Part shown: one piece after another, positions 1 through 64,000 of the stretch
How positions within the stretch are numbered: position 1 is the stretch's first letter
Layout: each line of letters starts with the position of its first letter
Assembly (NCBI GenBank): GCA_016287865.1
Contig: JAEEXP010000002.1
Coordinates: 7,859 to 71,858 of the forward strand
Source: Bacillales bacterium
Lineage (GTDB): Bacteria > Bacillota_I > Bacilli_A > Izemoplasmatales > UBA1188
Length of the DNA stretch: 64,000 nucleotides
Reading direction: 5' to 3'
Made by a program: the position numbers and the translations under genes
Notes under the pieces: model-generated
The model's database searches: none
The model's input: the letters and a program-made list of their open reading frames with translations, nothing else
Told to the model about the DNA's origin: nothing

Positions 1-649
1 TCAAATTGAAGTAAAAACAGAAATTTCAACTGAAGAAAAACAAAAAGATTATCGTAAACTGGGTAAAGAATATATTAATCCAAATGAAGATATTGCTGCA
101 ATTTATGATGTTAGATTAATTAGAACTATAAATGGTGTTGAAGAAGAAATCCAACCATCTGATATTACTCCTGGAACAACTATTTTTGTTCAAATGGCTA
201 TTCCTGAAGAACTAGTTGGTAAAGAATTCCGTTTGCTTCATATTCATACTGATTCTGATATTTCTGAAATATCTAATTACTCTATTTCTAAAGACGGTAA
301 AACTTTAACAGTAGAAATAGATAAATTAAGTGAATTTGTATTTGTAGGAGCATCTCAAACAGAAGATAATGGCTTTATCTATAAACATAGTCTTCCTGTT
401 TGGGCAATTATTTTAATTATTGTTGGTTCAATATTAGTACTATTCTCAATTTGTTATGTACTAGTGTTCTTTGTATTTAATAAATGGATTAATGTTGATG
501 ATAAACAAGTAAGAGTATTCAAATTAGGCCAAAATAATGGCAAGGTAAGAGTCATTTTAATGAATATAAAATTTGAATATCTTGATGCATCATTAGTATT
601 TAACACTAAAGAACAGGCCAAAAATAATCTTTCAAAAGTAGAAGAATAA
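1..649 (+). CDS. C-terminal part of a surface protein with a single transmembrane anchor and short cytoplasmic tail (5'-truncated by the window)
   Basis: Frame is open from base 2 into ORF 194..649; hydrophobic WAIILIIVGSILVLFSICYVLVFFVF near the C-terminus. Confidence 0.75.
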   Translation, partial: QIEVKTEISTEEKQKDYRKLGKEYINPNEDIAAIYDVRLIRTINGVEEEIQPSDITPGTTIFVQMAIPEELVGKEFRLLHIHTDSDISEISNYSISKDGKTLTVEIDKLSEFVFVGASQTEDNGFIYKHSLPVWAIILIIVGSILVLFSICYVLVFFVFNKWINVDDKQVRVFKLGQNNGKVRVILMNIKFEYLDASLVFNTKEQAKNNLSKVEE

Positions 650-671
650 TTAACTAACTACGATAAAATTA

Positions 672-723
672 AAGGCACTCGTAAGTGAACTGAACCCCGT
701 TTAGTTCACTTTAATGGTGCCTT
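672..723 (+). terminator. Hairpin AAGGCAC...GTGCCTT with an inner AAGTGAACT/AGTTCACTT stem; probable terminator enclosing an IS3-like end remnant
   Basis: Nested inverted repeats after the stop codon, followed by T-rich sequence. Confidence 0.5.
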
Positions 724-784
724 CTTAATTTTTTATTTATTTTTTATTAATAATAAGTATAATTATGGTAAGGAGAAATATAGA

Positions 785-1990
785 ATGAAAAAAAGAATTA
801 TTACATTTTTAATGCTTATAGCTATTCTTGTTTTAACTGGCTGCAATAAGAAAGTAAACTTTACAGATAGTTTAAAATTTAAAGATAAATTATCTACAAA
901 TGAAAAACTTGTTGTAATTGTAAACGTTGAACATGCTATGGTTAATCTTGTTCAAGTTGAGGGTAATATTAATCAAAAGACTTACAATGAAATTGAAGAA
1001 AATAATATTGTTGCAAACGTAACAGAAAAACTTCATTCAGGATTCCAAGTTCGTTTTACTGGATCTCTAACTAATACTAATATAAAAAGCGGATTAACAA
1101 CTGTTCAAGAAGGCAAAATAGAAGTAGATGATTTCTATGATGAAATGTATGATACTCATGTACATCGTGCAATATATGGCGATGAATCAGACTTAGAATT
1201 CGAAGAATATACAATTGAAGAATATCAAGCTTTAAATGAATCATATTATAGAGATTTAGTATATGGTGAAGAACTAAGTATACTTAAAGATCTTGATGCT
1301 TATAAAGATGGCAGCGGATATGTATTTATATCATCATCTATTAATAAGAATGTAGAGGGTGTTGCATGGGGTAATACTGTAAAAGAACACACTACAGTTA
1401 CTAAAACTCAAACTATCGCAAAAGTTAATAGTAACTATCAACTTACAAGCATCCAAAAAGTAACTGAGACTCTTACAAATAGAGATACTCAAACTAATGC
1501 ATGGTACAACAAAGAAACTCAAACTTCATATGAAAGCTCAAGTTTTAAGTATAAGTATGGCACTAGAAAAGGCGATACTAAGAGAATGGCTGACGTGAGA
1601 AAAGAACTAAGTGCTATGATAGTTGGTGAAGTTGGATTAGAACTTACTGGAGTAAATAATGATGATAGCTTCGTAGTAAACTTAACTCATAAACGTGATA
1701 GTTTACAAAAAGTTCATGTTGTTGGTAGATACACTTTAAACTATGATGTTGATAAAGAATTTGAATATAAACCAACTGTATTTGTAACTGTATATAATAA
1801 ATACAAAGAAACAAGAGATGAATATCCAGTAATATTTGGTATATATTCAGAAAAAGATAATCAATACATTGAATCAGAAAATGTTAAGTTCACATATGTA
1901 AAAGGTACACAAGTAATATTTGAATTTGATGTAGAAATTATTAACGGCCAAGTAAACATTACTGGCGCAAAAGTAGATTTTGTAAAATAA
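785..1990 (+). CDS. Lipoprotein of unknown function
   Basis: AGGAG RBS; signal peptide with lipobox LTGC. Confidence 0.75.
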   Translation: MKKRIITFLMLIAILVLTGCNKKVNFTDSLKFKDKLSTNEKLVVIVNVEHAMVNLVQVEGNINQKTYNEIEENNIVANVTEKLHSGFQVRFTGSLTNTNIKSGLTTVQEGKIEVDDFYDEMYDTHVHRAIYGDESDLEFEEYTIEEYQALNESYYRDLVYGEELSILKDLDAYKDGSGYVFISSSINKNVEGVAWGNTVKEHTTVTKTQTIAKVNSNYQLTSIQKVTETLTNRDTQTNAWYNKETQTSYESSSFKYKYGTRKGDTKRMADVRKELSAMIVGEVGLELTGVNNDDSFVVNLTHKRDSLQKVHVVGRYTLNYDVDKEFEYKPTVFVTVYNKYKETRDEYPVIFGIYSEKDNQYIESENVKFTYVKGTQVIFEFDVEIINGQVNITGAKVDFVK

Positions 1991-2000
1991 TTAATAATCA

Positions 2001-2034
2001 AAAAGCCAGCGAAATAATTAATCGCTGGCTTTTT
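2001..2034. terminator. Bidirectional intrinsic terminator
   Basis: AAAAGCCAGCGA...TCGCTGGCTTTT between convergent genes. Confidence 0.75.
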
Positions 2035-2845
2035 TATTTTTATTAAAGAATTCAACTATTTTATTTGTGGTAATAGTAGTTTGTTCCATATAAGATATTA
2101 AAGCTATACCATCACCTTTTTGAAGTGAATAATATGCATATTGAGTATGGTTGCCACCCTCAATAATAAATTCTTCAAATGTCTTAGGGAAGTTCTTATA
2201 ATTTTGATTATATAAGTCTTTATTAAGACATAAATCATTTGAACCATAAATAGATAAAGTTGGAATAGAATCATCTATTTTCTCAGTTGAATAAGAACCA
2301 AGAAGAACAAGTCCTGATACTATATCAGTATGTTTTGCGGCGTAGCACGCTGCCATAGCTCCACCGAGTGAATGACCCATAATAATATAATTCTTATAAT
2401 TATTATGTACCTTCACAACTTTATTCATTCTATTTACTCCGAAGAATGCCATATTGAAAGGCATTCTAACAATATGAGTATCATATCCAGCCTCGGCTAA
2501 CTTATACATAAGTGGAGCGTAAGCTATCATTTCAACCTTAGCTCCAGGATAGAATACAATTAATGTATCTTCTCCAGGACCATCAAATAGATAATCACGG
2601 TTGTGTTCTGTTACTTCCACAGTAGAAGAAGAATTTAAGTATTCTTTAGCTTCAGGAAGTGCTTTGTTATAAGCTGCTAAATAAACATATACGGTAATTA
2701 AGAACAACAAAATAGATAATACTGTTCTTTGTAAATGTTTATTCTTTATTTTGATTTTTTTAATTTTTTCAACCGCAAAAATGAAAAGGAATGGAAGTCC
2801 TATACATACAATTATTGCGGCTGCTACTATTAATAAGTGGTCCAT
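2018..2845 (-). CDS. Membrane-anchored alpha/beta hydrolase (esterase-like)
   Basis: FYPGAKV, GHSLGG nucleophile elbow, GGNH catalytic His; two N-terminal TM helices. Confidence 0.85.
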   Translation of the reverse strand: MDHLLIVAAAIIVCIGLPFLFIFAVEKIKKIKIKNKHLQRTVLSILLFLITVYVYLAAYNKALPEAKEYLNSSSTVEVTEHNRDYLFDGPGEDTLIVFYPGAKVEMIAYAPLMYKLAEAGYDTHIVRMPFNMAFFGVNRMNKVVKVHNNYKNYIIMGHSLGGAMAACYAAKHTDIVSGLVLLGSYSTEKIDDSIPTLSIYGSNDLCLNKDLYNQNYKNFPKTFEEFIIEGGNHTQYAYYSLQKGDGIALISYMEQTTITTNKIVEFFNKNKKASD

Positions 2846-2920
2846 TTTACTATTACTTTCTACTCTCTTTCCACGCTTTTTAAAGCGTTATAACTATTTT
2901 ATCATTAAATAGTAATTTGT

Positions 2921-4408
2921 CTATCTTGGATTATATAGTTTCTTTGCGAAGGCTACTGGTTCTTCGGTAACTTCTATTCCAAGTCTTTTAAATGTATTTA
3001 AGTCAACTTCATCCATTAAACAAGAAGAATGAGCTTGAGTTCCTTTTAGTTTTGGAAGTTGTTTAAGCGCAAGTTCAGATAATGTATTAGTTGATGCTTG
3101 AATTGCGAGGGCAATTAATATTTCACCCGCATGAATTCTTGGATTATGGTTGTTTAGATCATTTACTTTTAAATCAATAATAGGTTCAATTACTTTTCTT
3201 GAAATTAAAGTTAAAGAATCATCAATATGTGCGAGTGATTTAAGTGAATTAAGAAGAAGAGCTGCAGGCGCACTTAATAGGCTTGATCTTTTACCTGTGA
3301 CAATCTTTTTAGAATTTAATTCTAAAGACATTACAGGAACTAGTTCCTTTTGATATTTCTTAAGACAAACTTTAACGCACTTTCTATCATCTGTAGATAC
3401 GCCGGCTTTATTCATTAATACTTCAGCTTTATCTACACAATCATCTGAGAATTTGCCTAGGAAGTTGTTTTTAAGGGTTTGATAGTATCTTCTTACTATT
3501 TCATTTTTAGATGCCTGACAAGCCGCCTCATCGTCTACAATCGCATATCCACACATATTAACTCCCATATCAGTAGGAGAATAATATGGTGATTCACCAT
3601 AAATATGTTCAAAGATTGTTTTGAGTACTGGGAATGTTTCAACGTCTCTATTATAGTTAACTGCGAGTGTGCCATATTTTTCTAAATGGAATGGATCAAT
3701 CATATTAACATCCATTAAATCTACTGTCGCAGCTTCATATGCCATATTAACTGGATGGTTTAGTGGGAGATTCCAAATAGGGAATGTTTCATATTTAGCG
3801 TATCCAGCTCTAATACCTCTTAAGTTATCATGATATAGTTGAGAAAGACATGTTGCCATCTTACCTGAACCAGGACCAGGTGCGGTAACAACTACAAGTG
3901 GTCTTGTGGTTTCGATATATTCATTCTTTCCAAGACCTTCCTCAGATACAACAAGAGGAATGTTTTGAGGATAACCATTAATTTTATAGTGTTTATAGAC
4001 TTTAATATTATTCTTTTCAAGTTTATTTACGAATTCATTAATAATAGGTGATTCAGTATAGAATGAAAGAACTACACTTGATACATAAAGACCTGATTCT
4101 TTAAACGCATCAATTAGTCTTTCAACTTCGTCTTGGTAAGTGATTCCAATATCGTTTCTAACCTTAAGTGAATTGATATCTTGAGAGTTAACAGCGATGA
4201 TAATTTCCGCTTTATCTTTAAGTTTTAATAATACTTTAAGTTTTGAATCGGGTTCAAAACCAGGGAGAACTCTTGATGCATGATAGTCATCAAACAATTT
4301 TCCTCCAAATTCTAGATAAAGTTTGTCTCCGAACATTTTGATTCTTTCATTGATTTTATCTGATTGAATCTTTAAATATTTCTTATTATCAAAAGCTTTT
4401 TTCATAAT
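2921..4408 (-). CDS. DUF1846 / UPF0371 family protein
   Basis: LYLEFGGKLFDDYHASRVLPGF, TAPGPGSGKMATCLSQLYH and YAKYETFPIWN motifs. Confidence 0.9.
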   Translation of the reverse strand: MMKKAFDNKKYLKIQSDKINERIKMFGDKLYLEFGGKLFDDYHASRVLPGFEPDSKLKVLLKLKDKAEIIIAVNSQDINSLKVRNDIGITYQDEVERLIDAFKESGLYVSSVVLSFYTESPIINEFVNKLEKNNIKVYKHYKINGYPQNIPLVVSEEGLGKNEYIETTRPLVVVTAPGPGSGKMATCLSQLYHDNLRGIRAGYAKYETFPIWNLPLNHPVNMAYEAATVDLMDVNMIDPFHLEKYGTLAVNYNRDVETFPVLKTIFEHIYGESPYYSPTDMGVNMCGYAIVDDEAACQASKNEIVRRYYQTLKNNFLGKFSDDCVDKAEVLMNKAGVSTDDRKCVKVCLKKYQKELVPVMSLELNSKKIVTGKRSSLLSAPAALLLNSLKSLAHIDDSLTLISRKVIEPIIDLKVNDLNNHNPRIHAGEILIALAIQASTNTLSELALKQLPKLKGTQAHSSCLMDEVDLNTFKRLGIEVTEEPVAFAKKLYNPR

Positions 4409-4571
4409 AGAACCCACCTATATTATATAAAGTCTAAATACAACATAATTTAATTATATAATATAAGAGCTCTATCTTACACATAAAAATAAAATAAATT
4501 TTTATTTGTAAATCATAATTATTTAGATGTGTTACAATCTAATTACAACACACATATTTAAGGAGATAATT

Positions 4572-5501
4572 ATGGCAGGTTTTAAAGAATTAAATCCTAA
4601 AGACAACTTTTATCAGACATCGCTTTTCTATCCGATGCCTTTAGTGCTTATCACAACACTAACTGACGATGGTAAAACTAACATTGGCCCATACTCATTA
4701 GTTTTCCCATACTATATCGCAGGTAAAGAATATTATGCGTTTTTACTTTTATGCAGAAACTCATCTAATACTGCACAAAATATTTTAAGAAGTAAGAAAT
4801 GCGCATTAAACTTTATTCCTGATGATAAGAAATATTTTAAAGAAGCAGTAAGAATGGGCTGGCCAGGAGATTCAACTGATGAAAAGATGAAGGGATGTAT
4901 CTTCACACTAGTTGATGGCTTAAGACAAGAAAAGAATAAAGAAGAAAAATATCCTAAAGTAGTAAAAGAAGCATTCCAAGTAGTTGAATGTACTTGGGAT
5001 GACTCACTAGATAACGCAGAAGGTGATAAACCTGGAGAACTTTCAGGTTATAAAGGACCATTCCATAACTTTAATGGAATCACATCACCTTATGGAGCTC
5101 ATTTCATCTTAAAAATTGATGATATTATGATGGATGAAAAATACTGGAACTCTATCGTAAATGGAGTAAAGAAGAATAACTTTCCAAGAGTTCCTGTGGA
5201 TTATGGTTATAGAGATAGTAAGAATTTCTGGTGTTCAAGTCATAAGGCACCAAACCCAGAATTACTTCCTGTAAGAGAAACCACAGTAGATTCAGTAAGA
5301 TACGCAGCTAAAAGACTTCAAACTGACGTTGAGTTTACTGATGAAGCACTAGCTATGCTTGTGAATGTTCCACGTATCTTTTTACCTTTAGTATTAAAAG
5401 GATGCGTTAAGTGGGCAGAAGAAAATGGCTGTAAGTTAATTACTCCAGTTGAGATGAAAGAAATAAACGATAAGAGATCAAAAGAAAAGAAGAATAAATA
5501 A
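4572..5501 (+). CDS. Flavin-reductase-like (FMN-binding split barrel) protein with a C-terminal PCP_red-like helical domain
   Basis: PMPLVLITT..DGKTNIGPYS, SNTAQNILRSKKCALNF; C-terminal FTDEALAMLVNVP...WAEENG..IT; AGGAG RBS before ATG 4572. Confidence 0.65.
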   Translation: MAGFKELNPKDNFYQTSLFYPMPLVLITTLTDDGKTNIGPYSLVFPYYIAGKEYYAFLLLCRNSSNTAQNILRSKKCALNFIPDDKKYFKEAVRMGWPGDSTDEKMKGCIFTLVDGLRQEKNKEEKYPKVVKEAFQVVECTWDDSLDNAEGDKPGELSGYKGPFHNFNGITSPYGAHFILKIDDIMMDEKYWNSIVNGVKKNNFPRVPVDYGYRDSKNFWCSSHKAPNPELLPVRETTVDSVRYAAKRLQTDVEFTDEALAMLVNVPRIFLPLVLKGCVKWAEENGCKLITPVEMKEINDKRSKEKKNK

Positions 5502-5520
5502 AAGAAAGGCCTATAGTAAG

Positions 5521-6243
5521 CTATAGGTCTTTTTCTTTATATTCTATATTACATTCAAATATCTTTTTATCATCTTTCATGAATGTAAAATATGTATAAT
5601 CATTAGATGCATAAATATCTAATTTCTCATTTTCTTTCATTTCTTCTTTAAATACCATATTGATTTTAGTGATATCTTTATTTTTATAGAAATCACTATT
5701 ATTTAAATCTAAGATGAAATCTAAATACTTCACATTATTAAGATGATTATTTAAATCTAGGTCAGTATATTTAATAATTCTACTGTCCTTTAATTCTGTC
5801 TCTTTAGTTTCAATTGACGAGATCCTTTCCATTTTAACTGATGGTGGAGTAACTATTCCTGAATCACTAGAAAGAAGTACTTTTCTAGTCTTGTAATTTA
5901 AAAGACACCACAACGATTTAGCTTCAACTAATGTTTCACCATTTAAGTCAGTAATTAAGAAAGTTCTAGGATAAATATAGTGAATCATATTATTTGGATA
6001 AGTATATAGTAATACTTCCTCAGTATATTTAGGCATTCTCTTAATGTTTATCTCAAGATTAGTATAAACCCAGATCATTCCTTTATATGTGGTTTTATCA
6101 GCCCCTAAATTGATGTATGAGGCACCATTTACTGAAAGGTCTTGAATTATCTTAAGTAAAGATGAAATAGTAAGCTCAAGCTTATTATTTACCTCGGTTG
6201 ATTTAATTTGATATTTTTCTTTATAAGTAATTTGTTCATTCAT
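5521..6243 (-). CDS. Acyl-ACP thioesterase
   Basis: Double hot-dog pattern with DLDLNNHLNNVKY motif. Confidence 0.85.
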   Translation of the reverse strand: MNEQITYKEKYQIKSTEVNNKLELTISSLLKIIQDLSVNGASYINLGADKTTYKGMIWVYTNLEINIKRMPKYTEEVLLYTYPNNMIHYIYPRTFLITDLNGETLVEAKSLWCLLNYKTRKVLLSSDSGIVTPPSVKMERISSIETKETELKDSRIIKYTDLDLNNHLNNVKYLDFILDLNNSDFYKNKDITKINMVFKEEMKENEKLDIYASNDYTYFTFMKDDKKIFECNIEYKEKDL

Positions 6244-6308
6244 AAAATACATTATAGCAAAAAAGAAGAATGTTATATAATAAATCTTGAGTGAATAAAG
6301 GAGAGTTT

Positions 6309-7433
6309 ATGAAAAAGATTATAACTTTAATAGTTTGTGTATTAAGTTTGATTCTTACACTTGGCTGTACTAAGAAAACAAACTCTAATACAACAACAAA
6401 GAAACCTGTAGAAAGTAGTTCTATAACTATTAAACCTACAAATGGTAGTAGTTCTACCACTAAAAAGAATGAAACTACTAAAGCTTTAGTTGATACAACT
6501 AAAAAGGAAGAAACTACCACAACTAAAAAGAGTGAACCAGTATATAAGGTAATTGACGAAACACATTTACTATTTGGTTCTTATCCACAATCACTTGTGG
6601 AAGATGATAGTTTATTAAGTACGCTTAATAGTAAATATTCTAATAAGAATGAATGGACTTCATTTGAAGATTATTGGTATGGCGTAGAGGAAGTAGATAC
6701 ATATAAGTATATTGACGTTGTTGAAGGTGACAACAAATATAGAGGTTTCACATATGAATACGCACGTCCTTACTGCGTTGGTGATGATTCATCATACCTT
6801 AAGGATTATGGTTATGCTGAAGAAAATGGAACTTATTGGTTTAAATGGGAACCTATTAAATGGATTATTTTAAATAATAGTGGAAATAATAAAGATGACT
6901 ATTTATTAGTATCTGAACTTATTATTGACGCACAAAACTATGAATTAAATGATGGCAAAAATACATATGCACATGGCGGTGATACTGGTTATGCATCAGA
7001 TTACGCTTTATCATATATAAGAAATTGGTTAATCACTAGCTTCTATAATACTGCGTTTACTGAAGCAGAAAAAGAAATCATTTTAGCTAAGACAGTTAAT
7101 TTAACTAAACTAACATTAAATAATCCAGACACAAACCAATTTGGATCAAATGAAGTAATTAAAGATAAAGTATTCTTATTATCATACGCAGATATTAATA
7201 ATACGCACTATTTTGAAACATCAGATGATTTATTCGATGAGGCAACTGATTACACCTTAGTTAATGGTGGATCTTATTATAGCGAAGGATCATATCACTG
7301 CTACTGGCTTAGAAGTCCTGAGTCAGAAGACACAGTAACTATAGTTGATGCATATTCATATGCTTATGGTGTAAATACTCTTTTAATTAATGGTGTTAGA
7401 CCTGCAATCTATATCGATATTACGAATAATTAA
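6309..7433 (+). CDS. Lipoprotein with Thr/Lys-rich linker and DUF6273-like C-terminal domain
   Basis: Lipobox TLGC; FGSYPQ, EPIKWIIL, S.IRNWL, DKVFLLS, YWLRSP...GVRPA motifs. Confidence 0.75.
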   Translation: MKKIITLIVCVLSLILTLGCTKKTNSNTTTKKPVESSSITIKPTNGSSSTTKKNETTKALVDTTKKEETTTTKKSEPVYKVIDETHLLFGSYPQSLVEDDSLLSTLNSKYSNKNEWTSFEDYWYGVEEVDTYKYIDVVEGDNKYRGFTYEYARPYCVGDDSSYLKDYGYAEENGTYWFKWEPIKWIILNNSGNNKDDYLLVSELIIDAQNYELNDGKNTYAHGGDTGYASDYALSYIRNWLITSFYNTAFTEAEKEIILAKTVNLTKLTLNNPDTNQFGSNEVIKDKVFLLSYADINNTHYFETSDDLFDEATDYTLVNGGSYYSEGSYHCYWLRSPESEDTVTIVDAYSYAYGVNTLLINGVRPAIYIDITNN

Positions 7434-7515
7434 CAAACTAATTAACAAAACAAATATTTTATAGTAAAATATTAAAGGTTAAATAAAAAAATACTAAACG
7501 GAGGAAAATATTAGT

Positions 7516-8550
7516 ATGTCAGTAAGAGTAGCTATTAATGGTTTTGGTAGAATTGGACGTTTAGCATTCAGACAAATGTTTGGTGCTGAAGGTTATGAAG
7601 TTGTTGCAATCAATGACTTAACATCTCCAAAAATGTTAGCACATTTATTAAAGTATGATTCTGCACAAGGAAGATATGAATTTGCAGATCAAGTTGAATG
7701 CTCAGAAGAAGGAGCAGCTGAAGGTTGGATTTCAGTAAAAGGAAAGAAGATTAGAATCTATTCAGAAAAAGACGCAGTTAACTGCCCTTGGAAAGAACTC
7801 AATGTAGACGTAGTTCTTGAATGTACAGGTTTCTATGTAACTAAAGAAAAATCTATGGCTCACATCCAAGCAGGTGCTAAGAAGGTTGTTATCTCTGCTC
7901 CAGCTGGAAAAGATTTAAAGACTATCGTATATAATGTTAACCATAAGACATTAACTAAGGATGATCAAATTATCAGTGCTGCATCATGCACTACTAACTG
8001 CTTAGCTCCTATGGCCAAAGCATTAAATGATTTCGCAGCTATCCAATCTGGTATTATGCTTACAGTTCACGCATATACTGGTGACCAAATGGTACTTGAT
8101 GGACCACACAGAAAGGGCGATTTAAGAAGAGCTAGAGCAGCTGCAGTTAACATTGTACCTAACTCAACAGGTGCTGCTAAAGCTATCGGTTTAGTTATTC
8201 CTGAACTCGATGGTAAACTTATTGGTTCAGCTCAAAGAGTTCCAGTACCTACAGGTTCAACTACATTACTCTTCGCAGTAGTTAAGAGTGATAAAGAAGT
8301 TACTAAAGACGCTATCAACGCTTATATGAAGAGTGTTGCTAATGAATCTTATGGATACACAGAAGAACAACTCGTTTCATCTGACGTTATCGGTATGAGA
8401 TTTGGTTCTTTATTCGACGCTACACAAACTATGGTTTCTAAAGTTGCTGAAGGAACATATGAAGTTCAAGTTGTTGCTTGGTATGACAATGAAAATTCAT
8501 ATACTTCACAAATGGTTAGAACTATTAAGTACTTCGCTGAATTAAAGTAA
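7516..8550 (+). CDS. gap: Glyceraldehyde-3-phosphate dehydrogenase (type I)
   Basis: [19 protein letters not shown] and WYDNE motifs. Confidence 0.98.
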
Positions 8551-8575
8551 TTAAACTAACTAATTAAAAATCAAT

Positions 8576-8608
8576 ATATAGCCTCTCCCGAAAGAGAGGC
8601 TATATTTC
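8576..8608 (+). terminator. Intrinsic terminator after gap
   Basis: ATATAGCCTCTC/GAGAGGCTATAT stem. Confidence 0.7.
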
Positions 8609-8619
8609 TATTAAAGGAC

Positions 8620-9129
8620 ATGGCTAATTTATTAATTATTGTAAACTTTCAAGTTGATTATGTAAGTGGCGCAATTGGTCACCCAAAAGCATTAGAACTT
8701 GAAAGTAAAATCTTAAACGCATTAACTGAATACACAGACTTTATTTTCACAAAAGAAATCCAAGATGATAACTATTCAAATACTATTGAAGGTAAATATT
8801 TAGTCACACCTCATTGCCTAAAAGGCACTGAAGGCGCAGAAATCTATGGAAAACTAAAAGAAAAAGAAAAGGATGCCTTAAAGATTTTTGAATCTAATAC
8901 TTTTGCGTGTCTTGATTTAGCTAATTATCTAAAAGATAAAACTTATGATGAGATAGATATTTGTGGACTCAATTCACACGTAAATGTGGCCTCAACCGCC
9001 CTTTTAATTAAAGCCGCACTCCCAAATACAAAGATTAAAGTTAAAAGAGATTTAACTGTATCATATGACTTAACTTTAGAAGAAGAAGCATATGACACAC
9101 TTCGCGCAAATCATATTGAGGTATTCTAA
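8620..9129 (+). CDS. Isochorismatase/nicotinamidase-fold protein with substituted catalytic residues
   Basis: LLIIVNFQVDY, EG..L..PHC.KGTEG, ICGL patterns; the Asp/Lys/Cys triad is not conserved. Confidence 0.75.
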   Translation: MANLLIIVNFQVDYVSGAIGHPKALELESKILNALTEYTDFIFTKEIQDDNYSNTIEGKYLVTPHCLKGTEGAEIYGKLKEKEKDALKIFESNTFACLDLANYLKDKTYDEIDICGLNSHVNVASTALLIKAALPNTKIKVKRDLTVSYDLTLEEEAYDTLRANHIEVF

Positions 9130-9791
9130 TGTTTAAAAGAAGAGATTTACTATTAACTAAGTCTCAAATAGAAAAATTAGAAAACGCTAAAGTAGCGCTT
9201 TTTGTCTTGGGCGGTGTTGGAGGATATACTCTTGAAGCTATCACTAGAATGGGCATTAAGAATTTATTCTTATGTGATGGAGACGCATTTGATGAATCAA
9301 ATCTTAATAGACAAATTCTATCAACTCAAAATGTACTTGGAATAAAAAAGGCCTTAGTCGCAAAAGAAAGAGTCTTATCAATTAACCCTCAAGCTAACGT
9401 TATAGTATTTGATAAGTTTATTGATGAATCAACTATTAATGAAATTAACTTTGATTTCGATTACATAATTGATGCGATAGATGATACTAAAGCTAAAGTA
9501 CTACTAATAAAGAAAGCTAATGAATTAAATATCCCTATCATATCTATGATGGGCGCAGGTAATAGACTTAGCGCAAACTTTATTGTCTCAGATATTAATA
9601 AGACTGAATATGACCCACTTGCAAAAAAGATGAGATATCTTTTAAAGAATGAAGGTATTAAACATTTAAAAGTAGTATATACAAAAGACTTACCTTTGAG
9701 ACAATCTTCTCCAGTTGGTTCTATTTCATATGTAGTAGGTCAAGCTGGGCTTAAACTCGCAGAAGAAATAATCAAAGATATAATTAGTTAA
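9129..9791 (+). CDS. tcdA: tRNA threonylcarbamoyladenosine dehydratase (ThiF family)
   Basis: LGGVGG, SNLNRQ, DAID, SMMGAGN, DPLAKKMR, GSISYV. Confidence 0.8.
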   Translation: MFKRRDLLLTKSQIEKLENAKVALFVLGGVGGYTLEAITRMGIKNLFLCDGDAFDESNLNRQILSTQNVLGIKKALVAKERVLSINPQANVIVFDKFIDESTINEINFDFDYIIDAIDDTKAKVLLIKKANELNIPIISMMGAGNRLSANFIVSDINKTEYDPLAKKMRYLLKNEGIKHLKVVYTKDLPLRQSSPVGSISYVVGQAGLKLAEEIIKDIIS

Positions 9792-9813
9792 TGTTATAAT
9801 TGTATCTATAAAC

Positions 9814-9888
9814 GCTCTCTTAGTTAAATGGATATAACGGATCTCTCCTAAGGATTTGTTGCTGGTTCGATTCCGGCAGAGAGCGCCA
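9814..9888 (+). tRNA. tRNA-Arg(CCT)
   Basis: GCTCTCT/AGAGAGC acceptor stem, D arm GTTAAATGGATATAAC, anticodon loop CTCCTAA, GGTTCGATTCC, encoded CCA; TGTTATAAT just upstream. Confidence 0.93.
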
Positions 9889-9909
9889 TTAATATAATAA
9901 ATAAAGAAT

Positions 9910-10485
9910 ATGGATAATAAAGAACTATATTTAAGTATTAAAAATGATTTAGACAATTATATAAATGAGAATTATGTCTTTGAAGAGATTGTTTTAAATG
10001 TTGCTGAAACTAAAAAAAGAGTTGTTTCAAAGTGTGTTCCCCCTAAAGGAACGTCTAAACCTAGGCTTTCAAAACCAAAGATGCCTTATGGAAAGGTATT
10101 AAGGGAAGTTAAGCCAAGAAGTTTAGATGATTTAATTAATCACGTTAATGATACTTTCCAAGAAGCTGTATTCTATCATATTGATACAAAAGGTCTTGAT
10201 GAAGTAGAAGTATATACCAATGCTCACTTAGATAGAAGATTATTTTCTAAGCTTAGATCAAATAGAGATTTTAAACCAAGTAAGAAGACGGCTATATCAA
10301 TTTGTCTTGGATTAAAACTTAATTTAGATGAGACAAAGGATTTACTTGAAAAAGCTGGATATACTTTATCTCATTCATCTATAGCTGATTTAATTATTGA
10401 ATACTTTATTAAAAATAAAGAATATGATTTAAATGTTATTAATAGTATTCTATTTGAGTATCACCAAGAATTATTATATGTATAA
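9910..10485 (+). CDS. XRE-like HTH protein resembling the C-terminal region of macro-domain 'RNase III inhibitor' proteins
   Basis: EVYTNAHLDRRLFSKLRS..FKPSKKTAISICLGLKL...LLEKAGYTLSHS..DLII. Confidence 0.65.
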   Translation: MDNKELYLSIKNDLDNYINENYVFEEIVLNVAETKKRVVSKCVPPKGTSKPRLSKPKMPYGKVLREVKPRSLDDLINHVNDTFQEAVFYHIDTKGLDEVEVYTNAHLDRRLFSKLRSNRDFKPSKKTAISICLGLKLNLDETKDLLEKAGYTLSHSSIADLIIEYFIKNKEYDLNVINSILFEYHQELLYV

Positions 10486-10489
10486 AAAT

Positions 10490-10506
10490 GTCGCATTCAA
10501 TGCGAC
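10490..10506. promoter_or_regulatory. Palindrome GTCGCA-N5-TGCGAC (operator or terminator) upstream of the vWA gene promoter
   Basis: Perfect 6-bp arms, T-run after, TATAAT at 10528. Confidence 0.5.
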
Positions 10507-10570
10507 CTTTTTTATTTTAAAAACTTATATAATCCTCATGTAAATAAATTAAACACGGAGGATTATATTT

Positions 10571-11218
10571 ATGAAAAAAGGTTTAACTGAATTAGTATTT
10601 GTATTAGATATGAGTGGATCAATGAGTGGTCTAACTCAAGACACTATTGGAGGATTTAATTCTTTAATAGAGAAACAAAAGAAAGAAGAGGGTGATGCTA
10701 TTGTTACTCTCGCAGTATTTAATAATGAGGTATATTCAATCTTTGATAGAATTCCAATCAAAGACGTGAAGAAACTCACAGAAAAAGATTACTGCCCACA
10801 AGGTTGTACTGCCTTACTCGATGCGGTAGGATTTACTATCAATCATATTGATGCGAAACATCTAGAATTAAAAGATGAATTCTTACCTGAAAAAGTAATG
10901 ATGGTTATTACCACAGACGGTATGGAAAACTCAAGTGAAGAATATACTTATACAAGCATAAGAAGAATGATTGATAAGAAAAAAGAACTTGGTTGGGAAT
11001 TTATTTTCTTAGGCGCAAATATTGATGTTCAAACTGAAGCACGTAAGTTTGGCATTAATGAAGCAAATGCTGCTGAATATAACTGTGATAAAGAAGGCCT
11101 AAAAATTAGTTATGATGTCTTAAGTAAGGCAGTATGCCAAGTTAGAGCGACTGGCTCAGTAGATAAGAAGTGGCGTGCAAAAATTGATAAAGACGTAAAA
11201 GAGCGTAAAACTAAATAG
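10571..11218 (+). CDS. Stand-alone von Willebrand factor A domain protein
   Basis: MIDAS DMSGSM, TALLDAVG, ITTDGMENSS, WEFIFLGAN. Confidence 0.9.
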   Translation: MKKGLTELVFVLDMSGSMSGLTQDTIGGFNSLIEKQKKEEGDAIVTLAVFNNEVYSIFDRIPIKDVKKLTEKDYCPQGCTALLDAVGFTINHIDAKHLELKDEFLPEKVMMVITTDGMENSSEEYTYTSIRRMIDKKKELGWEFIFLGANIDVQTEARKFGINEANAAEYNCDKEGLKISYDVLSKAVCQVRATGSVDKKWRAKIDKDVKERKTK

Positions 11219-11243
11219 ATTTCATTTCATCTCCTTTCTCTTA

Positions 11244-11282
11244 CTATAAAAGCTTGCCCCCTCGCAAGCTTTTATAGTTTTT
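11244..11282 (+). terminator. Intrinsic terminator
   Basis: CTATAAAAGCTTGC/GCAAGCTTTTATAG plus T-run. Confidence 0.75.
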
Positions 11283-11316
11283 TATTTATAAATAAAATAT
11301 TAAAAATTAAAGGTAT

Positions 11317-11331
11317 GCAACAGACAGTTGC
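11317..11331. promoter_or_regulatory. Putative autoregulatory operator GCAAC-N5-GTTGC
   Basis: Palindrome upstream of TATAAT (11345) of the XRE gene. Confidence 0.45.
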
Positions 11332-11381
11332 TTGTGTATATAATATAATTAAAGTATCATTGTATTAGGAAGGTGATTTAT

Positions 11382-11834
11382 ATGGAAACAAAAGAAATAT
11401 TATTACAACTTAGAACTCAAAAAGGATTGTCGCAAGATGAACTTGCAGAAAAGATGTTTGTTACAAGACAAGCTGTCTCAAGATGGGAAACTGGCGAAAC
11501 AATTCCTAATACAGAGACTTTAAAGTTATTATCTAATTTCTATCAAGTATCTATTAATACTCTTCTTGGTTCACCAAGAAAGTTAATATGTCAATGCTGT
11601 GGCATGCCACTTGAAGATGATTCAATAATTTCAAAAGATGCTAATGGTGATTTTAATGAAGATTATTGTAAGTGGTGCTATGCAGATGGTGAATATACCT
11701 ATGATAATATGGACAATCTTATTAATGTATGCGTTAAGCATATGGTTAGTCCGGGCTTTAGTGAAGAACAAGTTCGTTCATATATGAAAAACGTTCTTCC
11801 AAATTTAAAGTATTGGAAGAATAGAGTTAATTAG
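11382..11834 (+). CDS. XRE-family transcriptional regulator with C-terminal zinc ribbon
   Basis: LSQDELAEKMFVTRQAVSRWETG HTH; CQCCGMPL...YCKWCY. Confidence 0.9.
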   Translation: METKEILLQLRTQKGLSQDELAEKMFVTRQAVSRWETGETIPNTETLKLLSNFYQVSINTLLGSPRKLICQCCGMPLEDDSIISKDANGDFNEDYCKWCYADGEYTYDNMDNLINVCVKHMVSPGFSEEQVRSYMKNVLPNLKYWKNRVN

Positions 11835-11870
11835 CATTGACTAACAAATTATTTAAGTGGTACACTTAAA

Positions 11871-11943
11871 AATGATCAGACACCATTTAGGGTTAGTCGG
11901 GCTAATGCAACAGTAAAACCTGTGGGACAATCCACAGGTTTTT
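11871..11943 (+). ncRNA. NiCo (czcD) riboswitch, compact variant with overlapping terminator
   Basis: TGATCAGAC...GTCGGGC..GCAACAG...CTGTGGGACA matches the NiCo junction pattern; terminator AAAACCTGTGG/CCACAGGTTTT; upstream TTGACT...TGGTACACT promoter; precedes a CDF exporter. Confidence 0.75.
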
Positions 11944-11962
11944 ATCTATATAGAGGTGACTT

Positions 11963-12871
11963 ATGAATAACTATAAAAACACAGTTAAAAAAGTAGGAAT
12001 AGTAACGATTACTTTAAATATATTATTAGCTATTTCTAAAGTAGTATCAGGTGTATTTGCATCATCTAGTTCTTTAATTTCAGATGGTATACACAGTATG
12101 TCTGATATCTTATCAACAATAGTAGTAATGATTGGGGCTAAGATGGCCGCAAAAGATGCGGATAAGGAGCATCCTTTTGGCCATGAAAGAATGGAATCTA
12201 TTGCGACACTAATTCTCGCATTGCTTTTAGTGTTTACCGCAGCGTTTTTGGGATACAATGCAGTTACTTCATTTATTAGTTGTTTAAATGGTACAAAAGA
12301 AGTATCTGAAGGACTAGTGTTATATATTGCATTAGTATTCGCAGTAGTATCTATAGTCACCAAAGGATGGATGTATTTCTATACTAAGAAAGAGGCAAAA
12401 AAGATTAAATCAGAAGCTTTAGCCGCAGATGCGATTCATCATCTCACAGATTCTATCTCATCAGTCGCATCACTTCTTGGTGTAATAGGTTTAATTATTG
12501 GAAAAGGATTTGCGATTGCTGACCCTATCGCATCATTTATTATTGCGTTCTTTATTTTAAAAGTTGCGATAGATATTGGAAGAAAAGCAATCTCAGAAGT
12601 TCTTGATACATCTGCGAGTGATGAATTTAATAATAGTATTAGAAAAGAAATAGAATCTAATCCACAAGTTAAAAAGATTAATTCGTTAAAGACAAGATTA
12701 TTCGCAAATAAAATATATGTAGAAGTTGAAATCGCAGTAGACGATAACTTAACTGTAAAAGAAGGACATGATATCGCTTTATCTATTCATGATTCACTAG
12801 AAGAAAAATATGAAGAGATAAAACATTGTATGATACACGTTGATCCTGCATCTATAGAAGTAAAAGAATAA
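11963..12871 (+). CDS. Cation diffusion facilitator (CDF) family metal exporter
   Basis: SDGIHSMSD, HPFGHERME, ADAIHHLTD, IHVDP; six TM segments. Confidence 0.93.
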   Translation: MNNYKNTVKKVGIVTITLNILLAISKVVSGVFASSSSLISDGIHSMSDILSTIVVMIGAKMAAKDADKEHPFGHERMESIATLILALLLVFTAAFLGYNAVTSFISCLNGTKEVSEGLVLYIALVFAVVSIVTKGWMYFYTKKEAKKIKSEALAADAIHHLTDSISSVASLLGVIGLIIGKGFAIADPIASFIIAFFILKVAIDIGRKAISEVLDTSASDEFNNSIRKEIESNPQVKKINSLKTRLFANKIYVEVEIAVDDNLTVKEGHDIALSIHDSLEEKYEEIKHCMIHVDPASIEVKE

Positions 12872-12904
12872 GTGGAGCATTTTGCCCCACTTATTTTATA
12901 ATTT

Positions 12905-13360
12905 TAAGTATTTTTTTCTTTACTAGAGTCTTCAATTTGAACTACCGAGGATTCCTCGGTTGTTGAGTCATCTAATTCTTCCCCCCCAAAAAAATTAGTT
13001 CTACATTTTTGCCAAATACTATTTCTTCAACATTTGCCCATTTTCTAAATTGAGTGCCGCGATTCGAATAGACCCTATATCCTATAGCAATAATCATATC
13101 GAGATTATAGCATTTTACATTGAATGTTTTTTTCATCAGAAGCAGTAGTTCGGAAATTCCGAACAACTGAATCGTCTAACTCATTTTCTGCAAAAATATG
13201 GTTAATATGTTCACTTATATTTACTTTAGATGATTCAAATAAAGAACATATTTGCTTTAGGCTTAACCATACAGTGTCTTACTCAGGTTCTATCCTCACA
13301 TCTAGACAAACTTCCCATATTAAATTTGATTAAATCGTATTTCTTTTCTTCATTTTGCAT
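12905..13360 (-). pseudogene. Degenerate second RhuM-family copy fused to a fragment of a third
   Basis: Reads MQNEEKKYDLIKF / LDVRIEPE*DTVWLS...ELDDSVVRNFRTTASD / YNLDMIIAIGYRV...FRKWAN, then ELDDSTTEESSVVQIE; frameshifts, an internal stop and a large deletion relative to 13350..14213. Confidence 0.8.
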
Positions 13361-14213
13361 GTTTATGTACTCTTTTTAATATTTCGTTTTTATTAAAGCT
13401 TTCGACTTTTATAATACTAAATCTTTTCTTGCCTATACTATTTATAGAAGTTCCAAGTATGTAAACTAAATCATCCACAATAATATATCTATCGTGAAAA
13501 ATGTTAGTGTGTATTATTGTAATATTGCTTGGAACTTCTTTATTATTTAAATAAGAAGAAGGAGAAGTAATGATAGTCGTCTTTACTTCTACGTCTTTAA
13601 GCATAGTCAACAAAAAGTCATCTGCATAATTATCGATAATTATTAATTCTTGTTTGGCTAAGAAGAATAACTTTCTTATAAGTGTATAAGGTTCAAAAAT
13701 TTCTCCCTCAAATATGATTTCTGCGTTTTTACCAAATATAATTTCTTCTGCGTTGTTCATTCTTGATTCTAAAGCATTATATTTATTCTCTAAACTAATT
13801 AGATTAGTTGAACAAGATAAGCATCTTTCTTCGTTGATAACGTGACCTTTAAGCAAGAACTCTTTTAATATGGAGTTTGCCCATTGCCTGAATTTAACTG
13901 CAATTTTTGAGTTTATTCTATATCCAACTGATATAATCATATCGAGATTAAAATATTTAACATTACGTTTGATAACACGATTTCCTTCAACTTGAACTTT
14001 TTCCAAAACGGAAATAGTTGAAGTATTTAGTTCACCATCATTAAGTATATTTGAAATATGCTTACTAATAGCAGGCACATTAACACCAAACAATTGTGCA
14101 ATTTCATCTTGTGTTAACCATACAGTGTCATCATTTGGTTCGACTCTTACATCTAGGCTAAACTCCCCATCTTCAAATTTGATTAAATCGTATTTCCTTT
14201 CCTCTTTTTGCAT
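13350..14213 (-). CDS. RhuM-family DNA-binding protein with C-terminal PLD-like domain
   Basis: DTVWLTQDEIAQLF, YFNLDMIISVGYRINS..FRQWAN; C-terminal IIIDNY...FHDRYIIVD..LGTSIN; GGAGG RBS. Confidence 0.85.
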   Translation of the reverse strand: MQKEERKYDLIKFEDGEFSLDVRVEPNDDTVWLTQDEIAQLFGVNVPAISKHISNILNDGELNTSTISVLEKVQVEGNRVIKRNVKYFNLDMIISVGYRINSKIAVKFRQWANSILKEFLLKGHVINEERCLSCSTNLISLENKYNALESRMNNAEEIIFGKNAEIIFEGEIFEPYTLIRKLFFLAKQELIIIDNYADDFLLTMLKDVEVKTTIITSPSSYLNNKEVPSNITIIHTNIFHDRYIIVDDLVYILGTSINSIGKKRFSIIKVESFNKNEILKRVHKHAK

Positions 14214-14230
14214 ATTTATTTCCTCCTTTT

Positions 14231-14320
14231 TTAGCAAAATAAAAGCCCTATCGAGTATTTCTCAATAGGGCTTGAGTTAATTAGATTTAGTTGTAGCAAT
14301 TTAATCTTTTTCTTTTTCAT
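14231..14320 (-). CDS. Putative 29-aa leader ORF (MKKKKIKLLQLNLINSSPIEKYSIGLLFC)
   Basis: GGTGGT RBS and TGTTATAAT upstream; spans a terminator-like hairpin; stops just before the rhuM RBS. Confidence 0.3.
   Translation of the reverse strand: MKKKKIKLLQLNLINSSPIEKYSIGLLFC
14236..14273 (-). terminator. Terminator-like hairpin upstream of the RhuM gene
   Basis: Minus strand AAGCCCTATTGAG...CTCGATAGGGCTT followed by TTATTTT. Confidence 0.6.
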
Positions 14321-14351
14321 AATTACCACCACTTTGATTATAACATATTAT

Positions 14352-15368
14352 TTATCTTCCGAACACTTCGTTAAATAATTCTGGGTCATCAGTCATTATG
14401 CAGTCAGCGCCAAGTTTAGCCAAATGTTCCATTTCATCTCTATCATTAATAGTCCAGAATTGAACGGCTATTCCTCTTTGATGTGCTCTTTTGATGATGG
14501 TTTTTCTATCTAATTTTAGTTTAGTAACTTTAATATTAAAAGAAGTAGGAATTTGAAGACATGCGAAGTCAGCTTTACATAATAGATTAACTCCAAATAA
14601 TTGAGTTAGAATAAATCCGGCTGCATCTCCAACTGAGGCACCACGAAGTAGTGTTGGATGTGTTTCTTTTAAGTATTTTGATATTTCATCGTGGAATGTT
14701 CCAATAACTACTCTAGATTTATATTTAGGGAAATAACTAGTTAAAAGATTATTTAGAATGTCAGCGGCTTTCATTCCTTCTTCGCCACCATTCTTAATTT
14801 CAACTATAAACATTAATGTAGGATTTGTTTCATAGAATTCGTTAAATAATTCTTCAACTTCAAGAATTTGAAGATCATTAGCTTTTAAAACTTCTTGTCT
14901 ATTAGCTTGATCAACGGATACAAGATTCTCGTATGGTCGATTTCCGTTTTTGTCTTCAAAATTATAACCAAAGTTAAAGTTTTTAAGTTCTTCTAAAGTG
15001 TAATCAGCGATATAGTGTTTATTTGTTGAATCATCAAATAGTTGAACATCACTCATTCTATCGATATATCCATCATGTGAATATACTAAATATCCATCTT
15101 TAGTCATCCATAAATCTGATTCAATAATATCGATATGATAATTGTTTACTGCGGCCTTATACGCTTTAAGCGTATTCTCAGGATTATTTAGTGAGCCTCC
15201 TCTGTGAGCCGCCAGCATGGGTATATCACTATTCTCATTAATAAATAGATTATCTTTGAATGCTTTTCTTGGTGGAATAATATTCACTAAAAAGAAGAAT
15301 AGTGCGAGTACTCCAACTATTGACGCTAATATTATTAGTCCTTTTTTATATTTCTTTCTTTTACTCAT
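14352..15368 (-). CDS. Membrane-anchored glycerophosphodiester phosphodiesterase
   Basis: AHRGG, PENT, IESD, HD, VEIK, WTIND, IMTDDP. Confidence 0.92.
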   Translation of the reverse strand: MSKRKKYKKGLIILASIVGVLALFFFLVNIIPPRKAFKDNLFINENSDIPMLAAHRGGSLNNPENTLKAYKAAVNNYHIDIIESDLWMTKDGYLVYSHDGYIDRMSDVQLFDDSTNKHYIADYTLEELKNFNFGYNFEDKNGNRPYENLVSVDQANRQEVLKANDLQILEVEELFNEFYETNPTLMFIVEIKNGGEEGMKAADILNNLLTSYFPKYKSRVVIGTFHDEISKYLKETHPTLLRGASVGDAAGFILTQLFGVNLLCKADFACLQIPTSFNIKVTKLKLDRKTIIKRAHQRGIAVQFWTINDRDEMEHLAKLGADCIMTDDPELFNEVFGR

Positions 15369-15415
15369 AAAATTATTATATCACAATGTGATACAATAAA
15401 CTTGCGAGGTATAGA

Positions 15416-16003
15416 ATGACTGAATTTGAAAAGATGATTAATAATGTAATCTATGACCCTATGGATAAAGAGTTAGTTGATTTAAGAACTAAAGCTCATA
15501 GATTATCAAAGGATTATAGTGATACATATGATGATGAATTTGCTAAGAGAAAAGTGATATTAAAAGAGTTACTACCTAATGCATCAGATGATGTGAATAT
15601 AGAAGGACCAGTATACTTTGATTATGGAGTAAACACATATATTGGAAAAAGATTCTTTGCGAACTATAATTTTACTGTATTAGATTGTGCGAAAGTAATA
15701 ATTGGGGATGATGTCTTTATCGCACCTAATGTATCTATCTATACTGCCTATCATCCAATTAAATATAAAGATAGAAATGGATATGAAAGAGAAGATGGAG
15801 TAATCACTGATAAAGAATATGCGAAAGAAATAGTGATTGGATCTAACGTATGGATTGGTGGAAGTGTAACTATTTTACCTGGTGTACATATTGGTGATGG
15901 ATGTGTGATTGGAGCTGGTTCTGTGGTCACAAAAGATACTGAACCTAACTCAATTTATGTTGGAAATCCCGCAAAAATGCTTAAAAGAATAGATAATGAT
16001 TAA
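15416..16003 (+). CDS. Sugar (maltose-type) O-acetyltransferase
   Basis: DYGVN, hexapeptide repeats, WIGG..ILPGVHIG, GNPA. Confidence 0.9.
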   Translation: MTEFEKMINNVIYDPMDKELVDLRTKAHRLSKDYSDTYDDEFAKRKVILKELLPNASDDVNIEGPVYFDYGVNTYIGKRFFANYNFTVLDCAKVIIGDDVFIAPNVSIYTAYHPIKYKDRNGYEREDGVITDKEYAKEIVIGSNVWIGGSVTILPGVHIGDGCVIGAGSVVTKDTEPNSIYVGNPAKMLKRIDND

Positions 16004-16119
16004 GAAAAAGACATATTTGTTGTCTTTTTTCTTTTATGTAAGTGTTTTCTATATTGTTAAAAACAATATAATTTGATAAAATACTAAAGGTTAAATATAT
16101 AAAAAATATGGAGAGTTTT

Positions 16120-16608
16120 ATGGGAAAGTTAAACAAGACTGCAGAATCTCATATCCTAGAGATTATAAGTAGGTACAAAAACGAAAAAACACCATTAATG
16201 CTTATTCTAAGTGACATCCAAAATGAATATGGATACATCCCACTAGAAGTACAAGAAATTGTATCAGCTGAAACTGGTATTCCTGTAGCAGAAATTTATG
16301 GTGTAGTAACATTCTATTCATATTTTTCTTTAAAACCAAAAGGAAAGTATGTAATTGGTGTTTGCTTAGGAACTGCTTGCTATGTTAAAGGATCACAAAA
16401 CATTATCGACAAGTTCCAAGAATTACTTAACATTAAACCTGGTGAAACTACTGAAGACGGTTTATTCACACTTGATGCATTAAGATGCATTGGTGCATGT
16501 GGTATCGCTCCAGCAGTATCTATTAATGGTAAAGTTTATTCTAAGATGACAGTAAGCCAAGTTTCTGAAGTAATTGAATCTTATAGAAAGGAGGCTCAAA
16601 ATGTTTAA
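16120..16608 (+). CDS. hydC: Electron-bifurcating hydrogenase subunit C (NuoE-like, 2Fe-2S)
   Basis: VCLGTACYVKG and CIGACG motifs. Confidence 0.9.
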   Translation: MGKLNKTAESHILEIISRYKNEKTPLMLILSDIQNEYGYIPLEVQEIVSAETGIPVAEIYGVVTFYSYFSLKPKGKYVIGVCLGTACYVKGSQNIIDKFQELLNIKPGETTEDGLFTLDALRCIGACGIAPAVSINGKVYSKMTVSQVSEVIESYRKEAQNV

Positions 16609-18484
16609 GAGTTTTGAAGAATTCGACAAGAAGTCTAATGCTTGTGTTGAATGCATTGAAAAGAAATTCAATGGCCAAGATGGTAAAAGACACATTTTAG
16701 TATGTGGTGGTACAGGCTGTCTTTCTTCTAGATCTGAAGAAATCATTGAAAGCTTTGAAGCATTAATTGCTGAAAACCATTATGAAGATAAAGTAACAGT
16801 AAACAAAGTAGGTTGCTTTGGTTTCTGTTCACAAGGTCCATTCGTTAAAATCTTCCCAGAAGATACATTATATAGAATGGTTAAAGTAGAAGATACAAAA
16901 GAAATCTTCGAAAAAGATATCATGGGTGGAGAAATTGTTGAAAGATTACTTTACGTTGATCCACAAACTAAAGAAAAAGTTACTAAACAAGATGATATCA
17001 ACTTCTATAAGAAACAAATAAGAATCGCTCTTCACGGATGTGGAGCTATCAATCCTGAACAAATTGAAGAAACACTTGGTGTTGGTTCATTTAAGGGTTT
17101 AGAAAGAGCTCTTAAGATGGATAGAGCTGATGTAATTAAAGAAATCTTAGATTCTGGTTTAAGAGGAAGAGGCGGAGGAGGATTCCCTACAGGCCGTAAA
17201 TGGCAATTCGCTTATGCTCAACAATCAGATGAAAAATATGTAGTATGTAACGGTGATGAAGGCGATCCAGGAGCATTCATGGATAGATCTATCCTTGAAG
17301 GTAACCCAATCGCAGTTATTGAAGGTATGATGATTGCTGGTTATGCAATCGGTGCTAAGAACGGTTATTTCTATGTTCGTGCTGAATACCCAATCGCTGT
17401 TAACAGACTTAGAATCGCTATTAAACAAGCTGAAGAACTTGGTTTAATCGGTGATAACATCATGGGAACTGACTTCTCATTTAGAGTACACTTAAGACTT
17501 GGTGCTGGTGCATTCGTTTGTGGTGAAGAAACAGCTCTTTTAAATTCAATCGAAGGTCAACGTGGTATGCCACGTCCTCGTCCACCATTCCCAGCTGTAA
17601 AGGGACTTTGGGGTCAACCAACTATTATCAATAACGTTGAAACACTCGCAACTGTTCCATACATCTTAAGAGAAGGTGCTGCTAAGTTTGCATCACTTGG
17701 TACTGAAAAATCTAAAGGTACTAAAGTATTCGCGCTTGGTGGAAAAGTAAATAACGTAGGACTTGTAGAAGTTCCTATGGGTACAACTTTAAGAGAATTA
17801 ATCTATGATATCGGTGGTGGTATCCCTAATGGTAAGAAGTTTAAAGCTATTCAAACTGGTGGACCATCTGGAGGATGTTTAACTGTTGATGATCTAGATG
17901 CTGAAATCGACTATGATAACTTAATCGCTAGAGGCTCAATGATGGGTTCTGGTGGAGCTATCGTTATGGATGAAGATAACTGTATGGTTGACGTAGCTAA
18001 GTTCTATATGGAATTTATCTGTGATGAATCATGCGGTAAGTGTTCTCCTTGTAGAATTGGTACTAAGAGAATGCTTGAAATATTAACAAGAATTACTGAA
18101 GGCAAAGGCACTATGCAAGATCTTGAAGACTTAGAAGAACTTGCAGTAGCAGTTAAGGCTAACTCACTTTGTGGTTTAGGACAAACTGCCGCTAACCCTA
18201 TCGTATCTACTATGAGTAAATTCAGAAATGAATATCTTGCTCATATTCAAGATAAGAAGTGTCCAGCTCATGTATGTAAGAACTTAATGGAATATGTAAT
18301 TGACAAAGAAAAATGTATCGGTTGTGGTATGTGTGCTAGAAACTGCCCTGTTTCAACTATTACTAGAACTGATTACATCGCTCAAGGTCATAAACTTGCA
18401 TCTATGGAAATTGATCCATCTAAATGTATTAAATGTGGTATGTGCCAATCTGTATGTAAATTTGGCGCTGTATCAAAGAGATAA
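16601..18484 (+). CDS. hydB: Electron-bifurcating hydrogenase subunit B (NuoF-like, FMN/NADH)
   Basis: GRGGGGFPTG, NGDEGDPG, GAFVCGEET, ESCGKC.PCRIG, C-terminal 2x[4Fe-4S]. Confidence 0.93.
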   Translation: MFKSFEEFDKKSNACVECIEKKFNGQDGKRHILVCGGTGCLSSRSEEIIESFEALIAENHYEDKVTVNKVGCFGFCSQGPFVKIFPEDTLYRMVKVEDTKEIFEKDIMGGEIVERLLYVDPQTKEKVTKQDDINFYKKQIRIALHGCGAINPEQIEETLGVGSFKGLERALKMDRADVIKEILDSGLRGRGGGGFPTGRKWQFAYAQQSDEKYVVCNGDEGDPGAFMDRSILEGNPIAVIEGMMIAGYAIGAKNGYFYVRAEYPIAVNRLRIAIKQAEELGLIGDNIMGTDFSFRVHLRLGAGAFVCGEETALLNSIEGQRGMPRPRPPFPAVKGLWGQPTIINNVETLATVPYILREGAAKFASLGTEKSKGTKVFALGGKVNNVGLVEVPMGTTLRELIYDIGGGIPNGKKFKAIQTGGPSGGCLTVDDLDAEIDYDNLIARGSMMGSGGAIVMDEDNCMVDVAKFYMEFICDESCGKCSPCRIGTKRMLEILTRITEGKGTMQDLEDLEELAVAVKANSLCGLGQTAANPIVSTMSKFRNEYLAHIQDKKCPAHVCKNLMEYVIDKEKCIGCGMCARNCPVSTITRTDYIAQGHKLASMEIDPSKCIKCGMCQSVCKFGAVSKR

Positions 18485-18498
18485 TGGAGGATATATAA

Positions 18499-20274
18499 AT
18501 GGCTAAAATCAATATTAAAATTGAAGGTCAACCATATCAAGTAGAAGAAGGATTAACAATCCTTGAAGCTGCGAGAGAGTGTGGTTATGAAATCCCTACA
18601 TTATGTAATTTCAATCATGGTGAATGCTCACTCGCATCTTGCCGTGTTTGTTTAGTTGAAGCAACAGGTGCTAGAGGCCTCGTTGCATCTTGCGTATATC
18701 CAGTAGCTGAAGGAATGGAAATTAAAATCTCATCTCCTAAAGCAACTCAAGCAAGAAGAGTTTCTGTAGAACTTTTACTCTCTAACCATTCATTCCATTG
18801 TCAACAATGTGATAAGAATGGTCACTGCGAATTACTTCACGTTGCCCAACTCGTTGGCGCAAGAGAAGGTAAATTCTTTGGTTCTAAGAGTGAAACATTC
18901 TTAGATCAAAACAACTCATCAATCGTTCGTGATACTTCTAAATGTATCCTTTGCGGAAGATGCGTTAATAGATGCGTAAGCATTCATGGAACTGGTATCC
19001 TTGGATTTGAAAGAAGAGGATTCAAAACATTTATCGCTCCAGCTGGAAACAGAGGTTTCGATGAATCTCCATGTTTACTCTGTGGACAATGCGTTAACGT
19101 ATGTCCAACAGGCGCTTTAATGGAAAAGAGTGAAATTGATAAGCTTGATGCAGCTATGGCAGCTGGTAAATATGTTATCGTTCAAACCGCTCCTGCAGTT
19201 AGAGCTGCTCTTGGTGAAGAATTCGGTCTTCCAGTAGGTACTCCTGTAACTGGTAAGATGGTTGCTGCATTAAGAAGACTTGGTTTCTATAGAGTTTATG
19301 ATACTAACTTCGGTGCTGACCTCACTATTATGGAAGAAGCTACTGAATTATTATCTAGAATTAAAAATGGTGGAACTCTCCCTATGATTACATCTTGTAG
19401 TCCAGGTTGGGTAAACTACGCTGAATATTATTATCCAGAAGTACTTGATAACTTATCAACTTGTAAATCTCCACACCAAATGCAAGGTGCTGTAATCAAA
19501 TCTTACTTCGCTAAAGAAAAAGGTATTGATCCTAAAGATATCGTTACTGTATCTATCATGCCTTGTACAGCTAAGAAGTTTGAAAAAGACAGAAAAGAAA
19601 TGGAAGTTGATGGCATAAGAGATGTTGATATCGTATTAACTACAAGAGAACTCGCAAGACTCATCAAGAGAAGTGGTATGAACTTCACTAAACTTCCTGA
19701 TGAAGAATACGATCAAGATATCATGGGTGAATATACTGGTGCTGGTGTTATCTTCGGTGTTACTGGTGGTGTTATGGAAGCTGCACTCCGTACAGCTTAC
19801 AAAGTACTTACAGGTAAAGAAAGACAACCAATTGAATTCCATGAAGTTAGAGGACTTGAAGGAATCAAAGAAGCTGAAATTGATCTTGGCGCAGCTAAGA
19901 TTAAAGTTGCAGTTGCATCTGGTATGAAGAACGCATCTAAACTCTTAGATCAAATCAAAGCTGGAACTAGCCCATATACATTTATTGAAATTATGTGCTG
20001 TCCAGGTGGATGTATCAACGGTGGTGGTCAACCATTTGTTAAACCAATGCTTATGCCTAACGAAGACGCTGATATCTATGAAACTTATCGTGCTAAACGT
20101 GCTCAAGCATTATACAGTGAAGATGAAAGACAATTATTACGTCAATCTCACAACAATCCACAAATCCAAGAACTATATAAGAAGTATTTAGGTGAACCTA
20201 ACTCTCATATAGCTCATGAATTACTACATACTCACTACAATAAAAACAGAGAAAAATACCCTGTTAAAAAGTAA
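18499..20274 (+). CDS. hydA: [FeFe]-hydrogenase catalytic subunit, group A (trimeric bifurcating type)
   Basis: H-cluster motifs TSCSPGW, MPCTAKKFE, EIMCCPGGCINGGG; N-terminal Fe-S domains. Confidence 0.95.
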   Translation: MAKINIKIEGQPYQVEEGLTILEAARECGYEIPTLCNFNHGECSLASCRVCLVEATGARGLVASCVYPVAEGMEIKISSPKATQARRVSVELLLSNHSFHCQQCDKNGHCELLHVAQLVGAREGKFFGSKSETFLDQNNSSIVRDTSKCILCGRCVNRCVSIHGTGILGFERRGFKTFIAPAGNRGFDESPCLLCGQCVNVCPTGALMEKSEIDKLDAAMAAGKYVIVQTAPAVRAALGEEFGLPVGTPVTGKMVAALRRLGFYRVYDTNFGADLTIMEEATELLSRIKNGGTLPMITSCSPGWVNYAEYYYPEVLDNLSTCKSPHQMQGAVIKSYFAKEKGIDPKDIVTVSIMPCTAKKFEKDRKEMEVDGIRDVDIVLTTRELARLIKRSGMNFTKLPDEEYDQDIMGEYTGAGVIFGVTGGVMEAALRTAYKVLTGKERQPIEFHEVRGLEGIKEAEIDLGAAKIKVAVASGMKNASKLLDQIKAGTSPYTFIEIMCCPGGCINGGGQPFVKPMLMPNEDADIYETYRAKRAQALYSEDERQLLRQSHNNPQIQELYKKYLGEPNSHIAHELLHTHYNKNREKYPVKK

Positions 20275-20281
20275 GTAATAT

Positions 20282-20313
20282 AAAAAGTGGTGCAATCGTG
20301 TACCACTTTTTTT
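20282..20313 (+). terminator. Terminator of the hyd operon
   Basis: AAAAAGTGGTGCA...TGTACCACTTTTT. Confidence 0.75.
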
Positions 20314-20377
20314 CATTTAAGCACATTTACTTATAAATATATAAATGTATTATATGATATAAGTAATGGAGGTTATT

Positions 20378-21217
20378 ATGAAAAATACTACCCAAAAAGT
20401 TATACTTATTACTGGTGCATCTTCAGGATTTGGATTTGATGCGGCTAAACTCCTAAAAGATAAAGGCGCTATTGTTTATGGTGTCGCAAGAAGAGAAGAT
20501 AAACTCAAAGAATTATCTGAATATGGAATTAATACTTATAAATTAGATGTTACTGATTATATTGAATCAGAAAGAGTTGTTAATGAAATCATTAAGAAAG
20601 AAGGCAGAATTGATGTTCTTATTAATAATGCTGGATATGGTGAATTAGGCCCAATAGAAGTTGTCTCAATTGAGAATGCGAAGAAACAAATGGAAGTAAA
20701 TGTATTTGCTCTAGCTAATATGTGTAAACTTGTAATTCCATCAATGAGAGAAAATAGAAGCGGAAGAATCATTAATATCTCAAGCGTAGCTGGAAGAGTA
20801 TCTACATATTATGGTGGTTGGTATAACGTATCTAAGTTTTCTGTAGAAGCTTTAACTGATTCACTGCGTTTAGACTTAAAGAGATTTGGAATATCAGTAA
20901 CCGCCATTGAACCAGGCCCATTTAAAACTAACTGGGGAAACATTGCCTATAAGAATATACTTGAATCTACTAAAGGAACTATCTATGAAGAAGATGGCAT
21001 TCAAGTAGCTAACTTCTATAAAAAAGGATATTCAAAAAAGAATCTAATTATTCAAGATCCTACTAAAGTATCTAAGAAAATAGTTAAAGTATCACTTAAG
21101 AAGCATATTAGAGCGAGATACTTAGTTGGTAACTTTACCGGATTCATGGTATATGGTTCTAAACTAATACCTACTAAACTTCTAGATAATATTAAGAGAT
21201 CTACAAGACTAAAATAA
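20378..21217 (+). CDS. Short-chain dehydrogenase/reductase
   Basis: TGASSGFG, NNAG, YNVSK motifs. Confidence 0.92.
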   Translation: MKNTTQKVILITGASSGFGFDAAKLLKDKGAIVYGVARREDKLKELSEYGINTYKLDVTDYIESERVVNEIIKKEGRIDVLINNAGYGELGPIEVVSIENAKKQMEVNVFALANMCKLVIPSMRENRSGRIINISSVAGRVSTYYGGWYNVSKFSVEALTDSLRLDLKRFGISVTAIEPGPFKTNWGNIAYKNILESTKGTIYEEDGIQVANFYKKGYSKKNLIIQDPTKVSKKIVKVSLKKHIRARYLVGNFTGFMVYGSKLIPTKLLDNIKRSTRLK

Positions 21218-21220
21218 AAG

Positions 21221-21254
21221 AAAACACATATCGAATAAGCTGATATGTGTTTTT
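21221..21254. terminator. Bidirectional terminator
   Basis: AAAACACATATC/GATATGTGTTTT between convergent genes. Confidence 0.7.
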
Positions 21255-21858
21255 AATTTAAAGTGATTATATTATCTTCCTTTTTAATATATCCATCCTT
21301 CACAAGTTTAGTTAGTATTCGTGAAACATTTTCTCTTGGAAGGTTAACAATTTTAGCGAGATTAGTAACTGATTTAATATCAATCTTTCCATCAACATTA
21401 TTATTCTTTAGATAATAAATAATTCTATCAATATTCTTTTTGTGAGATAACATTTTAACCTGTTGTTTTATTCTAAATGCTTCAATAGAAATATCACATA
21501 AATATGCATTTAAGAATACTTTATTAGCCATTAGAATATTATCAAGCGTGTTCTTATTTATTAGCGCAATTTCGCTATTTTTTATAGCTATTACATCACC
21601 TAAATATGTACTATTACTCTCATTGAATATCAGAAACTGACCAAAGAATTCTCCTTCATTAATAGTGCTTATTATTTCTTCTTTATCTTTAAAAGATAGA
21701 GTAGAAATATTTAGTTTACCTTTAAGTAAATAGCCTAAATATTCACAGGTTTCGCCCTCATTAAAAAGGACGCCTCCACTTTGAGTTTTAGTGGTTATTA
21801 TTTTCTTTTCATTTATTAATTTTTGTATTTCATGTTTAATAATTTCTTTATTTGTCAT
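21253..21858 (-). CDS. Crp/Fnr family transcriptional regulator
   Basis: cNMP-like barrel (LFNEGE...GEFFG) and HTH LAKIVNLPRENVSRIL. Confidence 0.88.
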   Translation of the reverse strand: MTNKEIIKHEIQKLINEKKIITTKTQSGGVLFNEGETCEYLGYLLKGKLNISTLSFKDKEEIISTINEGEFFGQFLIFNESNSTYLGDVIAIKNSEIALINKNTLDNILMANKVFLNAYLCDISIEAFRIKQQVKMLSHKKNIDRIIYYLKNNNVDGKIDIKSVTNLAKIVNLPRENVSRILTKLVKDGYIKKEDNIITLN

Positions 21859-21871
21859 AATTCACCTATTG

Positions 21872-21887
21872 TGTGATAAACATCACA
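21872..21887. promoter_or_regulatory. Crp-type operator TGTGA-N6-TCACA
   Basis: TGTGATAAACATCACA between the divergent regulator and ABC genes. Confidence 0.75.
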
Positions 21888-21938
21888 GTATTTAAATTAT
21901 AACTGAGTTATAATTATTACGCAAGAGAGGTATTAAAA

Positions 21939-22862
21939 ATGAAGAAATTAATTTTATTTGTATTATCACTAGTAACAGTTTTCACACTTGCATCATGCAA
22001 GGTTAAAACTCAAGAAGTGAATATTATTTGTCCAAGTGGTACACCACTTTTAAGTATTGTGAACTATATGGATGAACATAAAGAAGCAAATGTTGAAGTA
22101 GCTCAAGGTAGTGATCCACTAGTAGCTGCATTCGCAAAAGATTATTATGATGTTATTGTTGCTCCAGTTAATCTAGGTGCTAAATTCTATAACACTAATG
22201 GAAACTATGTTTTAGCTAAGACAATCGTTTGGGGTAACTTATATATCGCATCTAAAAACGATATGACAAGTTTTGATGATTTAAATGGTAAAAAGTTAGT
22301 AGTATTTGGAAAGAACTCTACTCCAGATATTATCGTTAAAGCTATTTTAAATTCTAAAACAAATTTAAATGTTGAAATTGAATATGTAGCTGATGTTGCT
22401 GAAGCTAATACACTTTTAGTATCAGGTAAGGCTGAATACATTGTAACTGCTGAACCAAGTATTTCTAAGATTAAAGATGCTAAAGGATTAAAGACTTTAG
22501 ATCTTCAAGAAGAATACAGTAAGATTAGTGGAACTAGAAGCTATCCACAAGCTGGTATCTTCGTACTTAAATCAAAGAAGAACGACAGACTTATAAGAAG
22601 CGTTGTTTCATCTTTAATTGAATCTGTAGATTTAACTAACAAAGAACCAAATGTTACTGCAGTTAAGGCAGTAGAATTAAATGATACATTTAAGACACTT
22701 GGTGCTGATGCACTCACAAAAGCTATTCCTAACTGTCACTTTAATGTATTAAATAAAAAAGAAGAAAAAGAAGCTGTAAATAAATATCTTCAATTAATGA
22801 TTGATTTAGGCTTCTCAAAACAAGTAGGAGATAAACTCCCTGATGAAGAGTTCTTCTTATAA
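21939..22862 (+). CDS. ABC transporter substrate-binding lipoprotein (NMT1/SsuA-like)
   Basis: Lipobox LASC; PSGTP, P.NLGAKFYN, WGNLY, TPD, AEP, YPQAG. Confidence 0.75.
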   Translation: MKKLILFVLSLVTVFTLASCKVKTQEVNIICPSGTPLLSIVNYMDEHKEANVEVAQGSDPLVAAFAKDYYDVIVAPVNLGAKFYNTNGNYVLAKTIVWGNLYIASKNDMTSFDDLNGKKLVVFGKNSTPDIIVKAILNSKTNLNVEIEYVADVAEANTLLVSGKAEYIVTAEPSISKIKDAKGLKTLDLQEEYSKISGTRSYPQAGIFVLKSKKNDRLIRSVVSSLIESVDLTNKEPNVTAVKAVELNDTFKTLGADALTKAIPNCHFNVLNKKEEKEAVNKYLQLMIDLGFSKQVGDKLPDEEFFL

Positions 22863-23598
22863 GCATTTCATCGTATCATTCACAGTAATTATAGGTTTAA
22901 TTGTAATCTACGAGATTATATCTTTAACTAGTAAAAATAATTTATTTATTCCTGATTTTCTAGATATTTTAAAGAATATATTTAATATCTTTAAGAGTGG
23001 TAAAGATGTTTTAATCTTACTTAAAACCATTCTTAAAATATTAATAGTTATTATTTCAAGTTTCTTAATTAGTATTCTCATTCACTATATCTCACATATC
23101 TTTAAATACAATAAAGATATAGTGAATCCATTAATCTTTATTATTAAGGCATCGCCATTTGCGATAGTATCTGTCTATCTTTATATTTTATTATTCAATA
23201 ATAAAGAGATAATCCCATATATTGTTTCATTTATGGTTATATTCCCTTTAGTATATGATGGAGTAGGTGGAGCATTAAAGATTGATAAGAATATCATTGA
23301 AGAAGTTAAAATGCTTAAAGGTTCTACTTTAGAAAAGTATAAAGAAGTATACCTGCCTTTAGCTCTTCCTCCAATGTTAATCACATTCCTTCAATCAATT
23401 TCACTTGGTGTAAAGGTTATGGTTATGAGTGAATATATTGCGTCAGTAAATAATTCGATTGGTCAAATTATTAATGATGCGAAGCTTAATCTAGACTTCG
23501 GTGTAATACTTGCGTGGTTAATATTATTAGTGTTAATAATAGTGATGTTTGATGTTTTAGTAAGTATTCTTAAAAAGAAATTAAATAAGATTTATTAG
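22843..23598 (+). CDS. ABC transporter permease (SsuC/TauC-like)
   Basis: Multi-TM protein; GVKVMVMSEY...SIG motif. Confidence 0.75.
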   Translation: MKSSSYKHFIVSFTVIIGLIVIYEIISLTSKNNLFIPDFLDILKNIFNIFKSGKDVLILLKTILKILIVIISSFLISILIHYISHIFKYNKDIVNPLIFIIKASPFAIVSVYLYILLFNNKEIIPYIVSFMVIFPLVYDGVGGALKIDKNIIEEVKMLKGSTLEKYKEVYLPLALPPMLITFLQSISLGVKVMVMSEYIASVNNSIGQIINDAKLNLDFGVILAWLILLVLIIVMFDVLVSILKKKLNKIY

Positions 23599-23640
23599 TA
23601 AAAGGTAGTTTTATAGAATTTAAACCTGGAGGAGTTAAAC

Positions 23641-24000
23641 ATGGAAGATAATAAATATTTGTGCCCAGAATGTAATGGTGAAATGGTTGCCGAGTACAAC
23701 AAGCCTGCTTTAACGTTGACTTGCCCTAAATGTGGATGTAAAATAGCAACAACAAAGTGGGATGATATTGATGTTGATCCAAACATTTATAAGATTATTG
23801 TTATGCCTAATAATGATGAAAGTATTGAATCTATTAAAATAATATCAAAATTAACTGGTAAGAATTTTAAAGAATCTAAGGAATTATTGAAAAATGGATT
23901 TGTGATATTTGAGGGCTATGCTAATTTTATTAAAGAAAAAATAAGTTTAATTTCAAATACACTTGTTAAGTATGAAATTACTCCGCATTTCCCTTATTAA
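23641..24000 (+). CDS. Small zinc-ribbon protein of unknown function
   Basis: GGAGG RBS; CPEC...CPKC. Confidence 0.6.
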   Translation: MEDNKYLCPECNGEMVAEYNKPALTLTCPKCGCKIATTKWDDIDVDPNIYKIIVMPNNDESIESIKIISKLTGKNFKESKELLKNGFVIFEGYANFIKEKISLISNTLVKYEITPHFPY

Positions 24001-24078
24001 TTAAATTGTTCAGAGTGAATATTATTAATATAGTGGTATATTATATATGCCACTTATTTTTATTTTAAGGAGTTAAAT

Positions 24079-25290
24079 ATGAAAAAGAATATTTGGGTAT
24101 ATCCAATTAAATCTATGATGAGTTATGGAGATTTAATTAATAAAGATTCAGCTAAATTATTAGAATCTTTAACTAATAAGTTAAATAACGAATATGAATT
24201 TAATATTATTGAAGATTTATCTAAAGTTAAAAAAGATGATTTTTTATTAATCTTAGTTCAATCAGGCGGATCTGAGGCTATCTTTAAAAATGAAATATAT
24301 AACACTTATCCAGGACCTTATTATCTTTTAACTTATGGTGCATCTAATTCACTAGCTGCATCACTTGAAATACTCACATTCTTAAAAGATAATTCTAAAA
24401 AGTGCGAAGTATTACACGGAAACGATGATTATATCGTAGATAGAATTAAAGCATTATATGAAAATAGAATAAATTCTAAAGTCGTAAGACTTGGAGTAAT
24501 TGGAAAACCTAGTGATTGGTTAATCTCATCAGAAGTTAATTATAATAGAGCTCTTGATGTGTTTAATATTGAACTCATAGATATTGATGATAAAGAAGTA
24601 ATAGAAGAGATTAATAAAATTAATGAGAAAGGTTTATCTAATTCTTATGACTTCAAATACGACAATAAAGAATTAGATAAAGCCTTAAGAATCCATGAAG
24701 CTTTAAAAGTAATAGTTAAGAAATATGATTTAGATGGATTCACTATTAGATGTTTCGATATTATTAAGGCAGTTAAATCTTCAACTTGCTTGTCTTTAGC
24801 TTTATTTAATAAAGAAGGAATAATCGCATCATGTGAAGGAGATATTCCTGCGATGATTAGCGCTTATGTTGCACTTAAAGTATTAAACGCTAAAGCATTC
24901 CAAGCTAATCCACAATGGATTGATCCAGTAAATAATATAGTTGAATTTGCTCACTGTACACTTCCTCTTGATATGTCTATAAATACTACACTTGATACGC
25001 ACTTTGAATCAGGTATTGGAATTGGACTACATGGAGAACTTAAAACTGGAGATATCACTATTTTAAAGATTAATTCTAGATTAGATGAATTCTATGTAGA
25101 AGAAGGAAATCTATTCACTAATGAATATAGAAAAGATAGATGTAGAACTCAAGTTAAGATTAAACTTAACTTAGATGCTTCATATTTCTTAAGAAGTTCT
25201 TTAGGTAACCATCATCAAATAATATATGGTCACCATAAGAAGGAATTAAAAGAATTCTTAGAATCAAATGGCTTAAGAGAAGTAATATAA
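24079..25290 (+). CDS. L-fucose/L-arabinose isomerase-like protein
   Basis: TIRCFD, SCEGD, FAHCT, THFESG, DRCRTQ, LGNHH. Confidence 0.7.
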   Translation: MKKNIWVYPIKSMMSYGDLINKDSAKLLESLTNKLNNEYEFNIIEDLSKVKKDDFLLILVQSGGSEAIFKNEIYNTYPGPYYLLTYGASNSLAASLEILTFLKDNSKKCEVLHGNDDYIVDRIKALYENRINSKVVRLGVIGKPSDWLISSEVNYNRALDVFNIELIDIDDKEVIEEINKINEKGLSNSYDFKYDNKELDKALRIHEALKVIVKKYDLDGFTIRCFDIIKAVKSSTCLSLALFNKEGIIASCEGDIPAMISAYVALKVLNAKAFQANPQWIDPVNNIVEFAHCTLPLDMSINTTLDTHFESGIGIGLHGELKTGDITILKINSRLDEFYVEEGNLFTNEYRKDRCRTQVKIKLNLDASYFLRSSLGNHHQIIYGHHKKELKEFLESNGLREVI

Positions 25291-25426
25291 AATACACAGT
25301 ATTTTCACATTTTTACATCTTTTTCACAAAAACAATGGTTTCTATAACCATTTTTTTGTATTGTTTTGACTTAGTATAGATTAAGTAATAATATCAAAAT
25401 GTAGATTTAAAAAGGAGGGAATTATT

Positions 25427-26332
25427 ATGAAAAGAAAATTAATTAATATATTCTCAATTATCGCGCTTGTAGCAGTAACTTTATCACTCGTATCTTGCTA
25501 CGCATCTAAACCTGGTACTTTAAAACAATTAGTTGGTACATATGAATTAACTAAATATACACTAAGTAATTCAAATGATAATTCAGATCCTGAAGCTAAT
25601 GATCAAATAAAGAAAGAAGGAATCGTTGCGTATTTAGTTATAAAAGATGATGGCACAGGTTTTTATGCTTATAAATCAAGTAGTGAAGCATTAAGAGTTG
25701 AAGCTATCAAAGTTAAATATGTATATGATGAAGAAGAAACAAATAAAGTAAAAGAAATTAGTTTTACTAATGGCCAAGAAACATCTGGTAAAGATGTTCC
25801 TGGATGTGGATATGAAACATTAGGTTTATACTTCAAACTATTTAAGAAGACTTTAAACCAATCTCATCCTGCAGTATTCGGAAAGAAGACATCTACATCA
25901 GTTACTTATACTAAAGTATCTTCTAAGTCAGACTTATCATATGTTGAAAAGAAGATGGGTAAATTACCTGAAGTATTACCATTCATCCTTAATGGACTTA
26001 CTGGTAACTATGTATTAACTTATGATAACCAAAATCTTTATGAATACTATATCGTATCATTAGATACTGCTACTATGAAAGCTACAGCTAACTATCGTTT
26101 AAAATCATCTACTCAAAATGTTAAAGTAGAAAATCAAGTTTTCACTGTAGAATATAAGACAGGCGAAACTGAGAATTATCTCGAAATCAAGGTTGGAGAT
26201 TACACACTAATTAGAAGACAAGGTGCTAATGGTCAATTCGTTAACGTTCTTGACTTAAAAGTTGATGAGTTCACTAATTATTACAACAAAGATTCTAGAA
26301 GTGTAAACGAGATTATTAATACTTATAACTAG
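25427..26332 (+). CDS. Lipoprotein of unknown function
   Basis: GGAGG RBS; lipobox LVSC. Confidence 0.7.
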   Translation: MKRKLINIFSIIALVAVTLSLVSCYASKPGTLKQLVGTYELTKYTLSNSNDNSDPEANDQIKKEGIVAYLVIKDDGTGFYAYKSSSEALRVEAIKVKYVYDEEETNKVKEISFTNGQETSGKDVPGCGYETLGLYFKLFKKTLNQSHPAVFGKKTSTSVTYTKVSSKSDLSYVEKKMGKLPEVLPFILNGLTGNYVLTYDNQNLYEYYIVSLDTATMKATANYRLKSSTQNVKVENQVFTVEYKTGETENYLEIKVGDYTLIRRQGANGQFVNVLDLKVDEFTNYYNKDSRSVNEIINTYN

Positions 26333-26351
26333 ACTTAAAAATCTATAATAT

Positions 26352-26380
26352 AAGCGAGCAAAATTGCTCGCTTTTATTTT
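26352..26380 (+). terminator. Intrinsic terminator
   Basis: AAGCGAGCA/TGCTCGCTT plus T-run. Confidence 0.75.
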
Positions 26381-26393
26381 CCTTTTTTTCTAC

Positions 26394-26424
26394 CCTTTAC
26401 ATTTATGTAAAGGAGGAGTAAACT
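26394..26424 (+). promoter_or_regulatory. Promoter TTTACA-17-TAAACT overlapped by palindrome CCTTTACAT-TT-ATGTAAAGG
   Basis: 9-bp perfect arms covering the -35 box. Confidence 0.45.
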
Positions 26425-26470
26425 AGTGTTAGTGAAATATTTTAATTTTATTAAAAAAGGGAGAAAAAAC

Positions 26471-27115
26471 ATGAAAAACAAATTATTATCAGTGATGTTT
26501 GTTTTACTTGCTTTAGTTCTACTTGTTGGTTGTGAAAAGAAGACTCAACCTCAAACAAAGAAACAAGGAAATGAATCATCACAAGTAGTTAATGGTGGAA
26601 GCCAAACACAAAAGGGTGATGCTACTACTAAACCAGTAGCAAAACAAGAAGTAGTTATTACTTTAAGTGCTTCAGATTTCGGTGATGCAGCAACTGAAGA
26701 AATTACCGACTATGTTCAAAAGAACATTGAAAAGAATGGCGTTGGATTCTACGCACACAGTATTATCCGTAGCAGTTACTTACAAGTAGGTGTTGCAAAA
26801 GTAAAGAAAGGAGTAATTACAAGACAACCTTCTGTAATTATGAATACAACTGCTAAGAAAGTTGTAAAGATTGAAATTACTGTTGATGCTGCAAATCAAA
26901 ACTTTGACGGTAAGATTTTAGTATTTGGTTTCAATGAAGCTATTGCTGATTTTGAAGCATTTGCTGCTAAAGGATTAACACCTGTTGAAACTATTCAACT
27001 CGCTTCAGGAACAACTACTTATACATATACATTTACTGCAGACTATAATTTCTTTGCAATTAGTCCATCTGACAGATTCTTAGCATTAGCTCAACTCAAA
27101 GTAACATTTGAATAA
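26471..27115 (+). CDS. Lipoprotein paralogous to the N-terminal domain of the downstream protease
   Basis: Lipobox LVGC; shares ASDF, K.GV..YAH, MN.TA.K, GF.EA, GL.P, TYTY.F with 27248..30808. Confidence 0.75.
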   Translation: MKNKLLSVMFVLLALVLLVGCEKKTQPQTKKQGNESSQVVNGGSQTQKGDATTKPVAKQEVVITLSASDFGDAATEEITDYVQKNIEKNGVGFYAHSIIRSSYLQVGVAKVKKGVITRQPSVIMNTTAKKVVKIEITVDAANQNFDGKILVFGFNEAIADFEAFAAKGLTPVETIQLASGTTTYTYTFTADYNFFAISPSDRFLALAQLKVTFE

Positions 27116-27125
27116 AAATGAAAAC

Positions 27126-27165
27126 AAAGTAAGGATAACAATAAATTGTTAATCCTTACTTTTTT
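27126..27165 (+). terminator. Intrinsic terminator
   Basis: AAAGTAAGGAT...ATCCTTACTTT plus T-run. Confidence 0.7.
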
Positions 27166-27247
27166 CTTTACTTTTTATACTTGTGGGTATATAATAAACT
27201 CACGTTTAAAATGTAATTTTAAAAGAAATTAATAAAAGGAGTTATAT

Positions 27248-30200
27248 ATGTTAAAGAAGTTATTAAGCGTGTTTCTTTGCTTAACAGCAGTTTTCTTTTT
27301 AGCATCATGCGATAAGAAAACTAAGCCTACAAAGAATAATGGCAACGAAACAACAACAACACAAAATGGCAGTGGCTCACAAACTCAAGGTTATGGTTCT
27401 GAAACTCAAACTAAAGAACAAACTGTTGAGCACACATTTGCTGCCTCAGACTTTAGAACAACTGGATCTACATACACAGATCTTACAGTTACTAAAGATG
27501 GAGTTGAATATTATGCACATATTATCGTTGATGGTGGTAAACTTCAATTCCGTGCACCAAAACCTGATCAAAACAAAGAAGGTGCTGTATTAATGAATAA
27601 AACTGCTGGAAAAGCAGTTAAGTCTATCACAGTAGTAACAAGTGATAAACCATATGGAGAAAGAACTCTAGATTTCTATGGTTTTGATGAAGCATTTGAT
27701 GGTATTGATTCATTTGAGGGCGCAGGACTTGAACCACTTGGTTCAATTACTATCACAGCTGCTGGTACTTATACATACGAATTTGAAAGTTCACATTTAT
27801 TCTTTGCTTTCGCAGTATCAGGCGGAGCTCAAAAGTTCGATAGTATTAAAGTTGTATATGGCGGTGAAGTTAAACCTGTTGAAGTTAAGCCAGCTGATGA
27901 AGCTTTAAACACAGCTCTTCAAGCTCTTCAATCATTAACTAATTATAAACTTCACTATGCTTATAAAGGTACTGGAGATTTTGCTGATTATCCACTAGAT
28001 GTTACTCTTTATTTCAAAGGCGATGAAAATGATTCAATTATGGTTGAAACTACAGAAGAAGACTGGCTCTCTGGTGAAACTTATCCAGTAACTTATTATT
28101 ACTTCATTAAAGACCTTATTGAATATGTTGAGTTTGAATATGTAGAATCAGATGAAGAATTTGATTATGGTGATATTGATTGGAGTGATTTCTTAACAAG
28201 AAGAAATGCTAATGATGATACTGAAGAATCAAATTGGGTATATGTTACTAGTGAAAATGCAGATTTTGATCAATATTACTATGCGTTAAATATTCCAGAG
28301 ATTGATTTTGATGTTTTAACTTATACTGATTTTGAAAAGATTGGTGATAATAAATATAGATTAAGCTCAACTAAGATTGATACTGTTTCTGATGATTTCT
28401 TCTGTGGAAACGGTAATCTTGAAGGTGATGATACTGACGCTTATGGTGATTCATATCACTATGTAACTACTGAAACTTATAAGAGTTTTGAAGTTACTAT
28501 TGCTGATGGCAATGTATCTAAGATTATCGTTAAATCTAATTATACAGAAGTAGATACATATAGTGATGGTGATGAAACATATACTGGTTCATTCACTTAT
28601 ACAATTGAGTTCTCTGAAATTGGTAAAGTTAACTTCACTATTCCAGAAGCTACAGAATACGTAGGACCAGCTGAAGAAGCTAAAGTTGCTAATGTTTATG
28701 AACTCGAAGATGGCGCAAGTGTATCTTTAGCTGCATATGTAAATGGTGTTAACACAGCTGAAAAAGTACTTTATGTATGTGATGAAACTGGTTCAATCGC
28801 ACTTCATTATGATACTCTTGAAACAGTTCCAGCAGTTGGAAAGATTGTTGAATTCACAGCTACAGTTAAAGTAACTGGTAAACTCTATGAACTCGTATTA
28901 ACTGAACTTACAATTGATGAAGAAGAAGCAACTTCAATGATCGGTTATGAAGTTGAAACACTCGAAGATAAAGATGAAACTTACGCTGGTGAAATTATTA
29001 ACCTCAACTTCGCTATAGTTAAGGAATATGATTTAACAAATAAACAAATTGTATTTACTACAATCGGTGGTAAAGATATCTCATTAGTATTTGGTGAAGA
29101 AGATATGAGCCAAATTGCAACTATCTTCAGAACAGATGACCCAGTTGGTAAGGCTGTTAGTCTTAAGAATGTTGCTGTTTCATTATCTGGCGATGATTTC
29201 ATTTTAAGACTTACAGATATAACTTCATACGAATATTCTAATGGTCTTAAGACAAATGCTAAAGATATCACAGTTGAATATGATACAGCTATTAAAGATG
29301 CACTTGCTGATTTAGTTGTAACATTCTATCAAGATGGTGTTAAGACAGTCCTTGATGCTGGAGACTATGCAATTGATGATACAGAATATAGAAGAACAAA
29401 ACCTGGAACATACACAATCATTCTTTCTAAGGGTGATCAAACTGCTAAAGTATACGTTCAAGTTAAACTTCCAGAAGGTAAAGTTGATGAATTTACTGAA
29501 GATCAAGGTAAGGGTGTTAAATACGCTACTGAAAGATATGGTGTAAACGTAGGTCTTCCATCTGAAGGTAATGTAAATGTGCTTGTTATTCCAGTTATGT
29601 TCACAAATTCACCAGAAAATCTTAAGACTGGTTATAAAGAACTCCTTGAAAAAGGATTCAATGGAACTAGTGAAGCTACTGGTTGGGAATCTTTAAGATC
29701 ATATTATCAAAAAGTATCTTATGGTAAATTAAACTTCACTGCTACAGTTCTTGATGCATTCATTACTGGTGAAGCTTACCACTTATCTGAAAAAGATTAT
29801 GAAGAAGGTTATCTTGAAGGATTTGATGCTTTAGATTATAAATATTTAGCTAGAGCTATCGCATACTACGATACAACTATTGATTACACTCAATATGATG
29901 CTAATAATGATGGTTATATTGATTGCGTATATATGATTTATCTTGCTCCATATTCAACAAGCGAAGACGCAATGGATTTATGGTGGGCATATACATATGA
30001 ATACTATGAATCAGGCGAAGAATCTAAATTTGATGGTAAAGCAATTGATGTATATATGTGGTTAAGTATTGGTTTCTTCACTGAAGAATTAACTGATGAT
30101 TATGGCCAAGTTCTTGAAAAACAACCAATAGTAAACGCTGAAACTGTTATTCATGAAACTGGTCACGCTTTAGGTCTTGATGACTACTATGACTATAATG

Positions 30201-30808
30201 GTGAAGATAACATTGAAACAGGTGGATTTGGTGGTGGTATCATGATGGATACAAACGTTGGTGATCATGATGCATTCTCTAAAGCATTACTTGGCTGGAT
30301 TAACCCAACTATCGTAATCAATAAAGACGCTGAATTAACTATTGAATCATTAGCTAAAGTTGATGAAGCTGATATCAACAAGAAAGCAATCTTTATCGCT
30401 AAAGACTTTAATGGTATATACTATAATGAATTCTATATTATCTACCTTTACCCTACAACAGGTGTAAATGAAATGATGAAAGGTAATAGTGGCCTTCCAA
30501 CTGAAACTGGTGTAATGATTCTTCATGTTGTTGCTAATCCTAAATCTGATAATTCATCAATTACTTCAATTTGGGATGTTACAGAAGCTCATAATGGTAA
30601 CCCAAGCAATATGCTTATTACAGTAGTAGAAGCTGATGGTGATGGTTCTATTGCTAAGAATCAATATTTAGATAATAGTGATTTATGGAAAGCAAACGGC
30701 AAACTTGAAGGTATTAAGTGGGCTGATGGATCTAACGCTGGATTCACAGTTGAAGTTAAAACTTTAACTAATGGTGAAGCTACAGTCGTTATCGATTTTG
30801 CTGAATAA
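27248..30808 (+). CDS. Large acidic lipoprotein with C-terminal M6 (immune inhibitor A-like) metalloprotease domain
   Basis: Lipobox LASC; LPSEG.VNVLVIPV, SLRSYYQKVSYGKL, HETGHALGLDDYYD, MMD, K.LLGW. Confidence 0.85.
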   Translation: MLKKLLSVFLCLTAVFFLASCDKKTKPTKNNGNETTTTQNGSGSQTQGYGSETQTKEQTVEHTFAASDFRTTGSTYTDLTVTKDGVEYYAHIIVDGGKLQFRAPKPDQNKEGAVLMNKTAGKAVKSITVVTSDKPYGERTLDFYGFDEAFDGIDSFEGAGLEPLGSITITAAGTYTYEFESSHLFFAFAVSGGAQKFDSIKVVYGGEVKPVEVKPADEALNTALQALQSLTNYKLHYAYKGTGDFADYPLDVTLYFKGDENDSIMVETTEEDWLSGETYPVTYYYFIKDLIEYVEFEYVESDEEFDYGDIDWSDFLTRRNANDDTEESNWVYVTSENADFDQYYYALNIPEIDFDVLTYTDFEKIGDNKYRLSSTKIDTVSDDFFCGNGNLEGDDTDAYGDSYHYVTTETYKSFEVTIADGNVSKIIVKSNYTEVDTYSDGDETYTGSFTYTIEFSEIGKVNFTIPEATEYVGPAEEAKVANVYELEDGASVSLAAYVNGVNTAEKVLYVCDETGSIALHYDTLETVPAVGKIVEFTATVKVTGKLYELVLTELTIDEEEATSMIGYEVETLEDKDETYAGEIINLNFAIVKEYDLTNKQIVFTTIGGKDISLVFGEEDMSQIATIFRTDDPVGKAVSLKNVAVSLSGDDFILRLTDITSYEYSNGLKTNAKDITVEYDTAIKDALADLVVTFYQDGVKTVLDAGDYAIDDTEYRRTKPGTYTIILSKGDQTAKVYVQVKLPEGKVDEFTEDQGKGVKYATERYGVNVGLPSEGNVNVLVIPVMFTNSPENLKTGYKELLEKGFNGTSEATGWESLRSYYQKVSYGKLNFTATVLDAFITGEAYHLSEKDYEEGYLEGFDALDYKYLARAIAYYDTTIDYTQYDANNDGYIDCVYMIYLAPYSTSEDAMDLWWAYTYEYYESGEESKFDGKAIDVYMWLSIGFFTEELTDDYGQVLEKQPIVNAETVIHETGHALGLDDYYDYNGEDNIETGGFGGGIMMDTNVGDHDAFSKALLGWINPTIVINKDAELTIESLAKVDEADINKKAIFIAKDFNGIYYNEFYIIYLYPTTGVNEMMKGNSGLPTETGVMILHVVANPKSDNSSITSIWDVTEAHNGNPSNMLITVVEADGDGSIAKNQYLDNSDLWKANGKLEGIKWADGSNAGFTVEVKTLTNGEATVVIDFAE

Positions 30809-30824
30809 TTAATAAATTAATTAT

Positions 30825-30858
30825 AAAGGCTCTAGACAATCTAGAGCCTTTTCTTTTT
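30825..30858 (+). terminator. Intrinsic terminator
   Basis: AAAGGCTCTAGA/TCTAGAGCCTTT. Confidence 0.75.
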
Positions 30859-30919
30859 GAGCATATTTCTTGGCTAAAATCTATTATTTGCTATAATTAG
30901 AATAAAATTAGGGGGACAT

Positions 30920-31867
30920 ATGAAATATAATAATTCTATTCTAGAGTTGGTGGGTAATACTCCACTCGTTAAATTAAATAACATTATAGAAGCATTTAAC
31001 CTAAAAGCGAATCTTTACGCAAAAGTAGAAGCTTTTAATCCAGCTGGTTCAGTTAAAGATAGAGCTGCCCTTCAAATGATTGAAGATTTAGAAAAAGAAG
31101 GAATTATAAATCAAGATACATTATTAATAGAACCAACCTCAGGAAACACCGGAATTGGCCTTGCGTTTATTTCAAACTATAAAGGATATAACTTAACAGT
31201 TGTTATGCCTGATAGTATGAGTAAAGAACGTATTGATTTTATGAGATCATATGGTGCAAATGTAGTATTAACTCCTGGAATTAATGGTATGCCTGGTGCT
31301 ATTAGAAAAGCTAAAGAGATTAATGAGGCAAATCCTAATTCAATAATTGTTGGTCAATTCGTTAATGAATCAAATCCTAAAGCACACTACCTTCATACAG
31401 CTCCAGAAATCTATGAAGCCCTTGATGGAAAAGTAGATGCTTTAGTTGCTGGTATTGGAACTGGTGGAACTATTACTGGTATTGGTCACTTCTTAAAAGA
31501 AAAAGATGAAAATATCAGAGTAATTGGTGTTGAACCAGAAGCATCTCCAGTTCTTACTAAAGGATATTCAGGAAAACATGTAATTCAAGGAATTGGTGCT
31601 GGATTTATTCCAGAAATACTTGATAAAGATGTAATTGATGAAGTTATTGATGTCCCAAATGAAAGTGCACTCAAAACTACTCTCTTACTTTCAAGAGCCG
31701 AATCAATTCTTGCGGGTATTTCATCTGGTGCTGCATTATATGCCGCAATTCAAGTTGCTAAAAGAGATGAATTTAAGGGAAAGAATGTTGTAGTTATATT
31801 ACCTGATAATGGAGATAGATATATGTCTAGTGGCGTATATCTAGATAAAGAAGAGGAAGAATCTTAA
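30920..31867 (+). CDS. cysK: Cysteine synthase A
   Basis: NPAGSVKDR, PTSGNTG, GTGGT, IQGIG. Confidence 0.95.
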   Translation: MKYNNSILELVGNTPLVKLNNIIEAFNLKANLYAKVEAFNPAGSVKDRAALQMIEDLEKEGIINQDTLLIEPTSGNTGIGLAFISNYKGYNLTVVMPDSMSKERIDFMRSYGANVVLTPGINGMPGAIRKAKEINEANPNSIIVGQFVNESNPKAHYLHTAPEIYEALDGKVDALVAGIGTGGTITGIGHFLKEKDENIRVIGVEPEASPVLTKGYSGKHVIQGIGAGFIPEILDKDVIDEVIDVPNESALKTTLLLSRAESILAGISSGAALYAAIQVAKRDEFKGKNVVVILPDNGDRYMSSGVYLDKEEEES

Positions 31868-31887
31868 TTGATTCTCCCTCTTTTTAA

Positions 31888-33057
31888 TTATCTTTTATTT
31901 ATTTGAAGTACATAGAATTTTAAGTATTGTGTTTCATCACTTAAAAGAAGTGAAGGATGATCTGGTGCTTGAGATTTAATTTCAATGCATCTAGCATTTA
32001 CTTTAGCTTCTCTAGCTGAATCTATTAACATCTTACTAAATAATACTGGAGTAATGAAATGGCTACAAGAAGAAGATATTAATATTCCTCCTTCATTAAG
32101 TAATTTCATGGCGAGGATATTAATATCTTTATATCCTCTTAAGGCATCGCTAACTTCACTAACTGATTTAGTAAAGGCAGGTGGGTCTAAGACTATCACA
32201 TCAAATTTAGTCCCATCTTTCTTAAAGTCTCTTAATACTTTAAATACATCTCCAGTAATAGTGTCTATATTATTGAATCCGTTTAGTTTAGCGTTTTCTT
32301 TAACGTTTTCTATGGCGCGTTCTGAGATATCTACCGCAGTAACTTTAAGCGCGTTTGTACAAGCGTTTAAAGAGAATCCTCCACTATTACTGAAACAATC
32401 AAGCACAGTTTTACCTTTAGTATATCTTCTTAAAGCTAATCTATTGTCTTTTTGATCTAAGAAGTAACCAGTCTTTTGACCTTCTTTAATATGAACTGAA
32501 AGTTTTAAACCATTCTCAGTAATAATAACGCTATCAGGTACTTCACCATATAAAGTTGACTCAATAGATTTAAGACCTTCTTTAGTTCTTAAATTCTCTT
32601 CACATCTCTCATATATTCCTTTAGGATTAAATAATTCTATAATTGATTCAACTATTATATCTTTCTTTAAATCCATTCCTAGCGAAGATATTTCAATCAC
32701 ATATACATCCTCATATTTATCAATGATAAGACCTGGAAGAGCGTCAGCTTCACTAAATACCATTCTATAGGCAGAACTTAAGCCTAAGCTAACTCTAAAG
32801 TCATTAGCTTTTTTAATTCTTTCTTTAAATAATTCTTTAGAATCATCTTCATCTTTATTTAAGAATAATCTAACTAAAACCTTTGATAAATGATTAATAT
32901 AACCTTTACCTAGGAATTTATCGTCAAATGAATAAACTTCTGCGAGAGAGCCATTTTTATCTTTATTCTCAACTCGAAGTACTTCATTCGCATAGATAGT
33001 GTTAGATCCACTTATTATTCTTTTTTCTTCATTCTTTTTTAAGATTACTTTATACAT
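31888..33057 (-). CDS. Class I SAM-dependent rRNA methyltransferase (RlmI-like)
   Basis: PUA-like N-terminus, SEADALPGLIID, GQKTGYFLDQ, LDPPAF, QAPDHP. Confidence 0.88.
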   Translation of the reverse strand: MYKVILKKNEEKRIISGSNTIYANEVLRVENKDKNGSLAEVYSFDDKFLGKGYINHLSKVLVRLFLNKDEDDSKELFKERIKKANDFRVSLGLSSAYRMVFSEADALPGLIIDKYEDVYVIEISSLGMDLKKDIIVESIIELFNPKGIYERCEENLRTKEGLKSIESTLYGEVPDSVIITENGLKLSVHIKEGQKTGYFLDQKDNRLALRRYTKGKTVLDCFSNSGGFSLNACTNALKVTAVDISERAIENVKENAKLNGFNNIDTITGDVFKVLRDFKKDGTKFDVIVLDPPAFTKSVSEVSDALRGYKDINILAMKLLNEGGILISSSCSHFITPVLFSKMLIDSAREAKVNARCIEIKSQAPDHPSLLLSDETQYLKFYVLQINKR

Positions 33058-33138
33058 AATATCACCTACTTTATTTTACCCTAAAATAAAGAGTTGAAAC
33101 ATATTATTTTCGATTATAATAATTAGTGAGGATTTAAA

Positions 33139-33948
33139 ATGGCTCAATTAATAATTAATTTTTTGTTTCAATTGTTTTATTATGTAGTCTTAATATTACT
33201 TATGGGTTTCGTTATTGGCCTTTTAAATAAATTATTTTATTCATTACTTTATAATAATAGAGTGGTTTGTTTTATAACTGGTTTAATTGGTACACCTATT
33301 CACGAATTATCACATGCGTTAATGTGTATTATTTTTATGCATAAAATAGAAGAAATGAGACTATATAGAATAAGTAATGATGGAGTCCTTGGATACGTTG
33401 ATCATACATATAATAAGAAGAATATATATGCCGCATCAGGCAACTATTTAATTGGTGCAGCACCAATTATAGTTGGAAGCGTTATTATATATTTACTTAC
33501 TATCTTTCTTCTTAAAGATATGGGATTGGCTATTAATAATGAAGTTCATAATTTTGTATCATCTCCAATAAGTTTTAATAGTTTTTATATTCTAATAAAG
33601 ACTACAACTATCAATCTTTTTACTTCATTTTCATTTTACTGGCAGTCACTTCTATATATATTTATAGTATTGTGTCTTGCCCTTCATATGAATTTATCTA
33701 ATGCGGATATTAAATGCGCATTACTAGGGTTACCATTTTTAGTAGTTATATTAGCCCTAGTAAATGTCTTATTATATTATTTACTTGTGAACTGGTATGA
33801 ACCATTCTTAAATATAATGTTTCTTGGAGGTTCATATCTCCTCGTTACTTTATTAATATCTTTATTATTCTCACTAGTATTAGTACTGTTTGCCTCATTA
33901 ATTAGATTAATAATTGTGATACTTAAACCTAGAAATAAAAATAGTTAA
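33139..33948 (+). CDS. Integral membrane protein, M50-like metallopeptidase
   Basis: GTPIHELSH, LGYV.H, IGAAP, LS.AD within TM segments. Confidence 0.6.
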   Translation: MAQLIINFLFQLFYYVVLILLMGFVIGLLNKLFYSLLYNNRVVCFITGLIGTPIHELSHALMCIIFMHKIEEMRLYRISNDGVLGYVDHTYNKKNIYAASGNYLIGAAPIIVGSVIIYLLTIFLLKDMGLAINNEVHNFVSSPISFNSFYILIKTTTINLFTSFSFYWQSLLYIFIVLCLALHMNLSNADIKCALLGLPFLVVILALVNVLLYYLLVNWYEPFLNIMFLGGSYLLVTLLISLLFSLVLVLFASLIRLIIVILKPRNKNS

Positions 33949-34007
33949 GCATAACTAACCACTATATTTTTAATATATGTTAGAATACATTATAAAATAA
34001 AATATAT

Positions 34008-34079
34008 ACATCTATAGTTAAATGGATATAACGTATCATTCCGGATGATAAGTTGTGGGTTCGACTCCTGCTAGATGTA
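34008..34079 (+). tRNA. tRNA-Arg(CCG), no encoded CCA
   Basis: ACATCTA/TAGATGT acceptor, D arm GTTAAATGGATATAAC, TATCA-TTCCGGA-TGATA anticodon arm, GGTTCGACTCC. Confidence 0.85.
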
Positions 34080-34094
34080 TAATGGAGGAAAAAC

Positions 34095-34562
34095 ATGATT
34101 TATGATTTTGTAGTAAAACAAAAGGGTAGTGATGTATCATTAAGTGAATTTAAAGGCAAAGTATTATTAATCGTTAATACTGCGACTCGTTGTGGATTTA
34201 CTCCTCAATACACAGGACTTGAAGCATTATATGAAAAATATAATGAAAAGGGATTTGAAATTTTAGATTTCCCATGCAATCAATTCTTATTCCAAGCACC
34301 TGGATCAGATGAAGAGATTAATGAGTTCTGTTCACTTAACTATAATACTAAATTCCCTAGATTCTCTAAGGTTAAAGTAAATGGTAAAGAAGAAGAACCA
34401 CTATTTAGATTCTTAAAGGATAACGCTCCTGAAAATACAGGTAAGAATGTTAAATGGAACTTTACTAAATTCTTAGTAGATAGAAGTGGAAATGTTGTTC
34501 ATAGATTTGAACCAACTGACACTCCTGAATCTATTGAAAAGAGTATCGAAGAATTATTATAA
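34095..34562 (+). CDS. Glutathione peroxidase family protein (Cys type)
   Basis: VNTATRCGFTPQY, DFPCNQF, KWNFTKFL. Confidence 0.95.
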   Translation: MIYDFVVKQKGSDVSLSEFKGKVLLIVNTATRCGFTPQYTGLEALYEKYNEKGFEILDFPCNQFLFQAPGSDEEINEFCSLNYNTKFPRFSKVKVNGKEEEPLFRFLKDNAPENTGKNVKWNFTKFLVDRSGNVVHRFEPTDTPESIEKSIEELL

Positions 34563-34593
34563 GAGATGGATTTAATCCATCTTTTATTTTTTT
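34563..34593 (+). terminator. Intrinsic terminator
   Basis: AGATGGAT/ATCCATCT plus T-run. Confidence 0.65.
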
Positions 34594-34674
34594 ATTATCC
34601 TAATTGAAAAAAGAAAAAGAGAGATTTATAATTTATGTGGAGTAACAATTTGTAGAAATATATTAGGAGGAAAA

Positions 34675-36162
34675 ATGATTAATTCATTGTTATTTGCAAT
34701 TCAACCATTTGTTTATGTGCTTATTGGCATAGTTGTAGCTGCAATTATAATTGTGGCTGTTCTTCTTATTTTAAAATCTAAAAAAGCAAAACAAGAAGAT
34801 GATGTTGTTGAACCTATCAAAGTAGAAGAATCTAAAGAAGAAGAATTTGTTCCTGTTGAAGAAGAGGCTGAAGAAGAAGATGATGAAGAAGATGAAGAAG
34901 AGGAATTAACTCTTAAAGAATCTATCGAGAAAGCGAGTCATTCTGAAACTAAAACTGAAATTCATAAACAATTCATTAGAGACTATCTAAGAAAAAGATT
35001 CAATGATGAAGTAATAGTAAATGAAAGAGAGAATTATACCTCAACTGGCCTCCCTCTAGCTGACACTCATTATGTAAATAAAGGTCATATTAAAAAATGC
35101 TTTGTTTATGTATATGAAACAGAAGGAACTACACTCCTTTTAATTAATGCAGATCACCATTTATCTCATGAACTTCACCAAGAAGGAAAACTTGTAAACA
35201 AGAGTTTATTCCCTAAATCAAAAGATCAATGGTATAGCTTACCTATTGATTCTAAATATACAAACGAAGATATTGAATATATTCTTGATTACTGTTATTT
35301 CTTACCACTTGGTGTAAGAGTTGTAAGAGATAGTGCTAAGAAAGCAAAAGGTGAAGTAACATTAAAAGAATCTCTAGCTATCGCTAAAGAATCTTCAGTA
35401 AATGATATCTTCAATAAGAAGTTCGTTGTAGACCACTTAGAAGAAAAATACGGTGAAGAAGTAATAGTTAACGAAAGAGCAAACTTCACTTCTACTGGTC
35501 TTCCTCTAGCTGATACTCACTATGTAAATAAAGGCGATGTAAAGAAATGCTTTATCTATGTATATGAAGTAGATGGAACATTACTCTTACTTGGAAATGC
35601 TGATAATAAGTTAATGAAAGAACTTAAAGATGAAGGCAAAGTAGTTAATAAGAGTTTATTCCCTAAATCAAAAGATACATGGCTCTCTATTCCAATTGAT
35701 TCTAAATATACATCAAGAGACGTTAGATATATTGTAGATTACTGCTATGGTCTTCAACTTGGTGAAAAGACAGAAAAAGAAGTAGAACATACTCATCAAG
35801 CTCATCACCTAAAAGATGTAGAAGTTAAAGAAAAAGTAACTGTAGCTGAAGCTGAAGATTTAATCGGTGATGAAGTAGTAAAAGAAGCTATCCACGAAGA
35901 ATTCGTTAAATCTATAGGTGGCAAGAAAACTATCATAAACATTGATATAATCTCAGAAAACTTTAATAGTGGTGATAAAGTAACTATTAAAGAAATGAAA
36001 GAAAAAGGATTAATTCAAAGTAAGTTTGATTCAGTTAAAGTTCTCGCAAGAGGAGTACTTGATAAGAAACTCACAATAGTAGCAGATGACTTCAGTGATG
36101 ATGCAATAAAGATGATTGTTGCAACAGGCGGAGAAGTAATCGAACTTAAACAAAAGAAATAG
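34675..36162 (+). CDS. Membrane-anchored protein: N-terminal TM, acidic linker, two ~135-aa repeats (YjbR/MmcQ-like) and a C-terminal ribosomal uL15-like domain
   Basis: Repeat NER.N.TSTGLPLADTHYV...KSLFPKSKD.W; C-terminal IINIDII...LI...VKVLARGVLDKKLTIVADDFS..AIKMIVATGGEV. Confidence 0.75.
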   Translation: MINSLLFAIQPFVYVLIGIVVAAIIIVAVLLILKSKKAKQEDDVVEPIKVEESKEEEFVPVEEEAEEEDDEEDEEEELTLKESIEKASHSETKTEIHKQFIRDYLRKRFNDEVIVNERENYTSTGLPLADTHYVNKGHIKKCFVYVYETEGTTLLLINADHHLSHELHQEGKLVNKSLFPKSKDQWYSLPIDSKYTNEDIEYILDYCYFLPLGVRVVRDSAKKAKGEVTLKESLAIAKESSVNDIFNKKFVVDHLEEKYGEEVIVNERANFTSTGLPLADTHYVNKGDVKKCFIYVYEVDGTLLLLGNADNKLMKELKDEGKVVNKSLFPKSKDTWLSIPIDSKYTSRDVRYIVDYCYGLQLGEKTEKEVEHTHQAHHLKDVEVKEKVTVAEAEDLIGDEVVKEAIHEEFVKSIGGKKTIINIDIISENFNSGDKVTIKEMKEKGLIQSKFDSVKVLARGVLDKKLTIVADDFSDDAIKMIVATGGEVIELKQKK

Positions 36163-36176
36163 TTAAATAAATAATA

Positions 36177-36204
36177 AAAGGATGGATTAATTTCCATCCT
36201 TTTT
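36177..36204. repeat. 28-bp terminator hairpin identical to 38142..38169
   Basis: AAAGGATGGATTAATTTCCATCCTTTTT occurs at both positions. Confidence 0.85.
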
Positions 36205-36415
36205 CTTGTAAAAAGGATTTCTTCATATTATAATCAAATCGAGGAATAAACCATGCTTGAATATAACCTTAAAATAGACTACTTATTTTCTAAAAAATAT
36301 TTAAATATGAAAGTGGTTATGTTCAAGATGAAAGTTATTGTAGGAATGTAAAAAGTGATTGAAAATTTAGTGGAAAAGATTTCAAGAGCTTTGTTACTTT
36401 GAATGGAGATTTAAA

Positions 36416-36826
36416 ATGAATATAAAAAAACTAAATATGTACGGCTATCATGATTCCGCTATATCATTTATTAAAATTGAGAAAGGATATGTTAATATTT
36501 TCTTTCATAAAGGCCTTTATGTATTAAATGATAATGGATCTGAAATAGAAAAAAGTGAACCGATAGTATTAAAGATTAAAGTAAATGACTGTTTGGTTGA
36601 GGAAACCTCTTTCTTAGTTAACATACTATCTTACAATAGAAAGAAAAAATATATAGATGTAAATAAATTTAATAACGAAGCACTTAAAAATTCAATTGAT
36701 ATTTCAAACTTATATTATTCTGATTTCAATGATGAAGTTTTAATTGTAGCTTCAAGTCGTAAACATGATTACTATTTAATTATTGAGGAGTGCATTGATA
36801 TAGATTTTGTTTTGCTTGACAATTAA
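36416..36826 (+). CDS. Hypothetical protein
   Basis: GGAG RBS, 136 aa, N-terminal YHDS.I motif. Confidence 0.55.
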   Translation: MNIKKLNMYGYHDSAISFIKIEKGYVNIFFHKGLYVLNDNGSEIEKSEPIVLKIKVNDCLVEETSFLVNILSYNRKKKYIDVNKFNNEALKNSIDISNLYYSDFNDEVLIVASSRKHDYYLIIEECIDIDFVLLDN

Positions 36827-36910
36827 GCTTATAGGAAATAATGGTTGAGCAGTCTCGGTGAAATAAAAAAACAAAAATAGTTAGAAAGAAAAAAATGATA
36901 GGTTTTTAAT

Positions 36911-37318
36911 ATGAAAATTTATTTCGTTGAATATGTATTTTTTAAAAAAATAGATAAAACCGATGGTGAAAGAGTGGAACTGCGACTTGGAGCAGGGTTT
37001 TGGGTAAACGAAAAGAAAATGGCAGTTGATTTAATAGAAATGAAGAAAAATCTGAATAAAGGTTGGAGAGTAGAAAAAAAAGCGTTTGATGTGCTTGTTA
37101 AAAGAAGACAAAAGAACTTGTATGTTTTAAACTATGAATACGATATATCAGATGGCACTACTTTTTATTATCAATTTGAACCTCAAACAAGTTACAAAAA
37201 ATGTTGGGAACAAATGAAAGAATTAGTCAATAATTCAAAATATAAAAATGATTCCACAAAGATTTGCACTAGAGGAAGAGACGGATGGTTTGTTGAAAAA
37301 TATGAAATAGTATGGTAA
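36911..37318 (+). CDS. Hypothetical protein
   Basis: 135-aa ORF, Lys/aromatic rich. Confidence 0.5.
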   Translation: MKIYFVEYVFFKKIDKTDGERVELRLGAGFWVNEKKMAVDLIEMKKNLNKGWRVEKKAFDVLVKRRQKNLYVLNYEYDISDGTTFYYQFEPQTSYKKCWEQMKELVNNSKYKNDSTKICTRGRDGWFVEKYEIVW

Positions 37319-37491
37319 TTGTTTCTGAAAATTGTGCACTATATTTGCATTATTGTATAAAATGTTTCTGTTATATCAAACACGCTTGTTAAACATAAAT
37401 AGTGAATTGATATAAAAACTTTAATATATGTAATTTATAATTCAATAATTTATGTTAAAGAATAAAATAAATTATATGTAATTGATATGTA

Positions 37492-37610
37492 ATGCAATTA
37501 AAATGGTTGTTGCTACTGGCGGTGAAGTTATTGAATTAAAACAAAAGTAGTATTAAATAAAAAAGAAAAAGGATTTCATTATATTATAATCAAATCGAGG
37601 AATAAACCAT
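37492..37610 (+). repeat. Diverged direct repeat of 36101..36254 (3' end of the uL15-domain gene plus downstream promoter/RBS element)
   Basis: Encodes AIKMVVATGGEVIELKQK* versus AIKMIVATGGEVIELKQKK*; ATATTATAATCAAATCGAGGAATAAACCAT is identical in both. Confidence 0.85.
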
Positions 37611-37659
37611 ACCTAATATCATAATTGATGATTTGCTAAAATATTGAGAGGAATTTAAT

Positions 37660-38121
37660 ATGTGGTTTGAAACAAAAGAGTATAACTATGAGGTAATTTC
37701 TACCCTTCTATTTATAGGTTTTTCTCCGATTATAGTCATTCATGTTTTTTGCCTTATCGGTATAACATTTTATACTAAAACATTTCAGTATCCATTAAAA
37801 ATACTTTATGTTCTTTTGATATGGTTGGGCTTGTTTGTAGTAGGATGCATTTTATTATGTGCCTTTTCAAAAAAAATAAAAATTGTATCGAATAATGGTT
37901 GTATTTCATTTAATAGTGAAGTAATAAAGAAAAAAAATATCAAGAAAATAGAATATGTTAAGTTTAATATGTTATTGTTACCATTTTTATATTTTATTAA
38001 TAAAGGAAATGGATTGATAATGGAAATATCATATATTGGAGAAAATTACGAGAACAAAGTGTTTTCGTTACGTGTTTCTAATGTTGTTTTTAATAGAATA
38101 AAACAAATAATCGATTTATAA
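37660..38121 (+). CDS. Hypothetical membrane protein
   Basis: GAGG RBS; 2-3 hydrophobic segments. Confidence 0.55.
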   Translation: MWFETKEYNYEVISTLLFIGFSPIIVIHVFCLIGITFYTKTFQYPLKILYVLLIWLGLFVVGCILLCAFSKKIKIVSNNGCISFNSEVIKKKNIKKIEYVKFNMLLLPFLYFINKGNGLIMEISYIGENYENKVFSLRVSNVVFNRIKQIIDL

Positions 38122-38151
38122 AATATAAAAAGGGGAATAAGAAAGGATGGA

Positions 38152-39300
38152 TTAATTTCCATCCTTTTTATATACGATTTTACCTTCTTTAAATGTCTCT
38201 AGTACATGTAGTGAATTATCTAATAATACAAGGTCTGCGAGTAGGCCTTCTTTAATGGCTCCTCTATCAGTTAATCCTAATGACTTAGATTGATTAAAAC
38301 TACTAATTTTAGCCAAATCCATTAAATTGATATGGCACAATTCTTCCATATTTCGGAGGCCCTTATCCATAGATAGTACTGATCCAGCTAAAGGTCCTGT
38401 TTTTAGGTATAATGCATTACCTTTATTTACTACATCCATGCCTTCCATAACGAACTCTTTTTCTTTAGTATTTTTAGGAGATAAAGAGTCTGTGATAATC
38501 ATGAATCTATTTGGACCAACTATTTTATAATAAGTTTCAAGAACGTCTTTTTCAACATGCACAAAGTCACATATTAGTTCTGAATATAGTGTATCAAAAT
38601 ACATTCCAGCCACAACCATTCCAGGACGCTTATGGCTATATGGACTCATCGCATTATGAACGTGAGTTAGATTAGTGAGTCCATGCTTAATAGCTTCTTC
38701 AATATCGTTGAATGTCGCATCGCTATGTCCTGCAGATACTACTATATTATTTCTTCTTAGAAGTTTAATAGCTTCTTTAGTGTTAGTTGAAGCTTCAGGT
38801 GCGATAGTAATGTATCTTACATAACCTTCGCCAGTAGTAATAAACTCATTTAGTTCATCTAAATCAATTGGTCTAATATATTTTGGATTTTGAGCTCCAG
38901 AATATTTTTTATTAATATATGGACCTTCAAGATGAATTCCATAAAGAGATGGATTTATTTTTGCGGCCTCTTTAATATTCTTAATTGCCTCTAATATCTT
39001 TTCTTTAGTAGAAGTTAGGGTAGTAGCGAGGAATGTGGTGACGCCTTCAGCGTATAATGCATCACAAGCTATTTTAAAGTCTTCAACCTTAGCGTTCATA
39101 TAATCCACACCATTAGTACCATGAGTATGAAGATCAATAAAGCCAGGCATTAAGATTTGATTATGACAGTTAATAATTTCACTGTCACCTTCAGTAATAA
39201 CTTCTTCATAGATTTCATCGATATATTTATCAACGATTTTTACTGAACCATGTTCGATGATTCTATAATCTAATACAATTTTTACATCACTTAAAATCAT
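38152..39300 (-). CDS. nagA: N-acetylglucosamine-6-phosphate deacetylase
   Basis: PGFIDLHTHG, HLEGPY, GAQ, AGHSDA, THVHNAM, LAGS. Confidence 0.95.
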   Translation of the reverse strand: MILSDVKIVLDYRIIEHGSVKIVDKYIDEIYEEVITEGDSEIINCHNQILMPGFIDLHTHGTNGVDYMNAKVEDFKIACDALYAEGVTTFLATTLTSTKEKILEAIKNIKEAAKINPSLYGIHLEGPYINKKYSGAQNPKYIRPIDLDELNEFITTGEGYVRYITIAPEASTNTKEAIKLLRRNNIVVSAGHSDATFNDIEEAIKHGLTNLTHVHNAMSPYSHKRPGMVVAGMYFDTLYSELICDFVHVEKDVLETYYKIVGPNRFMIITDSLSPKNTKEKEFVMEGMDVVNKGNALYLKTGPLAGSVLSMDKGLRNMEELCHINLMDLAKISSFNQSKSLGLTDRGAIKEGLLADLVLLDNSLHVLETFKEGKIVYKKDGN

Positions 39301-40010
39301 AATGAATTAGCCTCCTCATCTACGTATATAGTCACATTATTGTGTTTATTTAATATACTAGCTGGTAAATCATTACTGATTATACCTTTCTTAAGTTCAC
39401 TAATTACTTTAGCTTTAGCCTTACCTGTTGCGATTAAGACAATTTCTCTTGCATTCATTATAGATTTAAGTCCCATAGTTATTGCATATCTTGGTACGTC
39501 ATCAATAGACGCAAAGAATCTTGAATTATCTTTAATAGTTGATTCCTTTAAAGCTTCTATATGAGTTAGTGAATCAAAAGAAGCGCCAGGTTCATTGAAT
39601 GCAATATGACCATCAGTACCAATACCTAATACTTGAATATCAATTCCTCCAGCTTCTTTAATCATCTTATCGTAATATAAAGGGTCTTCATCTTTAATCA
39701 GTCCATTTGGGACATATGTATTATTTAAATCAATATCTATATGACTAAATAGATTATGATTCATAAAATATCTATAGCTTTGGTCATTCAATTCATCAAG
39801 ACCGATATATTCATCGAGGTTAAATGTTTTAACATTTTTAAAACTTACTTCACCTTCCTTATATCTCTTAATTAATTCCTCATATAAAGGAAGAGGAGTA
39901 GAACCAGTCGCAAGACCTAGGACAGGTTTTTCTTTGGTTTTAATTAATGAAACAATTCTATCTGCGATATCTTTTGCGATATCGTCTTTATTTAATACAA
40001 CGTATTTCAT
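39297..40010 (-). CDS. nagB: Glucosamine-6-phosphate deaminase
   Basis: LGLATGSTP, TFNLDEY, LGIG.DGHIAFNEPG, AITMG. Confidence 0.96.
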   Translation of the reverse strand: MKYVVLNKDDIAKDIADRIVSLIKTKEKPVLGLATGSTPLPLYEELIKRYKEGEVSFKNVKTFNLDEYIGLDELNDQSYRYFMNHNLFSHIDIDLNNTYVPNGLIKDEDPLYYDKMIKEAGGIDIQVLGIGTDGHIAFNEPGASFDSLTHIEALKESTIKDNSRFFASIDDVPRYAITMGLKSIMNAREIVLIATGKAKAKVISELKKGIISNDLPASILNKHNNVTIYVDEEANSL

Positions 40011-42532
40011 TATCTATTACCTCCTATGAATGTGATAACTATAGTATTTTTATCTTTTAAATTATAATCATCAATAAATACTTTTCCATTATCAAGAGCT
40101 AAAGGTAAGCCGTTGAATGTAACTGATTCATTTTTACCTTCTTTAAGTGTTAGGTTAATTAATTTCCCTTTTACAATTACACTTAAAGATGCACTCTTAA
40201 ATGGTATATGAGATAAAGGTCTAATAGTAATGCCTGATAGATTTGGAGTAAATCCAAATACATCAAATACCATCATTTTAATTAATACATTAGCTGAACC
40301 AGTAAACCAGTCATTCATTGATTCACCATCAATACCTAAATCTTGGTTGTATCCATATGAGTTAGACATAATAGAAGGAGTGGTTGAGATGTATCTATGA
40401 GTTATTGGAAGAACCTTATATAATTCATTGAATGCATAATCAGGTTCATTCATTCTAAATAAACTCCAAATACCAAATAAAGCTCCATGAACATATGTAG
40501 CTGCGTTTTCTGCGGTACCTTTTGGAAGATTTACAATTCTTCCTACGCCTTTAGTTCCTCTTTTAAAATATGGTTCAAATGTCTTAAATCCATATTTAGA
40601 TGAAAGTCTTAAATAAGCACCTAGAATATGATCTCTCATTTCAGGTTTAACATTAATCATTCCGCTTAATACAAAGAATGCATTAACGGTAAGTGAATCA
40701 CGAGATTCACCGTCAGGGTCATTAAAGCTTCCAACTTTATAACTTCTATTATCTCCCCAACCATGAAGAATTCGAAGTTGGTCTTCATTAGAATCTATAG
40801 CGTTTTTAAGTATTCCTTTTTCAATTGTTTTTCTAACTTTATTATATTTATTAATTAGCTTTTTGTCATTATTAAACTTGCCTATTATTTGAACTACTTG
40901 ATCTAAGTTTTCATATAGTTGAAGTGTAGTCATTACTGATACACCATTTCCAAACTCTTTCTTAGGGTCACTAGTAACGCCAAGACCATCTAGTGCGTCA
41001 TTCCAGTCACCATATAAAGCTTTAACACAAGAAGTAGTTTTATCAATATTATTTACTAAATAATCGGTAATTTTAATAAGATGCATATATACACTATCTT
41101 TAAGATCTGTATATTCAACTTTATTTCTTCCAACTATTTTAAAATAACCACAAGTCTCTTTAAGAATTGAATAATCACCAGTAAATGATAGATATCTATA
41201 AAGAGCATTAATTACCCAAACACCTTGATCAATAAAGGCACGAGTATCCATTTGAGGAATCTCTTTATCTCTTGGGATTGAATATTGTCTTGGAAGACGA
41301 CCTGATGGGTCTGTGAAGTTTAATATTTCAAGTATCTTACTTCTAGCCTCGTCTGGTTTAAACATTAAACAAGCTTCAATCTGTTGAGCAACATCTCTTA
41401 CTCCGAGTAAAGATACACCACTATTTTTAGCTAGTGCCGCAAATTCAACTTGACCTTCAACGCTTCTTAAAAACTTAGTTAAAAGTTTTGCGTTAATATA
41501 GTTTTTACCATCATCAAAAGTCATTTTTAGTGATGGTTCTTTGAATGTCTTTTTAAGTGATTCAAGTTGATTATCAGCATATCCAGTTAAGTCTCTATTA
41601 ATAAGTGATAATGCTTCATCTTTATTAAATCTTAAACTAATTATGTAGTCTATTGATTCATCTTTAGAGCCTGATAGAGTAAATCCATAGATATCGCCTA
41701 AAATAGCGCTATCTGTGAATTGAGTAACTTTTCTTTCCCAACCAAATTTACCAACTTCTAAAGTGGTTGCGTTATATATACCTAAAGTAGTAGAACCAGT
41801 GTATTCACTCTTAGATGTAGTATGTGATTCAGACTTAATTTTATTAATGTTTAATACTCTATTTACTACTGCGAAATTATATAAAGATAAATTTCTATCA
41901 ATATCCTCTACACTTTCAAATAATGCACCATCTTCAGTAAGAGATGCTTTTCTAAACCACTTAGTTTCAAAACATTCTTGTGGTGCATGCATAAGAATGA
42001 AGTTAAGATAAGTAGAAAAGTAAATATCTTTTTTAGCTCTGCCTGTATTAATTGCGATGACTGAGAAGATTGGTTCTTTCTTTTCGCTCATAAATACTCT
42101 TAATACAAATACTATTTTTTCAACAATAGTGAAATAATATGCGGCTTCTCTTTTAAATACTGTGAATCTTTCATATTCATCATGAGGACGTTTAGATACT
42201 TCAGTTAATGATATTACTTTAAATGTATTATCTTCATTTCTAATTCCAGCGAAGAATCCGGTATAAGGCTCTTTTCCTTCACCTGTCTCAGGAATGAAAT
42301 GGAAAGAAGATTCATTAATGGAGAAATAACCATTTGCGTTTGCCCAAATGGTTAGTCCATCTTTTGAATATGGATATCTTGTATTTCCAAATTCTCTTGA
42401 TTCTTGAAGAATGATATTATCATCAAGAATAAAACAATTTGAAGCTACTTTAGATTCTTCAATTTTGTCTTTGTTACTTCTAAATTCTTGTACGAGTTTA
42501 AGAAGATTTAATGCTTCATCTTTAAAACTCAT
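40010..42532 (-). CDS. GH94-like glycoside phosphorylase (candidate beta-1,3-N-acetylglucosaminide phosphorylase)
   Basis: GVRD..Q, YGDWNDALD catalytic loop, GTAENAATYVH, WFTGSA; no signal peptide; translationally coupled to nagB-nagA. Confidence 0.8.
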   Translation of the reverse strand: MSFKDEALNLLKLVQEFRSNKDKIEESKVASNCFILDDNIILQESREFGNTRYPYSKDGLTIWANANGYFSINESSFHFIPETGEGKEPYTGFFAGIRNEDNTFKVISLTEVSKRPHDEYERFTVFKREAAYYFTIVEKIVFVLRVFMSEKKEPIFSVIAINTGRAKKDIYFSTYLNFILMHAPQECFETKWFRKASLTEDGALFESVEDIDRNLSLYNFAVVNRVLNINKIKSESHTTSKSEYTGSTTLGIYNATTLEVGKFGWERKVTQFTDSAILGDIYGFTLSGSKDESIDYIISLRFNKDEALSLINRDLTGYADNQLESLKKTFKEPSLKMTFDDGKNYINAKLLTKFLRSVEGQVEFAALAKNSGVSLLGVRDVAQQIEACLMFKPDEARSKILEILNFTDPSGRLPRQYSIPRDKEIPQMDTRAFIDQGVWVINALYRYLSFTGDYSILKETCGYFKIVGRNKVEYTDLKDSVYMHLIKITDYLVNNIDKTTSCVKALYGDWNDALDGLGVTSDPKKEFGNGVSVMTTLQLYENLDQVVQIIGKFNNDKKLINKYNKVRKTIEKGILKNAIDSNEDQLRILHGWGDNRSYKVGSFNDPDGESRDSLTVNAFFVLSGMINVKPEMRDHILGAYLRLSSKYGFKTFEPYFKRGTKGVGRIVNLPKGTAENAATYVHGALFGIWSLFRMNEPDYAFNELYKVLPITHRYISTTPSIMSNSYGYNQDLGIDGESMNDWFTGSANVLIKMMVFDVFGFTPNLSGITIRPLSHIPFKSASLSVIVKGKLINLTLKEGKNESVTFNGLPLALDNGKVFIDDYNLKDKNTIVITFIGGNR

Positions 42533-42536
42533 TTTA

Positions 42537-43967
42537 TTATAAACCTGCCTGTTGTTTCTTAGAATCCCATTGTGACTTAGCTGCTTGAGCTATATCACTA
42601 AATGCTTTATCAAGTGATGTTCCTTTTAACATGTTTTCATATGGACGGAGTCCACCAGTAAACCAAATATCAATTAATCCAGATAAATACATAAACTTAG
42701 TTGTCTTATCGTCGCCATCATTTAGTTTAGGATAATTAGTAAAGGCTTTTGTATATTGACTTCTGATGTTTAGAAGATTCTTTGTAAATGAGTTAGTTGC
42801 ATCACTATCTTGATAGTTGCAGTCATAAGCAAGAAGACCATTGGCTTCCTTTAAGAATGTCTTACAACCAAAATCACTAACGATTAACTTGATTAACGCT
42901 TTAGCTTCAACTTGATGAGTTGATGTAGCTGGAATTGCAAAGTATTGATCTTCACCAATTGTATATAGAATGTTTTCTTCAACAGCATTTGGAGCTGTAG
43001 GAGTCTTCATTAATGCGAGTTCAAATTCTTCACTATTAATTTCATAACCTAAGATTTCATTATAAATCCAGTCAGAGTTAAACATCATAGCAGCTTCGCC
43101 TCTTGCGAACTTTCTTTGTGCATCGTGGTTATCAAGACCAGAACAATTCTCAAGAACGTAATCAGTATTTCCAATTAATGCTTGCCACATAGAAGTGGCT
43201 TCTTTAAGTTTTGCATATGTAGAATTTTGTGATGAATCAAAGTTAGAAGCAGAAGAGTAGTTTAAGAATTCTTTGATATTAGCTTCGCCAGCAAGTTGAG
43301 CCCACCAAGTATATACAGCATAATCGAAGTAGTCAGTGTTTTGACCAGTATATACAAATGGAGCAACAGTATAAGATTGGTTTTCTACTGGTAATGCTTC
43401 ATTAACGATTGTTTCACATAAATCTAATAATTCTTGATAAGTTGTAGGAACTCTCCAACCATTGTTTTCAAACATTTTCTTATTATAGAAGATTCCACCT
43501 GTTGCTTTAATCCAAGGAAGTCTATATGTATGAAGTTTTCCTTGTGAATCTGGGTAATAGATACTATTTCTATATTCTTGTGATACTTTATCTTTTAACT
43601 TAACTCCATCAACTAAATCTTCCATGATGTCATCAAGTTCAGCAAATTTACCTTGAGCTGCATAAGTCATCCAGTCAACGCCAACAGAAATATATAAGTC
43701 ATCATCATTCTTTTTAGAATTTATATTTTTATTAATAACTTGATCCTCATTAGCAGTAGCTTCTAAGTCCACTTTAATAGTAGGATTATCTAATTCAAAT
43801 TTTTCAATAATTTTATTCATCCATGTAATACCATAACCTCTATTTAATACATGAACTTTAATGTGTGTTTTACCATCAACATTTGTCTTTTTACAGCCAA
43901 TAAGAACAAACGCAAACAAAAGAAGTGCAATAAAACTAAAACACATCTTAAAAATATTTTTTCTCAT
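42537..43967 (-). CDS. Carbohydrate ABC transporter substrate-binding lipoprotein
   Basis: Lipobox LIGC; GIFYNKKMFENNGWRVPTTYQEL, FARGEAAMM. Confidence 0.88.
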   Translation of the reverse strand: MRKNIFKMCFSFIALLLFAFVLIGCKKTNVDGKTHIKVHVLNRGYGITWMNKIIEKFELDNPTIKVDLEATANEDQVINKNINSKKNDDDLYISVGVDWMTYAAQGKFAELDDIMEDLVDGVKLKDKVSQEYRNSIYYPDSQGKLHTYRLPWIKATGGIFYNKKMFENNGWRVPTTYQELLDLCETIVNEALPVENQSYTVAPFVYTGQNTDYFDYAVYTWWAQLAGEANIKEFLNYSSASNFDSSQNSTYAKLKEATSMWQALIGNTDYVLENCSGLDNHDAQRKFARGEAAMMFNSDWIYNEILGYEINSEEFELALMKTPTAPNAVEENILYTIGEDQYFAIPATSTHQVEAKALIKLIVSDFGCKTFLKEANGLLAYDCNYQDSDATNSFTKNLLNIRSQYTKAFTNYPKLNDGDDKTTKFMYLSGLIDIWFTGGLRPYENMLKGTSLDKAFSDIAQAAKSQWDSKKQQAGL

Positions 43968-44178
43968 AAAATTCTCCTATTTACCTATTTTTAGATATTT
44001 TTAACAAATTTAAAAAACTACTTTAATACTACTATATATCAAAGATATTGTCAATAGAAATGAATATAAAAAAAGATTAACTAATTAAAAATACCTATGT
44101 TTTTTAAGTTAATTAAATAATATGTTGAATTAAGCCATTTTATATGTTAAAATTTTAGTAGATTGAGGACTTGTTTAT

Positions 44179-45765
44179 ATGAATAAACTTTGGAAAAAAC
44201 CAATTTTATTTCTATTTTTAGGCATTTTTTTGCTACTTATAGTAGGCTGTTCAAAGAAAAGTACAATTAATGTTGACAGTAGAAATAAATACATGAATGA
44301 TTACTATAATAGATTATCTTCGCATAAAAAGAGCGATTCTCCTTTACTATATGAGGGAATTGAATTAGATTTAGATAATCTATTCTTTGACGACTTTATG
44401 GACGGAGTCAATAAAGATAATTGGTATATTGCTAATCAAGCATGGGGTACTGGAGGTAACGGTGGTGTTATCAAAGAGAATGTTGGATATACTGATGATG
44501 GAATCTTAGTCCTTAAAGGCAATGGAAAATATTATACAGAAGGAAAGGTAAAAGGAGTTGGTTCATATAAGGATGGATCACTTACTGGAGCTGCCTTAAT
44601 TTCAAAGTTCACAACAAGACCTGGTAGATATCAAATTAAGATGAAAGTATTACCTAGACTAGGTGCGTGTACTGCCTTCTGGGTTTATTCATATGATCAA
44701 TCAAATGGAAATAACCATGAAATAGATATAGAGCTTCCAGGTGGAGCTAATTCTACACATGTTATTTCATTTGAAAATGTATTAAATACTAACTACATTA
44801 CAGTTCAAATGAGAGAATCACAAGATACAAAGTTAACTGAACTTGAAGGAATGGATGAAAACTTTGTAGCTTTAAATGACGGAAACTGGCATACCTTTGG
44901 ATTTGATTGGTATACTGACCCTGAACTTGTAGTTTATTACATTGATGGTGTAGTAACCGCAGTATCAAATGTGTTTGTACCATTTGCGGATACTCGTCTT
45001 TGGCTTGGTTTATGGTTCCCTAATACATCGGGATTTGTAGGAGAAGCACTCTTTGAATCAGATGCAATGTATGTAGATTGGGTTGAGTATATTCCATTTA
45101 AGAATCAACCATGTGACACTCTTGAAACTACATTTGGAAGAGACCAAGTCGCAGCTGATGATGAATATCCTACTACTCCAATTTCAATTGAAACACCTAA
45201 CAAAGTATCTAATGCAACATTTGAATACGCAAAAACTCATAGTGATTATGAAAATTATGGTTGGGACTTCAATAAGAGAAACTTAACTAGTGATGAAACT
45301 GCGTATTTAAAGAATAAATATAAAGAAGACTATCTAAGTAATAATCCGGACGCAACTGATGAAGAGATTAATGATTATATAAATGAAAAGTTAAAAGAAC
45401 TAAGAAAAACGACATCTTTAAATAATTTCACAAGAATCCTTTCAAATTCAGGAATGAATGATTCTTATGGAATAGAAGTTAAAGATATAGGAAGAGTGAG
45501 ACAAGTAATAGATTCTATCTATGATGGATATAATATTGATTTTAGTTTCTACGCAAAAGGAAAAGGAAAAGTAACTATTCAATTCCAAAATAATATAGAT
45601 TCTAAGATTAGTGAAATTGTATTCGACATTGATGAATTAGATTATAAGAATTTTAAATATCAAGGTATAGCTCCAGAAGGAACTAAGAAAATCATGATTA
45701 TGGTCGATACAACACTTAATAATGTTGTTTACGCTGATGACTTCAGTATGTATATCAATAGGTGA
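44179..45765 (+). CDS. GH16 family glycoside hydrolase lipoprotein with C-terminal CBM-like domain
   Basis: Lipobox IVGC; FFDDF, TAFW, NHEIDIE catalytic motif, WHTFGFDW, YYIDG, VDWVEY. Confidence 0.88.
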   Translation: MNKLWKKPILFLFLGIFLLLIVGCSKKSTINVDSRNKYMNDYYNRLSSHKKSDSPLLYEGIELDLDNLFFDDFMDGVNKDNWYIANQAWGTGGNGGVIKENVGYTDDGILVLKGNGKYYTEGKVKGVGSYKDGSLTGAALISKFTTRPGRYQIKMKVLPRLGACTAFWVYSYDQSNGNNHEIDIELPGGANSTHVISFENVLNTNYITVQMRESQDTKLTELEGMDENFVALNDGNWHTFGFDWYTDPELVVYYIDGVVTAVSNVFVPFADTRLWLGLWFPNTSGFVGEALFESDAMYVDWVEYIPFKNQPCDTLETTFGRDQVAADDEYPTTPISIETPNKVSNATFEYAKTHSDYENYGWDFNKRNLTSDETAYLKNKYKEDYLSNNPDATDEEINDYINEKLKELRKTTSLNNFTRILSNSGMNDSYGIEVKDIGRVRQVIDSIYDGYNIDFSFYAKGKGKVTIQFQNNIDSKISEIVFDIDELDYKNFKYQGIAPEGTKKIMIMVDTTLNNVVYADDFSMYINR

Positions 45766-45769
45766 TTAT

Positions 45770-46714
45770 ATGATAAAAGGTAAAAGGAGAATTACTAAAT
45801 CCCAAAAGAAGGATTGGTTATTTGTATTAATAATGCTTTTATACCCAGTACTACAATTCGTTATAGTCTGGGCTTTTGTCAATATTGGATCTTTAGTTAT
45901 TGCATTCCAACAAACAGATATTAGAGGAAATACTACTTGGTCACTAGTAAACTTTAAGTATGCATTTGACTCAATATTCCATTCAACACTAAATACGACA
46001 GGAATCAGTGGACTAACTGATGGAATAGTAATGATTATTAACTCATTAGGTTATGCGGTTATTACTATCTTTGTATCAATTCCTTTGTCTATGATATTTG
46101 CGTACTTTTTAAGTAAAGAAATGCCATTCGCAGGAGTATTTAGAGTAATATTCTTCCTCCCTAACGTTATTCCAGTAGTGGCACTTACTATGGCATATAA
46201 TATGCCACTAAAACCTAATGGATATATTTATGAGTTCCTAAATTTATTTGGGAAAGCATTTGATATATATAATAGATGGCCGACATCACAACTAATGGTT
46301 TATGTATATTGTGTGTGGGCAGGCCTTGGATATAATATTATTCTTTTAAGTGCGGCAATCGGAAGAATTCCAAAAGAAATCTTTGAATCTGCGAAGATTG
46401 ATGGAGTAACACATATCAAAGAATTCTTTATGATTGTAGTACCACTATCTTGGCCTACAATAGTAACTTTAATTGTTGTAGGACTAACTAATGTGCTTAC
46501 ACTATACTTACAACCTTACCTATTAACTAATGGTACGGGAAGAGGAAGCACATGGACAATTGCGATGGAGATATTCAGTAATACATCTCAATTTAACCCA
46601 ATCAACTATAACTCAATGGCGGCGAAAGGCCTCATGTTATCACTTGTATGGGCACCAATTGTTCTTGGAGTAAGAAGACTCCTATCAAATGTCAACAAGG
46701 ATGTTGATTTCTAG
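45770..46714 (+). CDS. Carbohydrate ABC transporter permease
   Basis: FRVIFFLP and EIFESAKIDG (EAA loop). Confidence 0.9.
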   Translation: MIKGKRRITKSQKKDWLFVLIMLLYPVLQFVIVWAFVNIGSLVIAFQQTDIRGNTTWSLVNFKYAFDSIFHSTLNTTGISGLTDGIVMIINSLGYAVITIFVSIPLSMIFAYFLSKEMPFAGVFRVIFFLPNVIPVVALTMAYNMPLKPNGYIYEFLNLFGKAFDIYNRWPTSQLMVYVYCVWAGLGYNIILLSAAIGRIPKEIFESAKIDGVTHIKEFFMIVVPLSWPTIVTLIVVGLTNVLTLYLQPYLLTNGTGRGSTWTIAMEIFSNTSQFNPINYNSMAAKGLMLSLVWAPIVLGVRRLLSNVNKDVDF

Positions 46715-46725
46715 GAGGTTATATT

Positions 46726-47589
46726 ATGGATAAGAAAAGAAGAATTCATCATAAAAGAAGAAAAATGTCTGCTCCAATGATAATAGTATTTATACTATTC
46801 ATCATCTATTCAATCAGTATTCTTGCCCCATTTATTTGGATGTTTATTAACTCGTTTAAGAGTGTTCAAGAATATAATTCAGGTAATTATTTTGGATTAC
46901 CTAAAGTAATTAAGTTTAGTAATATAGTTGAAGTACTAAAGTTTGAGATTCATTCTCAAAGTATCTTAAGTATGTTTATCACAAGTATCATTTTAACTGT
47001 CACAGGTACTGTCGTTAACGTATTCTTTAGTGCTGTCTCAGCTTATGTAATTGCGAAATATAAATTCCCTGGAAGAAAGATTATCTATTCAATCGCAATT
47101 ATTACAATGATTATTCCTATCGTAGGAACTTTACCTGCGATGGTTAGAATGATGGAAACATTTGGTCTTGATGATTCAATACTTGGAGTATTATTCTTAT
47201 ATTCTGGATGTTTCGGATTTAACTTTGTACTACTTCATAGTTCATTTAAATCTATTAGTTGGCAATACGCAGAAGCTGCGATTATGGATGGAGCTAATAG
47301 ATTCCAAATCATGTTCCTTGTAATGTTCCCTATAGCTAAAGGACCAATTGTTGCAGTATCCGTACTTGAAGCTATCGCTATTTGGAATGATTATTCTACA
47401 CCATTCCTCTTCATGAAATCTAATACAACACTCGCAGTAGGACTTGAACAGCTTCAAACTGCCGCACAAGGAAAGTATCCACTTCAATTTGCGGCTACAA
47501 TGATTGCGGTTATCCCAATCGTGATATTATTCGCTATATTCCAAAAAACTATTATAAGAAATACTGTCGCAGGAGGCTTAAAAGGATAA
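46726..47589 (+). CDS. Carbohydrate ABC transporter permease
   Basis: EAAIMDGA, WND, C-terminal GGLKG. Confidence 0.92.
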   Translation: MDKKRRIHHKRRKMSAPMIIVFILFIIYSISILAPFIWMFINSFKSVQEYNSGNYFGLPKVIKFSNIVEVLKFEIHSQSILSMFITSIILTVTGTVVNVFFSAVSAYVIAKYKFPGRKIIYSIAIITMIIPIVGTLPAMVRMMETFGLDDSILGVLFLYSGCFGFNFVLLHSSFKSISWQYAEAAIMDGANRFQIMFLVMFPIAKGPIVAVSVLEAIAIWNDYSTPFLFMKSNTTLAVGLEQLQTAAQGKYPLQFAATMIAVIPIVILFAIFQKTIIRNTVAGGLKG

Positions 47590-50500
47590 TGAAAAAGATA
47601 TTAATCTATTTAAGTTTACTTTTATCATTAGTATTCTTAACTTCATGCGCTAAATATACATATAAAATTGATCAAGAGAAGATCTACATTAGAGATGGAA
47701 TGACTCTAGATATTTCAAACGATAAGAATATATCTTATAAAGTATTGAGTAAAATAGATGGAGTATCTATTAATGGGTCTACTATAACTATCTCTGATTC
47801 AGTTAAAAATGGTACACAAATCCTTATTGGACTTTTTAATAAGGATACTTTTATTGCGACTATGATTGGTGAAGTTAAAAAAGATATAGCTAATCCAGTC
47901 ATTTCATTTACTAATTTAAGTAATAATGTAAAAGACGGAGATGATATTAAAGCTTCATCATCTCCAGTTATGTCTATAACTTATAGTTTAAAGAATAACC
48001 CAGTGGGTATTCTAATAAATTCTTCTAGTGGTACACTTCATTTCCTTGATAGTGTTATAGAAGGCACTAAATTTACTGTTATCGCTAGCGCTGGTGGCGC
48101 AACTATTGAAAAAGAATTTATCTACGCCAAAGAAAACCTAGTTACTATAAAAGAAGGAAAAGAAAAATTAATCGTTAGTTCAGATGATCCATTTGAACTT
48201 GAAGTATCTTTAGATTTTAAAGGCAATACTGAAGCGATTAATGAAGGAATACTCGCAGTAGAACTTAACGGAAAAAAACTTAATCAAAGTGAATATTCAT
48301 TTATTTCTGATGATCAAACATTAGTTATTAGTGGTAATTCATTTAAGAATCTTCCACTAGGATTTAATAAATTAAATATTGTGACTTTAAGAAACTCTAT
48401 CGAAGGAGAAGTTCTTGTCGCACACTTTATCTCAACCCCAGAAGATTTAGCTAATATTAATAATACTATTGAATCACTTAATTCATATTATGTCTTAAGC
48501 GCAGATATAGATCTTAAAGATTATTTAAGTAAAGGTTCTAAGGGTTATAACGCTGGAAAAGGATGGAATCCAATTGGTCTTTATAAAGACACAACTGATT
48601 CAAGCGCAACTGAATATGCATTTGGTGGTTATTTCGATGGAAATGGACACACTATATCTAATTTATATATTAATAGAAATGATGAAAGAGGATTTAACTC
48701 TGGACTTTTTGGTTATACCACAGTTAATTCTGTGATTATGAACTTAAATGTATCTTCAGATAAAGATCAAACTTATAAGGTTTGTAGTTATTCTGGAGGA
48801 CTAGTTGGTGCAAATAACGGTACTATTTTAAATTGTAGTGCTGATGTAGATATCACAGCTGATGATGCACATAAAGTTTTAGGCGGATTTGTTGGACGTA
48901 ATGAAGGCACCATTAGAAACTCATACTCTATAGGCGCTGTTTATTCATCTAATCAAGCTGGTGGCTTTGCTGGTCTTGATATGGGTTTAATTGAAAACTC
49001 ATATTCAATTCATTCTGACCTACTCTTTGATTCAACTGGAGTAAGTGATAAAAATTATGTGTTTGAATCAAAAGAGTTATTACTTGCATCAGGATTTACT
49101 ACACTTAATTATCCATGGATATTAAGAATAAATGATTATCCATATATTGAGTCAGTAATCGTAAATAACTCAATTAAAGATATAAAAGTATTAAATCAAG
49201 AGTTATATGTCACAAAAGGTGACACATTTAAAGTAGAAATAGAAGCTATCCCTAAAATAGTAGACACTATCTACACTAAAGAATTTGAAATAATTGAAGG
49301 TAATGGTGTAACTATTAATGATCAAGGAATAGTTTCTACAACTCAAGCCCAAGATGACTATTTTAAAGTAAAAGTTAAAATGGGTAATATTGAAAAAATA
49401 ATAAAAGTAAATGTCTATCAAAAACCTAAATCAATCAATTTTAGGGATACTCAAGAATACACAGTGTCCGCAGGTGATTATATTAAACTTGATGGATATG
49501 TGCTACCAGAAAAAGCTCTTCAAGATATTAGATATCAAATAACGTCACCTCTTCCAGGAGTTAGAATGTATAGCGATGACGTTATTGAAATTAAAAGAGA
49601 TGCCTCTTCAGGAACATTTGAAGTAACAGCTTATGCTAGAGATATCACAAAAACTATCACTATTAATGTAATTGGTTTTGAAACATTTATAGATTCTACT
49701 AAATATTTATTAAGTGATAGAGAAGAAAATGTAGTATTCACTCTTCCAAGTGGCGCGACAAGTGAATTAGTCACAGTTAAAGCTTACTCAAAAGTTGTTG
49801 AATACACAGTTGATGGTGATAACGTAACTATCACATCAACTTGGCTTAAAGAATTATATGGTGAGAGAATCCCTATTGATTTCGTTACTAAAACTAAAAC
49901 TTATACGGGTGAGGTTAGAGTGTTAAAGAATCAATATGAATCATTCTATACAGTTTATCCAAGAAATACTTTTAAAACATTCCCTAATAATACCTATAGT
50001 ATTGGCAGTGACTTTAGTGAAGATATCAAGTTTACTCTTCCTGATACCTTTGATACTTCAAAGATTAAGAGTATCAAGAGATACTATGATGAAATAGAAA
50101 GTTCTATAGAAGGATTTAATCTCACACTTAGATATAATGACTTTAAGGATTTCACAAATAGTGCTGTCCCTGTAGTTATTACACTTGATGATGATACTAA
50201 ATATTTACTTGAAGTAAATGTATATAGTGATTCAATTAGTTCATTCTATTACTTATCAAGAAATAAAGATATTATCTTTAGTGGTCAATCACTAGTAAAA
50301 GAAACTGATGAATTGAATAATATTGAACTAGTAGTTGGTGGTGATATAAAAGATATCAAGTTATACTATGAATCAATTAACTATAGTAAAACTTCAAATA
50401 AAATAATAATCGATTTAAGCAATAAGAATTTAGATAAATTTAAAAAGATTCCTTTAGTAATTACTGCGTCAGATAATTCAAGAGTTGGATATTCTTTAAT

Positions 50501-51086
50501 TATCGTAGATGATAAAGAAGAGGATATTATTATTTCTTCAAAAGAAGAATTTATTGAATTTAAGAATGACCACAGTAATTATTCAAAGAATATAGTACTT
50601 ATTAATGATATAGATTTTGAAGGAATGTCTCTTTCGTCTATTGGGAGTAATAAAGATGGTGGAGAGTTCACTGGAAAATTCTTTGGAAATGGATACGCAC
50701 TTAAAAACTTAAACATCACAAGAAATGATTTCTCTGGAGAATATATGTCTGAAGGAGAACTTAAAGGTGATGAGACAGTTAATAAATACCATTCATCATA
50801 TTACGTTGTAGGATTATTCTCAGTACTTAAAGGAGAATTATATGATCTTACACTAGAAAATGTAAATGTATGTCCAACATTTAATTCAACTAAAACTGGA
50901 AACTATGTTGGTATAATTAGTGGAAAACTAGAAGGTAAAGCAATAAATATTAATTTAATAAACTGTAATTCTGACGCTGCGGCAGACGGTAGCCAAAGAG
51001 TAGTAGGAATTATATATGCTACATCATCAGCTGATGCAGTGTATGAAGTTATTTATAATGGACAACTCATACAAGGAGGAAAATAA
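47589..51086 (+). CDS. Large surface lipoprotein with Ig-like and two GLUG-type beta-helix modules
   Basis: Lipobox LTSC; YVLSADIDL...FDGNGHTISNL...GGLVG.N.G; second NDIDF...FTGKFFGNG module. Confidence 0.75.
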   Translation: MKKILIYLSLLLSLVFLTSCAKYTYKIDQEKIYIRDGMTLDISNDKNISYKVLSKIDGVSINGSTITISDSVKNGTQILIGLFNKDTFIATMIGEVKKDIANPVISFTNLSNNVKDGDDIKASSSPVMSITYSLKNNPVGILINSSSGTLHFLDSVIEGTKFTVIASAGGATIEKEFIYAKENLVTIKEGKEKLIVSSDDPFELEVSLDFKGNTEAINEGILAVELNGKKLNQSEYSFISDDQTLVISGNSFKNLPLGFNKLNIVTLRNSIEGEVLVAHFISTPEDLANINNTIESLNSYYVLSADIDLKDYLSKGSKGYNAGKGWNPIGLYKDTTDSSATEYAFGGYFDGNGHTISNLYINRNDERGFNSGLFGYTTVNSVIMNLNVSSDKDQTYKVCSYSGGLVGANNGTILNCSADVDITADDAHKVLGGFVGRNEGTIRNSYSIGAVYSSNQAGGFAGLDMGLIENSYSIHSDLLFDSTGVSDKNYVFESKELLLASGFTTLNYPWILRINDYPYIESVIVNNSIKDIKVLNQELYVTKGDTFKVEIEAIPKIVDTIYTKEFEIIEGNGVTINDQGIVSTTQAQDDYFKVKVKMGNIEKIIKVNVYQKPKSINFRDTQEYTVSAGDYIKLDGYVLPEKALQDIRYQITSPLPGVRMYSDDVIEIKRDASSGTFEVTAYARDITKTITINVIGFETFIDSTKYLLSDREENVVFTLPSGATSELVTVKAYSKVVEYTVDGDNVTITSTWLKELYGERIPIDFVTKTKTYTGEVRVLKNQYESFYTVYPRNTFKTFPNNTYSIGSDFSEDIKFTLPDTFDTSKIKSIKRYYDEIESSIEGFNLTLRYNDFKDFTNSAVPVVITLDDDTKYLLEVNVYSDSISSFYYLSRNKDIIFSGQSLVKETDELNNIELVVGGDIKDIKLYYESINYSKTSNKIIIDLSNKNLDKFKKIPLVITASDNSRVGYSLIIVDDKEEDIIISSKEEFIEFKNDHSNYSKNIVLINDIDFEGMSLSSIGSNKDGGEFTGKFFGNGYALKNLNITRNDFSGEYMSEGELKGDETVNKYHSSYYVVGLFSVLKGELYDLTLENVNVCPTFNSTKTGNYVGIISGKLEGKAININLINCNSDAAADGSQRVVGIIYATSSADAVYEVIYNGQLIQGGK

Positions 51087-51087
51087 A

Positions 51088-52218
51088 ATGGTAGGAAAAA
51101 ATCAATCATACGCAAGACAAGTAAATAATCAATTAGTAATGAGAGAACTAAGAAAGTCTAATCTATCCGCAACTCAATTAAGCGAAAGATTAAACTTATC
51201 TAATGCTGCATTAAGCGCAATTATCTCATCACTACTTGAAAGGGGATTAATTAAGGTAGTAAAAGATGAACCTAATAAGAATGTAGGACGTCATAGAGTT
51301 TACTATACAATCAATGAATCATTTGGAATTATCCTCGTTGTATCATTATCAAATCTTTATTCAACTGTGGTTATTTCAGATATGAAGAATAATATCCTTG
51401 AAAGAGTTGAATCAAGAATTAATAAATATGACATCAAGATGTTATATGAACTTGTTCTTCAAATTAAAAACATTCTCTCTGACCAAAAATATAGAGATGT
51501 CCCACTTTTAGGTATTGATATTTCTGTACCAGGCTTAGTTGATAAGAGTACTGGAAAACTCCAACTCTCAAATCAATTTGATAAAGACTTATTCAGCGAA
51601 AAAGAACCTATCGTATCACTTTTTGAACGTCAATTTGATGTCCCAGTTAAAATCACGAATGATATTAACCTTGCCTGTCTTGGTGAGATGCATCAAGGCT
51701 CACTCATTGACTCTCAAAACGGAATGCTTGTTCATATTGATGAAGGTATTGGTTCTGCATTCATTTTAAATGGTGAACTATATGAAGGCGAAGATGGATT
51801 TGCTGGAGAAATTGGTAGAATGCAAATTGGACTTAGAAATAAGATTGGCGTTTTAGATGATTTCGCATCTATCAGAGCTATTAAAAATATTGCAAAAGAA
51901 AAGTATGGAAAAGAGTTCCATACTAAAGAAATAATTGAATTATTTAATAGTGATAAAGAAATAAAAGAATATATCCTTGAAACAGCTTATGCACTCGGAA
52001 TACTTCTTGGAAATATTGAACAATTATTAAATATTAAAAAGATTGTTCTTTCAGGCCGTGTAACATTATTCGGTAAAGAATACTTAGCTAAAGTTCAAGA
52101 AGGACTCAAAGAAAGAGGCACTAAGTCAACCATAGAATTTAGTACTTTAAATGATGCATCTATAATTGGTGCAATTTATAAAGCCACTATAGCTCTCACA
52201 GATAAAATATTAAGTTAA
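51088..52218 (+). CDS. ROK family transcriptional repressor (NagC/XylR-like)
   Basis: N-terminal HTH (SATQLSERLNLSNAALS, GR), ISVPG.VD, TNDIN, GIGSA, AGEIG. Confidence 0.88.
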   Translation: MVGKNQSYARQVNNQLVMRELRKSNLSATQLSERLNLSNAALSAIISSLLERGLIKVVKDEPNKNVGRHRVYYTINESFGIILVVSLSNLYSTVVISDMKNNILERVESRINKYDIKMLYELVLQIKNILSDQKYRDVPLLGIDISVPGLVDKSTGKLQLSNQFDKDLFSEKEPIVSLFERQFDVPVKITNDINLACLGEMHQGSLIDSQNGMLVHIDEGIGSAFILNGELYEGEDGFAGEIGRMQIGLRNKIGVLDDFASIRAIKNIAKEKYGKEFHTKEIIELFNSDKEIKEYILETAYALGILLGNIEQLLNIKKIVLSGRVTLFGKEYLAKVQEGLKERGTKSTIEFSTLNDASIIGAIYKATIALTDKILS

Positions 52219-52238
52219 ATATTACAAGGAGAATAGTT

Positions 52239-55200
52239 ATGAAAAAGAAATCTTTATTATTATCCTTATTATTAATAGTATTTTTAGGTTTAACTCTTAC
52301 TGCATGTAAGACTAAAACTAAATCAAACATAACAACTACTAAGAAAAATCCTAGTAGTAGTTTAACTGAGTCAACTAAAAATACATCTAGTAAAGATACT
52401 ACTAAATCAAGTAGTAACACTACTAAACAAACTGAAAAACCTACAGAAAAACCTACAGAAACTACTAAGGTTCCAGCGAAGAAGCTTCAAGCTCCATTCC
52501 TTTCTCTTGAAAGAAGTATTGTGACCATCACTGGTAGTGAAGATGCTTTAAAGTTTAAGGTTTATATAAACGATCAAGTAGTTGAAGAAGAATTAGCTCA
52601 AAGAGCTTACGCAATTAATATAACTACACCAGGCACATATCTAATATACGTTATTGCGCTTGGTGATAATATAACTACACTTGATAGTGATAAATCAAAC
52701 ACTATCACTTATGTAGTAGAAGAACCTCCAATTGAAACAATAGAGTTAAGAGCTCCATCAATTGTGCTCAATGAACTATTAGGTAAGGTTACTTGGGAGG
52801 CTGTTAGTAACGCAACTGCTTATCAATTATATATTAATGATGAAATAGCAGGAACTCCAATGACTCAAACTGAGTTTGATCTATCAAATATCTTCATTGA
52901 AGGCACTTATAAAATTAAAGTTAAAGCATTAGGAGATGGTGCTTTCTATACAGATAGTAATTTCTCTAATGAAGTTACCTATGTATTACAAAATGTAACA
53001 TATGATTCTTTAGTAGTGACTGGCACTTTAAAGAAATCTACATATATAGCAAATGTAGACACAGAAATTGACTTAACTGGTTTAGTATTTAAAGCAGTTT
53101 ATAGCGATGGTGAACCAGCAGTATTAGATTATATGGACCTAACAGTGTCTGAGATTGACTTCACTACTGCAGGAGAAAAGACTGTGACTATTTCATACAG
53201 TGAAATGGGTGAAACTCATAGCACTGAGATAACTATTACAGTAGTAATTCAAAAAGCAGTTTCAAGCATTGAAATTTCTGTTGCTCCAACAGCTAAGACT
53301 GAGTACAGAGTTGGTGATGCGGCTTTAAAACTTGCTGGTATTACAATCACTGTAAAATACAATACTGGTACTCAAGATACTAATATCGCAGTTACAAAAG
53401 ATATGATTGATGATTCATCATATGCATTAGATACAATCGGTCTTTATCATGTTAAAGTAACTTATGCTGATAAGAGTAATACATTTGATATTAGAGTTGT
53501 AGAAGGTGATCCAACACTAGATAGTCTTAAAGTTGAAGGAACACTTACTAAAAATACATTTAATGTAAATCATGTATTAGAACTTAATGACTTAAGTGGT
53601 ATTTCACTTAGCGCTATTTATAGCGATAATTCTGAAGTTCCACTAACTTTATCACTTGAAATGGTTGAGTATGATTTTACTGAACTTGGCGAAAGAGATA
53701 TTACTATCTCATATCAAACAGTCTCTACAAAAATAACTGTAACAATTATAGACTATGTTACAGGTATTCAAGTAGTATCTAAGAGTGGTAATACGTATAA
53801 ATATGATGTGAGTTCAACAAATGGAAATTTCTTAATAGACAATACTATTTATAAGACTTGGGCAGTTGGAACTCCAACACAACTTGCATTTACTGAATGG
53901 GAGGATTTATCATTTACAAGTTTAACTCCAGGTCACAGAGAAATAACATTCACATTTGGTGAATTTGAAACAAAACAAACTTATGATTTAACATATATAA
54001 TCACTCAAGCTTCTGAATGGAATATGTTAAACACATATCCTGATGGATATTTTGAACTTGGCAATGATATTGATTTTAAGTCAGATACATCAATATCTAA
54101 GATGATTGGTCTTGCACCAATGGTATTTAATTCATCTGCTGAAGACTATTATTTTGATGGTGAAGGAAATGGTGAAGCATCTGCTCAAATTGGTGTAGCT
54201 TTTACTGGTAAGTTTGATGGTAAAGGTTATAAACTATTAAACTTCAAATATAGACCAGAATCAACTCATGACGTTGATGCTTATGGAGTTGGTTTATTTG
54301 GCTTTATTGGAGCTGATGCTATAGTAACTAACTTCACACTTAAAGGTGCTGACATCAAGGGATGGCAAAGATTTAGCTTTATTGCTGGTATGCTTGAAGG
54401 AACATTAAGTGATGTATTAATTGATGAAGATTGTTCAATTAAATCGGATGGTGGCTCGTGGGCATCTATGAGTGTTGTTGCATTTAAGCGTGGTGCTGGC
54501 ATTATGAATAATGTTATATGTCTTCAAATAGAAGCTACACATAATTCAGGCACAAAAGAAGTAACACTCACAGGTCAATCATATGGTGATGATAAGATTG
54601 TTGATTCATTCGTTGATTCAAAATATGTAACTGAAATAGTATCAGTACAAAATGTTAATATTGAAGTTGTTCAAAATCAAACAATTGATTTAAGCACAAT
54701 TATTTTAAATGTTAAATACATTAATGGTACAACTGGCACTGTTAATCCTACTAGTTATACTGGACTTGATGCTGGTCTTCTTGGTACTCAAACCATAACA
54801 TTTAGCTATACATCTTCACACGTTACTGACCCACTAACTATTGATGTAACTATAACAGTAATTTCAGGACAAAAGACTTTAAAAATAACTGCAAAAGACG
54901 AAAGCGCAATTGTGTATATACCTTATAATAACGGTTGGCCAATTGATAATATTGATTGGAGCGAGTATGTTACTGCGACAGTTGGTGGATCAAGCTATCA
55001 AGTATCAGAATTAAATGCTTACCCAGAATTGTCAACAATAGAACAAGGTGTAATTTCAGTAACATTTAGTGGGTCTGCAATGACTACCGACAAGATAAAT
55101 TTGTTTGTAGCACTTGAAGTTGATTCAAAAGAAGCTTTTATGGCTATTTCTGGAAAACCATATACTCGTTTCGTATTAACTCAAGATATAGATTTTGAGG

Positions 55201-56987
55201 ATGAAGAAATTACAAATATTTTTGGAGAAGAAGTTACATTCACTGGAGAACTTGATGGAAGAGGACACAAATTATTAAATCTTAATTTATCAGGAACAAA
55301 TTGTGCCATTTTTAGAAATAATAGCGGAAAAATTATTAACCTTGAATTATATGGAAAAACATATAGTGAAGGTTATGGAGCAATGCTTGTTTTGGATAAT
55401 AATGGTGAAATAAGAAATATATACTTTGAAGGTGAAAGTAATGTAACAAATGGTGGCCCACTTGTTGCAAACAATAATCGCGGTGGTATTGTCCAAAATG
55501 CAGTATTCTATGGAAACATTATTAATGGATGTGGAGTTGCTAAATATAATGAAGGTAATGTTTCAAATGTAGTAATCGTTTACGATAAAATACCTGGAGA
55601 GGATGTCTTTGCTTTTGTTGAAAATCAACCTGGTAATAGTAATTTTGTTGAAAGGGTTTCAATACTTGAAGTAGAAGATAATATTGCGGAAGTTAGCGAA
55701 GATCTTTGGAATAAGGTGTTAAGCAAATCGCGCATAGTTCTAAGAGGAATTCGTCAATATAATCAAGGTGATTATTCACAGGCTGATCCTCATCTTGACT
55801 TAAATTATATGATTGATAATGACAATGATACATTTACTTGGCTTCCTGGTTCATCAATGGATTTATTTGCCGTCATTCAAATTGACTTAGGCCAAGCCTA
55901 TGATGCTAAAAATATTTTCATATCTATGGATGTGAATGATTATATTAAGAAATACGAAATACTCTATGCTGAACACGTTAATAACTGGATTTCAGTAGGA
56001 GAATTTGAAACAAATGAAGTAATAGTAGAAGTAAACACAAAAGTTAGATATATCAGAATTTATAAAACACTCCTAGAAATAGGAAATCTTAATTATGATG
56101 TTCGAATTCATTCTATTACTCTTAATAAAGAAACAACTAAATCATTAAGTTATGGAAATATAACTAAATATGAAGAAGGAGAAGTTGAAGGTATAGCTAA
56201 TGGTCATACAGATATTAGTTATGCAATAGATGATGACCCATCAACATTCGTCTGGTTTAAAGCTCCAGTACCTAGTGATGAAAACAAACCATATGTTGTG
56301 CTTGATCTTGGTTCGATTAAAGAAGTTACTTCTGTAGTAATTGAAATGGCTCATGCTGACCATATGGCTGATTACTTCCATAATTCTTCACTCTATTATT
56401 CAAAAGATGGAAAAGCCTGGACAAAAGTTAAAGATTCAACAGATAATATTGTTTATCATTATTTTGATTCATTTATTAAAGCGAGATACTTTAAGATTGA
56501 ATATACTGGCACAGAATCTAATGGTGGTGATTTAATCATTAGAGAATTTAAAGCTAATCTTGACTTATTACTTGTAGGCTCTAAACCATATAACACTGTA
56601 AGAGATACTGAACCATTAACATCTATCCTTTATGCGACAGATAATGATACTTCAACAAGCTTAGATCTTGATCTTGGTTCACTTTCTTTAAGCGAAAGAA
56701 CAATCATCATAGATTTACATGAACTAAAAGATATAAGTGTTATTGATCTTAAGACTATCGCACCTTGGGGTAATGAAATAGATCATGGATTCTATGTAGA
56801 AGAATCGGCTGATGGTACTACATTTGAAGACGTATCTGGTTTTATTCCAGCTTATGAATCAGGAATATATCATCTTGATCTTGGTGAAACAATTAATACA
56901 AGATTTATCAAGATTATATTTGATACAGAACATTCTTTAGGATTAACTGAAGTTAGTGTATATAACGCAACTCTTAGTAATGATTAG
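52239..56987 (+). CDS. Giant surface lipoprotein: FN3-like, bacterial Ig-like, two beta-helix modules and C-terminal F5/8 (CBM32-like) domains
   Basis: Lipobox LTAC, T/K/S linker, DLTGL...YSDG Ig repeats, NDIDF/FTGKFDG modules, AIDDDPSTF...LDLG...YSKDGKAW. Confidence 0.75.
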   Translation: MKKKSLLLSLLLIVFLGLTLTACKTKTKSNITTTKKNPSSSLTESTKNTSSKDTTKSSSNTTKQTEKPTEKPTETTKVPAKKLQAPFLSLERSIVTITGSEDALKFKVYINDQVVEEELAQRAYAINITTPGTYLIYVIALGDNITTLDSDKSNTITYVVEEPPIETIELRAPSIVLNELLGKVTWEAVSNATAYQLYINDEIAGTPMTQTEFDLSNIFIEGTYKIKVKALGDGAFYTDSNFSNEVTYVLQNVTYDSLVVTGTLKKSTYIANVDTEIDLTGLVFKAVYSDGEPAVLDYMDLTVSEIDFTTAGEKTVTISYSEMGETHSTEITITVVIQKAVSSIEISVAPTAKTEYRVGDAALKLAGITITVKYNTGTQDTNIAVTKDMIDDSSYALDTIGLYHVKVTYADKSNTFDIRVVEGDPTLDSLKVEGTLTKNTFNVNHVLELNDLSGISLSAIYSDNSEVPLTLSLEMVEYDFTELGERDITISYQTVSTKITVTIIDYVTGIQVVSKSGNTYKYDVSSTNGNFLIDNTIYKTWAVGTPTQLAFTEWEDLSFTSLTPGHREITFTFGEFETKQTYDLTYIITQASEWNMLNTYPDGYFELGNDIDFKSDTSISKMIGLAPMVFNSSAEDYYFDGEGNGEASAQIGVAFTGKFDGKGYKLLNFKYRPESTHDVDAYGVGLFGFIGADAIVTNFTLKGADIKGWQRFSFIAGMLEGTLSDVLIDEDCSIKSDGGSWASMSVVAFKRGAGIMNNVICLQIEATHNSGTKEVTLTGQSYGDDKIVDSFVDSKYVTEIVSVQNVNIEVVQNQTIDLSTIILNVKYINGTTGTVNPTSYTGLDAGLLGTQTITFSYTSSHVTDPLTIDVTITVISGQKTLKITAKDESAIVYIPYNNGWPIDNIDWSEYVTATVGGSSYQVSELNAYPELSTIEQGVISVTFSGSAMTTDKINLFVALEVDSKEAFMAISGKPYTRFVLTQDIDFEDEEITNIFGEEVTFTGELDGRGHKLLNLNLSGTNCAIFRNNSGKIINLELYGKTYSEGYGAMLVLDNNGEIRNIYFEGESNVTNGGPLVANNNRGGIVQNAVFYGNIINGCGVAKYNEGNVSNVVIVYDKIPGEDVFAFVENQPGNSNFVERVSILEVEDNIAEVSEDLWNKVLSKSRIVLRGIRQYNQGDYSQADPHLDLNYMIDNDNDTFTWLPGSSMDLFAVIQIDLGQAYDAKNIFISMDVNDYIKKYEILYAEHVNNWISVGEFETNEVIVEVNTKVRYIRIYKTLLEIGNLNYDVRIHSITLNKETTKSLSYGNITKYEEGEVEGIANGHTDISYAIDDDPSTFVWFKAPVPSDENKPYVVLDLGSIKEVTSVVIEMAHADHMADYFHNSSLYYSKDGKAWTKVKDSTDNIVYHYFDSFIKARYFKIEYTGTESNGGDLIIREFKANLDLLLVGSKPYNTVRDTEPLTSILYATDNDTSTSLDLDLGSLSLSERTIIIDLHELKDISVIDLKTIAPWGNEIDHGFYVEESADGTTFEDVSGFIPAYESGIYHLDLGETINTRFIKIIFDTEHSLGLTEVSVYNATLSND

Positions 56988-57062
56988 TGAGATTAAACTC
57001 ACACTAAATGGTACAAACAATATAATATATGAAAAAGAAAATATAAATAAAAGGAGAAAAAA

Positions 57063-60000
57063 ATGAAGAAAGGATTAAAACAATTTGCATTTATAATCTT
57101 TTCGTTAGTTGTGGCTCTCACAATGGTAGGTTGTAAGAGAAAGACTACTAAAACAGAGCCGCAAAAAACAAATACTCCACAAAGTAGTACAACTACTACT
57201 AAGAAAGGAGGAGAGAGTCAAACACAGACTCAGCCAACTCAAAAGGTTTTAAAACAATTAAATTTAAAATCTGAACCATCAAAGGCATCTATCTTTATGG
57301 ATGAACTTGATACTTCTGATCTTCTTCAAGGCGCAGTGTTTGAAGCTCAATATTCTGATGGTTCAAAGAAAACACTTAATCTTAGTGAATTAAGTGTGAC
57401 TATGCCAGAAGATGGAGTTACTCTTGGCGATAATGAAATTACTGTTTCATATGAAGAAGCCGGAGTTAAGAAGTCTTTCGTTCTTAGTATCTTCTTAAAG
57501 CTTAAAGGAAAAGAAGATGTTGAAGAATACTTAGTCTTTGCGTTTGATCAAAAAGGCGATGAAACTTTATGTCCAGTCCCATCACTACCTGAAGGAACTA
57601 AACTATATGATATGCTTGGAGAAGAAATCGTTCCAGTTGATGGAAATATTGCATATAGTGGTGCTGGTGAATTATTCCTTAAAGCTGTTACAGGCGATGA
57701 TGAAACATACGTTCTTGTTAAAGTAGGTCATTTAATCAAGACTGAAGAAGACTTTGCTAAAATCAACGAAGATTTAGATGGATATTACATTTTACATAAT
57801 GATATTATATTTGATAATTTTAAGTTATCTCCAGTCATTGGCCAAATTGCTATGATTGAAGTAGAAGGTAGCGAGGATAAATTACCAGACTTTAATGATT
57901 CATCTAACAAACCATTTAATGGAACATTTGATGGTAATGGTTTTTCTTTAATTCAATATAATTTATATGTTCCTGAAGGTGTTGCGTATCATAGTAAAGA
58001 GGCTTGGGGACTTGGTATCTTCAACTATGTAGGCGAAGAAGGAATAGTTAAAGACTTATCTTTAAAATATTGCTCAGTTGACGGCGGACAAAACACTTCA
58101 TTACTTTGTGGCGTTAATAAAGGCTATATTGAGAATATCGTAATCGAAGATTCTAACTATTTATATTCAAATTTTAATAGAGGCGCAGCTATTTCTGCAT
58201 TTAATTATGGTGTTGTTCAAAATATCATTTGTAGATTAACTAAGTTTTATGCAAAAAATGAACATACATTAGATTTACCTATTACATTATTTGAAAATAA
58301 ACCTCAAGAAATCACAAACGGCTTTATTGATAGACTTAATCATACTGAAGATTTACCTAATGGATTCAAATATTATGAAGGATTAGGTATGGCTCTTGTT
58401 AACCCATATTTCTTTGCTATAGTTAATGAATATGGATCTGAATTAAAGTTAGGCGAGAGATATGAGATTAAGATTGTTGCAAACGAGGGTATTAATCCAG
58501 TATTTGTTGTGCTTCTTAATGATGAAACAGATAGTGACTTAACTGTTGTAAAAGATGAAACTGATGGTAAGTATTACCTATCATTTGAACCTGGAGTATT
58601 AAAAGCAGATGATATGGTAACTATTCTTGCTGCTTATCCATCACTTGATTTTGAACATGGTGAAATAATAACTGTAGATATAAAAGATATTCTTGTTAAA
58701 CCTGCAGATTTAGTAAGTGTTGAACTTAAATATCCTATTAATGTAATTGAAGGATTGGATATTGATATTACAGGCGCTAAGCTTGTATTTACATATTCTG
58801 ATTCAACAACAAAAGAATTAGATGTATTACATCAAGTTGGATTCGATAAGACAAAAGGTGTTGGAGCTCAAACTATTAAATTATTCTATGGTGAAGCTCA
58901 AGATTTATTTGTAGAATGTGAAGTTAATATTGTAGCAAAAGAAGCTACTGGAATTGAAGTTAGAAAAACTGAAGCAGCTAAAGCTTCTTATCAAAAAGAT
59001 GAAACATTATCTCTTGAAGGTTATACAGTAGTTGTTAAATATAACAATAATACTGAATCAGAACCAATTGCTTTAACATCTCAAATGATTGATCAAACAT
59101 CGTATGATATGTCAGAGGCTGGAGAATATAATGTTAAGGTAACATATGAAGGTTTTGATGCAACATTCAAAATTGTAGTTACAGAAGTTAGTCTTACAGA
59201 TATTAATATCACTGGTAACTTACTAAAAGATACATATAAATATGGTGATACATTAACTGCTGCTGATTTTACATCAGTAACAGTTGAAGCAATTTATTCT
59301 GATAACTCAGTTGTACCTTTATCATTTACTGATTATTCATTATCATATGATTTTAATAAAGTAGGCTCTGCAGATGTTAGAATTGCTTATAATGGTATTT
59401 CAAAAAATGTGTTCACAGTTACCGTAGAAGACTATGAAAAGAGCCTTTCAGTTGAATTTAATGAACTTGGTGAAAATGATAAATTTATCTATGATATCGC
59501 AAATAAAACTGATAACTTTAAAGACTTCTTTAAATCAGTTAAAGTTATCATGGCATCTGGCGCTTTAAATGAATTAACTGGTTCTGACTTAGATTTAGTA
59601 AAGCCAGTAGGATTAAAATCTGGTGCTTGCCAACTTGGATTCAAACTTGTAGATTCTGTAGCTCATGAAACAATAGTAGAAACTGAAAATAAGGTTGATG
59701 TAGAAGTATGGTATCAAGTTACAACTCAAGCACAATTCTTCGCAATTGCTGATAATATGGCAGGTTATTACTTATTAGGTAATGATATTGCATTTGAAGG
59801 TTGGAGACTTCCAATTGGTGTGGTACCATTAAGAGCAAAATCGGGTGATAATTATCCGTTTGATGGCGAAGGCTATGGTTCTGCTGAAGGACAAATTGGT
59901 ATTCCATTTACTGGTAAATTTGATGGACAAAACCACACATTATCTAATGTAAAGATTAATGTTGATGGATATGCTGCTTATGGTGTTGCAATATTTGGTT

Positions 60001-61739
60001 GGATTGGTGAAACCGGTATTGTTCAAAATTTAAAGATAACTAATTCAATTGTTCAAGGTTGGCAAAATCTTGGATTCCTTGTTGGTAGACTTGATGGAAC
60101 AATTAGAAATGTTACAATCTATAATTCTGCGATTGAATCTCGTGGTGGAACATGGGCTAAATTAAGCATCGTTGCATTCAAAGGCGGATCAGGTGTTGTT
60201 GATTATGTTGAAGCAATTAATGTTGCTGGTTCTTGCATTGTAGCCGAAGTTAAAACTCCGCTAGAAATTTTGGGTATAGTAAGAGATGAATCAGGCTATA
60301 ATTATGGCGCAGAAAAAGTAACAAACACATATTGTGGTCCAGCTTATCCAGTTGAAATTAAATCAATTGACACAAATAATATTCAAGTTTCACAAGGTGA
60401 AACACTTGATCTATCTACAGTCTTTATTACAGTTAAATTAAGTGATGGAACAGAGATTCAAACTAATCCAACTTCAATTGAAGGAGAACTAGATACATCG
60501 ACTCTTGGTGAAAAGAATGTTTCATTTAAATATGAAGCCAACGGACATGACGCGTCGTTAGTTGGAACAGTTACGGTAATTGAACATCTTGATACAATGG
60601 TTGCTCAACTTAAAGAAGGAAAAACTGGTGTAGTTATTCCTTATAACAATGGTTGGAATTTAGCTAATGTTACTAACTGGTTAGATATTATAACTATTGA
60701 GATTGAAGGTGAAACAGTAACTGATATGACAGGCATTACTGCAGTTGCAGATAAATTGTCTGGAGAATCAGTTAAAGTTTCCTTTAATAAAGAAGGATGC
60801 ACATCTTCATCGGTAACAATGGTAATTGATTTAGAAATAAAAGACTATGAATCATTTATGGCAATCAACGATAATCCTGATGGAAGATTTATAGTAACAA
60901 AAGATGTTTTCTTCTCATCTACTCAAAAAACAACAAATCAATCTTATATTACTGCACCTTTCACTGGATATTTAGATGGTCAAGGACATTATTTATATGA
61001 ATTCAATATTGATACAGCATTATCTAACGCTGGTTTATTTATGGGTACTGATAATAATAGAATGACTGGAACAATTAAGAATCTTAGACTAATTGGAAAA
61101 GTTAAATCAACTGCTAGTTATGTTGGTGCTATTTGTATGAGAAATGATGGTGTAATTGAAAATTGTTATATTAACGTCATTACTGAAGGTGATACAAATG
61201 TTGGCGGAATAGTAAATAATAACTATGGAACAATTAGTGGCTGTTTAGTTTTAGGAAATGTAATTGGAAATGAAAAAGTTGGTGGCATTGTTCGTAAAAC
61301 ACAAGCCGGTGGAACAACTATAAATTGTGTAGCTATAAATTATGGAAATACTGGTGCACACGCAAGTGAACCAGCTGGCACAGAAACAAACATTACTGCA
61401 GTACCAGTTATCGGAGTAATTGATTCTAATACCTTTGGTATAGCTGACGATTTATATAATGAATTAATTAAACTTACATTTAAAGAATGCAAAGTATTGT
61501 GGAAAGAAAATTCTAATATAATTACTGAATGTGCTGTTGGCCACGAATTTAATAAAGATGAAATTGAATTACATGTTTATCGCAATAATGAAGATCAACC
61601 ATATGATTTTGAGATTACAAATATAGAAGTTGATACTTCGGTTGCTGGTGAAAATATTCCTCTTGTTCTTACAATTGAAGAAGGATATCAACAAACATTT
61701 GATCTTACTATTTATATAACAGTAAAAGCAACTGAATAA
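57063..61739 (+). CDS. Giant surface lipoprotein, paralogue of the preceding gene (Ig-like repeats plus three beta-helix modules)
   Basis: Lipobox MVGC; shares FDGEG.G...QIG..FTGKFDG, GWQ, GG.WA, IPYNNGW with 52239..56987. Confidence 0.75.
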   Translation: MKKGLKQFAFIIFSLVVALTMVGCKRKTTKTEPQKTNTPQSSTTTTKKGGESQTQTQPTQKVLKQLNLKSEPSKASIFMDELDTSDLLQGAVFEAQYSDGSKKTLNLSELSVTMPEDGVTLGDNEITVSYEEAGVKKSFVLSIFLKLKGKEDVEEYLVFAFDQKGDETLCPVPSLPEGTKLYDMLGEEIVPVDGNIAYSGAGELFLKAVTGDDETYVLVKVGHLIKTEEDFAKINEDLDGYYILHNDIIFDNFKLSPVIGQIAMIEVEGSEDKLPDFNDSSNKPFNGTFDGNGFSLIQYNLYVPEGVAYHSKEAWGLGIFNYVGEEGIVKDLSLKYCSVDGGQNTSLLCGVNKGYIENIVIEDSNYLYSNFNRGAAISAFNYGVVQNIICRLTKFYAKNEHTLDLPITLFENKPQEITNGFIDRLNHTEDLPNGFKYYEGLGMALVNPYFFAIVNEYGSELKLGERYEIKIVANEGINPVFVVLLNDETDSDLTVVKDETDGKYYLSFEPGVLKADDMVTILAAYPSLDFEHGEIITVDIKDILVKPADLVSVELKYPINVIEGLDIDITGAKLVFTYSDSTTKELDVLHQVGFDKTKGVGAQTIKLFYGEAQDLFVECEVNIVAKEATGIEVRKTEAAKASYQKDETLSLEGYTVVVKYNNNTESEPIALTSQMIDQTSYDMSEAGEYNVKVTYEGFDATFKIVVTEVSLTDINITGNLLKDTYKYGDTLTAADFTSVTVEAIYSDNSVVPLSFTDYSLSYDFNKVGSADVRIAYNGISKNVFTVTVEDYEKSLSVEFNELGENDKFIYDIANKTDNFKDFFKSVKVIMASGALNELTGSDLDLVKPVGLKSGACQLGFKLVDSVAHETIVETENKVDVEVWYQVTTQAQFFAIADNMAGYYLLGNDIAFEGWRLPIGVVPLRAKSGDNYPFDGEGYGSAEGQIGIPFTGKFDGQNHTLSNVKINVDGYAAYGVAIFGWIGETGIVQNLKITNSIVQGWQNLGFLVGRLDGTIRNVTIYNSAIESRGGTWAKLSIVAFKGGSGVVDYVEAINVAGSCIVAEVKTPLEILGIVRDESGYNYGAEKVTNTYCGPAYPVEIKSIDTNNIQVSQGETLDLSTVFITVKLSDGTEIQTNPTSIEGELDTSTLGEKNVSFKYEANGHDASLVGTVTVIEHLDTMVAQLKEGKTGVVIPYNNGWNLANVTNWLDIITIEIEGETVTDMTGITAVADKLSGESVKVSFNKEGCTSSSVTMVIDLEIKDYESFMAINDNPDGRFIVTKDVFFSSTQKTTNQSYITAPFTGYLDGQGHYLYEFNIDTALSNAGLFMGTDNNRMTGTIKNLRLIGKVKSTASYVGAICMRNDGVIENCYINVITEGDTNVGGIVNNNYGTISGCLVLGNVIGNEKVGGIVRKTQAGGTTINCVAINYGNTGAHASEPAGTETNITAVPVIGVIDSNTFGIADDLYNELIKLTFKECKVLWKENSNIITECAVGHEFNKDEIELHVYRNNEDQPYDFEITNIEVDTSVAGENIPLVLTIEEGYQQTFDLTIYITVKATE

Positions 61740-61755
61740 TTAAACATTAAATAAG

Positions 61756-61788
61756 TCTATGTGTGGGGCTTTAAACCCCACACATAGA
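61756..61788 (+). other. Strong intra-operon stem-loop without U-tract
   Basis: TCTATGTGTGGGG/CCCCACACATAGA 13-bp stem immediately before the GGAGG RBS. Confidence 0.65.
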
Positions 61789-61799
61789 TGGAGGTTTAT

Positions 61800-63377
61800 A
61801 TGAAAAAGAATCTATTTATAAAAGTAATACTTAGTCTAGTATTATGTTTATTTATCGGAATAAATGTTAGAGGTAAAGCAAAAGCTTCACCTTTTCCTGA
61901 TCCAAATAAAACTCCAAGAATGGTTACTTTAACAATTTATAATGATAATGGTATACATATGGGTTTTAATTGGAATACCACTCACTATACTTCAAGTGAT
62001 GTTGAAGTAGTTAGAGATGATGATTCAAATGCGTTTACGTCATCATCTGTGATTAGAAGTAGTGGTACGTTTAGAGTATCTCCTGCAAGCGAAGCTGATG
62101 GTATTATTCATAGTGCTACATCAGGTGAACTTGAATATAACACTAAATATAAATATAGAGTGGGTGATTCTGAACTTAATATATTTAGTGAAGTAGGTAC
62201 TTTCACAACTGGTTCAAACACATATAAACCTTTTAATATCGTTCATGTTTCTGACCCACAAGCTTCAAGCGAAAACTATTATAATGTCTATGGTACTTTA
62301 TTAAGTGAAGCTATCAAAACTAATCCTAGTTTTATTATTAATACTGGTGATATGGTTGAATCTAACTGGATAGGTCACATTCCAAATCTTGATCAATGGG
62401 AATGGGTACTCACAGATAGATTTAATATTATGAAGGATTATCCTTTAATGGCGGTCGCAGGAAACCATGAAGAGGCATCTTATGATTTTAGTTCAAGATT
62501 TAATGTGAATAATCCAGAATCTTGTGATGGAAGAAGTGGACTTTATTATTCATATGATTATAATGGCGTACACTTCTTAGCGATTAATACTAATGATACA
62601 TTAGGAAGAGAATCAGCTACTGATGCTAGAGGATTATCAAGTACTCAACTTGAATGGATTGAAAATGATTTAAAGAATAATCAAAACGCTAAATGGATTA
62701 TTGTTTATATGCATAAAGGAATCTTTGATAGCGGAGGTCACTCAGTAAACGCAGAAGGGAAAGATTATGATATAGAGAAAATTAGAGAAGAACTCGCTCC
62801 ACTATTCTCTAAATATAATGTTTCACTAGTTCTTCAAGGTCATGACCATCTTTATAGTAAGACATATCCAGTAAACGCAAAAATAGTAAACAATAACCTT
62901 GAAGCTATAGGAAATAAAGATGCAATAAAAATATCTTATTCATATAATGATAAGAACTATCAAGTATATAATGGTTATGAAGGAACTATTTATTTAAATA
63001 GTGGTTCATCAACTGGTTCAAAATACTATTCACCAATTGAAGGAATGTATAGTAAAGATATAATTGAAGATACATCTAATCCATCAATGGTAATGTATTC
63101 AAATATTATATTTACTGAAGATGCACTACTTATTGATACTTATACTATGGATACTGAAGGTAAAACTACTCTTTATAAATCGTTTGGAATGCTAAATGAA
63201 AAAAGAGATATTCCAAACCCGGTTGATCCAGCAGACCCAGTAGACCCAGTTGATCCAACTAAACCTAAAAATAATATGGTATTATTAATACTTTCAATTG
63301 TAGGTCCAAGTATTTTAGTTCTAGGTGGCGCTATAGTATTTGTTTTAATTAGAAATAATAAAAGGAGAAATAAATAA
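61800..63377 (+). CDS. Surface-anchored purple acid phosphatase-family metallophosphoesterase
   Basis: Signal peptide, FN3-like YKYRVGD, HVSDPQ, TGD, GNHE, GHDH; PVD-repeat linker, C-terminal TM and basic tail. Confidence 0.88.
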   Translation: MKKNLFIKVILSLVLCLFIGINVRGKAKASPFPDPNKTPRMVTLTIYNDNGIHMGFNWNTTHYTSSDVEVVRDDDSNAFTSSSVIRSSGTFRVSPASEADGIIHSATSGELEYNTKYKYRVGDSELNIFSEVGTFTTGSNTYKPFNIVHVSDPQASSENYYNVYGTLLSEAIKTNPSFIINTGDMVESNWIGHIPNLDQWEWVLTDRFNIMKDYPLMAVAGNHEEASYDFSSRFNVNNPESCDGRSGLYYSYDYNGVHFLAINTNDTLGRESATDARGLSSTQLEWIENDLKNNQNAKWIIVYMHKGIFDSGGHSVNAEGKDYDIEKIREELAPLFSKYNVSLVLQGHDHLYSKTYPVNAKIVNNNLEAIGNKDAIKISYSYNDKNYQVYNGYEGTIYLNSGSSTGSKYYSPIEGMYSKDIIEDTSNPSMVMYSNIIFTEDALLIDTYTMDTEGKTTLYKSFGMLNEKRDIPNPVDPADPVDPVDPTKPKNNMVLLILSIVGPSILVLGGAIVFVLIRNNKRRNK

Positions 63378-64000
63378 TGATTAAATTTGGTACTGGTGGT
63401 TTTAGAGGCATTATCGGTGATGATTTCACAAAAGAAAACGTACAAAGGATCGCTCAAGGTTTAGCGAATATTTCTAAAGAAGAAAAGAACCATAAAGCTA
63501 TTCTAATCGGATATGATTATCGTTTTATGTCTGATGTTGCGGCTAAGTGGATCGCAGAAGTACTTGCAGCTAATAAGATTAAAGTACTTTTATATACTGA
63601 GGCTATGCCTACTCCAGCTATTTTATTCTCAACTGTAGATAGAGGTCTTAAATATGGAGTAATGATTACCGCAAGTCATAATCCATACTTTTATAATGGT
63701 GTAAAACTCTTCGCAGATAATCAAGACGCTGATGAAGTCTTCACTAAGAGAATGGAAGACATCATCAACAAAGATTTAGAAGTTAAAACTATGAGATATG
63801 AAGAAGCATTAAACCTTGGTTTAATCAAACTCTTTACTGATAAGAGAAAATATCTTAAGAAAATAGAATCATTCGTTACTTTAAATAATAATAGAAAAGA
63901 TATTAGAATTCTTTATGACAATCTTCACGGTGTTGGCGCTAAATGTATCATGCCAATATATAAAAAGATGGGAGTAAGTCTAAAAACCCTCAATATTGAG
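63377..64000 (+). CDS. Alpha-D-phosphohexomutase (phosphoglucomutase/phosphomannomutase family), 3'-truncated by the window
   Basis: ATG overlaps the previous stop; MIKFGTGGFRG, GYD.RFMS, PTP, ITASHNP..YNGVK. Confidence 0.92.
   Translation, partial: MIKFGTGGFRGIIGDDFTKENVQRIAQGLANISKEEKNHKAILIGYDYRFMSDVAAKWIAEVLAANKIKVLLYTEAMPTPAILFSTVDRGLKYGVMITASHNPYFYNGVKLFADNQDADEVFTKRMEDIINKDLEVKTMRYEEALNLGLIKLFTDKRKYLKKIESFVTLNNNRKDIRILYDNLHGVGAKCIMPIYKKMGVSLKTLNIE

What the first reader, a model, noticed from the sequence alone, without database searches (positions are those of the whole stretch)
38152..64000. Complete 26-kb locus for phosphorolytic use of a GlcNAc polymer, probably beta-1,3-linked (acholetin-like)
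Seen: two divergent, tightly coupled operons, [SBP-GH94-nagB-nagA] and [GH16-permease-permease-giant lipoprotein-ROK-two giant lipoproteins-phosphoesterase-phosphohexomutase]. Known: GH94 enzymes release sugar-1-phosphate; a mutase plus NagA/NagB routes GlcNAc-1-P to fructose-6-P; GH16 enzymes mostly cut beta-1,3-containing glycans; the GH94 AchP of Acholeplasma laidlawii phosphorolyses poly-beta-1,3-GlcNAc (acholetin), whose natural source is poorly known. Inference: with no GH18, GH19 or GH20 visible, this is not a chitin locus but a full capture-cleave-import-phosphorolyse pathway for beta-1,3-GlcNAc or a related heteroglycan. That would imply such a polymer exists in this organism's habitat.
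Basis: partly seen in the sequence, partly recalled or inferred. Interest (0 to 1): 0.85.

Follow-up and report, generated by a model that had tools for sequence, protein, structure and literature searches.

The report
Acholetin-type GlcNAc polymer utilisation locus
A small, apparently wall-less gut bacterium carries a conserved gene cluster that looks built to cut, import and phosphorolyse a beta-1,3-linked N-acetylglucosamine polymer, which suggests that this recently discovered polymer is a real food source in animal guts.

Summary

The GH94 is 41% identical over about 830 residues to 842-residue Acholeplasma proteins. Those proteins carry all eight published AchP substrate and phosphate residues at the exact published positions. 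All eight are kept in the window's enzyme and are near-invariant in 185 family members. Solved chitobiose, cellobiose and laminaribiose phosphorylases score 57 bits or less.

The neighbours are conserved across 80 related loci, including the Acholeplasma locus itself:
- a lipoprotein GH16-like enzyme with an intact ExDxE motif
- ABC permeases
- an Ig-rich surface lipoprotein
- a ROK regulator
- a GlmM-like mutase

One metagenomic protein fuses the mutase to the GH94. The genome showed no GH18 match.

Not shown: enzyme activity, the GH16's substrate, and the polymer's natural source. The AchP sequence itself could not be retrieved, so comparison is by proxy. The locus has no ATPase or sugar kinase of its own.

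The phosphorylase is a new member of a known family. The locus, and the candidate endo-enzyme, are not described in the literature I searched.

The parts
38152..39300 (-). nagA, N-acetylglucosamine-6-phosphate deacetylase (382 aa)
   Evidence: TIGR00221 equivalog, 301.5 bits, above the 225.65 cut-off. Amidohydro_1. Overlaps nagB by 4 bases.
39297..40010 (-). nagB, glucosamine-6-phosphate deaminase (237 aa)
   Evidence: TIGR00502, 269.1 bits, above the 236.9 cut-off. Glucosamine_iso.
40010..42532 (-). AchP-family GH94 phosphorylase (840 aa), cytoplasmic. Predicted beta-1,3-N-acetylglucosaminide phosphorylase that releases GlcNAc-1-P.
   Evidence: PF17167. 41% identity and 633 bits to the 842-aa Acholeplasma AchP-type protein. 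R415, R431, W510, D512, E675, Y680, H682 and T744 align with published AchP R416, R432, W511, D513, E674, Y679, H681 and T743. Solved GH94s score 57 bits or less. No N-terminal signal peptide is visible (by eye).
42537..43967 (-). Lipoprotein solute-binding protein of a CUT1-type ABC sugar importer (476 aa)
   Evidence: SBP_bac_1 and SBP_bac_8. Weak, below-cut-off likeness to the GlcNAc/chitobiose binding protein NgcE (91.6 bits, cut-off 399.65). Lipobox. Homologue next to the GH94 in 25 of 80 loci.
43968..44178 (.). 211-base divergent intergenic region, the presumed shared control region (inferred)
   Evidence: Lies between the two operons. Promoter-like hexamers occur on both strands, at 44054-44026 (-) and 44125-44153 (+). 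However, such sites are no more frequent than in shuffles: 38 found against 45.9 +/- 7.3. AT-rich imperfect inverted repeats are present. No function is shown.
44179..45765 (+). Lipoprotein GH16-like endo-glycanase with a C-terminal beta-sandwich module (528 aa). Candidate endo-beta-1,3-N-acetylglucosaminidase (inferred).
   Evidence: PF00722, 42 bits, cut-off 22. Lipobox and EIDIE at 181-185. E181, D183 and E185 are invariant in 24 homologues. AF2 model pLDDT 87.6. Best folds are Bacillus lichenases, TM 0.84-0.85 at 20-22% identity. Homologue present in 41 of 80 GH94-family loci. It is the only GH16 match in the genome.
45722..46714 (+). ABC permease 1 (330 aa as listed; the true start may be later)
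   Evidence: BPD_transp_1. Found in 33 of 80 loci and 18 of 18 close GH16 loci.
46726..47589 (+). ABC permease 2 (287 aa)
   Evidence: BPD_transp_1. Found in 33 of 80 loci and 18 of 18 close GH16 loci.
47589..51086 (+). Surface lipoprotein of 1165 aa: Ig-like domains plus GLUG beta-helix-like modules. Predicted glycan-binding or scaffold protein (inferred).
   Evidence: GLUG motif only. Lipobox. AF2 pLDDT 78.2. Foldseek found only Ig-chain, adhesin and S-layer matches at low TM, and no enzyme fold. Homologue follows the permeases in 33 of 80 loci and 16 of 18 close GH16 loci.
51016..52218 (+). ROK-family regulator (NagC-like; 400 aa as listed, likely start near 51088)
   Evidence: ROK plus winged-helix HTH. 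NagC model 102.5 bits, below the 650 cut-off. No D-x-G-x-T/S or C-x-C match, patterns I recalled as the ATP and zinc motifs. Found in 35 of 80 loci.
52239..56987 (+). Surface lipoprotein of 1582 aa with Big_3 x3 and two F5/8 type C (carbohydrate-binding-like) domains
   Evidence: Lipobox. No solved relative by sequence. The central 560-1190 region gave only weak Atlas leads of 0.89 or less.
57063..61739 (+). Surface lipoprotein of 1558 aa with Big_3 x4. The C-terminal part resembles the GLUG region of the 1165-aa protein family.
   Evidence: Lipobox. Residues about 1250-1440 hit homologues of the 1165-aa protein. Only an Ig-domain match in the PDB.
61788..63377 (+). Secreted purple-acid-phosphatase-like metallophosphoesterase (529 aa). 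Accessory; role unknown.
   Evidence: Metallophos plus Pur_ac_phosph_N. Hydrophobic N-terminus. Present in only 7 of 80 loci.
63377..64000 (+). GlmM-like alpha-D-phosphohexomutase, cut by the window's end (whole gene 463 aa, to window-equivalent 64768). Predicted GlcNAc-1-P to GlcNAc-6-P mutase (inferred).
   Evidence: PGM_PMM_I and II. Whole gene is L084:236-1627. Archaeal-type GlmM model 273.6 bits, below the 439 cut-off. TASHN, DSDSDR and GESSG motifs. Homologue in 41 of 80 loci, usually directly upstream of the GH94. Fused to the GH94 in P0101.

Best explanation
This is a utilisation locus for an extracellular polymer or oligomer that contains beta-1,3-linked GlcNAc (acholetin-like).

Proposed route:
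1. Surface lipoproteins with Ig-like, GLUG and F5/8-C modules hold the glycan (inferred).
2. The lipoprotein GH16-like enzyme cuts it into oligomers outside the cell (inferred from an intact GH16 catalytic motif, the fold and conserved linkage).
3. The SBP and two permeases import the oligomers. An ATPase encoded elsewhere supplies the energy.
4. The cytoplasmic AchP-family GH94 removes GlcNAc from the non-reducing end with phosphate, giving GlcNAc-1-P. This rests on family membership and eight conserved AchP active-site residues.
5. The GlmM-like mutase makes GlcNAc-6-P (inferred).
6. NagA and NagB convert it to fructose-6-P (family assignment above curated cut-offs).
7. The ROK/NagC-like protein probably controls the divergent promoters (inferred).
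For: GH94:
- 633 bits and 41% identity over 846 columns to the L061 protein.
- L061 and L080 are both titled 'uncultured Acholeplasma sp.'. Each encodes an 842-aa protein with all 8 of 8 published AchP residues at the exact published positions.
- In 185 family sequences the counts are: R416 185/185, R432 184/185, W511, D513, E674, Y679 and H681 185/185, T743 182/185. The window keeps all eight.
- The genome's cellobiose-phosphorylase-type GH94 has H and G at the two arginine positions.
- AchP was shown to prefer GlcNAc-1-P and GlcNAc and not to cleave chitobiose (PMC9052796, sections read).

Linkage over 80 loci found with the GH94 (one search agrees, giving PGM 40): GH16-like 41, mutase 41, ROK 35, 1165-aa protein 33, each permease 33, SBP 25, NagA 18, NagB 17.

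The Acholeplasma locus L061 reads SBP, permease, permease, 709-aa protein, ROK, double GH16, mutase, AchP-type.

P0101 fuses a mutase (48% identity) to a GH94 (43% identity).

Reciprocal search from the GH16: of 18 close homologues, 18 have both permeases, 16 the SBP, 16 the 1165-aa protein, 13 the ROK, 7 the mutase and 5 the GH94 within the fetched flanks.

GH16-like protein: EIDIE is invariant and the GH16 fold is predicted.

No GH18 match was found in the genome.
Against: - No assay exists for any protein here.
- AchP's own sequence was not returned by any tool. It is absent from the PDB copy and unnamed. Its identity with the L061 and L080 clade rests on length, residue numbering and the record title.
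- The window's enzyme is only 41% identical to that clade and sits in a different 38-member clade.
- The GH16-like protein's nearest solved relatives are glucan-cleaving lichenases, so a GlcNAc substrate is unprecedented for this branch.
- 19 of 80 GH94-family loci share none of the window's other genes, including 10 of the 37 with full flanks.
- NagA and NagB are adjacent in only 18 and 17 of 80 loci.
- The GH94 was seen in only 5 of 18 reciprocal loci. In some the mutase sits at the flank's edge, and the flanks could not be extended.
- No ATPase or GlcNAc kinase is in the locus.
- No natural source of poly-beta-1,3-GlcNAc is established.
Confidence: 0.62

Rival explanations
1. The substrate is a heteroglycan or mixed-linkage glycan, not a beta-1,3 homopolymer. 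Candidates are a mixed beta-1,3/1,4 GlcNAc polymer (a GlcNAc analogue of lichenan), a bacterial surface polysaccharide containing GlcNAc-beta1,3-GlcNAc, or host O-glycan pieces such as GlcNAc-beta1,3-GalNAc. The GH94 would trim only the terminal beta-1,3-GlcNAc.
For: - The GH16-like protein's closest solved relatives are 1,3-1,4-beta-glucanases.
- AchP extends chitobiose and chitotetraose acceptors and accepts GalNAc.
- The 1582-aa lipoprotein carries F5/8 type C domains.
- A secreted phosphoesterase in the operon hints at a decorated polymer.
- Near-identical DNA occurs in animal gut metagenomes.
Against: - E674, which binds the equatorial 4-OH of a +1 GlcNAc in AchP, is invariant in the family.
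- AchP's kcat/Km with GalNAc is about 20 times lower than with GlcNAc, and galactose is not an acceptor.
- The locus holds no galactose, GalNAc or uronate catabolic genes.
- The phosphoesterase is in only 7 of 80 loci.
Confidence: 0.2
2. The locus remodels or recycles the organism's own surface polyhexosamine, as Macdonald et al. proposed for AchP in A. laidlawii, rather than foraging on a foreign polymer.
For: - The AchP paper's hypothesis (PMC9052796 section 13).
- The genome showed no penicillin-binding transpeptidase match and only one Mur-ligase-domain match. The cell is therefore probably wall-less and may carry a surface glycan.
- In L061 a polysaccharide-synthesis cluster lies about 3 kb downstream of the AchP-type gene.
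Against: - The architecture is that of nutrient uptake: surface binding proteins, a secreted endo-enzyme, an SBP-dependent importer and full catabolism to fructose-6-P.
- No glycosyltransferase is in or beside the window's locus.
- Two same-genus genomes had no AchP-family match, which fits an accessory trait better than an envelope function.
Confidence: 0.1
3. The locus is a beta-glucan (laminarin or lichenan) or chitin-oligomer locus. The GH94 would then act as a laminaribiose, cellobiose or chitobiose phosphorylase.
For: - GH16 enzymes mostly cut beta-glucans, and lichenases are the nearest folds.
- AchP has weak activity with Glc-1-P.
- The SBP has weak likeness to the chitobiose binding protein NgcE.
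Against: - Solved GH94s score low against the window's GH94. By single sequence: cellobiose 54.6 bits, chitobiose 29.6 and 48.5 bits, laminaribiose not listed. By family profile: laminaribiose 26.8 bits.
- Both acetamido-binding arginines are conserved.
- NagA and NagB are co-transcribed with the GH94.
- AchP does not cleave chitobiose.
- No GH18 match in the genome.
- A separate, canonical cellobiose phosphorylase exists elsewhere in the genome.
Confidence: 0.06

Closest known systems
Acholetin phosphorylase AchP of Acholeplasma laidlawii (GH94; Macdonald et al. 2022, PMC9052796)
   Same: - Same GH94 sub-family and a similar length (840 against 842 aa).
- All eight published substrate and phosphate residues are kept, including the catalytic Asp and the two acetamido-binding Arg.
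- 41% identity to Acholeplasma proteins that match AchP's length and numbering.
- Those proteins sit in the same type of locus.
   Different: - A different clade of the family.
- A different host: a ruminant-gut, small-genome bacterium.
- Activity is untested.
- In the passages I read, the paper's main text frames AchP as maintaining the cell's own polymer. A word search of it found no 'operon' or 'gene cluster'. The importer and GH16 context are not mentioned there. Its supplements could not be seen.
Vibrio chitobiose (chb) operon: ABC importer, GH94 chitobiose phosphorylase and GlcNAc-1-P mutase
   Same: The same logic: import of GlcNAc oligomers through an SBP-dependent ABC system, cytoplasmic GH94 phosphorolysis to GlcNAc-1-P, a phosphohexomutase, then NagA and NagB.
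   Different: - The linkage is beta-1,4, and the extracellular enzymes are GH18 chitinases.
- Here the GH94 is very distant from ChbP (29.6 bits).
- The endo-enzyme here is GH16-like, and the genome showed no GH18 match.
Bacterial GH16 lichenases and laminarinases
   Same: Beta-jelly-roll fold (TM 0.84-0.85 to Bacillus lichenases) and the E-x-D-x-E catalytic motif.
   Different: - Only 20-22% identity, and 62 bits or less with a family profile.
[quoted passage not shown]
- Tied to a GlcNAc-catabolic locus rather than to glucan genes.
Gram-positive and Bacteroidota polysaccharide utilisation loci
   Same: Co-regulated surface glycan-binding proteins, a surface endo-glycanase, an oligosaccharide importer, cytoplasmic exo-degradation and a local regulator.
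   Different: No SusC/SusD pair. It uses lipoproteins and an ABC importer, the cytoplasmic step is phosphorolytic, and the target polymer has no established natural source.

Membership tests
GH94 glycoside phosphorylases | GH94 catalytic (alpha/alpha)6 domain above Pfam's cut-off | tested here: met
   PF17167, 103.4 bits, cut-off 27, residues 370-755.
GH94 glycoside phosphorylases | Catalytic Asp and phosphate-binding residues | tested here: met
   D512 lies in GDWND. Y680, H682 and T744 align with AchP D513, Y679, H681 and T743.
AchP-type beta-1,3-N-acetylglucosaminide phosphorylase | Two arginines binding the -1 and +1 acetamido groups, plus W511 and E674 binding the 4-OH groups | tested here: met
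   R415, R431, W510 and E675 are in the aligned columns. They are invariant in 184-185 of 185 family members. The cellobiose-phosphorylase-type paralogue has H and G at the arginine positions.
AchP-type beta-1,3-N-acetylglucosaminide phosphorylase | Groups with AchP rather than with chitobiose, cellobiose or laminaribiose phosphorylases | tested here: inconclusive
   Met only by proxy. The score is 633 bits to 842-aa Acholeplasma proteins that carry AchP's exact numbering, against 57 bits or less to any solved GH94. AchP's deposited sequence was never obtained. The window's protein lies in a sister clade, not the Acholeplasma clade.
AchP-type beta-1,3-N-acetylglucosaminide phosphorylase | Phosphorolysis or synthesis of beta-1,3-GlcNAc links with GlcNAc-1-P | not testable with these tools
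   Needs an enzyme assay and NMR of the product.
GH16 glycoside hydrolases | Pfam GH16 domain, E-x-D-x-E motif and beta-jelly-roll fold | tested here: met
   PF00722, 42 bits, cut-off 22. EIDIE at 181-185 is invariant in 24 sequences. Foldseek TM 0.84-0.85 to lichenases.
GH16 lichenase or laminarinase sub-families | Close sequence kinship to characterised members | tested here: not met
   Best solved match is 22.9 bits with the single sequence and 62.3 bits with the profile, at 20-22% identity. NCBIfam BglS scores 36.5 bits against a cut-off of 300.
NagA / NagB | Score above NCBIfam equivalog cut-offs | tested here: met
   TIGR00221 301.5 bits (cut-off 225.65). TIGR00502 269.1 bits (cut-off 236.9).
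Phosphoglucosamine mutase GlmM (equivalog) | Score above the GlmM equivalog cut-offs | tested here: not met
   TIGR03990 273.6 bits (cut-off 439). TIGR01455 161.8 bits (cut-off 447.55). It is an alpha-D-phosphohexomutase with intact TASHN, DSDSDR and GESSG motifs. Its sugar specificity is unassigned.
CUT1-type ABC sugar importer | SBP, two permeases and an ATPase | tested here: inconclusive
   The SBP and two permeases are present. No ATPase is in the locus. Three full-length MalK-type ATPases at 54-59% identity to a locus-linked one lie elsewhere. Sharing of an ATPase is inferred.
ROK sugar kinases | N-terminal ATP-binding motif (D-x-G-x-T/S, as recalled) | tested here: not met
   No match to the pattern. 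A winged-helix domain is present at residues 45-88. NagC is the best model, below its cut-off. The protein is read as a regulator.

The most novel reading that the evidence does not exclude
The GH16-like lipoprotein is the first endo-beta-1,3-N-acetylglucosaminidase (an 'acholetinase') and founds a new GH16 sub-family. Acholetin, or a mixed-linkage poly-GlcNAc, would then be a common natural polymer in animal guts and anaerobic digesters rather than a laboratory product. A guild of uncultured Firmicutes, some of them wall-less, would forage on it with this conserved locus. On this reading AchP's natural role is nutrient scavenging, not upkeep of the cell's own coat.
Probability: 0.35. Interest if true: 0.85.

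Novelty: new variant of a known kind. Interest (0 to 1): 0.72.

Why it matters
Poly-beta-1,3-GlcNAc (acholetin) was made enzymatically in 2022. In the main-text sections of that paper that I read, its occurrence in nature and the role of its phosphorylase are hypotheses.

This locus turns the question into testable parts:
- a candidate secreted endo-enzyme
- a binding protein whose ligand can be measured
- a phosphorylase
- a mutase

The phosphorylase family turned up in 503 stretches of species-representative genomes, and the gene set recurs around many of the 80 loci examined.

If the GH16-like enzyme cuts acholetin, it becomes a probe for finding the polymer in gut contents. It would also be a new GH16 specificity and a tool for making defined oligomers. 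It would further revise the proposed biology of AchP from self-maintenance to foraging.

Tried and rejected
**Retrieving AchP itself.**
- PDB sequence searches with the window's GH94, the family profile and the L061 protein found no AchP entry.
- Two database searches returned no protein named for A. laidlawii.
- No tree with characterised chitobiose, cellobiose or laminaribiose phosphorylases could therefore be built. I used bit scores against solved structures and the genome's own cellobiose-phosphorylase-type GH94 as outgroup.

**Giant lipoproteins.**
- Pfam on whole proteins and on 320-aa pieces found only Ig-like, GLUG and F5/8-C modules. The last roughly 460 residues of the 1558-aa protein (from about residue 1100) were never scanned in pieces, only as part of the whole protein.
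- PDB sequence searches found only one Ig-domain match.
- Two Atlas searches gave the same domain types.
- One AF2 model with Foldseek found no enzyme fold.
- A hidden catalytic domain in the unmodelled 1582-aa and 1558-aa proteins is not excluded.

**Promoter, terminator and inverted-repeat scans** of the divergent region gave nothing above shuffles.

**Expression.** No RNA holder was listed, so there is no evidence either way.

**Habitat.**
- The two best DNA holders (shares 0.66 and 0.57, one study) may be the source sample.
- Rows with shares of 0.24-0.39 were not all laid.
- The four that were laid (X3, X8, X17, X6) tile the stretch with contigs mostly 95-99% alike.

**Extending reciprocal metagenome loci** to look for the GH94 beyond the flank was not possible.

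**Literature.**
- 'acholetin' is held by 5 papers.
- I read sections 6, 7, 12 and 13 and passages of PMC9052796, and passages of PMC9052804, PMC12814180 and PMC11221537. The fifth paper (PMC11976392) I saw only as a search listing.
- None of the text read describes the locus or a hydrolase for the polymer.
- Searches for 'acholetinase' and for GH94 with GlcNAc-1-P or GH16 gave nothing further.
- Supplements were closed and may hold AchP's accession, PDB codes and gene neighbourhood.

**Sampling caveats.**
- The 185-sequence residue count used 183 of 186 retrieved proteins. It dropped P0002 (509 aa), P0126 (594 aa) and P0101 (1323 aa) for length, and added two locus translations.
- All of these were picked by similarity to the query, so invariance is within the family as sampled.

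Full report
**What is there.**

The window is a stretch of one contig (C85:7859-71858) of a 1.33-Mb, 90-contig assembly. The assembly is about 30% G+C, 96% complete and 6.7% contaminated.

From 38152 to the window's end lie two divergent operons.

The minus-strand operon reads SBP, GH94, nagB, nagA. Its genes are separated by 4 bases or overlap by 1 and 4 bases.

The plus-strand operon reads:
- GH16-like protein
- permease
- permease
- 1165-aa protein
- ROK
- 1582-aa protein
- 1558-aa protein
- metallophosphoesterase
- phosphohexomutase

Its genes overlap by up to 71 bases or lie at most 75 bases apart. A 211-base spacer divides the two operons.

Pfam and NCBIfam confirm each assignment. NagA and NagB score above NCBI's equivalog cut-offs.

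The mutase is cut by the window's end. On the contig it is 463 aa and is followed by unrelated genes. Upstream of nagA the genes that matched a family are housekeeping, among them glutathione peroxidase, GAPDH and an Fe-only hydrogenase; nine of the 20 ORFs scanned matched nothing.

The SBP, the GH16-like protein and the three giant proteins all start with a lipoprotein signal ending in Cys (read by eye).

**The phosphorylase.**

Against solved structures, the GH94 is only remotely like any characterised member:
- best hit 56.9 bits, the GH94 domain of a cyclic beta-1,2-glucan synthase
- cellobiose phosphorylase 54.6 bits
- the two chitobiose phosphorylase entries 48.5 and 29.6 bits

A 22-sequence family profile does no better than 113 bits, and laminaribiose phosphorylase scores 26.8 bits.

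In sequence databases it has many full-length relatives at 41-52% identity, nearly all unnamed proteins of gut metagenomes and MAGs. A scan of species-representative genomes found 503 stretches that encode a relative.

The AchP paper gives these facts about AchP (PMC9052796):
- a length of 842 residues
- catalytic D513
- R416 and R432, which bind the two acetamido groups
- W511 and E674, which bind the 4-hydroxyls
- Y679, H681 and T743, which hold phosphate

Two loci titled 'uncultured Acholeplasma sp.' (L061, L080) and four database proteins (P0121-P0124) encode 842-residue proteins with all eight residues at exactly those positions. I take these as AchP-type proxies, because no tool returned AchP itself.

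The window's protein is 41% identical to them over about 830 residues, at 633 and 615 bits. It has R415, R431, W510, D512, E675, Y680, H682 and T744 in the aligned columns.

Across 185 family sequences the eight positions are invariant or nearly so; the least conserved is T743, at 182 of 185.

The genome also holds a canonical cellobiose-phosphorylase-type GH94 (1099 bits to solved CBP). It is 19% identical to the window's enzyme and has H and G in place of the two arginines.

A FastTree rooted on that paralogue gives this picture:
- The window's protein sits in a 38-member clade (support 0.99).
- The AchP-type proteins form their own 6-member clade (support 1.0).
- The smallest clade holding both has 133 of 186 tips.

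The enzyme is thus a member of the AchP family but not an Acholeplasma-clade orthologue.

AchP prefers GlcNAc-1-P and GlcNAc, rejects galactose and does not cleave chitobiose. Conservation of every contact residue makes the same chemistry the best guess here.

**Conserved neighbourhood.**

I searched the 80 best genome loci with the window's proteins. Only 37 of them have full 10-kb flanks. Homologues occurred as follows (one search agrees, giving the mutase in 40):

| Gene | All 80 loci | 37 full-flank loci |
|---|---|---|
| GH16-like | 41 | 21 |
| Mutase | 41 | 18 |
| ROK | 35 | 21 |
| 1165-aa protein | 33 | 23 |
| Each permease | 33 | 21 and 22 |
| SBP | 25 | 13 |
| NagA | 18 | 9 |
| NagB | 17 | 7 |
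| Phosphoesterase | 7 | 3 |

Nineteen loci (10 with full flanks) share none of these genes. Six loci hold a GH20C-type hexosaminidase instead. Twenty loci carry a MalK-type ATPase.

The loci whose GH94 is closest to the window's (L001-L010, Christensenellales-type MAGs) show the same divergent layout.

The Acholeplasma locus L061 reads SBP, permease, permease, 709-aa protein, ROK, an 817-aa protein with two GH16 modules, mutase, AchP-type gene. AchP-type genes in Acholeplasma MAGs therefore sit in an uptake-type locus.

One metagenomic protein (P0101, 1323 aa) is a mutase-GH94 fusion.

A reciprocal scan of metagenome contigs started from the GH16-like family. Of 18 close, full-length homologues:
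- 18 are followed by both permeases
- 16 have the SBP
- 16 have the 1165-aa protein
- 13 have the ROK
- 7 have the mutase
- 5 have the GH94 within the flanks

In five of these loci the mutase lies within about 1.5 kb of the end of the fetched stretch. The flanks could not be extended. The 61 more distant GH16 matches mostly lack the set.

**The GH16-like enzyme.**

The Pfam match is weak but above cut-off. The motif E181-I-D183-I-E185 is invariant in 24 homologues.

An AlphaFold model has mean pLDDT 87.6 and pTM 0.83. It has three parts:
- a jelly-roll domain at about residues 60-310
- a helical linker
- a C-terminal beta-sandwich

Foldseek's best matches are Bacillus 1,3-1,4-beta-glucanases, at TM 0.84-0.85 on the target and 20-22% identity. 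A family profile reaches only 62 bits against them.

It is the only GH16 match in the genome. The data show a secreted, probably active, divergent GH16. The idea that it cuts a GlcNAc polymer is inferred from its partners.

**The giant lipoproteins.**

The 1165-aa protein is the conserved one. Its model (pLDDT 78.2, pTM 0.50) is a string of Ig-like domains with two GLUG beta-helix-like modules. Foldseek returns only adhesins, S-layer proteins and other Ig chains, at low TM.

The other two carry Big_3 repeats. The 1582-aa protein also has two F5/8 type C domains.

I read all three as surface glycan-binding or scaffold proteins. No catalytic domain was found, but large parts of the 1582-aa and 1558-aa proteins match no family.

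**The rest of the pathway and the organism.**

- The mutase has the phosphoserine, metal and sugar-loop motifs of alpha-D-phosphohexomutases (motifs recalled). It is nearest to GlmM models but below their cut-offs.
- The ROK protein has a winged-helix domain and no match to the D-x-G-x-T/S pattern that I recalled as the kinase ATP motif. I read it as the regulator.
- No ATPase or GlcNAc kinase is in the locus. MalK-type ATPases exist elsewhere.
- The genome gave no GH18 match.
- It has one GH20 match about 44 kb upstream, outside the window.
- It gave no penicillin-binding transpeptidase match and only one Mur-ligase-domain match. At 96% completeness this points to a wall-less, Mollicute-like cell.
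- In an even sample of its class, 4 of 399 genomes (this one included) have an AchP-family gene. Two same-genus genomes do not. The locus is therefore a patchy accessory trait.
- Contigs from four laid runs tile the GH94-to-GH16 stretch. The runs are labelled sheep, bovine, rumen and gut metagenome and come from four studies. The long X3 pieces show 45 differences in 1314 bases, 83 in 1988 and 56 in 2418. Close relatives therefore live in ruminant guts.

**Verdict.**

Steps shown here:
- gene content and order
- family membership
- conservation of AchP's contact residues
- conserved linkage

Steps inferred:
- the linkage cleaved
- the GH16's substrate
- the mutase's specificity
- the regulator's role
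- the identity and source of the polymer

The main rival is a heteroglycan or mixed-linkage GlcNAc substrate.

The phosphorylase is a new member of a known family. The conserved locus and its GH16-like partner are not described in the papers I could search. They make the open question of whether acholetin exists in nature directly testable.

Noticed in passing
window 34675-36162 (+): A 495-aa ORF whose only Pfam match is a ribosomal L15/L27A domain at residues 421-489. It has a long unexplained N-terminal extension, or the start is mis-called.
   Followed up: no
window 27248-30808 (+): A 1186-aa ORF with no Pfam match at E <= 1e-5.
   Followed up: no
window 16574-20274 (+): A NuoF-like flavoprotein and an Fe-only hydrogenase large subunit lie side by side. 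This points to a fermentative, hydrogen-producing metabolism.
   Followed up: no
P0101 (metagenomic protein, 1323 aa): A natural fusion of a GlmM-like mutase (residues 1-450) with an AchP-family GH94 (residues 481-1277).
   Followed up: partly
L061:6171-8624 (+): In the Acholeplasma MAG locus the GH16-like gene encodes two tandem GH16-plus-sandwich modules in one 817-aa lipoprotein. A polysaccharide-synthesis cluster begins about 3 kb downstream of the AchP-type gene.
   Followed up: partly
G000 whole genome: The 96% complete genome gave no penicillin-binding transpeptidase match and only one Mur-ligase-domain match. The organism is probably wall-less.
   Followed up: partly
G000:C85:1948-2586 (upstream of the window) and G000:C12:2714-2998: The genome's single GH20 match sits on the same contig, about 44 kb from the locus. 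A third, weak GH94-superfamily match (30.8 bits) lies in a 949-aa frame on contig 12.
   Followed up: no
L046:3873-5504 and five other GH94-family loci: Six loci hold a GH20C-type hexosaminidase. In L046 none of the window's other genes is present, which suggests a second context for the phosphorylase family.
   Followed up: no
G129, G271 (same genus as the window's genome): Two other species of the same genus had no AchP-family match at E <= 1e-50. The locus varies within the genus.
   Followed up: no
L033:14409-15911 and ten other loci: A BspA-type leucine-rich-repeat protein recurs downstream of nagA in 11 of the 80 loci.
   Followed up: no
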